From Mobula birostris (lineage: Eukaryota): a stretch of DNA of 64,000 nt. The stretch spans positions 30,348,424-30,412,423 of the forward strand of contig NC_092395.1 in assembly GCF_030028105.1 (NCBI RefSeq), written 5' to 3'. Below are positions 1-64,000 of this stretch, one piece after another (positions within the stretch are counted from its first letter, which is position 1; each line of letters begins with the position of its first letter). The notes beneath the pieces were generated by a model. The model had not been told where the DNA came from, ran no database searches, and worked only from the letters and a program-made list of their open reading frames with translations. Position numbers and translations under genes: made by a program.

Positions 1-129
1 AATTGGAGTGGATCCAAGTACGAGCAGAAGATGATAATGTTTCTCAAAACACGTAAGTGCTACTGGACAATAGTTATTAAGGCAGGTTACCATGTTCTTC
101 TCAGGCACCAGTATAACTAAAGCAGCTGA

Positions 130-500
130 GTGCAAAGTTTAAGGGGAGTGTATAAGATGATGAGAGGCATTGATCATGTGGATAGTCAGAGGCTTTATCC
201 CAGGGCTGAAATAGCTAGCACGAGAGGGCATAGTTTTAAGGTGCCTGGAAGAAGGTACAGAGAAGATGTCAGGGGTAAGTTTTTTACGCAGAGAGTGGTG
301 AGTGCATGGAATGGGCTGCCGGCAACGGTGGTGGAGGCGGATACAATAGGGTCTTTTAAGAGACTCCTGGACAAGTACATGGAGCTCAGAAAAATAGAGG
401 GCTATGGGTAACCCTAGGTAATTTCTAAGGTAAGGACTTGTTCGGCAGAGCTTTGTGGGCGGAAGGGCCTATATTGTGCTGTAGGTTTTCTATGTTTCTA
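130..500 (+). mobile_element. CR1 LINE 3' fragment
   Basis: [17 protein letters not shown]...TRGHSFKV...[14 protein letters not shown] is the CR1 ORF2 C-terminus; short (ttcta)-type tail. Confidence 0.85.
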
Positions 501-707
501 GTATCACTACTACATCATTATCTAAAATCAAAATCATGGTATAGTCAGCAGACTGGTGTTCTTATTTCAATATAATTGTTCCCAATGTCTTGCATTGATG
601 ACTGCTGCAACAGTAGACAACCTGCTTACATTATGTCAAGTAAAATATTCACAACATGAACCAGACTTCTTAAATACTGTAGGTGGAATTTGGTACTTCA
701 GACATAC

Positions 708-996
708 CTTTTGTCAAGCAATGTATTCCGAGCTTCACCTTTGAGAAGTTTCCAGTGCCAATCTGTCCACGGAGCTGGTAAAATCCAACTCTCTTTCCAA
801 GTATCAGTTCATTTTTCACTTTTTCATTGTTCCTCATATCATAAATGACTTTTTCAAAGGGTGTGAATACAGTGTTTTCCCTCTTGCCCAATTCATCATC
901 ATTCATTTTGTGTTGTATCTGTTGTTTAATCCCTTGAATTGGGCTGGAGTATTTATGCAGTCCTTCACTATGAACAGAAAGTGCCACAGCCATCAT
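708..996 (-). CDS. NIM1K: NIM1 serine/threonine kinase (AMPK-related) or a paralog, first coding exon; the rest of the gene lies left of the window
   Basis: Translation MMAVALSV...FTPFEKVIYDMRNNEKVKNELILGKRVGFYQLRGQIGTGNFSKVKLGIHCLTK matches the NIM1K N-terminus (TPFEK...LGKRIGFY..RGEIGSGNFSQVKLGIH). It includes the Gly-rich loop and ends at a phase-1 donor G|gtatgt at 707. A probable acceptor (tctttccccacag) at 1408 implies about 410 nt of 5' UTR. Confidence 0.88.
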
Positions 997-2209
997 TGAG
1001 TCTCGCAACGTATATCTCCTAAACCATTTCCTTATAAACAATTCCTATTCAGAGCTCACAAGGAGGAACTTCTGCTTGAAGGATGAAACCCTTTATTAGA
1101 AAAGCTGCTCCAAATATAATCTTAGATCAATTCGGCCTTATTCCGTAATAGTCTCTGTCTTTTCGGAGTCACTTCGCAGCCTTTGACGCAAGTTGCACTC
1201 TTTGCTTTCTGTGATTCAAAAAACCCAAAATCTGAAGTTTCAGAAGATGTCCAATGTCCATAAGACTGATATGGTACTTTCCAATAATAATTAGCTCAAA
1301 TAACTTTCAATTAAGCATTTTATTTATTCATTGACTGCAGAGTCACTGGATGGTGGGAGCACCTTCCTCAGTTTCTAGATGAAGGCCGAAGATACTTTGA
1401 GATAACTCTGTGGGGAAAGATAAATTTAATTTCAGTAATGTTCAGTAAGCAGACTTGTGCAGAGTGCTTTAGTTGATATGGTATTAGGCATTGAGTACAA
1501 GAGTAAGATAACAGCTGGATAGAAGCTGTCCTTGAGAAAGGACAGAAGAGAGAACGTCCAGGGTGGGTGGCATTTTTGATTACACTGGCTGCTTTATTGA
1601 GGCAGCAAGAAGTATACAGCAGATATGAAAGGAGTCATGAAAATCTAATTTGCTGTTTATAAATATCAAGTGATCAGGTGTAGCTAAAATTATTTCACTT
1701 ATTGTTTGTTTGTTTATGCATTACTTAGTGGCAAACTGTAAGAGACTGGGCTGGATATTGGGTTGATAGAATTGCACCCATATATGGTGCACAAAAATAT
1801 GCTTGTGTTTAGCATTAACATTCAGTCAGGTCTTCCTCTGTAAAAAAAATGGTCACATTTCAATTTGAAATGGCACTAAGAGGTGGAAAGTAAAGATGTA
1901 ATTCCTGATCAGACTTCACACTATTCATGCATTTCCCGACTGTTGTTCAAAGTAAATTTATTATCAAAGTACATATTTGTCACCATATAAAACCCTGAGA
2001 TACATTTTCTTGTAGGCATTCTCATTAAATCTATAGATTAATAACCATAACAGAATCAATGAAAAACTGCCTATTTGCATAATTTGTTGTCTTCTGCACT
2101 CTGGTTGAACCAGGGAGTTCAACCAGAGTGCAGAAGACAACAAATTATGCAAATAGAAAAAGAAGAAATAATAATAATAAATAAATGAGCAATAAATATC
2201 TTGAACATG

Positions 2210-2495
2210 AGATGATGAGTCCTTGAAAGTGAATCCATTAGTTGTGAGAACATTTCAATGATGGGGCAAATGATGTTGAGTGAAGCTATCCCCTTTGGTT
2301 CAAGAGCCTGATGGTTGAGGGGTCACAACTGTTCCTGAACCTGGTGGTATGAGTATTGAGGCTCCTGTACCTTCTACCTGATGGCAGCAGCAAGAAGAGA
2401 GCATGTCCTGGGCGATGATGGTCCCAGATGATGGATGCTGCTTTCTTGTAACAGTGTTTCATGTAGATGTGCTCAGTAGTTGGGAAGGCTTTACC
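2210..2495 (-). mobile_element. Rex1/Babar-type LINE 3' fragment
   Basis: KAASII...HALFLLLPSGRRYRSL...TTRFRNS..P.TIRLLN motif. Confidence 0.75.
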
Positions 2496-2869
2496 ACAAT
2501 TGCCACTGCAAAGTTCAGTTGTGCCCAGGCCCAAAGCCTTGGGCATCATTAACCAGCATTGAAATTTATTCTGCTTGGCAGCTAAGCTGGATCTGGTAGG
2601 TCAGCTGGCAATCATAAACCCTACAGGGGCCTGCGAACAGGTTAGCAATCAGGTAAGAGTGGGGTTGGGGTAGCAGTCATTATCAGAACCTCGATCAGGA
2701 GACGCAGGACATCATTGGATTGGGGCCGGGGGGAATGTTAGGTTATGAGGAAAATAGTGGAGCTGGGGTGGGGTTGGGTACAAGAAGAAATTGTAATGTT
2801 GAGGATGATTGGTTGATGGGAACTTTTGTGATGAGTCAAATGGTGGATCATGAGGAGAGTTGGGAGTAA

Positions 2870-3390
2870 CTTATAAGGCACCTAAGCAGAGCTACTTTTT
2901 TAGGAGTTTGAGGAGATTTGGTATGTCGGCAAGTTTCAATAGATGTACCATGGGGAGCATTCTGACTGGTTGCATCACATCCTGGTATGGATGTTCAGGA
3001 TTGCAGGAGGCTGCAGAGGGTTGTAGACTTATCCAGCTCAATCATCAGCACAACTTTCCCCACCATTGGGGACATCTTCAAGAGGCAGTCCTTCAAGAAG
3101 GCAGCATCCATCACCAAAAATCCTCACCATCCGGACATGTCCTGTTATTACCATCAGAAGGAAGTGTAGCTCTCAACAATCTGGGAACAGCTTCCTCCAC
3201 GCGCCCCCCCCCACCATCAGATTCCTGAAAGATCCAAGAATCCATGAACACTATTTCATTTTCCTTTTTTAGTGTTATTTATTTATTTTTGTAACTTATA
3301 ATAATTTTTATATCTCTGGGCTGTACTGCTGTTGGAAAACAACAAATTTCATGTTATATGAATCAGTGATCATAAATGACACAGATTCAG
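2870..3390 (+). mobile_element. Degenerate Rex1/Babar-type LINE 3' fragment
   Basis: YFFRSLRRFGMS...SILTGCITSWYG; LQRVV...KKAASI; (gattca)-type tail. Confidence 0.7.
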
Positions 3391-3504
3391 ATTCTCTTGT
3401 CTCAGTCCCAGTACTGCATTACTCATACAAGATTGTCTGGGAGTACCAAACAATGGGGAATAAATTTTGCCCCTTGTCTGTATCTGAAAAAAGAATTCCC
3501 TCCA

Positions 3505-3745
3505 CCACGGGGCAGCATGGTAACATAGTGGTTGTCACAATGCTTTACAGTACAGGCGACCTAGGCTGCCTGTAAGGAGTTTGCATGTTCTCCCTGTGAC
3601 CGCGTGGATTTCCTCCCTCAGTCCAAAGGTGCACCAGTTGGTAGGTTAATTGGTCATTGTAAATTGTCTGGTGATTGAATCAGGTATTGCTGGGCAGTGC
3701 AGCTCAAAGGGCCGGAAGAACCTTTTCCATGCTGTATCTGTCGGT
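3505..3745 (+). mobile_element. tRNA-derived SINE, degenerate (related copy at ~45215-45510)
   Basis: ggcagcatggtaacatagtggtt head, then gtaaggagtttgcatgttctccctgtgaccgcgtggatttcc shared with the 45.2-kb copy. Confidence 0.55.
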
Positions 3746-5284
3746 CCCCAAAAGCAGCATTGCAGAAGAAATTCTGATTTGATGCATGTCTGATTTGTCC
3801 TTAGACATGGCATGCTTGTAAGTATCTATTCAGCAAATGTGTAAATAGTTATTAATCCAGAGTCAGGTTTAATTCCAATTGCCTACAACTAAATTATACT
3901 GAGCTATCAATCTAACTTTGAAATATCTGAATATTAGATACATATCAGGTAGAAGGAGCAAGACAGAGGAGTTAAAGGATCTGTCCAGAAGAGTTTTGGA
4001 TGAGCTAAAGTTCAAGGGGATGGAGGTTGAGAAACCAGCAAGGAGAGCACTGAAGTAGCTAACTGGAGGTAACAAAAGCATTTTACAGCAAGCTGGCTTT
4101 GAAAGGAGTGGAAAAGTACAATATTATGGCTTACAGATTTGCAAATTATCTTATAAAAACTAGTAACCTTACACATCTCATGTAAAAATAAACATTTAAA
4201 GATCAAATAAATTAGAAAGCCACTGACTTACGTCATATGGCCAGCATCAATAACAATCAGGCCTAATGGTGCAGGCCAGCAGAGCGGAATACCTGCTAAT
4301 AGAAGGTCATCTGAGGAAATCTCCTTCTGTTCTGTGTCCTTCCATTATTTTTGGGACTACTGTGTTTTCCATATCTGAGAGTGCTCAGGAGAGGTTGCAA
4401 GTGTTCTTTCGTTGATTGAACCTCAAAATAACCAGAGCCAGACTGTAGCTGAACTTGGACCAATACAGTAGCAGAGAACAGAATTAAAAGTAAACAATCA
4501 GTGGGAGCTGCATTAAGGTAATGGTAATTAGCACTGACAAAGAAGGTCTTTGTGTCATTAACTGTCAATTTGATACTCACCATAACCTGTATTAATGTAA
4601 ATATTTGCAATTTCAAATCTAAATCTAAATTAATAACTAACTACTGTAGTGATAAATTGCAGTGTTGCAAGTTTACAGGTTTAGTTACCTACTTAACTGA
4701 CCATGAAATTCATCGACTCCATCCGCTGTAGCTTAAGTTAATCGGTTTGTTTTGTTCTTTTTTACAAAGTGTCCACATCTATAGTTTCAGTGACTCCCTT
4801 TGTTCTTGTGTTGACTACTCATAGCAAGGTCCACAAATGGCTTCAATCACTGGCAGATCCTGTGAAGGACTGGTAGCAGTGAAATTGAAGAGGGTTAATC
4901 TTATTCACACACTGATAGTCATCAGAAAGAGGATTAATGGAGTTACTTTTCCTTTTTATATCTGACCTGTTTACTGTTAACCGGATTAAGAATTATTGCC
5001 TGACCTAAGGTGACAATGCTGCCATTTATTAATTATTTATTTGTCAGAATTGATTCCTTTACCAAAATGTAGCCAAGGATTTTAAATTGTTTGTTACTGG
5101 AAATGCTCAGCACCCCTCAGCTTATAGTTTGTGTACCAGAGCTTCATTTCTCAAAAATAGCAACGATCTACATTCTACTGCATGAGGAACCTTTAAAGAT
5201 AACCAAGGGGATTCCCATGAGTGTAATAAAAAACATGCTAAAGGAATTACGAAGTAGAATCATTTGGTGTGTATTGGATTGAAC

Positions 5285-5792
5285 TGATCTTATTTCTTAC
5301 ATCCTTCACATACACGAGGAGTAAAGATATTTACGTTACATCTGTCTAAATGTGCAATGTGCAATTTATAGTAATTTGTAATAGTATGTACAATAGGATC
5401 GTCAATATAGCTTAGAAATACAATTGTATCAGCGTGAATTAATCAGTCTGATGGCCTGGTGAAAGAAGCTGTCCCGGAGCCTGTTGGTCCTGGCTTTTAT
5501 GCTGCGGTACCGTTTCCCAGATGGTAGCAACTGGAACAGTTTGTGGTTGGGGTGACTCGGGTCCCCAATGATCCTTCTGGCCCTTTTTATGCACCAGTCT
5601 CTGTAAATGTCCTGAATAGTGGGAAGTTCACATCTACAGATGCACTGGGCTGTTCGAACCACTCTCTGCAGAGTCCTGAAATTGAGGGAAGTCCAGTTTC
5701 CATACCAGGCAGTGATGCAGGCAGTCAGGATGCTCTCAATTGTGCCCCCGTAGAAAGTCCTTAGGATTTGGGGACTCATGCCAAACGTCTTC
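5285..5792 (-). mobile_element. Rex1/Babar-type LINE 3' fragment
   Basis: ORF 5429-5794: FGMSPQILRTFYGGTIESILTACITAWYGN...LLPSGKRYRSIKARTNRLRDSFFHQAIRLIN. Confidence 0.85.
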
Positions 5793-6189
5793 AAAAAATG
5801 GAGTGGAATGTTAAGAAGGAAAACTCACTGCCTGCTACTCAAAGTTAACGATGAAAGGCGAATAAAATTCTGGTCTTTAATGCAAGGGGATTTTAAGTGC
5901 AAAAGTTCAATTATATAGGCTCTGGTGAGTTAACATCTATTTTATGAAATTTTGAGCACCTTAACCTTAAGAGAGGATCTATTTGCTATGGAGGGAAATT
6001 GAGTGAAAATTCGCTTGACGAGTTTGTTATTTGATGAGGGATTAGGCAACTGAGCCTCTATTCTCAGGAATTTAGAAGAATAAAAAGTGATCTCTTTAAA
6101 ACAAAATACTTTGATGGCTCAATAGGGTAAACACACATTGCAATGTTAGTTCTGTTCCGCTTCAAGGAAATGTCTAAGGAGAACTAATC

Positions 6190-6325
6190 TGATTGGATAA
6201 AGGCTTTTGTTTTTTTATATATGTGATTGGCAAAGAGTTACTGTTTCTGATTGGTGGAAAGCAGGACGACCAACAGAATGGTGCTCTCTGATTGGGTTCT
6301 CTTGGTTCTCTCCCAAAGGCGGGAA
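6190..6325 (+). promoter_or_regulatory. POLE4 proximal promoter: four inverted CCAAT (NF-Y) boxes plus an E2F site
   Basis: TGATTGG with the ATTGG core at 6192, 6226, 6250 and 6291. GGCGGGAA (reverse complement TTCCCGCC) at 6318-6325, 10 nt before the ATG. CpG-rich sequence follows. Confidence 0.7.
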
Positions 6326-6334
6326 GGGCCAGCG

Positions 6335-6550
6335 ATGGAGGATTTGGAGAGCGCTGCGGCGGACGAGCGTGATCAGGAGAACCGGCAAAGCGTGCAGCTC
6401 GACGCCGAGGCTGAAGCGGAGCGGCCGAACTCGGGCGCACAACAGAAGCTGCTCCGCCTGCCGCTCAGCCGTATCAAGGGGCTGATAAAAGCGGATCCCG
6501 AGGTGACGCTGGCGAGTCAGGAGGCCGTATTCGCCATCGGCAAGGCCACG
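6335..6550 (+). CDS. POLE4: DNA polymerase epsilon subunit 4 (histone fold), exon 1
   Basis: MEDLESAAADE...LLRLPLSRIKGLIKADPEVTLASQEAVFAIGKAT followed by a gtgagt donor (phase 0); typical POLE4 histone-fold sequence. Confidence 0.95.
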
Positions 6551-7442
6551 GTGAGTAGGTGGGGAACCCTGCTGGGTTTCGGGCATTGTCTCCATCTGCC
6601 TTGGTGTGCCCTGGACACCCTTGATACTGCTCCTGCTTTGGGAGCCCAGGTCCGTCCCACTGGCGCTCTGGACCAGTCTCCTCAAGCTCTCTGGTCTATA
6701 GCACAGTAAAATTTCCTTCGGAGCTTCACGGAAATATAACCAACTTGACTTCAGAGCAACGGGGGTTAGAAAACGGGTACAAAGTCAGGGGCATGCGGCT
6801 GGTGGCTGTAGGACGCTTCTTATGCATGAAGTTGAAACACAGTATACTGTAGTTTTAAGTTAAGTGAGTGGTGATGTTATTTAAACAATTACTCATCCTC
6901 CTGCTTTTGGATGTTAATGTTATTTAGAGGAGTAGCTGCTGTTGCCACTTCTTTTTCTACTGGGGTAGATGTACTTCAGCTGTGGGATTACCGTTTGTAT
7001 TCTTTTTGTTAATTGTATCGGAAAGTAGAGTTCACCCTGTTGTCAGTTTCTTCAGCCATAGTGGATGTGTGCAGCACTGTTAATGGTTGGCCAACACGGT
7101 GAGTGTGCGTGTGCTAGAGGGTGGGTTATGTGATTTAGCCAGCGTTTGTAGAAGAAGCGATGACTTTTGGCTCTTTGTCATACATATTCATTTCTGATCA
7201 CGATCCTGCAGACTATTCATTTCCAATAATTATTCATGAAGTACTTTTGTCAAACATTGTAACCTTTTGTCCCACCATGGTTGGCAAATTTTTCAGAATT
7301 TTAGCTTGCCATACAAGGACATTTATTTCATTTGCCATTTCCTTCTGATGCCTTTGTGTGCTGTAGTCCTCGAATGTTACGTTTAACAAAGAAACATTCT
7401 GGATCCAAAAGTTTATATTCTCAAACGGTTGTCAGATATACT

Positions 7443-8040
7443 CACACATTTTAATTCCACGTCCCATTCCCATTCTGACATGTCTATCCACGGCCTCCTC
7501 TACTGTAAAGATGAAGCCACACTCAGGTTGGAGGAACAACACCTTATATTCCGTCTGGGTAGCCTCCAACCTGATGGCATGAACATTGACTTCTCTAACT
7601 TCCGCTAATACCCCACCTCCCCCTCGTACCCCATCTGTTACTTATTTTTATGCACACATTCTTTCTCTCACTCTCCTTTTTCTCCCTCTGTCCCTCTGAA
7701 TATACCCCTTGCCTATCCTCTGGGTTCCCCCCCCCCCACCGTCTTTCTTCCTGGACCTCCTGTCCCATGATCCTCTCGCATCCCTTTTACCTATCACCTG
7801 TCCAGCTCTTGGCTCCATCCCTCCCCCTCCTGTCTTCTCCTATCATTTTGGATCTCCCCCTCCCGCTCCAACTTTCAAATCCCTTACTCACTCTTCCTTC
7901 AGTTAGACCTGACGAAGGTCTCGGCCTGAAACGTCGACTGCACCTCTTCCTAGAGATGCTGCCTGGCCTGCTGCGTTCACCAGCAACTTTTATGTGTGTT
8001 GCTTGAATTTCCAGCATCTGCAGAATTCCTGTTGTTTGCC
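7443..8040 (+). mobile_element. Penelope-like element 3' fragment in POLE4 intron 1
   Basis: Encodes HFNSTSHSHSDMSIHGLLYCKDEATLRLEEQHLIFRLGSLQPDGMNIDF (end of the GIY-YIG region), then a pyrimidine-rich tract and the hammerhead motif. Near-identical to 44020-44570. Confidence 0.8.
7900..7940 (+). ncRNA. Minimal type-I hammerhead ribozyme motif in a Penelope-like element terminus
   Basis: CAGTT (stem I) ... CTGACGA (7909-7915), AGGTC-tc-GGCCT (stem II), GAAAC, GTC (predicted cleavage after 7935), GACTG (stem I'). Stem III is the short palindrome ACGT. Confidence 0.7.
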
Positions 8041-8552
8041 TCAGATATATCTGTCCATATTACAGCTCATCCAACAGGTCTTGATCTTCCTTTGGTATAT
8101 TACCTTGGGGCAGATTTTAATTCAGCCTCTGCATGTTAGGATCAACTATTAAATATTGAAACCCTCTAGTTAGTACCTGGCAAATAGCAAAGTTATTTAT
8201 TTTTGAGCTTCCTTTCATCTGCCTTGCTGGGTTAGATCTGTTGTGTAAAATGACCTGAACAATCTTCTAGTGTTCATATAATTAAGTAATATCTAGTATT
8301 AAACAATGACATTGATCAAATACAAGGGAGACTGGATTAGTGAAGCTTAGGACTTAACGAAACAGCTGAGATGAAGCTTTTCTCAATGTGCTTATACTTC
8401 AAAGGTCTTCCCTGGGACATGATGGGCTACCTGAAGGGAAAAGATATTGGTTTGCTGAGGGAAGAGGCAGAGGCCTATTGGAAGTCTGTACAGGACCTCC
8501 TGAACAACTTGTATCCCATTAGTGAAACAACCTGTTTGGTTTCTTCCACCAG

Positions 8553-8637
8553 GAGCTGTTTGTTGAAGTGATTGCAAAGGATGCATGCACATATGCTCTG
8601 CAAGCAAAGCGTAAAACAATCCAGCGCAAGGACTTGG
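8553..8637 (+). CDS. POLE4: POLE4 exon 2
   Basis: ttcttccaccag|ELFVEVIAKDACTYALQAKRKTIQRKDL+G|gtgagc; 85 nt, phase 0 to 1. Confidence 0.95.
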
Positions 8638-8790
8638 GTGAGCCTGACAGAGTCAGCTGTCATATCATGCTTTTGAATACCAGTGTGCATGAAAGATTAG
8701 CATTTGAAGTTGTGATATTGCCTTGATCAGTTTTGCTTTTGATTTAAAATTGTCCTCATTATTAAAATTTTTTTTAAATTTCCCTTTCAG

Positions 8791-8832
8791 ATAATGCAGT
8801 AGATGCTGCAGATGAATTCGCATTTTTAGAAG
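8791..8832 (+). CDS. POLE4: POLE4 exon 3
   Basis: ccctttcag|(D)NAVDAADEFAFLE+G|gtaagt; 42 nt, phase 1 to 1. Confidence 0.95.
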
Positions 8833-9354
8833 GTAAGTCTGTGGCTTGTAGCCAGTTATTTTTGTCATAGATGTTTTTGTTATCTAGTTCTGGCTCCCTC
8901 ATAATTCCTGGACTTTGATCCCTCTGTCAGAAATTTGAGAGATGAAGTGAGGCTTTTGTCACTTGTTTCAAGTTTGCACAGTAGGAGACATTGATGCAAG
9001 TGACAATATCGCCTTGAGTTTCATCGCTGATGTAAAATGTTTTTGATTTACTATTCATAGTGAGCAGAAGGCACTAGTATAACATTCCCATCCTGTTGCT
9101 TTTAACCACTTTTTTAATCTTAAAAGTTGACATGATTTCAATTTCAAATAGAATGGTAGTAAATGTCATAGCTTTATAAATGCATAAATTTGAATCTGTG
9201 GGTGTGGTATCTAATATATATCTAAATCCCTCAATGAAATAATTTTATTAAGTGTTTATTTCTTCAAAGCAGCCTCCAGTTAATCTGCCATTCTCAATTA
9301 CTTTGTTATATTTTGTATAGTATGTCCAAAAGTCTACTGATCCTAATTTGCATT

Positions 9355-9970
9355 CATAAAACATAGAATAGTACAGCATAGTACAGGCCTTTTGGCCCAC
9401 AATGTTGTGCCGACCCTCAAACCCTGCCTCCCATATACCACCCCCCACCTTAAATTCCTCCATATACCTGTCTAGTAGTCTCTTAAATTTCACTAGTGTA
9501 TCTCCACCACTGACTCAGGCAGTGCATTCCACGCACCAACCACTCTCTGAGTAAAAAACCTTCCTCTAATATCCTCCTTGAACTTCCCACCCCTTAACCT
9601 TAAAGCCATGTCCTCTTGTATTGAGCACTGGTGCCCTGGGGAAGAGGCGCTGGCTGTCCACTCTATCTATTCCTCTTAATATCTTGTATACCTCTATCAT
9701 GTCTCCTCTCATCCTCCTCTCCAAAGAGTAAAGCCTTAGCTCCTTTAATCTCTGATCATAATGCATACTCTCTACACCAGGCAGCATCCTGGTAAATCTC
9801 CTCTGTACCCTTTCCAATGCTTCCACATCCTTCCTATAGTGAGGCAACCAGAACTGGACACAGTACTCCAAGTGTGGCCTAACCAGAGTTTTACAGAGCT
9901 GCATCATTACCCTGTGACTCTTAAACTCCATCCCTTGACTTATGATGGATAACACTTCATAAGCTTTCTT
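9355..9970 (-). mobile_element. CR1 LINE 3' fragment in POLE4 intron 3
   Basis: ORF 9566-9955: LVRPHLEYCVQFWLPHYRKDVEALERVQRRFTRMLPG. Confidence 0.88.
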
Positions 9971-11161
9971 GACTTTAATCTATATTTCTTGCCTTAGCCA
10001 TGAAAAAGAAGTAATATGGTCTCAGCCTGAAACATCGAATGTATTCTTTTCCCTAGATGCCGCCTGGCTTGCTGAGTTCCTCCAGCATTTTGTGCGTGTT
10101 ACAATATTCTGTTATTTTGTTTATGACATCCTTGTTACAGCTTGTTTAAGATTTTTTTAAAAATTGCTTTTGTCTCCATTCATACTTGCCTCGACATCCC
10201 ACATCCTAAATGTATTGACAACTGAATCACTTTTTTGGTATTTTTGTTAGTCTTCATATCCGTCCACAAGTTTGACCCTCTTACTATATACCTAATTATA
10301 ACATTGTTTATAACATTGGATAGTGTGTACCGTTGGAAATAGCTCAGAAAATATGTAGTTGATGGTTGGGTTGAATTGTTCTCTGATATTGGTGAGAAAA
10401 TGTTTGCAAATGGATTGCCAAGATCGGAGAACAGCTCAACCCAGCCAGTTTATATTGTATACAGAGGTGATCCCTATACAGAGGTCTCCAGAACAATGCA
10501 ACTTTGTTCAGCTTTGCGTTTCAATTACACAATAAGCACTGTAACACATTTGTTATAACAAAATGTATGAGCTAGGTGCTAGTCCAAGGTCCTGGCAGGT
10601 AAATGTAAAACACTGCCTGATCTTTGAAAAAGTCTTGTGATACCTATCAATGTACTGTCCTTCCAAGAAATATTTCTATTTCCTGTTTGCTGTTCACTGA
10701 TTTTCCATATGAAGAGCTTCGGAGCATCTCAAGTTGCTGACCTGAAACATTCCATCCAATGGGAGATGCTGCCCTAGTATTTTTAGCTTTTTTGTTCAAA
10801 ATTTCATCATTGTGTTTTCTTGTGATTTAACACAATCTCTGTGAATGGCGGTTTTGTGACTTCCATGTGCTTCTTTCCCTTGGATGGAAGATATAATTGA
10901 TAGTGAAGCATTAGTGAGAGAATTATTGATTATTACAGTCAAGCTAGATCATATGACTTAAAACTGATTAATCCACTCATCATTGCTCTTTTTACAAAGA
11001 CAATGTTGGCATTCATCAGTATACATCAAATATTCATATCTTCCTGTGCCATTGTAAAGATAGGGAAGGCAATAGCCTTTGCTACTTGGATATATATTAA
11101 TAGAATGTTTGCTGCATGTTTGTATGTCTTGGGGAGTTTCATGCTCTTATTATTTTTCCAG

Positions 11162-11175
11162 GAACCCTGGAGTGA
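11162..11175 (+). CDS. POLE4: POLE4 exon 4, coding part (GTLE*)
   Basis: tttttccag|GA ACC CTG GAG TGA completes FAFLEGTLE* (human FAFLEGTLD*). Total CDS 357 nt, 118 aa. Candidate polyA signal ATTAAA at 11330. Confidence 0.88.
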
Positions 11176-11416
11176 AATGGAGACAAGTTTCATGAGGCCA
11201 AAATAACTCCATAAAAGGAGAGCTGCCATCAAATTTGCTCATTATAGATGTATATTTGTACAATTTGTAAAAAGGAAGTTATACTTATTGTATGAGTAAA
11301 TGTATGATTTCAAGTGTGAGTGTTTTCAGATTAAATAACTTGTATCACATGAAGTTTCAGTAATTTTCTTTCAATATTGCCTTTTAATCTCAAACCTTTC
11401 AGGAAATGTAGTTTAT

Positions 11417-12250
11417 AGAGGTTATTATCCCTTTATCCGAAACCTTTCAGACTTTGGAATTTTGAGCGCTGATAGGACGTCACAAATGGAAAATTCCACA
11501 AGGTGCTGTGAAGGTTCCCAGGTGATGTGCAGTCTCTGCACAACACAGACAGTTCTGAAAAATGACCTCACATATATAATGAGTGGGTATTAATGAAAAG
11601 CAGAAAAACAGAAACACTGCATAAAGCTAAAAATGAAGATCTCAATCGTGTATTGGAAGAATGGATTCATCCGTGTTGGAGTGAGGATATGCCACTTAGT
11701 GGTATCCTGATCATGAAACAAGCAAAGGTTTATCACGACAAACTGAAAATTGAAGGCAATTGTGAACATTCAGCAAGCAGGTTGCAGAAATTTAAGACTA
11801 GACACAGCATTAAATTTTTAAAGATTTAAACAAAAATTAACGATAAAGCATCTGCTGATCGAGAAGTAGCAGAGAAGTTAATTGAGTTTGTGAAGATTTT
11901 CACTGATGAAAATCTAACACAGAACAAGTCTAAAATGCTGATTGTTTTTATACTTTACATAAAACCTAAAAAAGTAAAATGCAGTGTACTGTAACCTTTT
12001 AATCAAAGCATGACATCGTAGATGGAGACTGAAAGCATGTTGTTGTTCATTGTTCCCCAACAGCTGATTGAGGTATTCTCCAGGTGCTGCTGTGCTGTTT
12101 TGCTACCCTGAATACATTATACAGTACATTAATGGTATGTAATAATTTTTACTAAGTGCTGAACAAGTGTAAGACAAAGACTGCTTACAGGTAGCACATA
12201 AGTTCAGTCGGAAATTACAGCAAGCGTTTTAGATAAAGGGTAATTGACTT
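11417..12250 (+). mobile_element. Tigger/pogo-family DNA transposon relic (CENP-B/Jerky-type HTH)
   Basis: ORF 11593-11829: KTLHKAKNEDLNRVLEEWI...PLSGILIMKQAK.YH..LKI....S.SRLQKFKTRHSI. Imperfect inverted ends: ttatccctttatccgaaa and tttagataaagggtaa. Confidence 0.7.
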
Positions 12251-15104
12251 GGCTCTGGAAAAGAAATCCTACTGCAATTATACTGTCTCCAGGATCAGTG
12301 GTTTACATACAACGGATAATCCCTTTCATAATTTAACTGTCAAATACTCATCTAGTGCCCCCATCCTTTTACAAACATCTTAATTCTTGAACCTTCTAAT
12401 GTTACAATATATACTACAACAGTGCTGCAGTGGTTCCTCTGGGCAGTGACTTGGGCTCCATCATCTGCTGCTTTTAATCGATCATAAGGTCAGAATGGAA
12501 AAGTATAGTTATTTGCATTCACAGCTCTGTTAACATGTGAAGCGGTAATGCCTGCATGCAAAGAGTCCAAATTGCATTTGGGTATGGGCTGAAATGTGTC
12601 ACAAATACTACTTGCCGCAAACACCAATCAATAACCACATTCAACAAAGGTGACTTACCTTTGGTCTTCAATGCTATCATTCCTGAGTCTTTTACCATTA
12701 AACCCCCTGAAGATAACCATTGTTGAGAAATGCAGCTCGACCTGCCACATACATTTTGTAATTGAGACTAGAATGTAACTAAATAACCTGTGATGAGCCT
12801 CCTGATCTCCTAAGACTTGTACCACGGAGGAGGTGGAAGTGGATAGTGTTATGAAACACTCCAATTGCCTTAGATGAGACCGGTCTCAACAGCTTTCTAA
12901 GATGGGACATATCAAATCAATAGCACCCAATTAACAGCTTTGCTTGGGTTAATTCAATGACACTCCCAAACATACAAAACAGTCAAGAATGTTTAGATTG
13001 GTATGCACCGAATGCAAACATGTAGGTCTAGCGTGGATAGACATCTTGGTTGGCACGGATGATTTGGACCAAATAATTTGTTACCATGCTGTATGACTTC
13101 CATCTACTGAGACAGCAGGCACTGGAGAACATTGCTATCTGCAGATCCTCTTCCCAAGATCTACCCAATCCTACTTTGAAAATAAATCACCATTGCTTCA
13201 GTGGTTTTCCAAATCCTAGAACTCTACCTAAGACAGCTGAAGGACTGCAGCAGTTCAGGAAGACCAATTAGGGAGAAATAAATACTAACTTTGCCAGTCT
13301 TGCCAATATTGAATATATAAATACAAAAAAAATTGTCTTTTGCTATTATTGCGAAGGATATCATTATGGTTATGTGAAATTTGTGCTGCTCTAGAATATT
13401 GGAACGTTTAGAAATTTAGCTTTAAAGCACTTTACTTTCAACCTGAAATTTGTTACAGAGGATTCATTATTGTATAGAGATTATATTTGTTTATGTTTTA
13501 CTTCCTGATTATCCATTGTTGGATGGCTGCTTATTGTGTTTGAAATGAACAAAGAAATTAGTGCAATTTTTATTTATGGTAACTTTAGAATACTAGTTTC
13601 TGACATAAGATTCGATTACATTGTCTACTGAATTCTTCAATCTATTTTGAATCAAATCCTACTAATACCCTCTCTTAGTTTCAGTTTTTTTCTAGGAAGA
13701 GACCTCATGCTTGCACACATCAAATACTTTTGTGGCATTCAGTTAATCTTTGTTTCCAGACATCTTGGGCAATAGTAATGCCTCACATTCATTACAATAG
13801 ATTCATTAGACATTCAGCACCAGATTTTTGTGCTATTGCCTGGGCTTGGTGGTGGTGAGAGAGAATGTTGGAGAGTGTGGGCAGTAGTGGGATGGATTTT
13901 CCTTTTAAGTAAAATCCTGATGCAATACATTCAACTGATGAGCATCTGTGTAAGCACTCTTAATCTACCTTCATTAATTTCATATGGTCTGTCTGTATGC
14001 AGCGTTACCTCATCATCATCCACCCACTGCCAACTACTTAAACTGAGCAGAAATTGTTGCTCTGAACAGTGAACATAAATACCTGTGAGGTTGTCAGACT
14101 TTGAAGGATAATATTGGACATGGAATACTTGGGCTTTTCTTGATCGCATGAATTCTGACTGCTTTTCTGAAGGTTGGGTGGTTTTTGTTTATTTCTCTCT
14201 GTTTAGACCGAATTGCACCTTAGACTGTATTTTATATCTCCAAATGAATGTAATACAATGAATACAATTTTGTTATACTTCTCTACAAGATGTTGATTCA
14301 TTTTTTCTCACTGCTTTAACCTCCGATGTTGAAGGTCTTCACAGATATTGTTTGCATTCTGAATAAGAAAGCTGAGAGTTTAGGCTCTCCAACGGGGTGT
14401 TAGCATATCATCTACCTTCTTGCTTTAGTGTGATACTGCAATCTATAGAAAAGTGTTGATGGGTTGATTAGAGGCAAGGAGAGATCTTGCAGGAAGAGCA
14501 AAACAAGTTTCTGTGCTTTAACACTGTGAAGGGTTGAGAAATTTATTTACCAATAGGCTTAGCAAGGCAAGCACATCCTAAATATTATAAATCCCCAACA
14601 AATTAAGCCTGAAAGAGACCGCAGGAATAGATGACATTTATGATATTGTATTAAGTCGAAAAGATTTGTGAAATATTGACTCTGCAGCTGCCTTTGAGCA
14701 GGAGGTACAGAAGGCTGAAGTCCCACACCACCAGCTTCAAGAACACCTACTTTCCTTCCACCTTTTTGTTCTTAAATCAACTGGCAGACCCAAATTATTA
14801 GTTTTAGGGACACCATGATCACCTTGTACTAAAATGGACATTTTTGGTGTAATTGTTTTCATCATTGTAAAAATTGTGTATAATTTGTTTTTCTTGTGGC
14901 CTGCTGCAAGTAAGTTTTTCATTGCATATGTGTACTTATGCACATGACAATAAATTCAGCTTTTCCTTAGACTGTCATTGCAGGTGTTTCTGGACAGTGA
15001 CAAAGCAGAAGATTAAGAATAGGTTTAATCTTGCATTAAGATAGAGCAACAATTTGAAATCTCCACAGCCAAAACTTACCACTTCTGCTGCAGACCATTT
15101 CCTA

Positions 15105-15268
15105 AATGTATGCTCTTGCTGAATGAGTGCAAGGTTATGGAGAATGCCCTACATCTAGAAATGTAGGTGGTGGTATGATAAGTCACAATGTATGCTCTTG
15201 CTGAATGAGTGCAAGGTTATGGAGAATGCCCTACATCTAGAAATGTAGGTGGTGGTATGATAAGTCAC
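15105..15268. repeat. Perfect 82-bp tandem duplication
   Basis: aatgtatgctcttgctgaatgagtgc...ggtatgataagtcac occurs twice, starting at 15105 and 15187. Confidence 0.92.
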
Positions 15269-16406
15269 ATGATTTTTATAAGGAGTGATGGGCATTAGTA
15301 TAATCACTTAAATTGTATGTAACAGTAAATGGTGGGAGAGGGCCAGGGATTACTGAGTAAGGGTTTTAGAGCAAGAGAAATTAACTGGGGAAGGATACAA
15401 CGGGGCCTCTGCGTGAAAAGAGATGGAAGTGGGGCTGGTTCTGCTCGCTGCTCTGTGCTGAGGCGGCAGGCCTGCTCCAGGGTTTGTGTCTGCGGATACA
15501 CTTTTGTTCTGAATGTTACTTGCTTGCTTTTATTGTTTGCATGATTAGTTTTTTTTCTCTACATAATGGGTGTTTGGTCATCATGTTTTTTGGTTCTTTT
15601 GTGTTTCTTTGTTTTGTGGCTGCCTGCCTATAAGAAGACGAATCTCAAGTTTGTGTACTGGATATATATTTTGTTAATAAATATGCTTTGAAATAACTAA
15701 AGAAAAATACTAAATAAGCCTTGAAGTGAGTTAGAGAAAATTAATGAAATTAACTTGAAGCGAGGCTAAACAAGAATGCAATGAGCCCTGGGAATAATAG
15801 ATGGGAAAGAGTTATAGTGAGTAGAAGAATGGAAGGAATAAGTGTCAGAGGTAACATTACAGGACAATAAACGAAAGCAAGAATTTAAAATAACAAGGCA
15901 GAGAACAATGGACAGTATCAGAATAGTAATAAGTGAGAAGCAAGAATGTGAATAATTGAGGGGAAGATGAGGGTATGAATAAAAAAATCCTTTTTTAAAA
16001 ATTCAAGCTCCATTATAAAAAGTCACTCAGGCTCTTAATGTGTTTATTACTCTGTAGAATCCATTTATATTTATTAGATTTTTTAAAATTATACACTATC
16101 AACTCACAATACTTTTCACAATTCTGCATATATTAATACATCTGTATATTTAAACATATAAACATATTATACAATTGTCTGCTGTGCAGTACCACAGCTT
16201 GTGGAATGACTTTTGTAAAAAAAAGTGTCAATCACTTGGACAAGCAGTTTACTTAATTGTGGTTTTAAAAAATTTGCAGATCTTTTGAAGATGCTTTTTT
16301 CCCCACTTCCATACATACTAACTCTATAAAATCACCTATGTTCTCTGCCTGACAGTCATGATTTTCTAACTGGTGCAGTTAGGTGGTGCTTGAAGAAGTC
16401 AATGAA

Positions 16407-16798
16407 CTAATGACATCCACAACTGCCAGCAACCATATCATCGTACTGTTTTAGGACCACATTTTCATCATCATCAAAGTACAGCAGGTTGATGGAGAAG
16501 AGTTTGTCTGGGATGCAGCAGGGAGTTGCAACACCATTAGTTAGCTTAAGGGCATTTATAATGGATTGGACGGTGGCGTGGTTGGTAGGTCTCATATTTT
16601 GCCCCAGTGGGAAAATGCATGCTCCTTTGCAGTGGTAGGCGTTGTAACCCCGAGGGGAGATGATCCAACCAGACCAGCCAATCTCTTCAAAATCCACATA
16701 AAGAGGATACCTCTGGCAGCCTTGCAAATTCAAAGATCTTGTGTTGCGACCCTGGCTTGCTTTATCGTGAAGTGTCACTTCCGAGAGAAATGGAGTCT
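16407..16798 (-). CDS. ADMP: ADMP exon 5: furin site and mature TGF-beta cystine-knot domain
   Basis: tttgccatag|(E)TPFLSE...RNTR/SLNLQGCQRYPLYVDFEEIGWSGWIISPRGYNAYHCKGACIFPLGQNMRPTNHATVQSIINALKL...CCIPDKLFSINLLYFDDDENVVLKQYDDMVAGSCGCH*. Seven cysteines; near-identical to the ADMP mature domain as I recall it. Spliced CDS 1128 nt, 375 aa. Minus-strand AATAAA at 16043-16048 and 16070-16075. Confidence 0.97.
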
Positions 16799-17184
16799 CT
16801 ATGGCAAAGTCAAAAGTTAACAATGTTATTAACAAAATCAAATCAAAATTATTACAGATGTCAATATATAAAGACATTAAGAACCTGAAGACTGTTGTGG
16901 TTTTAAGGGCAGCAGAACCTATTCTATGCATGTGGACCCACTGTAGATCTGTCTTTATGTGTGGATATATTACCTTGCTGATTTATATAATTTTATCATT
17001 TATTTACTTCTCAAGCAGATTGGAATTAGTTTTCCATTTAAACATTTGGATCCTGCTTTGCAGTATTTCGTCAAGTTAAATACAAAGCATCAAGTATACA
17101 AGTTAGAATAGCTATGGACTACTTAATCTGTTGAAGCTTTTCTAATATTTTCTCTGCTGGACATTATTTCCTTACACACTCCAT

Positions 17185-18150
17185 GTACACTTTACTCAAT
17201 GCATAAATGCATGCAGACATAGTCAAGAGGTTCAGTTTGTCATTCAGACCAAACATCAGATAGGAAAGAAATGTGATCTAAGTGACTTTGACTGTGGAAT
17301 GAGAGCTGACAGCGGCCACACCCTGCGCAACGGCCTCGACAAGCCGTCTAAACCAGGTGAGGGTAGCCAACGGGTCTCAAACCCTTGGTGAGATAGGGAG
17401 ATGTCTATCCCAGCATGTGAAGGCAGACTCCGGCGGATTGAGTGGATGAGACCCATGGAAGGTCCAATGGTCAAGAAGGCAGTCTCTGCAAGCGTCATGG
17501 AACATGTAGAACATAAGACACAGAAGACGTCCTGGTCATCCACTGCGCCTAGTCCCATCTCCAGCTGCCTTGACTCTGTCTTGCCACTGGATTCAAATGG
17601 GAATTGGGAAGAGAGAGTGAGGCTGACGCTGCGCAGCTCTCCCTCACTTAAATTCAAATCGTGCTCGGCTCGACACCATCAATAGTGTCGAGGTCTTCAT
17701 CGACGACGATGATGGACGAACACATGACTGTGGAATGATTGTTGGTGCCAGACAGGGTGGTTTGAGTATCTCAGAAACAGCTGATCTCCTGGGATTTTCA
17801 TGCACAGCAGTCTCTAGGGCAGGGGTTCCCATGCTAGGATCCACGGACCCTCGGTTAATGTTAGGGGCCCATGGCAAAAAAAAGGGTTGGAGAGGATGGT
17901 GCAAAAAAAAAACATCTAGTGAGCTACAGTTCTGTGGTCAGAAATGCCTTGTTAATGAGAGCGGTCAGAGGAGAATGATCAAACTGGTTCAAGCTGACAA
18001 GAAGGCAACAGTAACTTGAATAACCATGTGTTACAATAGTCGTGTGTGGAAGAGCATCTCTGAATGCACAGCACATTGAACCTTGAAGTGGATGGGAAGA
18101 CTATGAACATGCACAAAGTGGCCATTTTATTAGGTACAGGAGGTACAGTG
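17185..18150 (+). mobile_element. Tc1/mariner-derived non-autonomous element carrying nested insertions, in ADMP intron 4
   Basis: MIVGARQGGLSISETADLLGFSCTAVSR...LVQADKKATVT is a Tc1 transposase N-terminal remnant; homologous to 33257-33771 in the opposite orientation. Confidence 0.75.
17303..17724 (+). mobile_element. Retroposed insertion (SINE- or RTE-like) with a 14-bp target-site duplication
   Basis: tgactgtggaatga at 17289-17302 and 17725-17738 flanks a GC-richer segment ending in gacgacgatgatg. Confidence 0.7.
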
Positions 18151-19537
18151 TCTGCTAATAACACTGAGACTGGCAGTATGATGTGGACTGTGAAGAACTG
18201 TTTTAGAGCAGACTGGCAGTAAAACTGCTAATGGGGAAAATCTAGTACACGGTCTGATTCATCTGTTCAAATAAGAGACTGCAATCATCCTGTCAAACTC
18301 TCCAGTCTGTTGGATTGAGGATAACTTGCTTCCACTTAAGTGTTGTGGATTCTAAGACTAATGATGAGGCCAAAGTGGGAACCACAAACTGACATAGGGT
18401 CGAAGATTCCTGTCAGGCCAGGTGGGCAGGGCTAGTACACCAGTTATACTGTTTTTGTGTGGGTTCAGTGAGCAGCAGCCTGAATTCAGATACTCCTCAT
18501 CCCTCTCTTGCATTGGAATGTGGGCCACTGTTCAGCAAGTAGTAATATCCCTTGATTTTAAAACAGCTCCTTCTCAGTTACTGGTTTGGCAATGCCCTCT
18601 AGTGTTCATTGATATTGACTTTGTTTCTAATAATAATCTCTAAATCTTTGAATGTTAAACAAAATCACTGTTACATTACCATTCACTACTGAAAGCTACA
18701 ATTGTCTCCTCATCATTATTATTTGCTTTTCCACAGGCTACATTAGTTCACCAGTATATCACCCAACTAGTCTTTAATGTATAATGAATATTAATCTCCA
18801 ATTTGCTTCAAATTTCTGACAGACATATAATTGAAGTTTAAAGACAGTAGTCTGGGATATTAAGAGATTTATGAAAAAGTGAATTGAAAATATAAATGAC
18901 TTCCAAGGGCAAGGCAGAAGATGGAGGAGACGGGAGGATCTATCCTGTCATTGCAATAGTAGTCAGGAGGACAACTAATGGTTAATTGCAGTGCCCTCAG
19001 GCTGGTGACAGTTAGAGAAATTACTCTGCATGTCCAAACAAATAGTCCAGATTATGTTTCATCCTATAGAATCCAATATGCAGTTATACCTTAAGGCATT
19101 AAGTCAGCTAGTATATGAACCCTATGAACCATCAGGAGTTATGAATTAATCACAACTGTACGTAACTGAATGGGAATTTTATTCTCTAAAATGAACCTGA
19201 AGGAAGACTAGAGGGAACCAGTCTGACATTAAGCTAACTCATTGATGTACAGATCCAATGACAACTTTCTGTAAGAGCATCAGTACATCACTGTGGTAGA
19301 CTCTATACAAAATGCTGGAGGAACTCTTTGGAGAGGAATAAACAGTCAACATTTTGGGCCGGTACAGGACTGATAACGGTCTCAGCTCGAAACATTAACT
19401 GTTTATTCCTCTTCGTAGATGCTGCCCGACCTGCTGAGCTCCTCCAGCATTTTGTGTCTGTTATTCTGGATATCCAGTATTTGCAGAATCTCTTGTGTTT
19501 GTGATAGACTCTTTAGTTGTAGAAACTGAAGAATTAC

Positions 19538-19730
19538 CTATTGAAGAACTGGAGGTGGCAGTCCCTCTCCTTTCATCGTCTGTAAAGAGAACCACCATTG
19601 GATTTTTGCTACTGTGATGGTCTCTCCCAGTGGCAAAGTGGATGTAGTTATTGAGTTGCTCTCCAGCCAGGCCCTGCACACTGACAAGCAAGCCTTTGTT
19701 GCTATCTTTATCCTGTATCCAGTCATACAC
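19538..19730 (-). CDS. ADMP: ADMP exon 4 (prodomain)
   Basis: tgtag|VYDWIQDKDSNKGLLVSVQGLAGEQLNNYIHFATGRDHHSSKNPMVVLFTDDERRGTATSSSSI+G|gtaatt; 193 nt, phase 0 to 1. Confidence 0.93.
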
Positions 19731-20639
19731 CTACATAAATAAACAAAACTTCCATCAATCAAGTTCAGCAAGTGTTTCTGGCAGAATGAGATTCTTTCTG
19801 TTGTGCCTCATAAATTGCTTTTAGATTTTTGAATATTAAAGGAAATGAGAGATGGAGGGTTAGTATAGGAAAGCAGCCCTGAAGTCAAAGGTCAGTCGAA
19901 AGTCAGCCATGATCATACTGGATGATGAAGGGCTGAAGAGCAGGTATGAATGGCTGAATGACCTCCTAGCTCAATTTCTCATATTATTATGTTACCAGAA
20001 TGAGGTAGTGCTGAGTCTGATACAAAATAAATCTCCCTCAACCCAGTAAAAGTATGACTTAGTTCAAATTAACAGCTTTTTTAACTAGAGTATTTGGACA
20101 TCTCTGTCACAATTGATATTGGATGAAATTAAATGTTGAAATTTGTTGTGGCTCCATGTTGATTTAAAAATATACTGAACTGAATCCACCATTACTTCAA
20201 AAAACCTATTTTACATTTCATTGTTTTCTAATCCTGCTCAAGTTACTGTCTACTTGTAAAATTCATAATCCATCCAAACATCTGTAAGACCATGAATATG
20301 ACATCAGATGATGAGAGATGTTTCTGCTGTGGAGCTATGGTTGTAATTAGTTTTTAAATTAATCTACTGTGGCTCCCAGTCAGCCTGGCCTGCTTGTTTT
20401 CATTCAATTTCAGGGCACAAAATCCACCTTCTCCCTTGGGCCTACATACGAACCAATGCATTGCTCATTACACAGATGTGGATGGGGAACAGGAGCAGAA
20501 ACAGGTGAATGGCATCTCAAACCAGCTCCACCATTCAATAAAGTCATGGCTGATCCAGTTTCCCATGCTCTCTTCGTACTCCCTAGAGCCTCAGATGTAT
20601 GTAAATCTCCTCTGTGAACATATTCAATAACTCCAATCC

Positions 20640-22400
20640 CATAACTCTCGAGAGTAAAGAATCCCAAAAAGTCTTAGCCTTCTAAACTTTTTCACTGGTG
20701 TCTGAATTGAATAATCTCTTATGCTGAAATCAAAACTCCTTGTTCTAGATACCCCTACTAGAAGAAATATCCTCTCAATATCCACCCTGTCACACCCCTT
20801 CATAATCTTGTGTGATTCACCTTTCATCCTTCTAAGCTCCAATGAGTAGAGGCCAAACCTGCTCAACCTCCTCCGTGCGTCATCTGCGTCATCCCCAGAA
20901 TCAACCTAGTGAACGTACCTGCATTACCTCCATTGCACATTGATCCTTCCATAAATTTGGAAACCACAACTGTTTCCCCAGTTTGCAATAAAGTTACATC
21001 AAAACTATCTGACTTTTGTACACTGTACTCGTTTTAACAAAGGAAAAGATTCCATTCGTCTTTCGAATTATTAGCTGTACCGTTATAGCAACCCTTTGTT
21101 TCACACACTAACACCCCAATCCTTTTATACCCAACATTTTCTAGTCTAAATATATTGAAATAATCATTCAATATATCATTCTTCTTTTCAAAGTAGATAA
21201 ATTCATATTTCCCATGTTTCTGATTATCTGTCAACTTCATGCCACTCATTTAATCTATCTATCTGTGTCTAGACTCTTTGGATCCTATCACAAATTGCTA
21301 ACCGACTTACCTTCATGTGACCTGTAAATATGACCACAGTATATTTTGTTCCTTCATCACAAATAAGGATAATCGTTGAGGTCTCAGCCTTCATAGGTGA
21401 CACCCTAGTGGGTACTGATTACCAATCCAAAAACTTGCCCCAATTCTGTTTTCTGTTGGTTACCCACTCCCACTTCCATGGCAATATGTTAGCACCAACC
21501 CTGTGGACTTTTGTTTTATATAGTAAACTTTTATAGTTCTAAGTACATATATGTCACCATATACAACCCTGGGATTCATTTTCTTGCGGGCATACTCAAT
21601 AAATCCAATAACCATAATAGAATCAATGAAAGACTGCTTCAGTAGGGTGGACAACCAGCATACAAAAGTCAACCAAATGCAAACACAAAAAGAAAGAAAA
21701 AGTGAAATAATAATGATAAAAAAAAATCAGCAATGACATATTACTAAATGCCTTCTGGAAATCCAAATACAATTTACTGATTGCCTTTTATCCACTTTGT
21801 TACACCCTTAGTTTTGTCAAGCACACAAACGCAAAGTTCAGGAGACATGTCAAACTTCAGCCCCATTAAATCACTAAGTACATTTTATTTATTGATAGGG
21901 ATTGTTATAGATTGCTTCCTCCCTGTAGCCACTTGACTATTTCAATTGAGATGTCTTCCATGAAGACAGATTATATTTCCATTATTATTTCCCTAGTCTT
22001 ACACTTTAGCTGACCAATATTTATTTTAGCTGTTCTCTTCCTTTTAATATACTCTGTTTTAAATTTATTTTCTAGTTTACTCAAGAGCTTTATTTGCTCC
22101 TTCACAATTTCTTTATTCATTCTCCGCTTATTTGTAAGAAAAATTCTTTCCAATGCACATCTTCCTTCAATTTAACATTATCCTGAGCTTAATTAACTAC
22201 ATCCTTCTCACAGAGCCACTCTTCCTCACTGGTATAAATATTTATGAGATTTATCAAATTTCTTAAATATCTATCAATGTTAATCTACCATTTTATCCTT
22301 TCACATGTTTTGCTCAATTCCACTTTAGCCGACTGACCCTATTGTAATTACCTAGGGCATCCTTTAATATGAACTCATTAATTAACCCCATCTTATCAAT
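20640..22400 (-). mobile_element. Old, degenerate CR1 fragments in ADMP intron 3
   Basis: GLYSLELRRMKG...VDIERIFLLVGVSRTR; KRKRTAKINIGQLK..TREIIM. Confidence 0.6.
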
Positions 22401-22882
22401 AATACTATACCTAAAACAGCCATTTCCCTGGTTAGCATGACAAGGTATTGCTGCAAATCAAGCATCTAGTACTGTAATTGGCATGTGCTTAACGGCGCGG
22501 GCTGAGGTTGTGACACAAGTACTCCCCATAGTTCTAAAGTGACTCTGTATAATCTTCTGCAGGTATATGGGTACTGTGCAGTTATTCCTGTAATTATAAC
22601 AAGGATAAGTTCAATTATTGCCACAGGTATTACTGTCTTTTGACGTATTTACAACCAACGCTGACTAGTTTTGTTGGTTTAACAAGAGTTAAATGGCTAA
22701 CACAGGCATTATGGGCCAAATAGTCTTCTGTATTGTATTATCCATTAATTTTGTCAAGAGCTGGTATGGATACTAAATATGTTACAGCAGAAATTATGGG
22801 CATTCGCCATCAGTAATGGAAACCATGTAGTTATACATGCCATACAGAAACTACAAATATTATTTCTGTTGAAGACACTTAC

Positions 22883-23002
22883 AGCATTAGTGATTGTGAA
22901 GACCTCCCATGTGCTGTCATGGACTGGAAGTACTCTGGTTGACAATAATCTTTTCCCTTTTACTGTTGACGTGCTATTGTCCAATATCTGGTAGACACTA
23001 AC
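22883..23002 (-). CDS. ADMP: ADMP exon 3 (prodomain)
   Basis: tttctcag|VSVYQILDNSTSTVKGKRLLSTRVLPVHDSTWEVFTITNA|gtaagt; 120 nt, phase 0 to 0. Confidence 0.95.
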
Positions 23003-25019
23003 CTGAGAAAAGAGATTACAGTTCAGACAAGTTGCAACATCTAGTCCTTTGAAAATAAACTCACATGACTTTTGAGATAGACTGAGTGCATGGCACATTT
23101 CCTTCCGACCTAAATGGGGGAGAAACTTATTGGAATCAGGTTAATTATCACTGACATATGTTGTGAAATTTGTTGTTTCACGGCAACAGAACAGTGCCAG
23201 ACAAAAATAACTATATGTTACAAAAGGAAATAAGAGTGCAAAATATGGTAATGAGGTAGTGTTCATGGGTCATTAAGAAATCTGGTGACAGAGGACAAGA
23301 AGCTGGTCCTAAAACATTGAGTGTCCAAATTGTCTTGGACATTGAGGTGGCTTCAGGATTCCTCCCTCCTACCTACCACTATTTTGAATTTCCAAGCCAT
23401 AATGTTTCATTGGCGGATAAAATCTCAGAGTTATAATTAATGCTAGGGCTGAGCTAAGGTATTCCTCAAAACTTAGTTTCTTGTTTCTGGCCTTTTACTC
23501 AAACTCCATGATAAGGAATGTCCTACGTGGGTACAAATGGGAAACTACACATGATGGTGTGCCTGATTCATTTTAACCTTGGCAGGAAATTTGTGTAGTT
23601 ATAGGCAATCACATTGGTACACATTGTAATATGCATATAGCAAAAATCAGTTTAAACGGTTAGGATCCAAACAAGTGCCAATTTGTATCCTATATTCCTC
23701 ATGGTATGACAAAGTCTAAACCATCCATCATTCTCAAATATTAGACATATGGCATGTTTAACAATAAGAACATGATACTTTGGGACAAAATCAGAATTAA
23801 CCTTAATGATATAAAATGTTTGCTATCAAGTAGTCAGTCGATTTCTATTGCAAGTGATTGCTTGACAGGTTTTTTTTTACCATTTTTTGAATTATTATAC
23901 AAAAATAAAATTACTACATTCCTGTACCTTAAAAATGAATTCAAAGGCACAGAAATGTATAGAACATGTTCCAGTATGGTTATTTTTTTTAATTACAATA
24001 AAGTGCCAGAGATATTATTCTTTCAAAGCATGGGCTTATCATAATGTCATTTTGAACCAGTGTGATTGCAGGGGAACAGTGAGTGTGACTTTCTAATCTG
24101 GAGAGGAGTTATTGGTCCACAGAGAGGGCATCCCCCAACCTAATGGCTTTCTTCATAAGGTCTTATCGAAAGTGGCTGCAGTGTTAATGGGTACATTAGT
24201 TGTAATCAATTACAATCCCCTGGGTTCTGGAGGGAACTGGAGAACTACAAAAGTAATGCCACACTTCAAGGCCAGTTAGCCTACCTGTTGTAGTATCATC
24301 ACTAACTACAGCCACTTTGTTCAATTCAAAAGAGAAAATGCTGGAAAAACTCAGGTGTTCAGGCAGCATCTGTGGAAAGAAAAAGTCGAGGTTTTGTAAC
24401 CTACTAAGTTTTTCCAGTATATTCTGCTTTTACTTCAGATTTCCAGCATCTGGAGATTTTTTCCCCCCAAATCAAATCTGCAATACTCACAGGTCCTTGG
24501 TCACCCATTGTCATGGCTTGAGGGTTAGTTGTTGCATGATTCGGTAAGACCAATACGTTGTGTCTTCCGCCTCTGTGTTTTCCCTCACCTGCATAGCAGT
24601 TATTTCTGCAGCTGTTCAGCAGCCACCATTGCCCCGCTGACCCACTTCCCAGTGATCAGTGGGGCAGTGGCGTGACAATTGCTAGGGCTTACTGCAGCTC
24701 CCTCAAAGCTCCTGTTTTCTCTGATTACCCACACACCAAATCTTTCACTTCTGCTTTTTTTCCTTTCTGGGTTTCTTTGTAATGCAGTCTCTCCATCTGT
24801 GTGCAAAAGACCTTTTAACAGATTTTTGCCCAATTTCAGTATTTTTGTGCAGGATTGGAGTGAATTCAGCAGGACAGAGGAGAGGGTCCAACTTTTAGGC
24901 ATAAACATCTGACATTCAAAAGACATATAGAAGCTAATAAAAATAATCAAACAAAATTGTTATTTATTGCCTTTTAAACAATTATCTAAATACATTCACA
25001 CCATTTGAAACAGTTCCAA

Positions 25020-25400
25020 GAGCAGGGACCACTTCATCAAGCACCTCCGTTCTATTCGCCAAAAGTGGAACTTCCCGGTGTCTGCACTCTGGCCTTTATC
25101 TCTTCTCACCTGCCTTTCACTTCCCCCTGATGGCCCTCCTCCTATGGTCCGCTCTCCTCTCCTATTACATTCCCTCCTTTCCAGCCCACCTGATTTACCT
25201 ATCACCTTCCAGCTATCCTCCCCCCCCCCCGCACCCCCAACCTTTTTATTCTGGAGTCTTCCCCCTTCCTTTCCAGTCCCGATGAAGGGTCTCGGCCGGA
25301 AACGTCGACCGTTTATTCAGCTCCATGGATGCTGCCTGACCTGCGGAGTTGCTCCAGCATGTTGCTCTGGATTTTCCAGCACCTGCCCAATTTCTTGTGT
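25020..25400 (+). mobile_element. Penelope-like element fragment in ADMP intron 2
   Basis: Same pyrimidine-rich body, with a mutated hammerhead-like end: ccgatgaagggtctcggccggaaacgtcgac. Confidence 0.65.
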
Positions 25401-26052
25401 TAACGTTTAACATTTGTTCTCCATGGATTTCAACAGAAGGGAACCCTCTGTACCGGGTCTCTGAGTGTAGTTCCCAGTCTCAAGGTTGCAAACTGTAAAG
25501 AAATTCAGCTGCAAAATAATTACCTGCAAGACCCATAACTAAACTTTACATAAGTTTGAAGTAGCTTTATGCTCGGATGCCCTGAGGAGAAACACACTAA
25601 CAAATTCACCCACCTGGGTATCACATTTAAAACCATGCAACCTCTTCTCGACTTTCGCTTTTTTTCTCCAATTCCTTACTTTTTTCTCTCTCTGTTTATT
25701 CCTAAATGTACTTTATCTTAATGTCTGCTATTCGCCTATTTTTCTGGGATTCTTTCAGCGTTTTCTGTAGCAGAACCTCTGCCTCGGTTTTCAGCCCCTG
25801 TGCCCCGCACCACCCACCTCTCTCACTCGAGACTGTGGATGCTGGAATCCAGGCGTCCACATGGAAGAGTCTCGTCCCGAAACATCGACTGAACATCTCT
25901 CACCACCTCCGACACACAGGGGCTGCCTGACCACCGAGTTCTTCCAGGAATATTGCTTTTGCCCTCTCGCTCACCCTGTGTCAATGCAGGTTCGCAGGGA
26001 GAAAGAGGCTGCGGGAGGGAAAGGATGGACAGAGGCGACAGACACTTCTTAC

Positions 26053-26195
26053 CTGACAAAGGTGGTGCTTATGCTGCCCAGGATCCTGGGACGGGCGACC
26101 CCGCAGTTTGAAGAGATGCAGCTCGGCGGTCAAGATCGTCTCGCTCTTGGCCACGCTGGACAGGTTGAAGAAGAACATGAACTGCTGATTACGTG
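26053..26195 (-). CDS. ADMP: ADMP exon 2 (prodomain)
   Basis: ctttcctcag|(A)RNQQFMFFFNLSSVAKSETILTAELHLFKLRGRPSQDPGQHKHHLCQ|gtaag; 143 nt, phase 1 to 0. Confidence 0.95.
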
Positions 26196-26295
26196 CTGAG
26201 GAAAGCAAGCATATAAAGCGTAGAGGTCAGTGGAGCCGGAGGTGGCCGGGAACAGTCCCTGAGCGCCGGGCATCAGCAGGGAGAAGGACTCTCAC

Positions 26296-26575
26296 CTCTA
26301 TCCAGGAAGCTGCGCACCGTGTTTCCCACCAGCAGGTCGGGCTCTTTGGTCACCCCGTCCGCATCTGCCACCGTGTTGTACAGGTCCAGCATGTACTGGG
26401 GAGGTTGGCGTACCTTATGAGGCGCCGGCGGCGCATCTTCCATCCCGAACACCTCCAACAACCTCTTAAGTGCCTTGGACCGTATCTGTTGGCTCTGGCC
26501 GGGCAGGCTGGAGGTGTTACCCGGTCCCGAGGACACGAGCAGGAGAAGCAGCAAGGCACCGGCACCCGGGCGCAT
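26296..26575 (-). CDS. ADMP: Anti-dorsalizing morphogenetic protein (BMP/TGF-beta family), exon 1: signal peptide and prodomain start
   Basis: gccATG context; MRPGAGALLLLLLVSSG signal peptide; ALKRLLEVFGMEDAP...QPPQYMLDLYNTVADADGVTKEPDLLVGNTVRSFLDR; donor G|gtgag (phase 1); 280 nt. Confidence 0.95.
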
Positions 26576-26959
26576 GGCGAGAGACAGGGGGGAGTTGGGT
26601 AGTGGCCTCGGAGGGAGCCGCAATATATTCGCACCCTTCCCTCCCCGTGTAGCGCATCGCGGCCAATTAGTAGGCGAGAGGCTCGGGGCCTTCCTGCTAA
26701 CGAGGTGTGACCGACCCCCTAAAGCCAGGAAGCACCTCGCTCCTGACCCTGCAATACACAAACATCGAGTGGCCCCGCGGAGACACCCCGCCGCTTCTCT
26801 CTATCCTGAGTGTACTCGCACAGTCGGGGCCGCTTGCTGACCCCTCCAGTAGCTAACTTCTACTAATTGGACCATTAGCTATACAAACAGAGAGCATCGG
26901 CGTTACCGAGATGGACCGAATGAAATAGATTCAGCGAAGAATCGTGTATTCAGATAGAA

Positions 26960-27415
26960 TTAGAACTAGGTTTATTATCCGTGACATGGGTATGCCCTGA
27001 AATTTGCCGTTTTGCGGCGGCAGTACATTGCAAGGCATAAAAGTTTTTGAAAGTTACAAATAATGTAAAATACGAATAAGGAAGTAGTATTCATGGACTG
27101 TTCAGAAATCTGATAGTGGAGGGCAAGAAGATGTTCTTACAGTGTTAAATGCGTGTCTTCACGGTCCTATATCACTTCCTCCTGTGGTAGTGAGGCGAAG
27201 GTCCTGGGTGGCGAGGGTCTTAAATGATGGGTGTCCCACTTTTGAGGCACCGCCTCATGGAGATATCCTCGATGGCTGGGAGGGTTGAGGAAGTGATGGA
27301 GTTGCCCCTCTATAACCCTCTGCAGTCTCTTGCAGTCATGTGCATTGGAAGCTCCGTACCTGGCTGTCAGGCAACCAGTCAGAATGCTCTCCACCAAACA
27401 TCTGTAGAAATTTTC
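26960..27415 (-). mobile_element. Rex1/Babar-type LINE 3' fragment directly upstream of the ADMP promoter
   Basis: VESILTGCLTARYGASNAHDCKRLQRV. Confidence 0.7.
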
Positions 27416-28525
27416 AACTGGCGTTTCAGCCCACTAAAATCACAACTCTCAAAACACTAAATCCAAGGAAAAGGTTCATGGGGGTGGGGGGGGGGCTGCA
27501 TGCAGTTGAATTTATTGTCATATGACTAAGTACAGTGAGACACAGGTACATTTGATTGGCATCAACGTCACAGGTTCAGACGGCACGTAGAGTGTAAATT
27601 ATACCTGACAGTGGGAATGAAAGGTTTAAAGAGTTTGGGTCAGAGAGGGATGCATAATACTCGCAGAAAGAGATTGGTTGTGAGTGAGAGAAGTTCTTGG
27701 TCTATATCTTAAAAACAAGAAATTCTGCAGATGTTGGAATGTAGAGTGGATGCTGGAGGCACTCAGCAGGTCGGGCTTATGGAAAGGAATAACGGTTGAC
27801 ATCTTTGAGCTGACCCTTTGTCAGGACAGTACCAGTGAAGGTTCGGGACAGTCCTGATCTCTGCCTGAAACGTTGACTCTTTATTCCTTTCCATAGATGC
27901 TGCCTGACCTGCTGAGTTCCTCTAGCTTTTTATCTGGGTCTTTATCAGATGTTCCTGGGTTAGTGCAGGCTCTGGTATAAATGGAATGAGCTGTCTGCCT
28001 CCAGACCTCTATTCAGACGGCTTTCACAATCTTAGCGTGGCCCAAAGTCGTTCATCTTTAAGGATGCATCTTTGCAGTTGATGGGCTGCAGGAAAGTCAA
28101 CGGGTAACTTTCACACAACCAGATTCCACAAATGGAAATACTTGGGGTTGAGGAGTCAATAAAAGTATTAGTAATAACATGGAAAGGAACAGAGTTGGGA
28201 GTTACAATTAAGAGAAAGAGGCAACAGGAGTGCACAGTAGGTAAGGCTGCTCCAGTTACCCAGCTTCTATCCTGACCTCTAGTGCTGACAAGCTGGAAGT
28301 TATATGTTCTTCCTAAAAACCACATTTGTTTTTTCTGGTGGTCCAGTTTCTTGCACATCCTAAAGGTGTGCTGGTTCACAGGTTAATATGCCACTGTAGC
28401 TTGCTCCCAGCGTCGGTGTGTGGCAAGACAATCAGCAGAGTAGAAAAGTGTAGGGTAGCTTAAGTTACTGTGAACCATAGAACATTACAACACAGTACAG
28501 GCCCTTCAGCCTTGTCCAAGATCAA

Positions 28526-28722
28526 TTTAACCCTTCCCTCCCACATAACCTTCCATTTTTAACCCTTCCCTCCCACATGACCCTCCATTTTTAACCCTTC
28601 CCTCCCACATGACCCTCCATTTTTAACCCCTCCCTCCCACATAACTTTCCATTTTTAACCCTTCCCTTCCACATAACCTTCCATTTTTAACCCTTCCCTC
28701 CCACATAACCCTCCATTTTTCT
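28526..28722. repeat. 32-33 bp minisatellite, about 6 copies, within a CR1-type 3' end
   Basis: Repeated unit ttaacccttccctcccacataaccttccattt. Confidence 0.9.
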
Positions 28723-28739
28723 TTCATCCACGTGCCTAT

Positions 28740-31700
28740 AGAGTGATAGAAAACTACAGCACAGAGACTGACCCTTCGGCCCATCTAGCCCATGCCATGT
28801 TGCTATTTTGCCTGGTCCCATCAGCCTGCACCTGGACCATAGCCTTCCATTCGTGTACTTATCCAAATTTCTCTTAAATGTTGAAATCAAAGCTGCATCC
28901 CCCACTTCCTCTGGCAGCTTGTTCCACACTCTCACCACCTTCTGAGCGAAGATGTTTCCCCTCATGTTCCCCTTAAACATTTCACCATTCACCATTAACC
29001 CATGATCTCTAATTCTATTCTCAGCCAACCTCAATGGGAAAAAAAACTGCTTGCATTTACCCCATCATAATTTTGTACATCTCTATCAAATCTTCCCCTA
29101 ATCCTGAAGTCTTAACCTTTCCCTATAACCCAGCTCCTCAGGCTCAGACAACATCCTTGTAAATTTTCTCTGCACTCTTTCAGTCTCATTGACATCTTTA
29201 CTGCACACAGCACTCCAAATCAGGCCTCTCCAAAGTCTTGTACAACTTCAAGATAACATTTCAACACCTATACTCAATACTTTGATTTCTGAAGGTCAAT
29301 GTGCCAAAAGCTTTCTTTACAACTCTATCTACCTTCAAGGAATTAAACATTCCAAAGTGTAACACCTCACACTTTTCTGCATTAAATTCCATAAGACCAA
29401 GAGCAGAATTAGGCCATTCAGCCCATCAGGTCTGCTCCACCATTCCATTATGGCCGACTTATTATCCCTCTCAACACCATTCTTCTGCCTTCTCCCTGTA
29501 ACCTTTGACACCCTGATTAATTAAGAACCTATCAACCTTCTCCTTAAATACACCCAATGGCCTGGCTTCCACAGCTGTCTGTAGCAAAGAATACCACAGA
29601 TTTACCACCCTCTGGCTAAAGATAATTTTCCTCTTCTCTGTTCCAATTCAATTCTGAGGCTCTGCCCTTTGGTCCTAGACTCCCATACTATAGGAAACAT
29701 CCTCTCCATATCCACTCTATCCAGACCTTTCAATATATTGATAGGTTTCAATGAGATCCCTCATCATTCTACTAAACTCCAGTGAGTACAGGCCCAGAGC
29801 CAACAAATGCTCCTCGTTTGTTAACCCTTTCATACCTGGGATCTTTCTCGTGAACCTCCTGTGGATTCTCACCAATGCCAGCACATCCTTTCTTAAGTAA
29901 TGGGCTTCAAACTGATCACAATACTCCAAGTGCAGTCTGATCAATGCCTTATAAAGCTTCAGCATTACATTTTAGTTTTTAATATTCTAGTTCCCTCAAA
30001 ATGAATGCTAACATTTCATTTGCCTTCCTTACCACCAACTCAACCTTCAAGTTAACTTTTAGGGAATCCTACATGAGGACTCCCAAGTACCTCTGCACCT
30101 CATATTTTTGAATTTTCCTCACCTTTTACAAAATAGTCCACAACTTTATTCCTTCTGCCTAAGTGCATGACCGTGCACTTTCCTACATTGTATTCCATCT
30201 GCCAGTTCTTTGCCCATTTCCCCAGTCTGTCTGAAATCCTTCTGCAGACGCCCTGCTTCCTCAGCTCTACCTGCTCTTCCACCCATGTACCTTTGTATTG
30301 TCCACAAACTTGCCCACAAAACCATCAATTCCTTTATCCAAATCATTGACGTACAACATGAAAAGAAGTGGTTGCAACATTGTCCCCTGTGGCACAACAC
30401 TGGTGTCTGGCAGCCAACCTGAAAGGGCCCTCTTTATTCACATGCTTTCCCTCCTGCCGTTCAGCCAATCTTCTATCAATTAAACAGACACAAAATGCTG
30501 GAGGAACTCAGCAGGCAAGGCAGCATCTATGGAAAAAGAGTAAACAATTAATGTTTCAGCTGAGACCCTTCATTAGGACTGGGAAAAAAAAAGATTAGAA
30601 GTCAGAGTAAGAAGTTGTGGGGAGAGGAGAGGAAGAAGTGCAAGTTAGTAGGTGATTAGTGAAACCGGGGGGGGGGGGTGGGAGGAGTGAAGTAAAGAGC
30701 TGGGAAGTTGATTGGTGAAAGAGACACAGGGCTGGAGAAGGGAGGAATCTGATAGGAGAGGACGGAAGGCCATGGAAGAAAGGGAAGGGGGAGGAGCGCC
30801 AGAGGGAGGTGATTTGCAGGTAAGGAGATAAGGGGAGAGAGGGAAAAGGGGATGGGGAATTGGTGGGGATGGGGGGGGGGCGGAGAATTACCAGAGGCTC
30901 GAGAAACTGTTGTTCGTGCCTTCGGATTGGAGGCTACCCAAACAAAATATAAGGTGTTGCTCCTCCAACCTGAGTGTGGCCTCATTGTGGCAGTAAAGGT
31001 GGCCATGGACTGACAATGTCGGAATGGGAATGGGAAGTAGAATTGAAATGGGTGGCCACTGAGGAGATCCCACTTTTTCTGGTGGACAGAACATACGTGC
31101 TTGACACCTTGTTCTATCCATTCTAGAATCTCTTCCGTAATACCATGAACTCTTATTTTGTTAGGCTGCCTCATTGGTGGCACTTATCAAAGGCCTTTTG
31201 AAAATCCAAATAAACAACATCCTCTGACTCTCCTTTGTCTACCCTGTCTGTTATTTCCTCAAAGAATTCCAATGGATTTGTCAGGCAAAATTTCCTCTTA
31301 AGGGAGCCATGCTGACTTTGGCCTATTTTATTGTGTGCCTCCAAGTACCCTGAAACTACTGAAGTCAGTCTAATAGGACAATAATTTCCTTTCTTCTGCC
31401 TTCCCTTCTTAAAGAGTGCAGTGACACTTACAATTCTCCAGTTCTCGGGAATCTAGTGATTCCGTAAAGATCACTACTAATGCCTCCACAATCTCTTCAG
31501 CTTCCTCTTTCAGAACTCTGGGTTGTAGTCCATCAGGGTCTGATGACTTATCTACCTTCAGAATTATCTGTCTTCAGACTTTCCAGCTTTTGAAGCTCCT
31601 TCTCCTTACTAATAGCAATGACAATCATGTCTGCCCCCTGACTTCCTTGAATTTCTGGCATGCTGCTAGTATCTTCCATAGTGAAGACTGACGCAAAATG

Positions 31701-33170
31701 CCTATTCAGTTCCTCCACCATTTCTTTGTCCCCCATTACTATCTCTCCAGTGCCATTTTCCAGTGGTCCGACATATACTCTTCTCTCTATTTTACTGTTT
31801 ATATAAAGGGAAACCTATCCACTTTTATATTATTGGCTAGTTTACCTTCATGTTTCATCTGTTCGCTCCTAACGGTTTTTTGATTTGCCATCTGTTGATT
31901 TATAAAAGCTTCTCAATCCTCCAATTTCCCACTAATTTTTGCTGGATTATATGCCCACTTTTTTTTGCTTTTATGCTGTTTTTTTTCCACTTTACTTCCT
32001 AGCCACGGTGGTTTCATCCTTCTTTTACAATACTTCTTCATCTTCGGGATGTATTTTTCCTGCATCTTCCCAATCTCCCTGAGAAATACCAGCTGTTACT
32101 ATTCTGCCATCATCCCTGCTAGTGGCTCCTTCCAATCAACTTTGATCAGCTCCTCTCTCATATCTCTGTAATTTCCTTTTCTCCACTGTAATACTGATAT
32201 ATCATCTACCATTTCTTAGTCCATTTTTCCAGCTGGTCCAGATCTCGCTGCAGGCTTTGATATTCTTCCTTGTTGTTCCGTACAGCCCTAATCTTGTTGT
32301 CATCCTCAAATTTGCTGATTCAGTTTACCACATATCATCCATGTCGTCGATACAGATGACAAACAACAATGTACTTACCTAGCACCAATCCCTGGCCTCT
32401 AGTCAGAGAGGCAAACGTCTGCTATTACTCTCTGGCTTCTCCTGTGAGACAATATCAAATCCATTACTACCTCATCTTGAATGCCAAGCAACTGAACCTT
32501 CCTAACCAACCTCCAATGTGGGACATTGTCAAAGTCCATGTAGACAACATCCACTGCCTTGCTTTCATCAGTTTAGAGTGTGTATCTAAGAGTTTCTTAA
32601 ATGTCCCTAATGTATCTGCTTTTATCACCAAACCTGAGTGCACATTCCATGCATTCACCACTCTCTGTGTTAAAAAACCTCCCTGAGACATCCCCCATGC
32701 TTTTCTCCAATCACCTTAAAATTATGCTCTATTTCATTAATCATTACCACTCTGAGAAAAAGGTGCTGGCTGTCTGCTATTTCTATACCTCTTATCACCT
32801 TGTACACATCAAGTCATTTCTTATTCTCCTTTGCTCCAAAGAAAATAGCCCTAGAACATTCAGTCTTTCCTCATAAAAAATATTCGCCAGTCCAGGCAGC
32901 ATCCTGGTAACTCTCTTCTGCTTTGTCTCTGAAGCTAACAGATCCTTTCTATAATGAGGAGACCAGAAATGAACAGAATACTTCAAGTGTGGTCAAATCA
33001 GAGTTTTATAGAGCTGCAATATTACCTCACGGCTTGTGAACTCAATCTCCCAACTGAAGGAGGCCAACACACGATACACCTATCAACTTCCGCGGCAGCT
33101 TTGAGGGATCCAGTGATGTGAACCCTCAGATCCCTCTGCTCTTCCACACTGTTAAAAATCCCGTCATTAA
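28740..33170 (-). mobile_element. Cluster of nested, degenerate CR1 fragments, interrupted by a Penelope fragment at ~30482-31110
   Basis: LKLYKALIRLHLEYC; DRLGKWAKNWQMEYNVGKC; MGDKEMVEELNRHFASVFT; FLTQRVVNAWN; and HNEATLRLEEQHLIFCLGSLQ in the Penelope part. Confidence 0.8.
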
Positions 33171-33256
33171 CAAGTGAAGAATGGAATTAAAGAGATTTCT
33201 TTACAGAGCAGGTATTAATTCAATGGGCCGAATGGTCACCTATGTGTTGATAAATA

Positions 33257-33771
33257 CATTCAGTGGCTACTTTATTAGGTACCTAATACCTAATAAATGG
33301 CCACTGAGTGTATGTTTGTAGCCTTCTGTTGCTGTAGCCTATCCACTTCAAGTTTCGATGAGTTGTGCATTCAGAGATGTTCTTCTGCACACCGCTGTTG
33401 TAACGTGTGGTTATCTGAGTTACTGTTGCCTTCCTGTCAGCTTGAACCAATCTGTCCATTTTCATCTGACCTCTCTCATTAACAAGGCTTTTTCACCCAC
33501 AGAACTGCAGCTCACTGGATTTTTTTTTGCACCGTTCTCTGTAAACTCTAGAGAATGATATGCATGAAAATCCCAAGATAAGCATTTTCTGAGATACTCA
33601 AACCACTTTTTTGGCACTAACGATCATTCCACACCTTGATCACATTTCTTTCCTATTCAGTTGTTTCGTCTGAACAACTGAACCTGGTGACCACGTCTGC
33701 ATGCTTTTGTGCATTGAATTGCTGCCGTTCATTTGACTGATTGGCTAATCTAATAAAGTGGCCACTGAGTA
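33257..33771 (-). mobile_element. Tc1-type non-autonomous element with both terminal inverted repeats
   Basis: ta|cattcagtggctactttattag ... ctaataaagtggccactgagta|ta; internal RLVQADRKATVTQITTRYNSGVQKNISECTT remnant. Confidence 0.8.
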
Positions 33772-33962
33772 TATTTGTCAGATAACTATCTACCTTTCGT
33801 TGCATTTAACGCTTCGTCTGAATGACTGTGCTCATATTAGAGCAACTCTTCTTCAGCTAATCTAATAAGGTGGCCACTGAGTATATTGGTCAGATAAATA
33901 TCCAACCTTCGTTGCTTTTAATGCTTCATCTGAATGACTGTGCTCATATTAGAGCAACTCTT
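33744..33962. repeat. Diverged 112-bp tandem duplication including the Tc1 right terminal repeat
   Basis: gctaatctaataaagtggccactgagtata...gctcatattagagcaactctt starts at 33744 and again at 33856. Confidence 0.85.
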
Positions 33963-34749
33963 CTTTACAGTGGGAACGGAACCCACAATCATCTTCCGCA
34001 GAGGGCTATGGTGCAACCACCGAGCTACTCAACCTCAGGTAGGTGTGGAGATGAGGTATCTGACATGAGAGTGCAGCCTCACAAAGGGTTAACCTGCTTG
34101 TGGGGTCATCACTACAGAATTTTGTAATGTTCAACAACCGGATTTATCTAAGCACTAGTTTAAAGAGCTAATGGCACTTTGAAGACCGCCAAAATCTGTG
34201 GAACAGATCAACATAGGAAACAAAGGCAAGAAAAGGGAAAGTTTGGAAACACTGGGAGAAGTAAAAATACATAGATGGACAGAAAGGCCTCATAAAGGCA
34301 TTGATGACTAGCTTATCTATATAACAATCTGCAATTCTTACATTTGTTTTGGTTTAAATTTTGTAATTTTATATTTTGCAGTTTTTATTTCTGATTAGGA
34401 TGAGAATTCTTGATCAACCTGGAACAAGATTAAATACAAAATTTAAATTAAAGCCAAACCTTAATTTTGTCATATGCATTTAATATCTTCAACATTTATC
34501 TTCAACATATATCAACACTTTAACAAGTTGACTTGAATTCCTTTCACTTTCCCTGGGCCCTGAAATCACAACAATTTATGACCATTTGTTAAATATGTAA
34601 ATATTTTCATTAATTTTATTGGAAGTTCTGTCAGAAGTTTTATGCTATGAGATCAGAAATATAAAAGACAAGAAATGACTACAGGATAAATAAGAAAATG
34701 ATGAATTCTTACAAGTTTATGTAAAGTACTTGTTGAATATTAGAACAGT

Positions 34750-35830
34750 TTCAGTTGAGGCCCTCCGTTAGTCAGGGTTGACCGTGGATGTGGCGTCCCA
34801 GCTGTCTATCTGTGCGTCCCAGGGCAGTACGATATGGAGAGCAAGCTGTTGCCCATGTAGCAGACTAACCCTTTCCCCGCAGCTGATAAATCCGAGACTG
34901 ATAATCGACTGGCACCAGCAGCGTTGCAGGAGTCACCAATTAGCGTTGAACTTGACAGAGGATTGCCTTAGGGACTCCAGCTCTGGATTTTTTCCCTCAG
35001 GGTTTACTTCCGAAGCCTTTCCCATAAGTGGTATAACCACTAGGCAGTGAAGGTTTGAGATAAGAGCTTTCCTTCTCCTAGCTGAGCTGCCTACCATGGC
35101 TAATGAACTCCATCTGCCTGAGGCGACTGGTTTTAAGGTGCCAGTAACCCACCCTTGCACCTTCTCCTGTCAGTAGAAATGGTTCCATCAGGCTTAGATT
35201 ATGAGAACACTCAGTCCTCTTTTATTGTCATTTAGAAATGCATACATGCATTAAGAAATGATACAATGTTTCTCCACAGTGATATCACAGAAAAACAGGA
35301 CAAACCAAAGACTGACACTGACAGAACTACATAATTATAACATATAGTTACAGCAGTGCAAAGCAATACCATAATTTGATGAAGAACAGACCATGGGCAC
35401 AGTAAAAAAAAATCTCAAAGTCCCGAGTCGATCGACTCCCGAGTCCCCGATAGCAGGTGGCAAAAGGGAGAAACTCCCTGCCATAAACCTCCAGGCACCG
35501 TCAACTTGCCGATACCTTGGAAGCAGCCGACCACAGCCGACACTGAGTCCATCCGTCCAAAAACGCCAAGCTTCCGACCAGCCTCTCTGATACAGCCTCC
35601 TGAGTGCCATCCTCTGCCAAGTGCCTTCGACCTCTCCCCGACCGCTGAAACACGCAAAGCCGAGGATTTCGGGGCCTTCAGCTCCAGAGATTCCGGTTAC
35701 CACACAGTAGCAGCGGCACCAAAGCGGCTAAGCTGCACGTGAAGGCCAAGAGCTTGACTTGGTTGTCAGAGGCTATTTGAGGTACACACCACTGGGAGCA
35801 TTTAATAGGTAGTGGGAGCTTATCCCCATG
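34750..35830 (-). mobile_element. Composite retroelement fragments (RTE-like segment interrupted by a Rex-tailed SINE-like element)
   Basis: PLMGKASEVNPEGKNPELESLRQ resembles the RTE 5' region. The segment 35200-35715 ends in tttattgtcatt (AATAAA on the minus strand). Confidence 0.45.
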
Positions 35831-38800
35831 CCACCCACTGGCAATGAACCCAACAGTTTCAATAAAGATCAACATTTAGCAGTCGTTTTTTTTGCATTAC
35901 TTTAAAAAATTGTTAAGTTTTCTCAAGTACAGTTTGAAAATTTCATTGACATAACCATGAAAGATTTCTTCAAACAGACCTGGAATAACTGAGAGGATGA
36001 AGTATCATGGGTTTATACAAATAATGAAACAAAATTACAAGGAAGCTACTAAATCAATGTGCAAACCATAACCTGACAAATAGCTAAAAAAGTAAAAATC
36101 TACCTCTGTCATTCTTGGTCTTGAAAAATTTAATTGGTCCATCACCCTTCTGGGTAAATCCTATGTTTCCACTAATCTTTCCACAGAAACATTGCTTCCT
36201 GATTTCACTCTGGAATGGCATAAATCTAAATTAATGGCTGTGTCAGACCTGAGATATTAACTTTGCTTCTCCTTCCGTAGGTGCTGCTTGATCTGCTGAG
36301 TATTTCCAGCTTTTTCACCTTTCATTATGGATTCCCATTATAGAAAAACCTTGTCAAATTATTTTATTACAACAAACAGCTCAACAAAGTCAGTCTCAAC
36401 TTTTATACTCAAAGGAATAAAAAGCATAAATGAACACTTGAGCTCCCAGTATCTTCTAAATTAATACTGAAGACTGGTATCTCCTGAGATACAAAGGGCG
36501 AATACTCCAGACGCCAACTGTTGAAGTCACTGTAACAAAACTTCTCCCCATTGTACCAAGGCTCCTTTGAGGCCCACATTTTTAATAGCACCATTGATTA
36601 ACTTTTATACCTAGATTTCTGTGATGGTTTCTGTTAAATCAGAAAGTTTTTGTCAAAAATATAAACATGCCAAAATGAATACAGATTTTATTGTGTTTCA
36701 ACTTTGCAGATGAAAGGATAGAGAATTTGTGGTTTGCAACAGCGTCACATCATAAAACAAAACTTTTATGCCTCGATACAATGGGTAGTTATCTCCTTTA
36801 TAATTTTAGTCCCATGAAGATATTTACATTCTTATCACAGCTCATTTGTTATGAAGGTCTCTGTTTTGTTCCTGGGTACCTGATGCAGTTGTATACTGAA
36901 ATTGACAAGACATCCCCCAAGGTCAGTGCTAGAATCTATGTAGTTCTTTTTAATTATTAAATAATTTGGATATTGGAATAAAAATCACAATTTGCAAATA
37001 ATATTCAACTTAACAAGTTGAAAGGATCACAGTAGTTGGCTGCAACAGGACATGAGTAGATAACAGGAATAGGCAGGCATAGCTGGTAGAATGTTAAACA
37101 GGACATGCATTTTGGCAGGATATGAAGAACAGCAATATGTAATGGCAAGAAGTGAAGGGATGGGGATTCAAATGCATAGATCTTTGAAGGTGGCAGGACT
37201 TTAAGGAAAGCAGTTAGCAAAGCATACGAGAAGTTCATTTTCATTTTGAATATAAAAGGAAAGAAGTTATGGTGATTTTTTATAAAACTCCAGCTGGACC
37301 TCAACCAGTTAATTGCATTCATTTCTGATCAACATACTTTGAGGAACACTGCAAAGAACCTTCAGTAGGTAGGAAGCCATTTGCCAAAATTCCTTCCAGA
37401 AGTGAAGGATTTTAGTTAGAGTCAGGTGAGAAAAGCTAAGACAATTGTCCTCACAGCAAAGAAGATGGAGAGATTTGCTGGAAGCACAAGGTTATGACAG
37501 TTTAGATAAAGTAGACAAAGAAAAGCAGTTTCCAATGTGGTGGTGCAAGAAGCTAAGGACGTAAATTGAAGGTTTTGGGCTGATGGCCTCCTGTACTGCA
37601 ATGACTCATACCTATCACTTCATATTGTGCCAATAAACAAAAATCTCAGAAGAGCAAAACTGCTAAAATTCCAAACAAAAACAATCATTAAACGAGACTG
37701 AAATTCAACAGGTGATTCTACAGCAGTGTGTTTTCTACAGACATTAAAATTCAACTGTGGCTGTCATCTGATTCCCCAGGACTTGTATTAGCCGCCCACT
37801 TGTAATTCCAGTGTGACAAGTTGGCTCAATTTGTAATCTTGCTGATAGAAATCAGGCTGAGAAATACAAGGAGGGAACTTCATAAAAGGTAGCTTTGAAA
37901 GGCTGAGGTTAAGGATTAATAGAAGTAATTCAAAAACTTTCACTTATGTACCAACTTCCATTACCTTAGACATTCTAAAGCATTGCAGAGCTTTGTCACT
38001 GGAAATATCAGTTCTGCAGGAGGTATAACCGTATCTTAAAAGCGTCCTTTGGAAATGGGTGTACGGGTTTGCTATAGAATGTTTATATATCCTAGGCACT
38101 TTCACCTCTGTTTAAAATGGAAATATTATTCAATTTTTCAAGATAAGCTGAAAAGACGAGCCATATGGGGATGAAGTGGAATAGAGATAATTTGTCAAAG
38201 CACATCACTAAGATAGATCAAAAGAAGTCAATTGAAAAAAACCGGTGGGAACATTCCAGACAGAAGATCAACAGATAAGCTTAATTACAAAAGATTACAC
38301 AGGTGCAGATGTAAATGTTATTAATAGAGCATTTATTGCAGGTCACCAATGACAAGTATTCATTTGAATTGCCTCCTTGTTTAAATGTTGCATTACAGAA
38401 ACACTTAAGGACAATCTCATCAGCCTGTTGTTTATAGACAGGTTTAGAAGCCATCCTGCTGTGCGCTAGGTGTCAGCTTCCAACACCAATTTGGCCAGCA
38501 ACAGGGGCAATTGTTGCAGTTTCACCCCACTCAATTAGTGTTATCCTCTTATATCCTTTGATTAATCTAAGGTATGGTGTTGTGTTTAATTTGAGCAAAT
38601 TAAAAATAAATAACTATGACTAAACATTAACACGAGGAAACCTGCAGGTGCTGGCAATTCAAGCAACGCAGATAAAAGTTGCTGGTGAACACAGCAGGCC
38701 AGGCAGCATATCTAGGAAGAGGTACAGACACCGTTTTGGGCCGGGACCCTTCGTCAGGACTAACTGAAAGAAGAGCTAGTAAGAGATTAAACATTAGTCA

Positions 38801-38921
38801 CTTCACACTTAACATAACCAGAGGGGTACTTCTAACATTAGAATTTCAGTATGACAACGTTTTTGGCTGTAAAATTTCATTATTTATTTACACAAGAGTA
38901 ATCGTTTTAGTTTTAATATAT

Positions 38922-39432
38922 CCATATGTTCTATGAGTCTGTGGTGGCCACTGCTATCATGTTTGCTGTTGTGTGCTGGGGCAGCAGGCTGAGGGTAGCA
39001 GACACCAGCAGAATCAACAAACTCATTCGTAAGGCCAGTGATGTTGTGGGGATGGAACTGGACTCTCTGACGGTGGTGTCTGAAAAGAGGATGCTGTCCA
39101 AGTTGCATGCCATCTTGGACAATGTCTCCCATCCACTACATAGTGTACTGGGTGGGCACAGGAGTACATTCAGCCAGAGACTCATTCCACCGACATGCAA
39201 CACAGAGCATCATAGGAAGTCATTCCTGCCTGTGGCCATCAAACTTTACAGCTCTTCCCTTGGAGGGTCAGACACCCTGAGACAATAGGCTGGTCCCAGA
39301 CTTATTTCCTGGCATAATTTACATATTACTATTTAACTATTTATGGTTTTATTACTATTTATTATTTATGGTGCAACTGTAACGAAAACCAATTTCCCCC
39401 AGGATCAATAAAGTATGACTATGACTATGACT
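38922..39432 (+). mobile_element. Rex1/Babar LINE 3' fragment with an (atgact)3 tail
   Basis: MFYESVVATAIMFAVVCWG...RINKLIRKA...SHPLH...RKSFLPVAIKLY; aataaagtatgactatgactatgact. Confidence 0.88.
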
Positions 39433-40494
39433 AGAAATAAACTATTCAGAGCTAGTGCAGCTCATTAAACAGCCTTGGTTGTGCACTTGAAGAACGATGA
39501 CGTACAGGACTGCAGACCCGGCACCAGCAGTCGGGATGAGTCCAGATAGTTTTCCCTCTAGGGGCAAGGACATTATGGGCTGAATCACATCTTAAGTTGG
39601 GATTTTTTTTCTGACTCAATGATAAAATGGGAGCAGCCATAAAGAACAACCCTGGGCATTCTTCACTGGATTAGTTCAAACGATGTGAGGGTAAAGTCAA
39701 TCCAATGCATTTGGCTCTGGCCAGTTTAACAAATTCCTGTAGTTACAAGATGCAGGACCTGAAAACTCCAGTTGTGTCTAGGGCTTAAGCCATGATTTGT
39801 CGGTATAGTACCACAAAAAGAATCTGAATCTGGTTCTGCGAGGAATTGGTCCATTAAGAAACTTCCCAAGGAAAGAAAAAGATTCTGAATTTTACTCCTG
39901 TTTCCCCATTCCTCCCACATCAAAGCAGTACTGAAAAGGACTCAGAAAAAATCAAATTGTGTGAAAGTTCACATGATATCTTAGGAAGGGTTCTAGGACT
40001 TGTGAGGAATAAACCCTGTCTGACTATTTGTGACAATCATGCTTAAACAGAATAAGTAGACAAGGTCTACATTGACGCAATCAGAACTCACATGGGTAAG
40101 AACACAGAATACAGCTGACGAAGGATTTACAAACCAATTGACCTTTCCCTGATTTCTCCTTTTTTCCAGAGAGCATCATAGAATAGTCACTGCTGAACTG
40201 TCCCTTAAGTTTGGACTTCCCTCTTTAAGTTTGAAGATGATCTTATTTGATCAATAGTTAATCTATGCTGAGTCGATGATATTAATTGAACTCAGTGCTT
40301 GTACCATGGGAGCGAGGACTAGATGAAGGGTCACCACACATTCACTGCATTTGGTAACTCCTGGGTAAAATAGTCATCAGGTGGGAGGCAAATGGATCTT
40401 GGTGCACATAAATCCCAAATGGCCAACTGGAAGAGATGCAGATACAGCTATATCCCAGCGTCTTTGGGAGGGGTGGGAATGAATAACTGATCCT

Positions 40495-41103
40495 GGTCAA
40501 AAAGGTACAACAGCACCTTTATTTCCTGCAGAGCATGAAGAAAGCTCACCTCTGTCTCAGGATACGACAGACTTTTACCGCTGTACCATTGAGAGCATAC
40601 TCACCATCTGCATCTCAGTGTGGTATGGCAATTGTCCCGTATTGGACCACAAAGCACTCCAGCGTGTGGTGAAAACTGCCCAGCGGATTATCGGCACCCA
40701 ATTGCCCACCATTGAGAACATCTACCATAAACGCTGCCTGGGCAGAACAAAAAGCATTATCAAGGATGCATCTCACCCTCACCATGGACTTTTTACTCTC
40801 TTCCCATCCAGTAGGTGCTACAGGAGCCTCCGCTCCCGCACCAGCAGGCACAGGAAGAACTTCTTCCCTGAGGCTGTGACCCTGCTGAACCTCACATCAC
40901 AGCGCTAAGCAGTATTGCACCCATATTGTACTGTCTCAGTACTTTTATATTTGTGTGTTGTAGCAGTTACTTTTTATTTGCAGTTGTAAGTAGCACTATT
41001 CTTTGCATTTCTGGTTAGATGCTAATTGCATTTCATTGGCTTTGTATCTGTACTCGGCACAATGACAATAAAGTTGAATCTAATCTAATCTAATTTAATC
41101 TAA
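40495..41103 (+). mobile_element. Rex1/Babar LINE 3' fragment with an (aatct)n tail, next to the pinhead 3' end
   Basis: WYGNC..DHKALQRVVKTAQRIIG...SHPHHGLFTLFPSSRCYRSLRSRTSR. Confidence 0.88.
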
Positions 41104-41244
41104 TGTTCCGCCAGTGCATTATGCAAACCAGCCTCATGATGCCCAAGACTTTTGGAAGGGTTTACTTTTGCTGCACTGCATTATCAGTCTAGGCATCTTA
41201 CATCTGGTACTGCTTTCGTAGTTGGTGCATTATTTCCTTGCTCA

Positions 41245-41404
41245 TCATGAGGTTGTCCGGTGGCACTTACAGGATTTGATAGTATAGATGTTCCTGATCT
41301 TTCCATGTCTGTTCATGATTGCATGAATTTCATATTCCTGAGGAGAGTACCCATTGGATGAGCCATCTTCCCAAGCCACACATTGGTCACTATTATGCCT
41401 GTCC
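41245..41404 (-). pseudogene. pnhd: pinhead last coding exon
   Basis: tttttacag|(R)DRHNSDQCVAWEDGSSNGYSPQEYEIHAIMNRHGKIRNIYTIKSCKCHRTTS*; the phase-2 start fits the previous exon; terminal CxC. Confidence 0.9.
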
Positions 41405-41909
41405 CTGTAAAAATTAAAGATAAAAAATAAACAAGTGTGCAGCATTATTCCTTAAAATGCAGGCAGGGTTATTATTACAATATATCCTGATTGCTTTAAA
41501 TCCAAACCCAAAATAACCTTGAGTTTCCATATCCCTGTTCTGACAGCGTAGGCACCCTTTTAAATTGTGCCATTTGTGTAGTTTGTGAACACAGGTCACA
41601 TAAAAATCAGAAGAATTGTGAATGGAACCATACATTGTCCATTCATCAGAGAGCATAGAACACCTGACATGTGTACAGTATATACATATAAATTGGACAA
41701 CTTTCATCCCATCTACAATATGCATTGCACATATCTTTGAACAAGAATATAAGAATACCTGTAACATGCAAGTGGACCAGGTTCATTTTTAAAATTTGTA
41801 CCGTATGTTTCAGGGTAGTAAAAAAAAGCCTGACAAAAAGGTTCCTGTACCATCAGAGTGTCAAAGATCTCCCTTATTTGGGATTTAACCATGCGTAAGC
41901 CTTGATATG

Positions 41910-42161
41910 GGCACGTGTTGTGCACGTGGCCAAGTGGTTAAGGCGTTCGTCTCGTTATCTCAAGGTTGCTAGTTCGAGCCTCAGCTGTGGCAGCGTGTTT
42001 GTGCCCTTGAGCAAGGCACTTAATGACATATTGCTCCTAGTGTCTGTGCGGAAAGTGGTGCCCCACACAGACTTCCAATCTGCGCCTTGTAAGGCATGAA
42101 AATGCCTGACACAGGCCTCTCATGGTCTGAGCTGATGTTCCCTCCCTCCCCTACCCCCCCA
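41910..42161 (+). mobile_element. tRNA-derived SINE with a 19-bp target-site duplication
   Basis: A-box tggccaagtgg, B-box gttcgagcc, C-rich tail. Flanked by atgYgtaagccttgatatg at 41891-41909 and 42162-42180. Confidence 0.82.
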
Positions 42162-43061
42162 ATGTGTAAGCCTTGATATGATAACTGATGTTATCAATGG
42201 GTCATCACTTAAAAACATGAAGTCTCTCTCTGTTCTTTATTGTGACAACTCCTCTGAAACTGAGATCAAAGAAGTTATTGATGTTTTAAATCCAAGCCCA
42301 AGCAATTAAATCCAAGCAATAAAAAGATGGTGTATAATGGTCTGTTAATAATTCTACAGTGCAGAAGTTATCAAGCTTTAACTTGAAAGCTTTCAGGGTC
42401 ATTTCAGTAGACCTCAATGGAAGGAATGAGATTTAAAATAGTGGTGCTAGAATAACTCCAAACATGAGAGAGTCTGCAGATGCTGGCAATCCAAGCAACA
42501 CACACAAAATGCTGGAGGAACTCAGCAGGCCAGGCAACATCTGTGGAAAAGAGTAAACCGTCGACTTTATGGGCCGAGACCCTTCATCCGCACTTAAGTT
42601 TGGCCTCCAAGCCTCTGAAGACTGCAATAATGTTTCTCAACCTCCGCGTGCCATCTTGGCTGAACAAAGGAGCACTTTTATTAATAGACTAAGAGAACTG
42701 CACTGCTCCAAAGAGCACTGTACGAGGCCATTCTTATCCTCCGCCATATAATGAGTCAGCCTATAGTCGTGGAAGCAATGAACCTCTCCTGTTAGACTGC
42801 TTGAGGTAACTTATTTTTTATTCTTTCTTACTTTCTTCTAATATTTATATATTTGTATATCTGTGCACTTGTAATGCTACCGTGACTTTGTAACTCCCTT
42901 TGGGATCAATAAAGTACCTATCTATCTAATGCCAATTGGTTTGAGTTCTAGATCTGACACAGAAGCTGTAGTCTGCATCCTTAGAAAGCAAATCCTAGCA
43001 GGAGTGGATGAGGGAGGTGAGGATAGGAGAGTGGGGCATTCCATGGGCCATGTGTGCTTAC

Positions 43062-43120
43062 CTTCGGAGACACCCACTTCCTGCAGTACACACTCCCAAA
43101 CATCTGCCAACATCGATTTC
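43062..43120 (-). pseudogene. pnhd: pinhead exon (EIDVGRCLG)
   Basis: tgtttcag|EIDVGRCLGVCTAGSGCLR+AG|gtaagc; 59 nt, phase 0 to 2. Confidence 0.9.
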
Positions 43121-43229
43121 CTGAAACATTAGCACAACAAAGAGGCGCAGTCACTTCAGAAACCTGAGTAGGAACAGCAGCCAGGCACTGAGCAAACGGT
43201 AGCAGCTGAGTAATTAACACCTGCAGTAC

Positions 43230-43411
43230 CTTGAGCTCCTCTTCCTTCTCACCCCTGGAGTTAATGGTGATCACATAGTAATACTCCACATGGGGCAGTC
43301 TGTAGCAATTCTCTCGCACCTCCCATGATTGCACAGTCTGAATAAGCTCCAAACCATGTGGACTGTCCAGCACAACTGAGTCAAATTCAGTGGGTACACA
43401 TCTCAAACCAC
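43230..43411 (-). pseudogene. pnhd: pinhead exon (CVPTEFDS...CYRLPHVEYYY)
   Basis: ccctgtag|xGLRCVPTEFDSVVLDSPHGLELIQTVQSWEVRENCYRLPHVEYYYVITINSRGEKEEELK|gtactg; 182 nt, phase 1 to 0. Confidence 0.9.
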
Positions 43412-43964
43412 CTACAGGGAGCTAAACAGAGCAAGGCTATAAAAATGGCTTCTCTCAGTGACGCTTTATGAAACTCTGTCCATGAAGCTTCACTGAGGAG
43501 AATTGCTCGGACACTGATCACCACATCTCAAACTACAGCCCCGTTGTTCTCAAAAGCAATGAGCACCGCCCACGAGAACTGTCCTTTAACCATATTGGTG
43601 ATACAAGTTATATGGGAGGGCTTGCAACTGTTGATTCATTTATTCTTTAATTTGCACAATTTGTCTTCTTTTGCATTTTGGCTGTCAGTCTCTGTTTATG
43701 CATGCTTTTTTAAAATAAAATCTGTTGGATTTCTTTCTCTTCGTGAAAATGCCTGCAAGGAAATGAATCTCAAGATGTATATCACACAAAATGCTGGAGG
43801 AAATCAGCAGGCCAGACAGCATCTATGGAAAAAGTACAGACAACGTTTTGGGCCGACAATTTTTTTCCATAGATGCTGCCTGGCCTGCTGAGCTCCTCCA
43901 GCATTTTGTGTGTGTTGCTTTGACTTCTGGCATCTGCAGATTTTCTCTTGCTCAAGATAGTACA

Positions 43965-44575
43965 AGAAAGCAGACTACGCTCTGTCCGCCAGAGAAAGCA
44001 GGATCTCCCAGTGGCCACACATTTTAATTCCACATCCCATTCCCATTCTGACATGTCTATCCACGGCTTCCTCTACTGTAAAGATGAAGCCACACTCAGG
44101 TTGGAGGAACAACACCTTATATTCCGTATGGGTAGCCTCCAACCTGATGGCATGAGCATTGACTTCTTTAACTTCCACTAATGCCCCACCTCCCCCTCGT
44201 ACCCCATCCGTTATTTATTTTTATACACACATTCTTTCTCTCTCTCTCCTTTTTCTCCCTCTGTCCCTCTCACTATACCCCTTGCCCATCCCCTGGGTTC
44301 CTCCCCACCTTGTCTTTCTCCCTGGGCCTCCTGTCCCATGATCCTCTCATATCCCCTTTGCCAATCACCTGTCCAGCTCTTGGCTCCATCCCTCCCCCTC
44401 CTGTCTTCTCCTATCATTTTGGATCTCCCCCTCCCCCTCCCACTTTCAAATCTCTTACTAACTCTTCCTTCAGTTAGTCTTGATGAAGGGTCTCGGCCTG
44501 AAACGTCAACTGTACCTCTTCCTAGAGATGCTACCTGGCCTGCTGCGTTCGCCAGCAACTTTGATGTGTGTTGTT
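43965..44575 (+). mobile_element. Penelope-like element 3' fragment
   Basis: QDLPVATHFNSTSHSHSDMSIHGFLYCKDEATLRLEEQHLIFRMGSLQPDGMSIDF; the hammerhead core is mutated to TTGATGA. Confidence 0.82.
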
Positions 44576-47500
44576 TTACCTTTGCTTTAATCATTTTCTA
44601 GAAGTTAGACAGCTTAGTCTTGACTATAGGACTAACCGTCACCTCCCTACCTTTCTCAGCTGACTTGGCCACCCCTCCCCCTGTATTCTCGTTGATTCCC
44701 CGGTTTTAGGTGTGCCGAATCCCAGTGGTATATTAATGATGCTGAATTAGGCATGTTACTGGAAGAGATGTAGTCTCGTCTGCCGTTGATCTCCTGTGCT
44801 TCATGTTGCCATATAATCAACCCTCCACCCTCAGGCCCGAGATAACACACGGGCATGTAACAATACTCATTAACAATACTCTGTGCTAATTTCTGAAGAA
44901 ATCAACAATGTGCGCCACTGATGCCCTCACACCACCACCCTCCACAGTGACAAATGCTGCTCTAGGCTTTGTTCTACGCAGACATCAGCTAGGTTTTAAC
45001 CCACAGCTAACTTGGGCGATTGGACCAAGGGTTAAAATCGACCCACTGAGCCTGTATGCAGATTATGGGATGAATTTACACACAAGAACTTAACAGTGGT
45101 GTTTCGGTATTGGTATTTTCTATGTGACGTCTGGGTTACATCTCTATTTAACGTATTGGAATGCTTCCATGTAATATTTCAATGGAAAAGTCTCAGTGTG
45201 CCATTGTAGTATTTCCACAGTAGTGCAGTGGTTAGCACATCGCTTTACAGTACCAGGGACCTGGGTTCAATTCCCACTGCTGCCCGTAAGGAGTTTGTAC
45301 GTTCTTGCCGTGATTGTGTGGGTTTCCTCAGGGTGTCCTGGTTTCCTCCCACAGTTGGTCATTGTAAATTATCCCGTGATCCCGTGATTAGGTTAGGATT
45401 AAATTGGGGGCTGTGGGGGGAGGGGTTGCTGGGCAGCACGGCTCAAAGTGTCAGAAGGGCCTATTCCACTGTGTATCTTAATCCCAATCCATCAGTCAAT
45501 AAATAAATAAATCAATACTTCTATGTGATGTATTGTGCGGTGCTGCCTTGTAGTATTGCCAGTATTGCCTTACATTCCCTCAGTATGTAGAGTGTGTAAC
45601 CACGAGACATCTCTGGATAATGTGCTCTATTTATGCTGTGTTGTACCTTGGAGTGGTTTGGTCTGGTTTCACAGTGTGAAATTTCCATGTGGTATCCCAT
45701 TGTCTTCAACATGTATCTGAGGGTTTGTATAATGTCTTGGTAAGTGGACAGGCAGCTATCTGGAGCAAGAGTTTAAATAATAATGGGGATACTAAATAAA
45801 GAAGCAGCTTTTCAGCCTAGTTTTTCTGTTGGTTAAGTACAGAACCTCACCTTCTACCTCGTTATGAACTGGCACCTTATTATTTAACTGCACTTTGTTA
45901 CTGTTACCTTTTATTCTGCATTGTTATATTTCACCTTGTTCTACCTCGATGCACAGTGTAATGATTTGATCTGTATGCGAGACAAGCCTTTCACTGTATC
46001 TCAGCACACGTGACAGCATTAAGCCAATTCCATAAGACCATAAGCAGCATTAGGCTATTTGACCCATCGAGCCTGCTACACCATTCGATCATGGATGATC
46101 CTTTCAAAATCTACTTTTTATTTTCCCCTTTAACTCCCATTCTCCCCATAACCTCTGACACCCTTACTAATGTAGATCTATCAACCTCTGCTTTAAATAT
46201 ACCCAATGACTTGGCCTCCATAGCCGTCTGTGGCAATGAATTCCACTGACTTACTTCCCTTTAGCATTCCAATTGAAAATTTAAATCCAATTCTATATTT
46301 TCTGCAACATCTTTTCTCTTTACAATTGAATAATGAAATAGCTGTTGCCCGTGAAGCATGCAAATCTCAGAAATTAACCAGGATGAAGCATTGTTAATGC
46401 AGAGCATAAAACCTGTGAGAAAGGGACCCCCTGGGAAATGCACCCCGGTTAGCAACGCAGTAAGACTGAAAAGGAATAACCCAAATCTGCATCTGCAGAT
46501 TCTTTCTCGTTAGCGAGAATTCCACATTTATCGACTACAGAGCAGAGCAAAAGCCGGCATTGTCAGGCAGCAGGAGATAAAGGAAAGGAGGGCTGATGGT
46601 GGTCTGTGACCAGCAGAAAGAAAAGTCGACACGAGAACATTTTGTGAGGGTGAGGAGTGTCAAAATTGGTGGAATGGGGTGGGGCTCTGATGAGTGATCA
46701 AGACTGCCCTGTGTCAGATCTTCTAAGCAGTGCGGGAAACAGTCCGTTACATAAAACACAAACATGCTTTACACGGCAATTTTATTACCATCTTCATTGG
46801 CTAGATGGGTAAGTATTAACCTGCCCAAACTGACCCTGAAGTAATTGGCTCTCTGGGGCTTTGCAGAGGGCAGTTAGAACCACATTGATGTGAGTCTGGA
46901 GTCGCATAAAACCCCCAAACTGGTTAGGGCGGCAGATTCCTATTTCTGAAAACACTGGGGACAAGGGTGGGGTTTTTACAATAATCTGTCAACTTCATGG
47001 TCACCGTTGCAACAACATTTTTTTTTAAATTAGAGGTTTATTCAATATTTGAATTTGACTCCCTTGGCTGCTATCTTGAATTTGGACTCCATCCTCCAAG
47101 TCTCCAGATCTCTGGACAAGAGTGCAATAATTTAGCCTCTATCCTACGTTGGGTGCAACAATCACCATTCCCAGTTCTGTAACATTGTAAAACCTGGGGA
47201 TTGGGAATAAATCTCCCTCAACCCACTGCCCATCACCTCATTATGCAGTGTCTATGTGCTGGGTAATGGAGGTGTTTATTTCCTTTCCTTGTACAGACGG
47301 TAGCGGGATCTTTACAACTCTTTAGATGCAATCACAGGCAATCAATATTCTCCTTGTGAAACCCTGGGCAATTAACACTGACCAGACAGAATCACAGAGA
47401 TATACAGCACAGGGACAGGCTCTGTCGAGGAAATGATTTTGTTGTCAGTACATCAAAAACTAGGGTTTATAGATACAAATTACTTTCCAATGGGGAACCC

Positions 47501-48170
47501 AGGAGAATTTTTGTTTGCACAGAGAGTGGTGTGAATGTGGATCATGTTACCATAAGGAATCATTGCGGCGAAGAGCATATTTGCATCCAAACAGAAACCG
47601 GAGAAGTTGCAGCGAGGGTGTTACACTTGTGGTGTTCGATGCAGGTGGGTGGGAGGAGCTTCGTGTGTTGTCTAATTACTCAATGCACCAGTCGAGTGGA
47701 GACACCACGGCTGAGGCTCACACCGGGAGCAACAATCAAAAGGAACTCAACAGCATCTCTGAAGCGAAATGGGCAATTGACATTTCAGGCCGAGATCACA
47801 ATGAATGGTCTTGACCTGAAACGTAGAGTTCCTCTGGCAGGTAGATTGCTGCACCAGTAGAAGGATGGGTTCATTCCTGAAGAGTTCCACATAATTCTCA
47901 TTTTCTTGCTTTAAATAAATGCACTTAGGCCTGTATAGTGCAGAATGTTAGACTTGATTATCATTGTTTTCACCCCCTCTAGTTGTGTGGAGTTGCCACC
48001 TCCACACTAATATTCAGCTGGGGTCTGCCAAAAAGCTCCTCACCAGAAGTGTTCTAACCAATGGTAACTGACCAGAAATATTAAGTCAGCTTCTCTACTT
48101 GTCAATGTTGCCCAACCTGTTGAGTTTGTTTTTTCCTTGGCATCATCTGTTTTATTTCTGTCTTCCATAA

Positions 48171-48683
48171 AGGCTGATTTATACTTCTGCGTCAAATTGA
48201 TGCTATAGGTACGGCATAGCCGCGAACCCTACGCAGTGCCTACGCGGATCCCTATGCCATAGCCTGACGTGCACCTCTCCCAAAATGTAACTACGCGTTG
48301 CGGCAACGCAGACCGCAACAACTGTGAGTGGTCCACTTGGTAGCATCGCATTTCCTCCTACGCTGCAATAGCTTCCCACTGGGCGACTGAAGGGCAGGAA
48401 GGAACTCTGGCTGCAATGCTTTCCATAAAGATTTACAGACCTTCGAAATTATGGAGGGCACATTTCACTTTTACGAAAAGAGACTCCCGCTTCAAACTTG
48501 TTTACCCGGAGAAAGACTACCGTGACCATGAAACCTGGCACAGGCAGGTGTGTGCACATGTGTGACGTGCGCGAATTGCAGAGCGACGCAGACACACCAA
48601 TGCACAAGTATAAATGCTCAGAACGGCATTGCCCACTTTCGTAGGCTACGGCGCAAGCTTGACACACAAGTATAAATCAGCCT
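48171..48683. mobile_element. PIF/Harbinger-type MITE
   Basis: Terminal inverted repeats aggctgatttatactt ... aagtataaatcagcct, flanked by TAA on both sides. Confidence 0.85.
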
Positions 48684-49884
48684 TAAGACGATGACTTGCA
48701 GGACCAGGATCAAGCCATTCAGCCCAATCGAGTCTGCTCCTCCACTTGGTCATGGCTGATTTAGTTTCTCTCTCAACCCTTTTCATCTACCTTCTAAAGA
48801 GCAAATGAAAAGCTAGCAGGACAATTTCCATCATCAATAACGAGCACTTGAGCGTCAAAACATGTTGCTGAAGCATTTACAGCTATTTTAAGGTTGAAGT
48901 GCTCGTCCATCTTGACTTCCTTTCAAAGTTTCCCCAGCAACAGGAGTGGGTATGCAACCAATTGGATTAACTACTTCACACGACATTAAAAAAAAATCAG
49001 CAAAAGCTACAGGACAGGACAACATATAGATGGAAAAGCTGTGCTCCAGAAGAAGCCATATCTCTAGCCAAGCTGTTCAAACTCAGTCAATCACACAATT
49101 TCAATTTACTCAGAAGCATGAAAAGTTATCCAGCTTTATCCTATTCCAACACCTGACTTTCGCCATATTCAGAAGATAAATCCAGGGGGATCTATAGAGT
49201 TAGGGAAGGTTTCTTATTTCCTGTGTAACACTTTCACACTTAAGCAAAAATATTCAACTCTGTTCATCCCGAAATCCACTTCCATACTTCAGGCAGCTAC
49301 AGAGTTAAATTATGCAGGAAACCTGAAATTAATGTGCAAAACGCCAGGAAGTCTCTGCAGGTCAGGCAATAGGTAAGGAGACAAGAGTCAGCATTTAAGT
49401 CATTGACTTTCAGAGGAGGACTAGGTTCAAGCTGTGGAAACAAATGCCTGCCAATCCTGTCACAGGCAATTCTCTTTAAATACTTACATTTCTCCTTTCC
49501 TTCGTGACAGCTGGGAAAGAAAGTCTGAGCAGCCCAAGGGAGGAGAAAGAGATATATGTTTTAACTATCTACAAAAAGGGAAATCTACTCCACTGGATGT
49601 GAGTCAGCAGAAAGCCTAAAGCATCTTTCTCCTTGCTCCATGTACCATGTATTGAAGATGGGCTGGCTGAGCTCCAACATGCTCATGCTGAAAGCTACCC
49701 TCCTTCCTCCACCAGCCTCCTATCTGCTCATCCATAATTCTCAAGATTTGTGAATGAGGAGAGTCTTTCCTCAAGGCTGGAACAGAAATAAGAGGTTTTC
49801 TTGGGCTTCTGCACAGGGTCTTGTTCTTTCAGCCCATCAAGTGCATAGAGGTTCTGACTGAAGTGATTCCATCAATCCTCTAGA

Positions 49885-50600
49885 GTTATAGAGCTCAGAA
49901 GCAGGCCCTTCAGCCCATCTAGTACATGGCAAACTGTTATTCTGCCTAATCCCATCAATCTGCACCTGTACCATAGCCCTCCAAACACCTCAAATCCCTG
50001 TACTTATCCAAACTTCACTTAAATATTGCCATCAAACCTGCATCCACCACTTCTGCTGGCAGCTCGTTCCACCCTCTCACTGCCCTTTGAGTAAAGAAGA
50101 TCTGCCTCAGGTTCACCCTTTATCTTTAACCTATGACCTCTATTACTAGTCTCACCCAAGCTCAGTGGTAAAAACCTGGTTGCATTTACCCTTTTGTCCC
50201 TCATAATTTTGTATAAATCTATCAAGTCTCCCCTCACTTGCCTACGCTCCCGAGAATAAAGTCCTAACATTCAAACTTCCCCTATAACTCAGCTCCTCAA
50301 GTTCCAGCAATTTTCTCTGTACTCTTTCAATCTTATTGATATTTTTCCTGTAGGTAGATGACCAGATTGGGCACACAATATTTCAAATTTGGTCTTATAA
50401 CAACTTCACAATAACATCCCAACTCCTGTACTCAATAGTCCAAGTTATGAAGGCCAGAGTGCCGAAAGATCTCTTTATGACCCTATCTACCTTCAAGGAA
50501 TTGTGGATCTGTATTCCTCGATCCCTCTGCTCTACTCCAGTCCTCAGTATCCTACCATTCACTGTGAATGTCCTACCCTAGTTTGTCCTCCCAAAGTGCA
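49885..50600 (-). mobile_element. CR1 LINE 3' fragment
   Basis: LGLYSRERRQVRGDLIDLYKIMR...RGHRLKIKG. Confidence 0.8.
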
Positions 50601-50874
50601 GTCCCATCTTTCCCTCATTACCACTTCGTGGTATCTCTCGTGCATATGTCCATTAACTCCCTTTTGATTTGCCATTAACTGTTTTAAGGAATAATTTACA
50701 GTAGCCGATTACCCCACGGGGGATGGAAGTAGGAACCCTAGGCCCCAGGAGGGGAAACCCATGTGGTCATGGACAAGTTCAACATAGACAGCAGCTGAGG
50801 TCAGGACTGAACCAGGATCAACACTCCCTAGGTTTCTACTACTTGTATCTATGTCCTACTCTTGTTGGCCCATC

Positions 50875-51136
50875 TCAAAGTGCATCTCCTATTTATCCGG
50901 ATTAATGTTAAAGGCTTGATGGGTAAATTGAGTGGGCCATTCAGTACCCGACTGAAAGGCAGCACAGTCTCGAGGAAGTTGAATAACCTAATTTCACCCC
51001 TATTACACCCTGAAAATATTTACGCGCATTCTCCACTGTTTAAGGTTCTCAACTCTAAACATAGAGGATTTGAACAAGAGGGTCCTCCTGGTGCCAAATT
51101 TCATCTTCCACTCCACAGAAATATTCTGCAGGTTTC
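50875..51136 (-). pseudogene. pnhd: Decayed central pinhead exon remnant
   Basis: After ttttttaag the frame reads ETCRIFLWSGR*NLAPGGPSCSNPLC. A shifted frame then reads VENARKYFQGVIGVKL...*MAHSIYPSSL*H*SG*IGD. These resemble Pinhead PSC...C, ERxxLFxGxxEVEV and FPxSxxExxIDVGxC in the right order. Stops at 51103-51101, 51022-51020 and 50943-50941. Confidence 0.5.
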
Positions 51137-51194
51137 CTTAAAAAATACTCATTAGTTTGAATATTAAATATTTTATGTGAAAATAATAAATCAC

Positions 51195-51337
51195 CTCACA
51201 TATCTGGAGTTGTTCCAGCACCCAGAGATGTTTGGAGAATCCAAAAATTTCAAAGTTGCAACTTGCTGATTGCCGGTTACTACCACACTGGGAGCCACAC
51301 TTTCCAATATCCACACTGATTGGACTGCGGGAGATAT
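51195..51337 (-). pseudogene. pnhd: pinhead exon (DISxSPISVDIGKC)
   Basis: ttttcctggcag|(D)ISRSPISVDIGKCGSQCGSNRQSASCNFEIFGFSKHLWVLEQLQICE|gtgatt; 143 nt, phase 1 to 0. Confidence 0.88.
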
Positions 51338-52314
51338 CTGCCAGGAAAATATGGTATCTTTCCAAAAGTAAAGAGGCAGCAACAGTTACATTTTAATCAA
51401 AGGAGAACTAAGAAGTCTATAAATAAAAGCACCATTGCAGAAAAACTTGAGTCACTGTAAATCTTAACAACGTACAAGAAATCTGAGGTAGAAGGAGTAA
51501 TAGGCTAGACCGGAGAGCCAGAGACAGCGTCAGGAACAAGACTCTTGGCCGGGGAGAAAATGCACAGTACAAGACAGAGTGAGTTGGTGTGAAAGAGGCA
51601 GGACAAGAGGGGGTAAAGGATGAGACTGCATCAAGCAAAGAGACTCAACCAAAGAGAAGGAAACAGGGAGGGGGGGGGAGAGAAAGAGGGCGATGGTGAG
51701 CGGGTAGCATTTAAAGAGAGAGACAGCACGAAGCAGTAGCACGGCAGCAAACGAGTCTGCAGTGTTCTGAAATGTATGTATGTACATTTGTAGAACCAGG
51801 CTTATCATTGGAGGACTTCGGCCCTGTCACTGGTGGTTTATCCAATCCTATGCAGTTTTTATATGCTGTTTATTCAGCCTTCACAATCTATTCCAAAAAA
51901 TCTCTGATTGCTCAACCCAATTTTTGGCCCTGACCCTTGTTATGATTCTTGACTCTTAACCAGAATCTTCCCTTCCTTTGTCCCCTAAGGCTTTAACTTC
52001 CTTCAGGCACTCCACATGAACAGGCCTCGCACGACTGAATTTACAACTGATCATAAGTGCAAAAGCATAATTCATAGTCAAATCATTCAAAACCAATAAA
52101 TTACCAAGCATTTGGTTTCACTCCCTCATATTGCAAATAAAGTACTCCTGAAGTGAGTTAAGAGAGTTCAATCTCACTAGGGGCCACTTCAACCACTTTG
52201 CACTAAAATGGACTTTGTTTTCTTTCTAATTGTGTTTTCTTAAAAAAATGAGAATATGTGCCTGTGATGCAGGTGCAGGCAAGCTTTTTATTGCACCTAT
52301 ATACACATGTTCTT

Positions 52315-53560
52315 ATGTATACCACCTGGACAAAAAAGACACATATGTTCGAATGCTGTTCATAGACTTCAGTTCAGCATTCAACACAATCATTCCTCAG
52401 CACCTGATTGGAAAGCTGAGCCTACTGGGCCTGAACACCTCCCTCTGCCACTGGATCCTAGACTTCCTGACTGGGAGACCTCAGTCAGTCCGGATTGGAA
52501 GCAGCATCTCCAACACCATCACACTGAGCATGGGGGCCCCCCAGGGCTGTGTGCTCAGTCCACTGCGGTTCACTCTGTTGACCCACGACTGTGCTGCAAC
52601 ACACAGCTCGAACCACATCATCAAGATCGCCGATGACACGACTGTGGTGGGTCTCATCAGCAAGAACGATGAGTCAGCATACAGAGAGGAGGTGCAGCGG
52701 CTAATGGACTAGTGCAGAGCTAACAACCTGTCTCTGAATGTAAACAAAACAGAAGAGATGGTTGCTGACTTCAGGAGGACTCTCTGCTGAACATCGATGA
52801 CTCCTCCATAGAGATTGTTAAGAGCACCAAATTTCTTGGTGTTCACCTGGCGGAGGATCTCACCTGGTCCCTCAACACCAACTCCATAGCAAAGGAAGCC
52901 CAGCAGCATCTCTACTTTCTGCAAAGGCTGAGAAATGTCCATCTCCCACCCCCCATCCTCACCACATTCTACAGAAGTTGTATTGAGAGCATCCTGAGCA
53001 GCTGCATCACTGCCTGGTTCCGAAATTGCACCATCTTGGACCGCGAGACCCTGCAGTGGATTGTGAGGTCAGCTGAGAAGATCATCGGGGTCTCTCTTCT
53101 TGCCATTACAGACATTTGCACCACATGCTGCATCCGTAAAGTAAACAGCATTATGAAGGACCCCATGCACCCCTCATACAAACTCTTCCCTCTCCTGCCA
53201 TCTGGCAAAAGGCACCGAAGCACGACCAGACTATGTAACAGTTTCTTCCCCCAAGCCATCAGACTCCTCAATACCCAGAGCCTGGACTGACACCAACCTA
53301 CTGCCCTCTACTGTGCCTATTGTCTTGTTTATTATTTATTGTAATGCCTGCACTGTTTTGTGCACTTTATGCAGTCCTGGGTAGGTCTGTAGTCTAGTGT
53401 AGTTTTATGATGTTTTATGTAGTTCAGTGTAGTTTTTGTATTGTTCATGTCGCACCATGGTCCTGAAAAACGTTGTCTCATTTTTACTATGTTCCGTACC
53501 AGCAGTTATGGTCAAAATGACAATACAAAGAGACTTGACTTGATTTGACTTGATTTGACA
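52315..53560 (+). mobile_element. Rex1/Babar LINE RT-to-3' fragment
   Basis: [16 protein letters not shown]...[19 protein letters not shown]...[13 protein letters not shown] are RT motifs; (acttg)n tail. Confidence 0.92.
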
Positions 53561-53744
53561 ATAAGACAATATGTTCAACTTTGTACATGCCCACTTAACC
53601 ATCATAACAGAGAAATTGCTGATAATCATGGGGAATATGGGGAAAGACCAACAAGCTCTGATCTTATTTCAAAGTTCAAGGTATATTTATTATCAAAGTA
53701 TGTATAAGGTTGGCTGTATATACATTATTTCTACTTTATATAGG

Positions 53745-54044
53745 CTGTGTATTAATCATATCATTCCTGCTTTTACTATATGCTAGTGTTATTTTAGGTT
53801 TTATGTGCTATTTGGTATGATTTGGTAGGTTATTTTTTGGGTCCGGGAATGCTCAAAAAGTTTTCCCATATAAATTAATGGTAATGGCTTCTTCGCTCTA
53901 CGCCATTTTTGCTTACGAACGGTTTCACAGGAACACTCTACCTTCCTGGGGGAAATACGGGACAAGGGTGGTCCCGTATGGGACAAACCAGTTTAGCCCA
54001 ATATACGGGATGTCCCGGCTAATACTGGACAGTTGGTAACCCTA
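53745..54044 (-). mobile_element. Partial hAT-like MITE (only one terminus visible)
   Basis: Minus-strand start tagggttaccaactgtcc...cgggacatcccgtat. Confidence 0.5.
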
Positions 54045-54134
54045 GTATACAACCATGAGATTTATCTCCTTACAGGAAACCACAAAACAAGGAACATGAA
54101 GGAACCCACTGAATAAAATATTAACAGACACTCA

Positions 54135-54138
<4 letters not shown>

Positions 54139-54188
<50 letters not shown>
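54139..54188. repeat. (AG)n microsatellite
   Basis: About 25 AG units. Confidence 0.97.
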
Positions 54189-54195
<7 letters not shown>

Positions 54196-55035
54196 AACAC
54201 AAATCGTGCAAACAATAAATGCAAGCAACAGCATTCAGAAGGAAAGTGAGTCTATAGATACAAAGCCCAGAGCTGGCCCACAGCCTTGGTTCATCTCACA
54301 ACGAGGCAAGTTTGAATGGCGGAGCAGGCTCACTGAGCCAAATGACCTGCTCGTGGTCCTATTGCCTTCTTTTCTATATATTCCCATCATTTATGATACC
54401 CCCCAAGCTGAGGAGGCAGCTAAGAATCACCCACCCAGGGTGGGTCCACAATCACACGTTAGCCGGAGCAGATTTCCTCCTTGAAGGCAGGAGGGCTTGA
54501 TAGTTACCATTACCGTACTGAGATTAGCTTCTTTCTTCATACTTCATTCAAGATCCCCAGCTGCCACAGCGAGATGTGAGCATGTGTCCAGATCAATGGT
54601 CCATAAAGCCGGCTGTTAGCCTAGTAACCTAACCACATCCTTAACATATTCTCTCCTTCCCATGAATGGCCTGAGCACTATAACTGTCCTAACACCTGGA
54701 CATGAGGGAGGAGCTGGCAAAAGTTGACTGGAAAGATACCCTAGCAGGGATGACACTGGAACAATAATGGAAGCTATTTCTGGGAATAATACAGAAGGTG
54801 AAGGATCAGTTCATTCCAAAGAGGAAGAAAGGTTCTAAGGGGAGTAAGGGGCGACCATGGCTGACAAGGGAAGTCAAGGACAGTATAAAAATAAAAGAGA
54901 AGAAGTATAACATAGCAAAGATGAGCGGGAAGCGAGGATTGGGAAACTTGTAAAGAGCAACAGAAGGTAACTAAAAAGGCAATATGTGGGGAAAAAATGA
55001 GGTACAAAGGTAAGCTAGCCAAGAGTATAAAGGAG

Positions 55036-56273
55036 GATAGAAAATAGATGCAGGAGTAGGCCATTCGGCCCTTCGAGCCTGCACCGCCATTTATTATGAT
55101 CATGGCTGATCATCCAACTCAGAACCCCGCCCCAGCCTTCCCTCCATACCCCCTGACCCCCGTAGCCACAAGGGTCATATCTAACTCCCTCTTAAATATA
55201 GCCAATGAACTGGCAACTGTTTCCTGTGGCAGAGAATTCCACAGATTCACCACTCTCTGTGTGAAGAAGTTTTTCCTAATCTCGGTCCTAAAAGGCTTCC
55301 CCTCTATCCTCAAACTGTGGCCCCTCGTTCTGGACTTCCCCAACATCGGGAACAATCTTCTTGCATCTAGCCTGTCCAATCCCTTTAGGATCTTATACGT
55401 TTCAATCAGATCCCCCCTCAATCTTCTAAATTCCAACGAGTACAAGCCCAGTTCATCCAGTCTTTCTTCATATGAAAGTCCTGCCATCCCAGGAATCAAT
55501 CTGGTGAACCTTCTTTGTACTCCCTCTATGGCAAGGATGTCTTTTCTCAGATTAGGGGACCAAAACTGCACACAATACTCCAGGTGTGGTCTCACCAAGG
55601 TCTTGTACAACTGCAGTAGTACCTCCCTGCTCCTGTACTCGAATCCTCTCACTATAAATGCCAGCATACCATTCGCCTTTTTCACCGCCTGCTGTACCTG
55701 CATGCCCACTTTCAATAACTGGTGTATAATGACACCCAGGTCTCGTTGCACCTCCCCTTTTTCTAATCGGCCACCATTCAGATAATAATCTGTTTTCCTA
55801 TTTTTGCCACCAAAGTGGATAACTTCACATTTATCCACATTAAATTGCATCTGCCATAAATTTGCCCACTCACCCAACCTATCCAAGTCACCCTGCATCC
55901 TCTTAGCATCCTCCTCACAGCTAACACTGCCACCCAGCTTCGTGTCATCCGCAAACTTGGAGATGCTGCATTTAATTCCCTCATCCAAGTCATTAATATA
56001 TATTGTAAACAACTGGGGTACCAGCACTGAGCCTTGCGGTACCCCACTAGTCACCGCCTGCCATTCTAAAAAGGTCCCGTTTATTCCCACTCTTTGCTTC
56101 CTGTCTGCTAACCAACTCTCCACCCACACCAATACCTTACCCCCAATACCGTGTGCTTTAAGTTTGCACACTAATCTCCTGTGTGGGACCTTGTCAAAAG
56201 CCTTCTGAAAATCCAAATATACCACATCCACTGGTTCTCCCCTATCCACTCTACTAGTTACATCCTCAAAAAA
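55036..56273 (-). mobile_element. 5'-truncated CR1 inserted antisense into the plus-strand CR1
   Basis: Uninterrupted frame from EFFEDVTSRVDRGEPVDVVYLDFQKAFDKVPH through FADDTKLGG to the ORF2 stop, followed by the 3' UTR. Confidence 0.92.
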
Positions 56274-57209
56274 TTCTTTAGGTATGTGAAGAGGAAAAGA
56301 ATAGTTGAGACCAAAGTTGGGCCCTTGAAGACAGAAACGGGTGAAATTATTATGGGGAACAAGGAAATGGCAGACAAGTTGAACAGGTTCTTTGGATCTG
56401 TCTTCACTAGGGAAGACACAAACAATCTCGCAGATGTAATAGTGGCCAGAGGACCTAGGGTAACAGAGGAACTGAAGGAGATTCACATTAGGCAGAAAAT
56501 GGTGTTGGATAGACTGATGGGACTGAAGGCTGAAAAATCCCCAGGGCCTGATGGTCTGCATCCCAGGGTACCTAAGGAGGTGGCTCTAGAAATCGTGGAC
56601 GCATTGGTAATTATTTTCCAATGTTCTATAGATTCAGAATCAGTTCCTGCAGATTGGAGGGTAGCTAATGTTATCCCACTTTTTAAGAAAGGAGGGAGAG
56701 AGAAAACAGGCAATTATAGACCAGTTAGCCTGACATCGGTGGTGGGGAAGATGCTGGAGTCAATTATAAAAGATGAATAGCGGCACTTTTGGATAGCAGT
56801 AACAGGATCGGTCCGAGTCCGCATAGATTTACGAAGGGGAAATCGTGCTTGACTAATCTTCTGGAATTTTTTGAGGATGTAACTATGAAAATGGACAAGG
56901 GAGAGCCAGTGGATGTAGTGTACCTGGACTTTTAGAAAGCCTTTGATAAGGTTCCACGTAGGAGATTAGTGGGCAAAATTAGAGCACATGGTATTGAGGG
57001 TAGAGTACTGACATGGATAGAAAATTGGTTGGCAGACAGGAAACAAAGAGTAGGGATTAACGGGTCCCTTTCAGAATGGCAGACAGTGACTAGTGGGATA
57101 CCGCAAGGCTCGGTGCTGGGACCACAGCTATTTACAATATACATTAATGATTTAGATGAAGGGATTAAAAGTAACGTTAGCAGATTTGCAGATGACCCAA
57201 AGCTGGGTG

Positions 57210-58165
57210 TGTCATGGTTCGGTCCGTGAAATCTGTATTCCGGTTCACTGTCCGGTCCATCGACCCTTGCTCCAGGTTTTCCTGTCTACCCTGTTTCTGT
57301 TCTTGTTGAGCTCTAATTGAGTCAGCTGATGCTCATTGGGGCTGGCTGCATAAATACCTTCAGAGACCAGGGCATGGCTGCTGTATTGTTCTTGTCCTTA
57401 CTCCTTGTATCCCTTCCTCTGCCTTCTGTTTCCTCGCCTGAAACCCTGCCTTGTCTTGCCGATAACTCTTGCCTCGCCTTGCTTTGCCAGAAGCCTTGCC
57501 TTGTCTTGCCGGTAACTCCCACCTCACCTGAAGTTCTCGTCTCGCCTTGCATTGCCTGAATCCTTGCCTTGTCTTGCTGGTAACTCTCGCCTCGTCTCGC
57601 CTGCAGTCTTGTCCTGGAGCCACCCTGTACCTAGCTCCCTTCCTGTCCCTTGCCTCCGCCCAGGTAAGCCAGGCCATCTTGCCATTACCTGCGGTTGGTT
57701 CTGTCCCTTCCAGTCCCATGCCTCTGTTGGGTGGTGATCCGCGCCCTGCCCAGGAGTACCGCGCCCTGCCCAGGAGGAGCCTGCCTAGCCTCAAGCCTGA
57801 AGACTCCAGCCTCCTGCCTAGCCTCAAGCCTGAAGACTCCAGCCTCCTGCCTAGCCTCAAGCCTGAAGACTCCAGCCTCCTGCCTAGCATCAAGCCTGAA
57901 GACTCCAGCCTCTTGCCTCCTGCCAAGCCTCATCCTTGCTTAGTCTTGGGGTCCGAGCCAGAGGCAAGACCTAGGCACTGAGTCCTTGTCCAGTCTCTGG
58001 CTCGGAGTCCAAGCCCAGGCTCCTAGCTCTTTTGTCCAGTCCTGTTCCAAGTTCCCGGTTTTTGTGTCCATGTCCTTGTCATCACCCTGTATCCTAGTCC
58101 TGTCCCTAGTACTTCAGTGTCTGTGTCTTGCACTTGGGTCCGTTCCCAGACACGTCCTTATGACA
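57210..58165. mobile_element. Solo LTR (probably Gypsy-type), 956 bp, 5-bp target-site duplication GGGTG
   Basis: TGTCAT...ATGACA termini; gggtg at 57205-57209 and 58166-58170. Removing it restores the CR1 sequence aagctgggtggcagtgtgaaatg. Confidence 0.88.
57781..57912. repeat. 33-bp minisatellite, 4 copies, inside the solo LTR
   Basis: ctgcctagcctcaagcctgaagactccagcctc at 57781, 57814, 57847 and 57880. Confidence 0.93.
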
Positions 58166-59687
58166 GGGTGGCAGTGTGAAATGTGAGGAGGAGGTTATGA
58201 GAATGCAGAGTGACTTGGACAGGTTGGGTGAGTGGGCAGATGCATGGCAGATGCAGTTTAATGTGGATAAATGTGAGGTTATCCACTTCGGTGACAAGAA
58301 CAGGAAGGCAGATTACTATCTGAATGGTGTCGTTAGGAAAAGGGAAAGTACAACGAGATCTAGGTGTCCTTGTTCATCAGTCACTGAAAGTAAGCATGCA
58401 GGTACAGCAGGCAGTGAAAAAGAGCTAATGGCATGCTGGTCTTCATAACAAGGGGAATTGAGTATAAGAGCAAAGAGGTCCTTCTGCAGCTGTACAGGGC
58501 CCTGGTGATACCGCACCTGGAGTATTGTGTGCAGTTTTGGTCTCCAAATTTGAGGAAGGACATTCGAGCTATTGAGGGAGTGCAGCGTAGGCTCATGAGG
58601 TTAATTCCCGGGATGGCGGGACTGTCATATGTTGAAAGATTGGAGCAACTGGGCTTGTATACACTGGAATTTAGAAGGCTGAGAGGGGATCTGATTGAAA
58701 CATAAGATTATTAAGGGATTGGACACGATAGAGGCAGGAAACATGTTCCCGATGTTAGGGGAGTCCAGAAACAGAGGCCACAGTTTAAGAATAAGGGGTA
58801 GGCCATTTCGAACGGAGTTGAGGAAAAACATTTTCACACAGAGTTGTGGATCTGTGGAATGCTCTGCCTCAGAGGGCAGTGGAGGCCAATTCTCTGGATT
58901 CTTTCAAGAAAGAGTTAGGTAGGGCACTTAAAGATAGCGGAGTCAAGGGATATGGGGAGAAGGCAGACAAAGGGTACTGATTGTGGATGATCAGCCATGA
59001 TCACAGTGACTGGCGGTGCTGGCTTGAAGGGACAAATGGCCTACTCCTGCACCTATTGTCTATTGTCATCTGCCTTTCATTGTTGTGCACTGCAGCTGCC
59101 CAGGAAGCAAAATGCTTGAGGAAACATTTCATACAGTATAGGAATTTCATTAGTATGAGAAGTCACACTAGAGCAACTTTTAGAATATAGAACATAGAAA
59201 TCTACAGCACATTACAGGTCTTTCAGCCCACAATGTTGTGCTGACCATGTAACCTACGCTCAAAACTGCCTAGAATTTCCCTACTGCATAGCTCTCTGTT
59301 TTTCTAAGCTCCATGTACCTATCTAAGAGTCCCTTAAAAGACCCTATTGTATCCGTTTCCACCACCATCGCTGGCAGTGCATTGCACATTTTAGATTAAG
59401 GAGATTCATTAAGATGTGCAAGGTGAGTTTTTCTCGTAAATCAGGTTTAGGGTTTCACTGAATTTATAATCCAGCCATTCTCCGTCCTGGCCTCAGGATC
59501 GACCCTGACTCCAGGTTTATACTGTTAGGTTGTCTTTGGAAAGAATCAAAACAGTCAGCTTGCACCTGTACACGTTTCGCTGGACGGGATGGAGAGACAC
59601 AGGATCTCCAGATTGCATTTAGCTAGTGTATGTATAGAAAGAGGTTATAAAGAGGGCGGATGGAAAGGCCTTTGGTTCTCCTCTAAC

Positions 59688-59777
59688 CTTTTCCAATGAA
59701 GACAAAGTGAGGGAGTCTCCTGCAGCAGGGTCTCTCTTTAAGCCCAAAACTCCGGTGGTCTGTCAGAATTCCAGCAT
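59688..59777 (-). pseudogene. pnhd: pinhead exon (CCRR motif)
   Basis: ccttctgcag|(D)AGILTDHRSFGLKERPCCRRLPHFVFIGK+G|gttaga, compared with Pinhead CCRRxSHFxYIGxD. An alternative same-phase acceptor lies at 59760. The exon is absent from the ORF track. Confidence 0.82.
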
Positions 59778-60574
59778 CTGCAGAAGGAGCAAGGATCAGA
59801 ATCAAGTTTAATATCTCCGGCATATGTCATGCAATTTGAAACAGAGAACATAGAAAAGTACGGCACAGCGACAGTGCCTTCATCCTGCAGTCTGTGCCAA
59901 GCACGATGCTGATCCTTTTACCTGCACGCGATGCTTTTGCCTATCAAAAAGCCTCTCGAATTCTTGTACCTGCTTCCACCACAATTCCTTGCACTGAGAA
60001 AGAGATTCTGTCTGTCTACTCTGTCTATGCTTCCCATAATCTTATAAACTTCTATCATGTCTCCTCTCAGCTTCTGATGCTCTAGAGAAAACAACCATAT
60101 ACATCAGAGCAGAATTAGACCGTCTAGCCCCTTGAGTCTGCTTCGCCATTCCATCATGACTGATTTATTATCCCTCTCAACCCCGCTCTCCTGAAACCAC
60201 TGACACCCCTTACTGATCGAGAACTTATCAGCCTTTCTTGGTTTGTCCAACCTCTCCTTATTGCTCACACCCTCTAATCCAGTCAATATCCTGGAAATAC
60301 TCTCCTGAACCCCCTCCAAAGCCTTCACGCCCTTCTTGTATTTGCTTGACTGGAAATGCATGCAAGTCTGGTGTAACCAATGTTTTATACATGTATATCA
60401 TGACTTCCTGACTCGTATACTCTGTGCCCCTAGTGAGGAAGACAAGTATGACATATGCTATCTTTACCACCCTATTCCTAATTGTAAAATGATAATTAAG
60501 TAAAAAATTAATATGTAAAATATCAGCCTTACCTTCTCCTAATGTAGTAAGCTATCAATTCCCATGGTTATCTT

Positions 60575-61732
60575 GACTATACCTCTTCCCACCCATCTGC
60601 TGCGAAAATGCTATCCCCTTTTCTCAGTTCCGTAGCCTCTGCAGCATATGTTCATATGTGGCTTTGCTTTCAAGAACATCTGAGATATTCTTCTCCGAAG
60701 AAAGGGTTTTGAAGTTGCCCTCACCCGCATCTCCTCCATTCCCCGGACATCCACGCTCACCAGTGCCTTAACAGTGAAAGAGTTCCTCTCGTCCTTACTT
60801 ATCAATCCATGAGCCTCCACATTCAACACAGCTTCCACCACCTCCAAAGGGATCCTGCCACTAAGCGTATTTTTACTTTCCCCCACCCCCATCCATTGTC
60901 AACAGGGGTCACTCCCTCCACGATTCCTTTGTCCATTTGACCCTCCCCACTAATCTCCTGGCACTTAACCCTGCAAGCAGCCTACGGTGCTCCACCTGTC
61001 CATTCACCTCCTCCCTCACCTCCATTCAGGGCCCCAGACAGTCCTTCCAAGTGAGGCAATACTTCATGTGCGAATCTGCTGGGATCATCAATTGTGTCCA
61101 GTGCCTCTGATGCAGCCTCCTCTACATTGGTGAGACCCATCGTAAATTGGGGGACCATTTCGTCAAGCAACTCCGCACCATTCGCCACAAGCGGGACTTC
61201 CCGGTGGCAAACCGTTTTAATTCCGAATCCCACTCCCGTTCTGACGTATCAGTCCATGGCTTCCTCTTGTGCCAAGATGAAGCCACCCTCAAGATGGAGG
61301 AACAGCAGCTTATATTCCATCTGGGTATCCTCTAATCTGATGGTATGAATATCAATTTCTCCCCCCTCCCCTTCTGCTATTCCCCTCTCTGACCTTTTAC
61401 CTCTTCTCACCTACCTATTATTTCTCCCTGGGTCCCATCCTTCTTCCTTTTCTCCTATTGTCCATGCTCCTCTCCTATCAGATTCCTTCTTCCCCAGCCC
61501 TCGATCTTTCTCACCCACCTGGCCTCACCTATTACCTTCTAGCTAGCCTCGTCCCCTCCCCTCAGCTTTTTATTCTGGCGTTTTCCCCCTCCCTTTTCAA
61601 TTCTGAAGCAGGGTCTAGGCCCGAAATGTCGACCATTTATTCATTTCTGTAGATGCTGCCTGACCTGCTGAATTCCTCCAGCATTTTGTGTGTGTTGCTT
61701 TGGATTTCTAGCATCCTCAGACTTTCTCGTGC
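60575..61732 (+). mobile_element. Penelope-like element fragment (GIY-YIG region)
   Basis: LYIGETHRKLGDHFVKQLRTIRHKRDFPVANRFNSESHSRSDVSVHGFLLCQDEATLKMEEQQLIFHLGIL. Confidence 0.8.
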
Positions 61733-61947
61733 TTATAATGTAGTAAGGTCTGTTCTGATCTTTAAAGGTTTAAAAAATGGAGCCAGCTGCTACTTGCATC
61801 AACTCCAATATTTAGCCATCAAATATCATCCAGACCAGTCCATTTCCATATATTTCTGCGCATACTTTTCCTTTCAACTCTAACGTCACAGTGGACATCT
61901 GATGTCAGCAGCAAGAGCAGAGGTGGGCACTCCAAGATTGTAATTAC

Positions 61948-62017
61948 CTGTGGGAGCAGCGTAGTAGCTGCTGAGGACAGTAAATAGACAGGAGGCTCTT
62001 TCAGTCAGTCGAGGCAT
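61948..62017 (-). pseudogene. pnhd: Candidate pinhead first exon (weak signal peptide)
   Basis: ATG CCT CGA... gives MPRLTERASCLFTVLSSYYAAPT+G|gtaatt. The phase-1 donor fits the next exon and it lies in non-repeat sequence, but there is no diagnostic homology. Confidence 0.35.
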
Positions 62018-62403
62018 CTTCCAACATGACCTCTTAGCTCTGTCAGGTGCTTTTCTGTGCTTTTATGTTTGGGGACACAGAAGGGGTGGAGTGTATGCTG
62101 CTGGCTTGGTCCCTGCCCCATTTTCATTGGGTCAATGCTGACCAGCTGCTTCTAGACAATCACTTTAAAGACACCCTGAAATGAGAAAGGTCTGCTGGCT
62201 TTATGGCTGATAAGGTTGGCTTCCAGAGAGTTTATTACAGGTCGGGATGAGAATACTGTTTAACATGCTCTTTAGTTAAAAGTTTGTTGCAGCTGCTTTA
62301 AAATGAGGAGACATGAAAGAATTCCCCCAGTCGCTTAGTGGAGATCATGCTGGGGGGTGGCGGGGGCAAGAGAGCAGGTGACAAACACAGCAGGGGAACA
62401 GGG

Positions 62404-63795
62404 CAGTGGCGGCGCCAGAGATTTTTTCTTGCTGGTGCTACAGTGGGGCTGAATTATTCAGTGATGGTGCTGAGGGATGTACCCTATGGTAATATGTATT
62501 CGCAAGGCCAGACGCATGGCGTTTAAAAGTCAGTTTCAAGCATTATGTGCCTACTATAAATGCCTCTGTTAATTCACAAGCAACAGCAATTGATAAATAT
62601 AATATAGAAGTGAACTGTGACAGTGTCAACAGCATTGGAGACAACCCGGGCTACACAGAGCATAAACAAACAAACCAACAGAGCATCCGACCCACAGCGC
62701 ACAACGTGAATCACACACCAATCCCACAATCAGCGTCAAATGTGTGCTTTCCAACTGAAAAACACAACACTAACCCACGATGTCCACGGCTATTCGCATT
62801 ACATAGACAGACAATGCCAAAAGATACACTGTTATTAAAGTCAAATAAAGCAAACAACAAGGCTTTACCAGGAGTTGGACAAATCGTACTCTGACCATAC
62901 AATACCTCAATTAGTTCAGCTACTGAATTTAAAACAAAAATCAACAGAATCACCGCTTGGAAGTTTAAGCAAAACCAGTAGGCTTTATAGCAGTAAATGT
63001 AGTAGTTTAGGATTTGCTGGAAACATAAGAACTATGGGGTATCCACCACTAAATAATAATAATAATCAGCATTAGTCTTGGCCCAAATTTTTAAAAAATC
63101 AACTGCACTCACCGTTGATGTTTTCAGAGAAGCACAATCCGTCTGTTGCTGTGATTTATGGTGAAAGTATCAATGATTTTCTGAATGTCAAGTGCTTTGG
63201 TCCTCCGGCTGTTTATGGCCAACAGGGCCAAGTTGCTGTTCCGAGCATCGCCGCTGCTATTCCTTAGGTAGTTTTTGAGGCGTCTGAGGAAAGAGAAACT
63301 CCGTTTGCATGAGGCAAATGTCACAGGTAGAGTCAGTGATATGCAGATTAGTTTGTATAAATCTATAAATGCATTGCGGTAGGGTCTCATTGGAGCTAGA
63401 AATTCCACTGTGTCATTCACTGTCTGTCCTTGCTAGAGACTCAACTTCTGCTCTCATATACTCATGATTTTCTTGAACAATCTTTGCATGTCCTTTGTCA
63501 AGCATATTTCCCAATCTTGAGCCATCTTGTTTTCTCAATCTGAATTCGGCCCATGCCTCATAGCAAATTTATGAGCTGCACTTACATGGTGGGTTTTGAA
63601 AGCTGTTGTAGCTTTTCACCAGTTGCGGTAACCAGTGACAGTGAAGGTAGACTCAGAATGGAACCCATGTCCTCCACACAGGAAATGCCTGCATGCGAAG
63701 CAGAACGTAGTATCTTTCGTGATCGAATATTCCAGTCAGTCCAACCAACCACGAATAAATCTCCTTTGCTGATTGCCAAACTGTTGTGAGCAGCG
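62404..63795 (-). mobile_element. hAT DNA transposon relic (hATC dimerization domain, ZMYM1-like transposase)
   Basis: ORF 63124-63420: LTLPVTFASCKRSFSFLRRLKNYLRNSSGDARNSNLALLAIN. The hAT-like terminus cagtggcggcgccag begins at 62404. Confidence 0.8.
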
Positions 63796-63804
63796 AAGCG
63801 CAAA

Positions 63805-64000
63805 CACGAGGAATTCTGCAGATACTGGAAATTCAAGCAACACACATCAAAGTTGCTGGTAAACGCAGCAGGTCAGGCAGCATCTCTAGGAAGAGGTACA
63901 GTCGACGTTTCAGGCCGGGACCCTTCGTCCTGAAACAAAGGGTGGGCAAGGGGTATAGTGAGAGGGACAGAGGGAGAAAAAGGAGAGAGAGAGAAAGAAT
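63805..64000 (-). mobile_element. Penelope-like element terminus, truncated by the window edge
   Basis: Reverse complement of the 7.9-8.0 kb and 44.2-44.57 kb sequence. Confidence 0.75.

Follow-up and report, generated by a model that had tools for sequence, protein, structure and literature searches.

A probable young Pinhead pseudogene upstream of an intact admp gene in the ray Mobula birostris

The window analysed here, a stretch of 64,000 nucleotides of contig NC_092395.1 from Mobula birostris, carries on its minus strand an intact admp gene and, immediately upstream on the same strand, a Pinhead (pnhd) ortholog from which a block with six invariant cysteines is missing. We consider it probable, at roughly 70%, that this pnhd is a young unitary pseudogene whose loss Admp likely compensates, as in zebrafish mutants. 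The tandem pair itself is already known, and the damage to Pinhead is the new point.

Six minus-strand exons, the first at 62.0 kb and the last at 41.2 kb, align colinearly with Pinhead (Table 1), and the distance from the pnhd stop to the admp ATG is 14,670 bp, with no intervening gene noticed in the list of open reading frames, in which short exons would go unseen. The modelled gene has five introns, each of the GT-AG type, the acceptor of exon 6 lying at 41404. Chance is excluded, since exon 4 is matched by all 121 reference Pinhead proteins, the order is colinear in each of the 115 reference proteins having at least three exon matches, and exons 2-6 score 20-87 bits with a profile whose background does not exceed 0.7. 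Every match in a protein search with pnhd (7/7) carries the name pnhd; no better-fitting Pfam family was found, no Pinhead family was found in Pfam, and the PDB yielded no sequence relative of Pinhead. Among the best candidates scored, this is the only Pinhead ortholog found in the 4.0-Gb genome, and no intact copy is apparent elsewhere. In comparison with bird models, the two genes appear to have been inverted together, as a single block, with respect to POLE4.

Table 1. Features on the minus strand of the window (positions counted from the first letter of the window).
Feature	Positions	Strand	Evidence and remarks
young hAT DNA transposon	62404..63432	-	PF05699 E 3e-8; far end unmapped
pnhd exon 1 (ATG; apparently weak signal-peptide region)	61948..62017	-	tblastn E 0.005 (residues 1-41 of shark P0005)
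pnhd exon 2	59688..59777	-	tblastn; profile 20 bits
pnhd exon 3	51195..51337	-	profile 41 bits; donor 51195 (presumed homologous position) or 51200 (alternative)
pnhd intron 3	43412..51194	-	expected place of P0005 residues ~102-190 (six invariant Cys), absent
first exon of public model P0001	45647..45700	-	without Pinhead homology; likely prediction patch
pnhd exon 4	43230..43411	-	second acceptor 43421; codon 43325-43323 = Trp
pnhd exon 5	43062..43120	-	in relatives, stop at 43066 (run X5); 1 bp deleted at 43073 (run X10)
pnhd exon 6 and stop	41245..41404	-	codon 41349-41347 = Tyr
admp exon 1 (ATG, CpG-rich start)	26296..26575	-	
admp exon 2	26053..26195	-	
admp exon 3	22883..23002	-	
admp exon 4	19538..19730	-	
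admp exon 5 with stop (mature TGF-beta domain)	16407..16798	-	Pfam PF00019 E 5e-34

These results uphold the earlier note on this DNA in its claims of a Pinhead homolog in tandem upstream of admp, of the order of its exons and of a cartilaginous fish as host, the labelled proteins nearest to pnhd and ADMP coming from rays. Of ten short motifs taken from its quoted peptides, nine lie on the minus strand where it placed them, at 59727, 59712, 51338, 51311, 43400, 43307, 43247, 43120 and 43084, and the tenth at 41280. Its description of Pinhead as hidden holds for exons 1-3 but not for exons 4-6, which are identical in P0001, a public model with the label Mobula birostris and the name "uncharacterized protein pnhd". 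This model, 154 aa long, lacks exons 1-3 and begins at 45700 in a non-homologous exon; it is filed as an ordinary protein with the deletion unflagged. The ADMP frame, likewise claimed to be intact, is open over 375 aa in five exons and encodes a signal peptide, a TGF-beta propeptide (PF00688), a basic cleavage site and the mature domain (PF00019); the top matches, named ADMP, are 93-98% identical, and the last exon is 98% identical to an ADMP-named protein. ADMP-named proteins are present in seven batoid species, but only one batoid-labelled pnhd protein was found, of 154 aa, an imbalance that favours the pseudogene reading.

Compared with shark Pinhead (P0005, P0002 and P0008; 322-323 aa), the ray gene shows 54-90% identity over exons 2-6, in order, and shares the position upstream of admp that is reported in other animals, but about 89 of 322 residues (P0005 residues ~102-190), expected between exons 3 and 4, are without a match. 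The missing block contains Cys120, Cys126, Cys151, Cys153, Cys160 and Cys184, all present in 123 of 123 reference proteins, which were picked by similarity and length and are therefore biased to complete proteins. Thus, in the spliced peptide of the earlier note, the exons are real, but the ellipsis between exons 3 and 4 stands for these missing residues and not for unread sequence. No match to the block was found within intron 3 (0 of 121 reference proteins, and no profile match) or in the 80 kb further upstream, and the best match elsewhere in the genome had an E of 0.35, none of five Pinhead matches covering residues 100-182; in a search control, copies planted after decay to 35% divergence were recovered in 88-100 of 100 cases when whole and in 56-100 of 100 when split. 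In addition, Cys220 is replaced by Trp in exon 4 (Cys in 123/123 references) and Cys290 by Tyr in exon 6 (Cys in 122/122), leaving 12 of the 20 conserved Cys columns kept, 6 deleted and 2 replaced. Among the conserved columns that are retained, 15 of 69 are broken in the window versus 4-11 in six full-coverage shark models. The signal-peptide region also appears weak, its maximal 9-residue hydropathy, a crude measure, being 1.84, the lowest of 15 (2.16-3.57 in the 14 references). Much or all of the block is likewise missing from three lower-ranked bony-vertebrate models (P0124, P0127 and P0133), for which faulty gene prediction is the probable cause.

When exons 3 and 4 are joined at the homologous donor and acceptor, the frame runs into a stop after 103 aa. 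This frameshift is not conclusive as proof of gene death, because acceptor 43421 or donor 51200 restores the frame; two of the four donor/acceptor pairs leave it open, giving 232 or 237 aa. Besides these open routes, the canonical splice sites speak against the pseudogene reading, as do the window's own pnhd exons, which contain neither a stop nor a frameshift, an outcome with a probability of 0.05-0.28 under neutrality.

In five related genomes, the remnant appears, from the substitution pattern in exons 4-5, to evolve neutrally. The 18 listed substitutions comprise 14 missense, 1 stop and 3 silent (15:3), where ~73% changing is expected under neutrality; an omega of 1 is not rejected, whereas 0.3 is rejected (P 0.0009; 0.006 without run X5) and 0.5 weakly so (P 0.02; 0.06 without run X5), in tests that cover exons 4-5. 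The density of differences is similar in the exons (15/192) and in intron 4 (9/109). Exon 5 of organism B (run X5) has a CGA-to-TGA stop, and that of organism D (run X10) a 1-bp deletion; run X5 also carries Cys226Arg. Three runs have Ser in place of Leu259, a residue of a conserved motif, Cys220 is kept in all four relatives' runs compared, and none of the exon 4-5 differences listed for runs X9 and X11 is a stop or an indel. Each variant is seen in one contig per run at a depth of 6-16; the X5 piece displays 7 of its 12 differences, and seven differences near alignment ends in the runs are unlisted. An apparent 1-bp loss (X10) and 2-bp gain (X14) at the exon 4 start, loose-end letters read by eye and outside the substitution test, were not counted as lesions. 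Lacking the six-cysteine block and evolving in this neutral-looking manner in relatives, Pinhead does not bear out the earlier proposal of a preserved cassette, if this is taken to mean a working one.

Over exons 4-6, the ray branch is 1.67 times the shark mean, compared with 1.58 for ADMP, and shows no excess divergence. The decay would thus be recent, as the branch is no longer than ADMP predicts, and an ancient loss at this locus, in all batoids, is unsupported.

Probably an ancestor of these rays lost the middle exons by deletion, which would have joined the front part of cysteine repeat 1 to the rear part of repeat 2; selection would then have lapsed, leaving the remaining exons to drift. 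A transcript, if any, would encode a truncated product or a chain of 232-237 aa in which some cysteines are unpaired and the signal peptide is weak, the latter chain being predicted to fold and be secreted poorly, on a disulfide pairing deduced from motif spacing. No RNA data set was listed as carrying the locus, which bears on its expression in neither direction. According to excerpts of PMC6989304, the axis is normal in zebrafish pinhead null mutants and admp is up-regulated; because admp expression rises on pinhead loss, the loss of Pinhead is likely to be tolerated.

The position of the deletion lends some plausibility to a shortened, two-repeat Pinhead that still works in some rays and is dead in others, which we nevertheless regard as unlikely. 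The deletion is in repeat register, since it starts behind the DxGxC loop of repeat 1 and stops behind the corresponding loop of repeat 2, which would make the hybrid similar to repeat 2 with its four cysteines. The Cys motifs of the three repeats can be aligned with one another, with probabilities of only 11-77%. Two in-frame splice routes, Cys220 retained in four relatives, a branch length without excess and window exons free of stops would also suit such a protein. However, the window has lost Cys220 and Cys290, leaving their predicted partners unpaired, its signal peptide is by hydropathy the weakest of 15, two of the five relatives have a stop or frameshift, and the 15:3 ratio and intron-like exon divergence also speak against it.

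Rather improbable is a wider scheme in which the Pinhead protein was lost at least twice in elasmobranchs, in these rays and separately in the bamboo and epaulette sharks, with admp intact and the dead gene held by cis limiting of admp. The Pinhead models of these sharks are short and carry Cys226Arg, and they retain an exon absent in the ray. If true, the regulatory role of Pinhead would here have become separated in nature from the role of its protein.

Slightly less probable still, and drawn by analogy, is that the protein is dead and the locus alive, ventral pnhd transcription or a chromatin loop restraining admp in cis and so retaining the remnant. The cis-acting, chromatin-level mechanism of Ciona cited in excerpts of PMC6989304 would be the precedent, and the persisting tandem arrangement and canonical splice sites, together with the seeming inversion of the pair as one block, are consistent with it, although a recent pseudogene would remain in place regardless. 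Those excerpts state no more than such a mechanism, whereas the earlier note spoke of a shared enhancer. Moreover, the pnhd start has a low CpG content (o/e 0.22 versus 0.74 at admp), and a young hAT element, for which 39 other copies starting at ~62404 are listed with 95-98% identity, ends 387 bp upstream of the pnhd ATG. The same excerpts report no ventral spread of admp in zebrafish mutants, and those of PMC8188501 give Xenopus results at odds with the cis mechanism of Ciona. A GGCGCC at 62411, considered as a native Smad site by comparison with the zebrafish pinhead enhancer, was rejected because it sits in the end of the multi-copy hAT element.

An assembly error that dropped real middle exons is very improbable: run X1, possibly the window's own sample, has no contig spanning the whole of intron 3, its pieces being separated by five unbridged gaps, each of which falls on high-depth repeat bins, but the window contains no N, four organisms match the unique parts of intron 3 in order, the block was not found elsewhere in the 4.0 Gb, and the cysteine losses, stop and frameshift would be left unexplained.

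The likely pseudogene is worth comparing with the pinhead-admp pairs of Ciona, zebrafish and Xenopus, as far as excerpts of PMC6989304 and PMC8188501 describe them. The ray has the same order, strand and an intact ADMP; in those animals both genes work, whereas the Pinhead half of the ray pair is, judged from its sequence, likely non-functional. The role of Pinhead is disputed in published work, which presents it as a redundant BMP-like helper of Admp (zebrafish), an Admp antagonist (Xenopus) and a cis-repressor (Ciona). Mammals have lost both pnhd and admp, which the Discussion of PMC8188501 reads as coevolution, and an expressed pinhead was not found in birds according to excerpts of PMC6989304; loss of Pinhead thus has precedents among vertebrates, but unlike in mammals, admp is intact in the ray. 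Decay of the pair is not described in the literature searched, and since the ray remnant is still readable, its steps can be ordered. In the annotations of sharks and rays, "pnhd" models that are short could likewise be pseudogenes. A lineage that keeps admp while Pinhead decays would be a natural test of the role of Pinhead, and this combination fits the redundancy model and counts against a strict coevolution of the two genes.

The pnhd (Pinhead) gene is modeled as six minus-strand exons (see the table), and the peptide motifs quoted in the earlier note lie on that strand where it had placed them. Its Pinhead identity with colinear exons is borne out by the reference proteins (picked by similarity and length): exon 4 is matched by all 121 tested, and exon order is kept in 115/115 having at least three exon matches. 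In a protein search with exon 4, seven of 16 candidates were retrieved, all named pnhd; shark Pinhead gave five matches in the whole genome, every one inside the window. Devil rays and stingrays supply the closest labelled proteins, in agreement with the presumed cartilaginous-fish source. The gene had been thought hidden from annotation, which holds for exons 1–3; exons 4–6 are already present, identically, in P0001 (a 154-aa public pnhd model), behind a non-homologous first exon at 45700.

As had also been claimed, pnhd lies upstream of ADMP (14,670 bp from pnhd stop to admp ATG), and admp is intact, with a complete five-exon frame (375 aa) encoding TGF-beta propeptide and mature domains, its top matches being named ADMP. 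The accessible text of PMC6989304 describes the tandem arrangement from arthropods through vertebrates; the cassette as such is already known. A POLE4-like gene stands tail to tail with admp. POLE4 and pnhd are joined on one strand in four models (three bird-labelled, one unnamed); in one lineage, therefore, the pnhd–admp pair has apparently undergone inversion as a unit. Repeat content is at least 29% for the window and 45% for the pnhd–admp intergenic region, and a hAT element whose insertion lies 387 bp upstream of the pnhd start codon may separate its promoter from upstream elements. Broken LTR-retrotransposon-like pol pieces were recognized by eye in translations ~3.5–6.7 kb past the window end, upstream of pnhd (L003, G000:C30). 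The kinase exon, which matched nothing in Pfam or PDB, may belong to NIM1K.

Features located in the window
Feature	Position	Strand	Remarks
pnhd exon 1	62017-61948	-	GT-AG intron model
pnhd exon 2	59777-59688	-	GT-AG intron model
pnhd exon 3	51337-51195 or 51200	-	GT-AG intron model; two donors
pnhd exon 4	43411-43230	-	GT-AG intron model
pnhd exon 5	43120-43062	-	GT-AG intron model
pnhd exon 6	41404-41245	-	GT-AG intron model
Histone-fold gene	6251-8834	+	Matches POLE4 part of fused bird models
Young hAT DNA transposon	62404-63432 and beyond	-	Many copies, 95-98% identity
Protein kinase N-terminal exon	700-900	-	Atlas look-alikes are kinases
LINE-type reverse transcriptase fragment	55122-56777		PF00078; pnhd intron 2

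Full-length shark Pinhead has 322–323 residues, of which ~102–190 (numbered as in shark P0005) are without counterpart in the window. This block carries six Cys found in 123/123 references and, counted over 99–191, 23 of 92 columns conserved in bony vertebrates. Intron 3, where it is expected, was matched on either strand by none of 121 references, and block profiles did not exceed 0.4 bits anywhere in the window, versus 20–87 bits for exons 2–6. In control searches, copies planted at 35% divergence were found again in 88–100 of 100 cases when whole and 56–100 when split, and at 50% divergence in 30–98 of 100. Neither the 80 kb upstream of pnhd nor a genome search (best E 0.35, best four candidates scored) yielded the block. 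The unique parts of intron 3 are matched in order by contigs of four organisms, with five repeat gaps unbridged. In three lower-ranked Pinhead models, too, a large part or the whole of the block is missing, probably through mis-prediction.

Through the deletion, the first part of repeat 1 runs on into the last part of repeat 2; the three cysteine repeats of Pinhead are weakly alignable at their motifs. Cys220 (123/123 references) is replaced by Trp and Cys290 (122/122) by Tyr, and 12 of the 20 conserved cysteine columns remain; judging from motif spacing, Cys41, 67, 71 and 226 would be left partnerless. The signal region has the lowest hydrophobicity among 15 compared.

In sequencing runs of five related organisms (one contig per run, depth 6–16), exons 4–5 contain 18 substitutions (14 missense, one stop, three silent), each listed difference being counted once without a tree, with 7/12 X5 differences included and seven end-proximal differences of X9, X10, X11 and X14 left outside. 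Neutrality predicts ~73% amino-acid-changing; omega 1 was not rejected (P 0.24), 0.5 was borderline (P 0.02; 0.06 for X9/X10/X11/X14 alone) and 0.3 was rejected (P 0.0009; 0.006 for those four). Difference density is similar in exon (15/192) and intron (9/109). X5 has a stop at 43066 and Cys226Arg, X10 a 1-bp deletion at 43073, and three runs Leu259 to Ser. Cys220 is retained in all of X9, X10, X11 and X14, which makes its loss a recent event in the lineage of the window.

Other observations speak against a pseudogene. At the exon 3/4 junction, four combinations of donor and acceptor exist: two keep the frame open (232 and 237 aa) and two terminate after 103 and 110 aa. The window exons are stop-free (probability 0.05–0.28 if neutral). 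When a fixed tree including six sharks, coelacanth and frog was used, the branch to the ray measured 1.67 times the shark average for exons 4–6, close to the 1.58 times for ADMP. It follows that selection acted on the retained exons through most of ray history, and a phase as a functional two-repeat protein may have intervened. The decay, if real, would be recent.

By annotation, seven batoid species have ADMP-named proteins and one batoid-labelled pnhd protein was found in the exon 4 search; none occurs among the best 120 of 179 matches, a kind of search that short or divergent models may escape. A further set comprises 48 matches without names (3 of 47 besides P0001 looked up). Three carpet-shark pnhd models (bamboo, epaulette; P0123, P0007, P0297; 107–140 aa) share Cys226Arg, one also having Cys262Arg, and retain part of the block missing from the ray; these protein models hint at a separate, independent decay. 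In carcharhiniform and lamniform sharks (P0002, P0008, P0296, P0003), Cys268 is lost and a new Cys lies three residues past Cys279, a change resembling a compensating disulfide shift. Some POLE4-fused models (P0087, P0165) appear damaged, one flagged low quality by its source, and may bear on the published disagreement over bird pinhead retention. The literature searched, which excludes most subscription papers, contained no description of Pinhead decay in rays; as the accessible text of PMC6989304 states that expressed pinhead was not found in birds or mammals, Pinhead loss as such is not new.

As for the decay of pnhd, it is likely that the middle exons were deleted, that selection then lapsed, and that the remnant is now drifting, in part via CpG-site changes. 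According to the accessible portions of PMC6989304 and PMC8034876, zebrafish null for pinhead develop normal axes and show raised admp, and double mutants are dorsalised; the null phenotype with raised admp offers a reason why Pinhead loss could be tolerated. Such tolerance is not universal, since the Xenopus protein binds Admp and inhibits it, and morphants show defects (PMC8188501, in part). Altogether, the locus is an already described gene pair of which one member is likely caught mid-decay.

Follow-up and report, generated by a model that had tools for sequence, protein, structure and literature searches.

The pinhead gene (pnhd) of Mobula birostris, as it stands in the 64,000-nucleotide stretch of contig NC_092395.1 analysed here (hereafter the window), is probably a unitary pseudogene of recent origin, without a functional protein product. 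Like other unitary pseudogenes, it is a single copy at the syntenic site, with no other copy, a probable disabling change and apparently relaxed constraint; unlike typical ones, its surviving exons still contain neither stop nor frameshift. The preliminary description of this DNA had proposed that the Pinhead protein was lost while ADMP stayed intact, and this is supported by the loss of two cysteines (Cys220 and Cys290), by a nonsense codon in a relative, and by the intact ADMP gene. Gene loss as such is an ordinary kind of event. According to PMC6989304 and PMC8188501, Pinhead and ADMP form a pair, mutually compensating or antagonistic, by which dorsoventral patterning is stabilised; if Pinhead is dead here, one member of this known signalling pair would have been knocked out naturally.

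The pinhead locus lies upstream of an intact ADMP gene

The exon at 43409-43231 (minus strand) is 100% identical to the annotated pnhd of M. birostris and shares 71-83% identity with six shark pnhd proteins, with E values of 1.7e-23 to 3.8e-18, a sequence homology that supports its status as an ortholog. The gene lies directly upstream of ADMP, 14.7 kb away and also on the minus strand. This order, pinhead then admp on the same strand, is common to other chordates, including zebrafish, Xenopus and Ciona (PMC6989304); the arrangement is the same here, but in the window ADMP alone is intact. Three of the five ADMP exon alignments are 100% identical to the M. birostris protein, and the remaining two differ by 2-3 residues in alignments that overrun the intron edges. 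Six pnhd exons survive (S1 to S6), all open and flanked by GT/AG sites, with phases that are compatible except across the long intron between S3 and S4. The features are as follows:

61948..62017, minus strand: S1, with the ATG, the signal-peptide region and a phase-1 GT donor (tblastn with protein P0007 from residue 1, E 0.005)
59688..59777, minus strand: S2, open, with a CC motif and AG/GT sites (tblastn, HMM and genome-wide search)
51195..51337, minus strand: S3, open, first half of repeat unit 1 with CxxxC; phase-0 donor after 51195
43230..43411, minus strand: S4, open, starting in phase 1, with Cys220 replaced by Trp and an alternative AG acceptor at 43421
43062..43120, minus strand: S5, open in the window genome (tblastn match)
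41245..41404, minus strand: S6, the last exon, with the stop codon and Cys290 replaced by Tyr (tblastn match)
45647..45700, minus strand: first exon of the NCBI model XP_072099965.1, with no match among other Pinhead proteins
16407..26575, minus strand: ADMP, five coding exons, intact; exon starts near 26575, 26193, 23005, 19730 and 16796

The NCBI model of M. birostris pnhd (XP_072099965.1, 154 aa) corresponds to S4-S6, to which it is identical. It differs from the gene described here in that it lacks S1-S3, opens with an unrelated exon at 45700, which is possibly a prediction patch, and assumes a protein-coding locus.

The Pinhead proteins of sharks (Mustelus asterias XP_078054856.1, Pristiophorus japonicus, Scyliorhinus, Carcharodon) have 322-336 aa and are homologous to the window gene exon by exon, in the same order, at 53-90% identity. 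Compared with them, the window gene lacks a central stretch of about 90 residues, six invariant cysteines among them, has lost Cys220 and Cys290, and has a weaker signal-peptide core. S1 has as many codons as the shark exon, but its best 9-residue Kyte-Doolittle mean is 1.84, against 2.99-3.29 in three sharks and a median of 2.78 across 81 orthologs, values that measure hydrophobicity only and do not come from a signal-peptide predictor. No Pfam family was found for four Pinhead proteins. The predicted structure of shark Pinhead (mean pLDDT 77.5) shows three strand-rich repeated units; a Foldseek search with it gave no match at E 0.001 or better, and its PDB matches, weak at E 0.011 or worse, are mostly cystine-knot growth factors.

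The central block is missing from the gene and from the assembly

Alignment with sharks places about 90 residues between the counterparts of S3 and S4, and these are absent from the following intron:

43412..51194, minus strand: 7.8-kb intron without the central block; the missing block corresponds to residues 102-191 of P0004, with six invariant cysteines

The preliminary description had put the missing stretch at about 80 aa; its absence holds, and its size is nearer 90. In the predicted shark structure, the block straddles two units, taking in the latter half of unit 1 and the first half of unit 2. We found no trace of it in the window by tblastn (E up to 100), with HMMs built from 116 orthologs or by frameshift-tolerant profile alignment, and it is not on any of the 4715 contigs of the 4.0-Gb assembly. 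A genome-wide search with the full shark protein recovered five of the six surviving exons, including one of 20 residues, and gave no match to query positions 100-182; the central piece used alone as the genome-wide query had a best E of 0.95. There is no second copy of pnhd elsewhere in the genome by this search, only the single copy at the syntenic site. The claim that no intact replacement exon lies in 43412-51194 is thus borne out by tblastn, HMM, frameshift-tolerant alignment and the assembly-wide search.

We confirmed that S3 (51337-51195) ends in phase 0 and that S4 begins at 43411 in phase 1. The phase-0 GT donor of S3 occupies the position orthologous to that of sharks, and an alternative phase-1 GT follows 51200. 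Joining the two exons directly was said to give an immediate stop, which is correct for the pair 51195/43411, a join that is out of frame, but not as a necessity: four other donor/acceptor pairs give an open frame. Two of them are acceptor 43411 combined with the GT that lies 5 bases upstream of the S3 donor (exon end 51200), and the orthologous donor 51195 combined with the AG acceptor 43421; the latter acceptor is used in NCBI's M. birostris model. An immediate stop is therefore no proof of gene loss, given these open neighbouring joins. The converse idea that nothing is missing and merely the wrong donor was chosen is excluded by the shark alignment, with its roughly 90 absent residues.

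The central block was likely deleted outright rather than decayed in place. The window contains no N, and at least 24% of the intron consists of repeats. We searched the contig joints and loose ends over the intron for a deletion breakpoint and found none among the rows listed, in which repeats dominate; no assembled contig from the sequencing runs laid on the window bridges the whole of 43412-51194. One contig of a relative (relative D, see below) fits 47442-48023 and continues with 352 letters unlike the window, which makes window position 48023 a candidate for the place of the deletion, or else for an insertion specific to that relative. The same intron holds, at about 48170-48685, an element of about 500 bases with inverted ends that is present in high copy in the sequencing runs compared; it is likely a non-autonomous DNA transposon.

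The sequence beside S3 scores at background level

The region just downstream of S3 had been described as a recognisable remnant of the central exon, bearing stops and a frameshift:

50875..51194, minus strand: proposed remnant; single-copy intron DNA with a background-level score, collinear in relative B

This identification was not confirmed: the region scores at background against random intron tiles, and none of the tests gave a significant result. Scored with the central-block profile, the region was equalled or beaten by 159 of 200 random tiles; the corresponding figures are 24 of 192 with BLOSUM scoring and 9-91 of 370 across ten gap settings. A nucleotide-level profile was equalled or exceeded by 19-130 of 370 tiles, and gave the region 16-19 bits against 102-196 bits for true exons. 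Simulated remnants with up to 0.5 substitutions per site were all detected, 40 of 40 at every divergence tried, an optimistic figure as the remnants were simulated from the detecting profile itself.

The stop triplets quoted for the region (51103, 51022 and 50943) are present in the sequence. They also lie in real, shared sequence, because relative B is collinear with the window over 50571-51683, with a 5-base gap at 50628 as the sole exception. Since the region scores at background and simulated remnants are detectable, the supposed stops and frameshift are most likely ordinary intron sequence, and not exon lesions as had been claimed.

The surviving exons show signs of decay at the protein level

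Cys220 and Cys290 are invariant in all 84 aligned orthologs and are replaced by Trp and Tyr in the window gene. Counted over the whole protein, 6 of 20 conserved Cys columns are absent and 2 substituted, so that three complete cysteine-rich units are not present; within the surviving exons, 12 of 14 such columns are kept. We defined conserved columns as those that are 95% conserved in 110 non-cartilaginous orthologs and common to sharks. Seven of 49 are changed in the window pnhd, against 1-3 in each of six sharks; two of the seven lie at the end of S3 and are variable in sharks too. For ADMP only 2 of 167 are changed, one of them an exon-edge artefact (pnhd versus ADMP, Fisher p 5e-4). No stop, frameshift or splice-site lesion was found in the six surviving exons of the window.

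We placed the assembled contigs of four sequencing runs on window positions 41150-51700. Relative B (run X5, from another study) is about 1.9% diverged from the window, and relative D about 5.7%. Relative B has an Arg codon turned into a stop in S5 (43066), Cys226 changed to Arg (43307) and Leu to Phe (43346) in S4, and a His to Arg change in the last three exons. Each of these differences is carried by one contig per site at a depth of 14-16, the stop by one contig at depth 16 in one run. All four coding differences listed for the last three exons alter the protein, a count from which synonymous differences may be hidden; the chance of four out of four is 0.28 under neutrality and 0.002-0.04 at an omega of 0.1-0.3. 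Relative D shares none of the four. Its contig over S4-S5 differs from the window 29 times, against 47 expected on the basis of its remaining contigs (P 0.003), and this region was therefore under constraint for some of the time. In three organisms, the unique stretches of the intron are collinear. Run X9, possibly of RNA, yielded a single unspliced piece across the S4-S5 intron and not one splice joint.

Relative-rate comparisons show pnhd evolving faster than in sharks (p<0.05 in 13 of 15), and ADMP is faster too, with a significant difference between the two genes in just 1 of 15; on these sequence comparisons, the acceleration of pnhd is partly lineage-wide. About 65-75 sites in the surviving exons would be disabling if hit. 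In the absence of selection, the 701 coding bases would remain free of stops, frameshifts and splice lesions with a probability of 47-52% at 1% divergence, 10-14% at 3%, and 0.0005-0.002 at 10%. Recent loss had been offered as one reason for the kept splice sites, and the probabilities at 1-3% divergence make it a sufficient one: with a recent lapse of selection, these sites need no further cause. The lapse is likely recent, around or after the split from relative D. A single ancient loss for all batoids was considered too and is disfavoured by the open exons, given the probability at 10% divergence.

Alternative explanations for the state of the locus

The same exons might encode a shortened but working Pinhead of two units and about 235 aa, in which the first half of unit 1 is fused to the second half of unit 2. 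Such a protein could be made through the in-frame joins at adjoining splice sites, every surviving exon being open with canonical sites; the deletion measures about one repeat length, the block being the end of one predicted unit and the start of the next, and conservation of the exon region is raised in relative D. The cysteines speak against it. Cystine knots pair their cysteines as C1-C4, C2-C5 and C3-C6, and by this rule Cys67 and Cys71 would be left partnerless, with Cys151 and Cys153 deleted and Cys220 changed to Trp. Moreover, unit 3 has no Cys290, and relative B carries a stop and the loss of Cys226. We consider a working short form improbable; rays may instead have passed through such a form earlier on.

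Two other readings concern the intron itself, and both strike us as very unlikely. One is an assembly artefact in which the central exon or exons were lost by collapse at an intron repeat. Contigs do break at each repeat, both in the possible source run and in relative B, and none spans the intron, but the window holds no N, the block is on none of the assembled contigs, the unique intron parts agree in three organisms, and the decay in the other exons is independent of the gap. The other reading is in-place decay of the central exon, which would have stood at about 51125-50860 and would now be an extremely old remnant. The 266 bases that lie there between an AG with a branch-point-like motif and a GT come close to the roughly 268 expected; short matches to shark residues are scattered through the region, and under the most lenient gap setting a weak tail signal appears, 50875-51194 ranking 9th among 370 tiles and 6th among 400 shuffles. 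Yet the intron contains 17 AG/branch/GT arrangements of this kind, and an alignment anchored at the splice-like sites is matched by 31-69 of 392 tiles. Decay in place would also need at least 0.7 substitutions per site, while the flanking exons retain 53-74% protein identity to sharks.

Under the preferred reading of a recent unitary pseudogene, a deletion inside the 7.8-kb intron would have taken out the latter half of unit 1 and, with it, the first half of unit 2. Selection on the protein would have ended late, at some point in about the last 1-5% of sequence divergence along this lineage, so that the remaining exons would not yet be expected to contain stops or splice lesions. The loss may have been tolerated through compensation by ADMP and BMP feedback, by analogy with zebrafish.

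Relation of the pinhead locus to ADMP

In zebrafish, maternal-zygotic pinhead mutants are reported to be normal, with admp up-regulated, and double mutants to be dorsalised (PMC6989304); a loss of Pinhead is therefore plausible while ADMP is kept. Xenopus pnhd morphants are reported to show defects (PMC8188501). Pinhead thus appears dispensable from the zebrafish mutants and needed from the Xenopus morphants, and a lineage without Pinhead but with ADMP would favour dispensability over evolutionary time. The part of PMC11226491 concerned with Pinhead names it as an ADMP regulator and says nothing further.

A possible addition to the pseudogene reading is that the protein is dead and the locus is kept, transcribed or as an enhancer carrier, for the control of ADMP in cis. 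Transcription of pinhead is reported, second-hand in PMC6989304, to control admp in cis in Ciona; in such a switch, transcribing pinhead would repress the admp gene of the same chromosome, the two being expressed in complementary domains. In the window the pinhead-then-ADMP tandem order is retained, the splice sites are all canonical, and the 109-base intron after S4 (43121-43229) provides a weak hint: its 5' part, when translated, matches a Chiloscyllium (bamboo-shark) read-through at 14 of 17 residues, and on this resemblance may represent either an extended-exon isoform or a non-coding element that has been conserved. However, recent loss alone predicts kept splice sites, and repression by transcription would presumably need neither splice sites nor open exons. 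Cross-regulation in zebrafish is described as running via BMP/Smad feedback on each gene's own enhancer (PMC6989304), and Itoh et al. remark that their result conflicts with the Ciona model (PMC8188501). We therefore view retention for cis-control as doubtful.

Pinhead in other cartilaginous fishes and in birds

Seven batoids have an annotated ADMP protein (Hemitrygon, Hypanus, two Mobula, Pristis, Leucoraja and Narcine). The only batoid Pinhead among the matches listed in protein searches (the best 7 of 9 and the best 120 of 191) is the M. birostris fragment; a further search gave 47 cluster representatives without names. The pnhd models of the carpet sharks Chiloscyllium plagiosum (P0009), C. 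punctatum (P0010) and Hemiscyllium ocellatum (P0291) are truncated, with 107-140 aa. All three have Arg where Cys226 is otherwise invariant, a substitution also found in relative B, and the Hemiscyllium model additionally lacks Cys262. Stegostoma and Rhincodon have ADMP and no Pinhead match among those listed. These gaps in batoids and carpet sharks rest on annotation, and absence from annotation differs from absence of the gene. From their sequences, the carpet-shark models possibly reflect a second, independent decay.

We lean slightly towards the view that cartilaginous fishes lost the Pinhead protein repeatedly, in rays and, as a separate event, in carpet sharks, with ADMP kept. That such repeated loss went together with retention of the dead locus as a transcribed cis-regulator of ADMP seems to us quite unlikely; if true, it would be a natural separation of the protein role of Pinhead from its chromosomal role. 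A literature search, with subscription journals mostly outside its coverage and supplements excluded, gave no report of pinhead loss in rays or sharks. Skate and bamboo shark are laboratory embryo models, and if other rays and carpet sharks have lost Pinhead, their embryos could be compared with those of the catshark, which has a full-length gene. This comparison would show whether ADMP expression has changed and whether pinhead transcription outlasts its protein.

Outside fishes, pnhd is listed among the genes lost in warm-blooded vertebrates (Korotkova et al., PMC6871517). That case differs from the window, where the gene body stays readable and ADMP is kept. Full-length Pinhead-like proteins occur in several birds (P0087, P0089, P0107, P0110, P0143 and others), and the listed loss is therefore not valid for all birds. 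Among the matches of the ADMP search were ADMP-like bird proteins labelled BMP2. To our knowledge, ADMP too is absent in mammals.

Other features of the window

Judging from its translation, 6251-6709 (plus strand), convergent with ADMP, is presumably exon 1 of a POLE4-like gene. In some bird models (P0021, P0054, P0108) POLE4 is fused to exons of pinhead, which suggests that the POLE4-pinhead neighbourhood is conserved. From its translation, we take 670-1044 (minus strand) to be an exon of a NIM1-like kinase. Intron 2 of pinhead contains a reverse-transcriptase-like open frame of 488 codons belonging to a LINE (55119-56585, minus strand) and, at 57780-57918, a 33-base tandem repeat in 4.2 copies.
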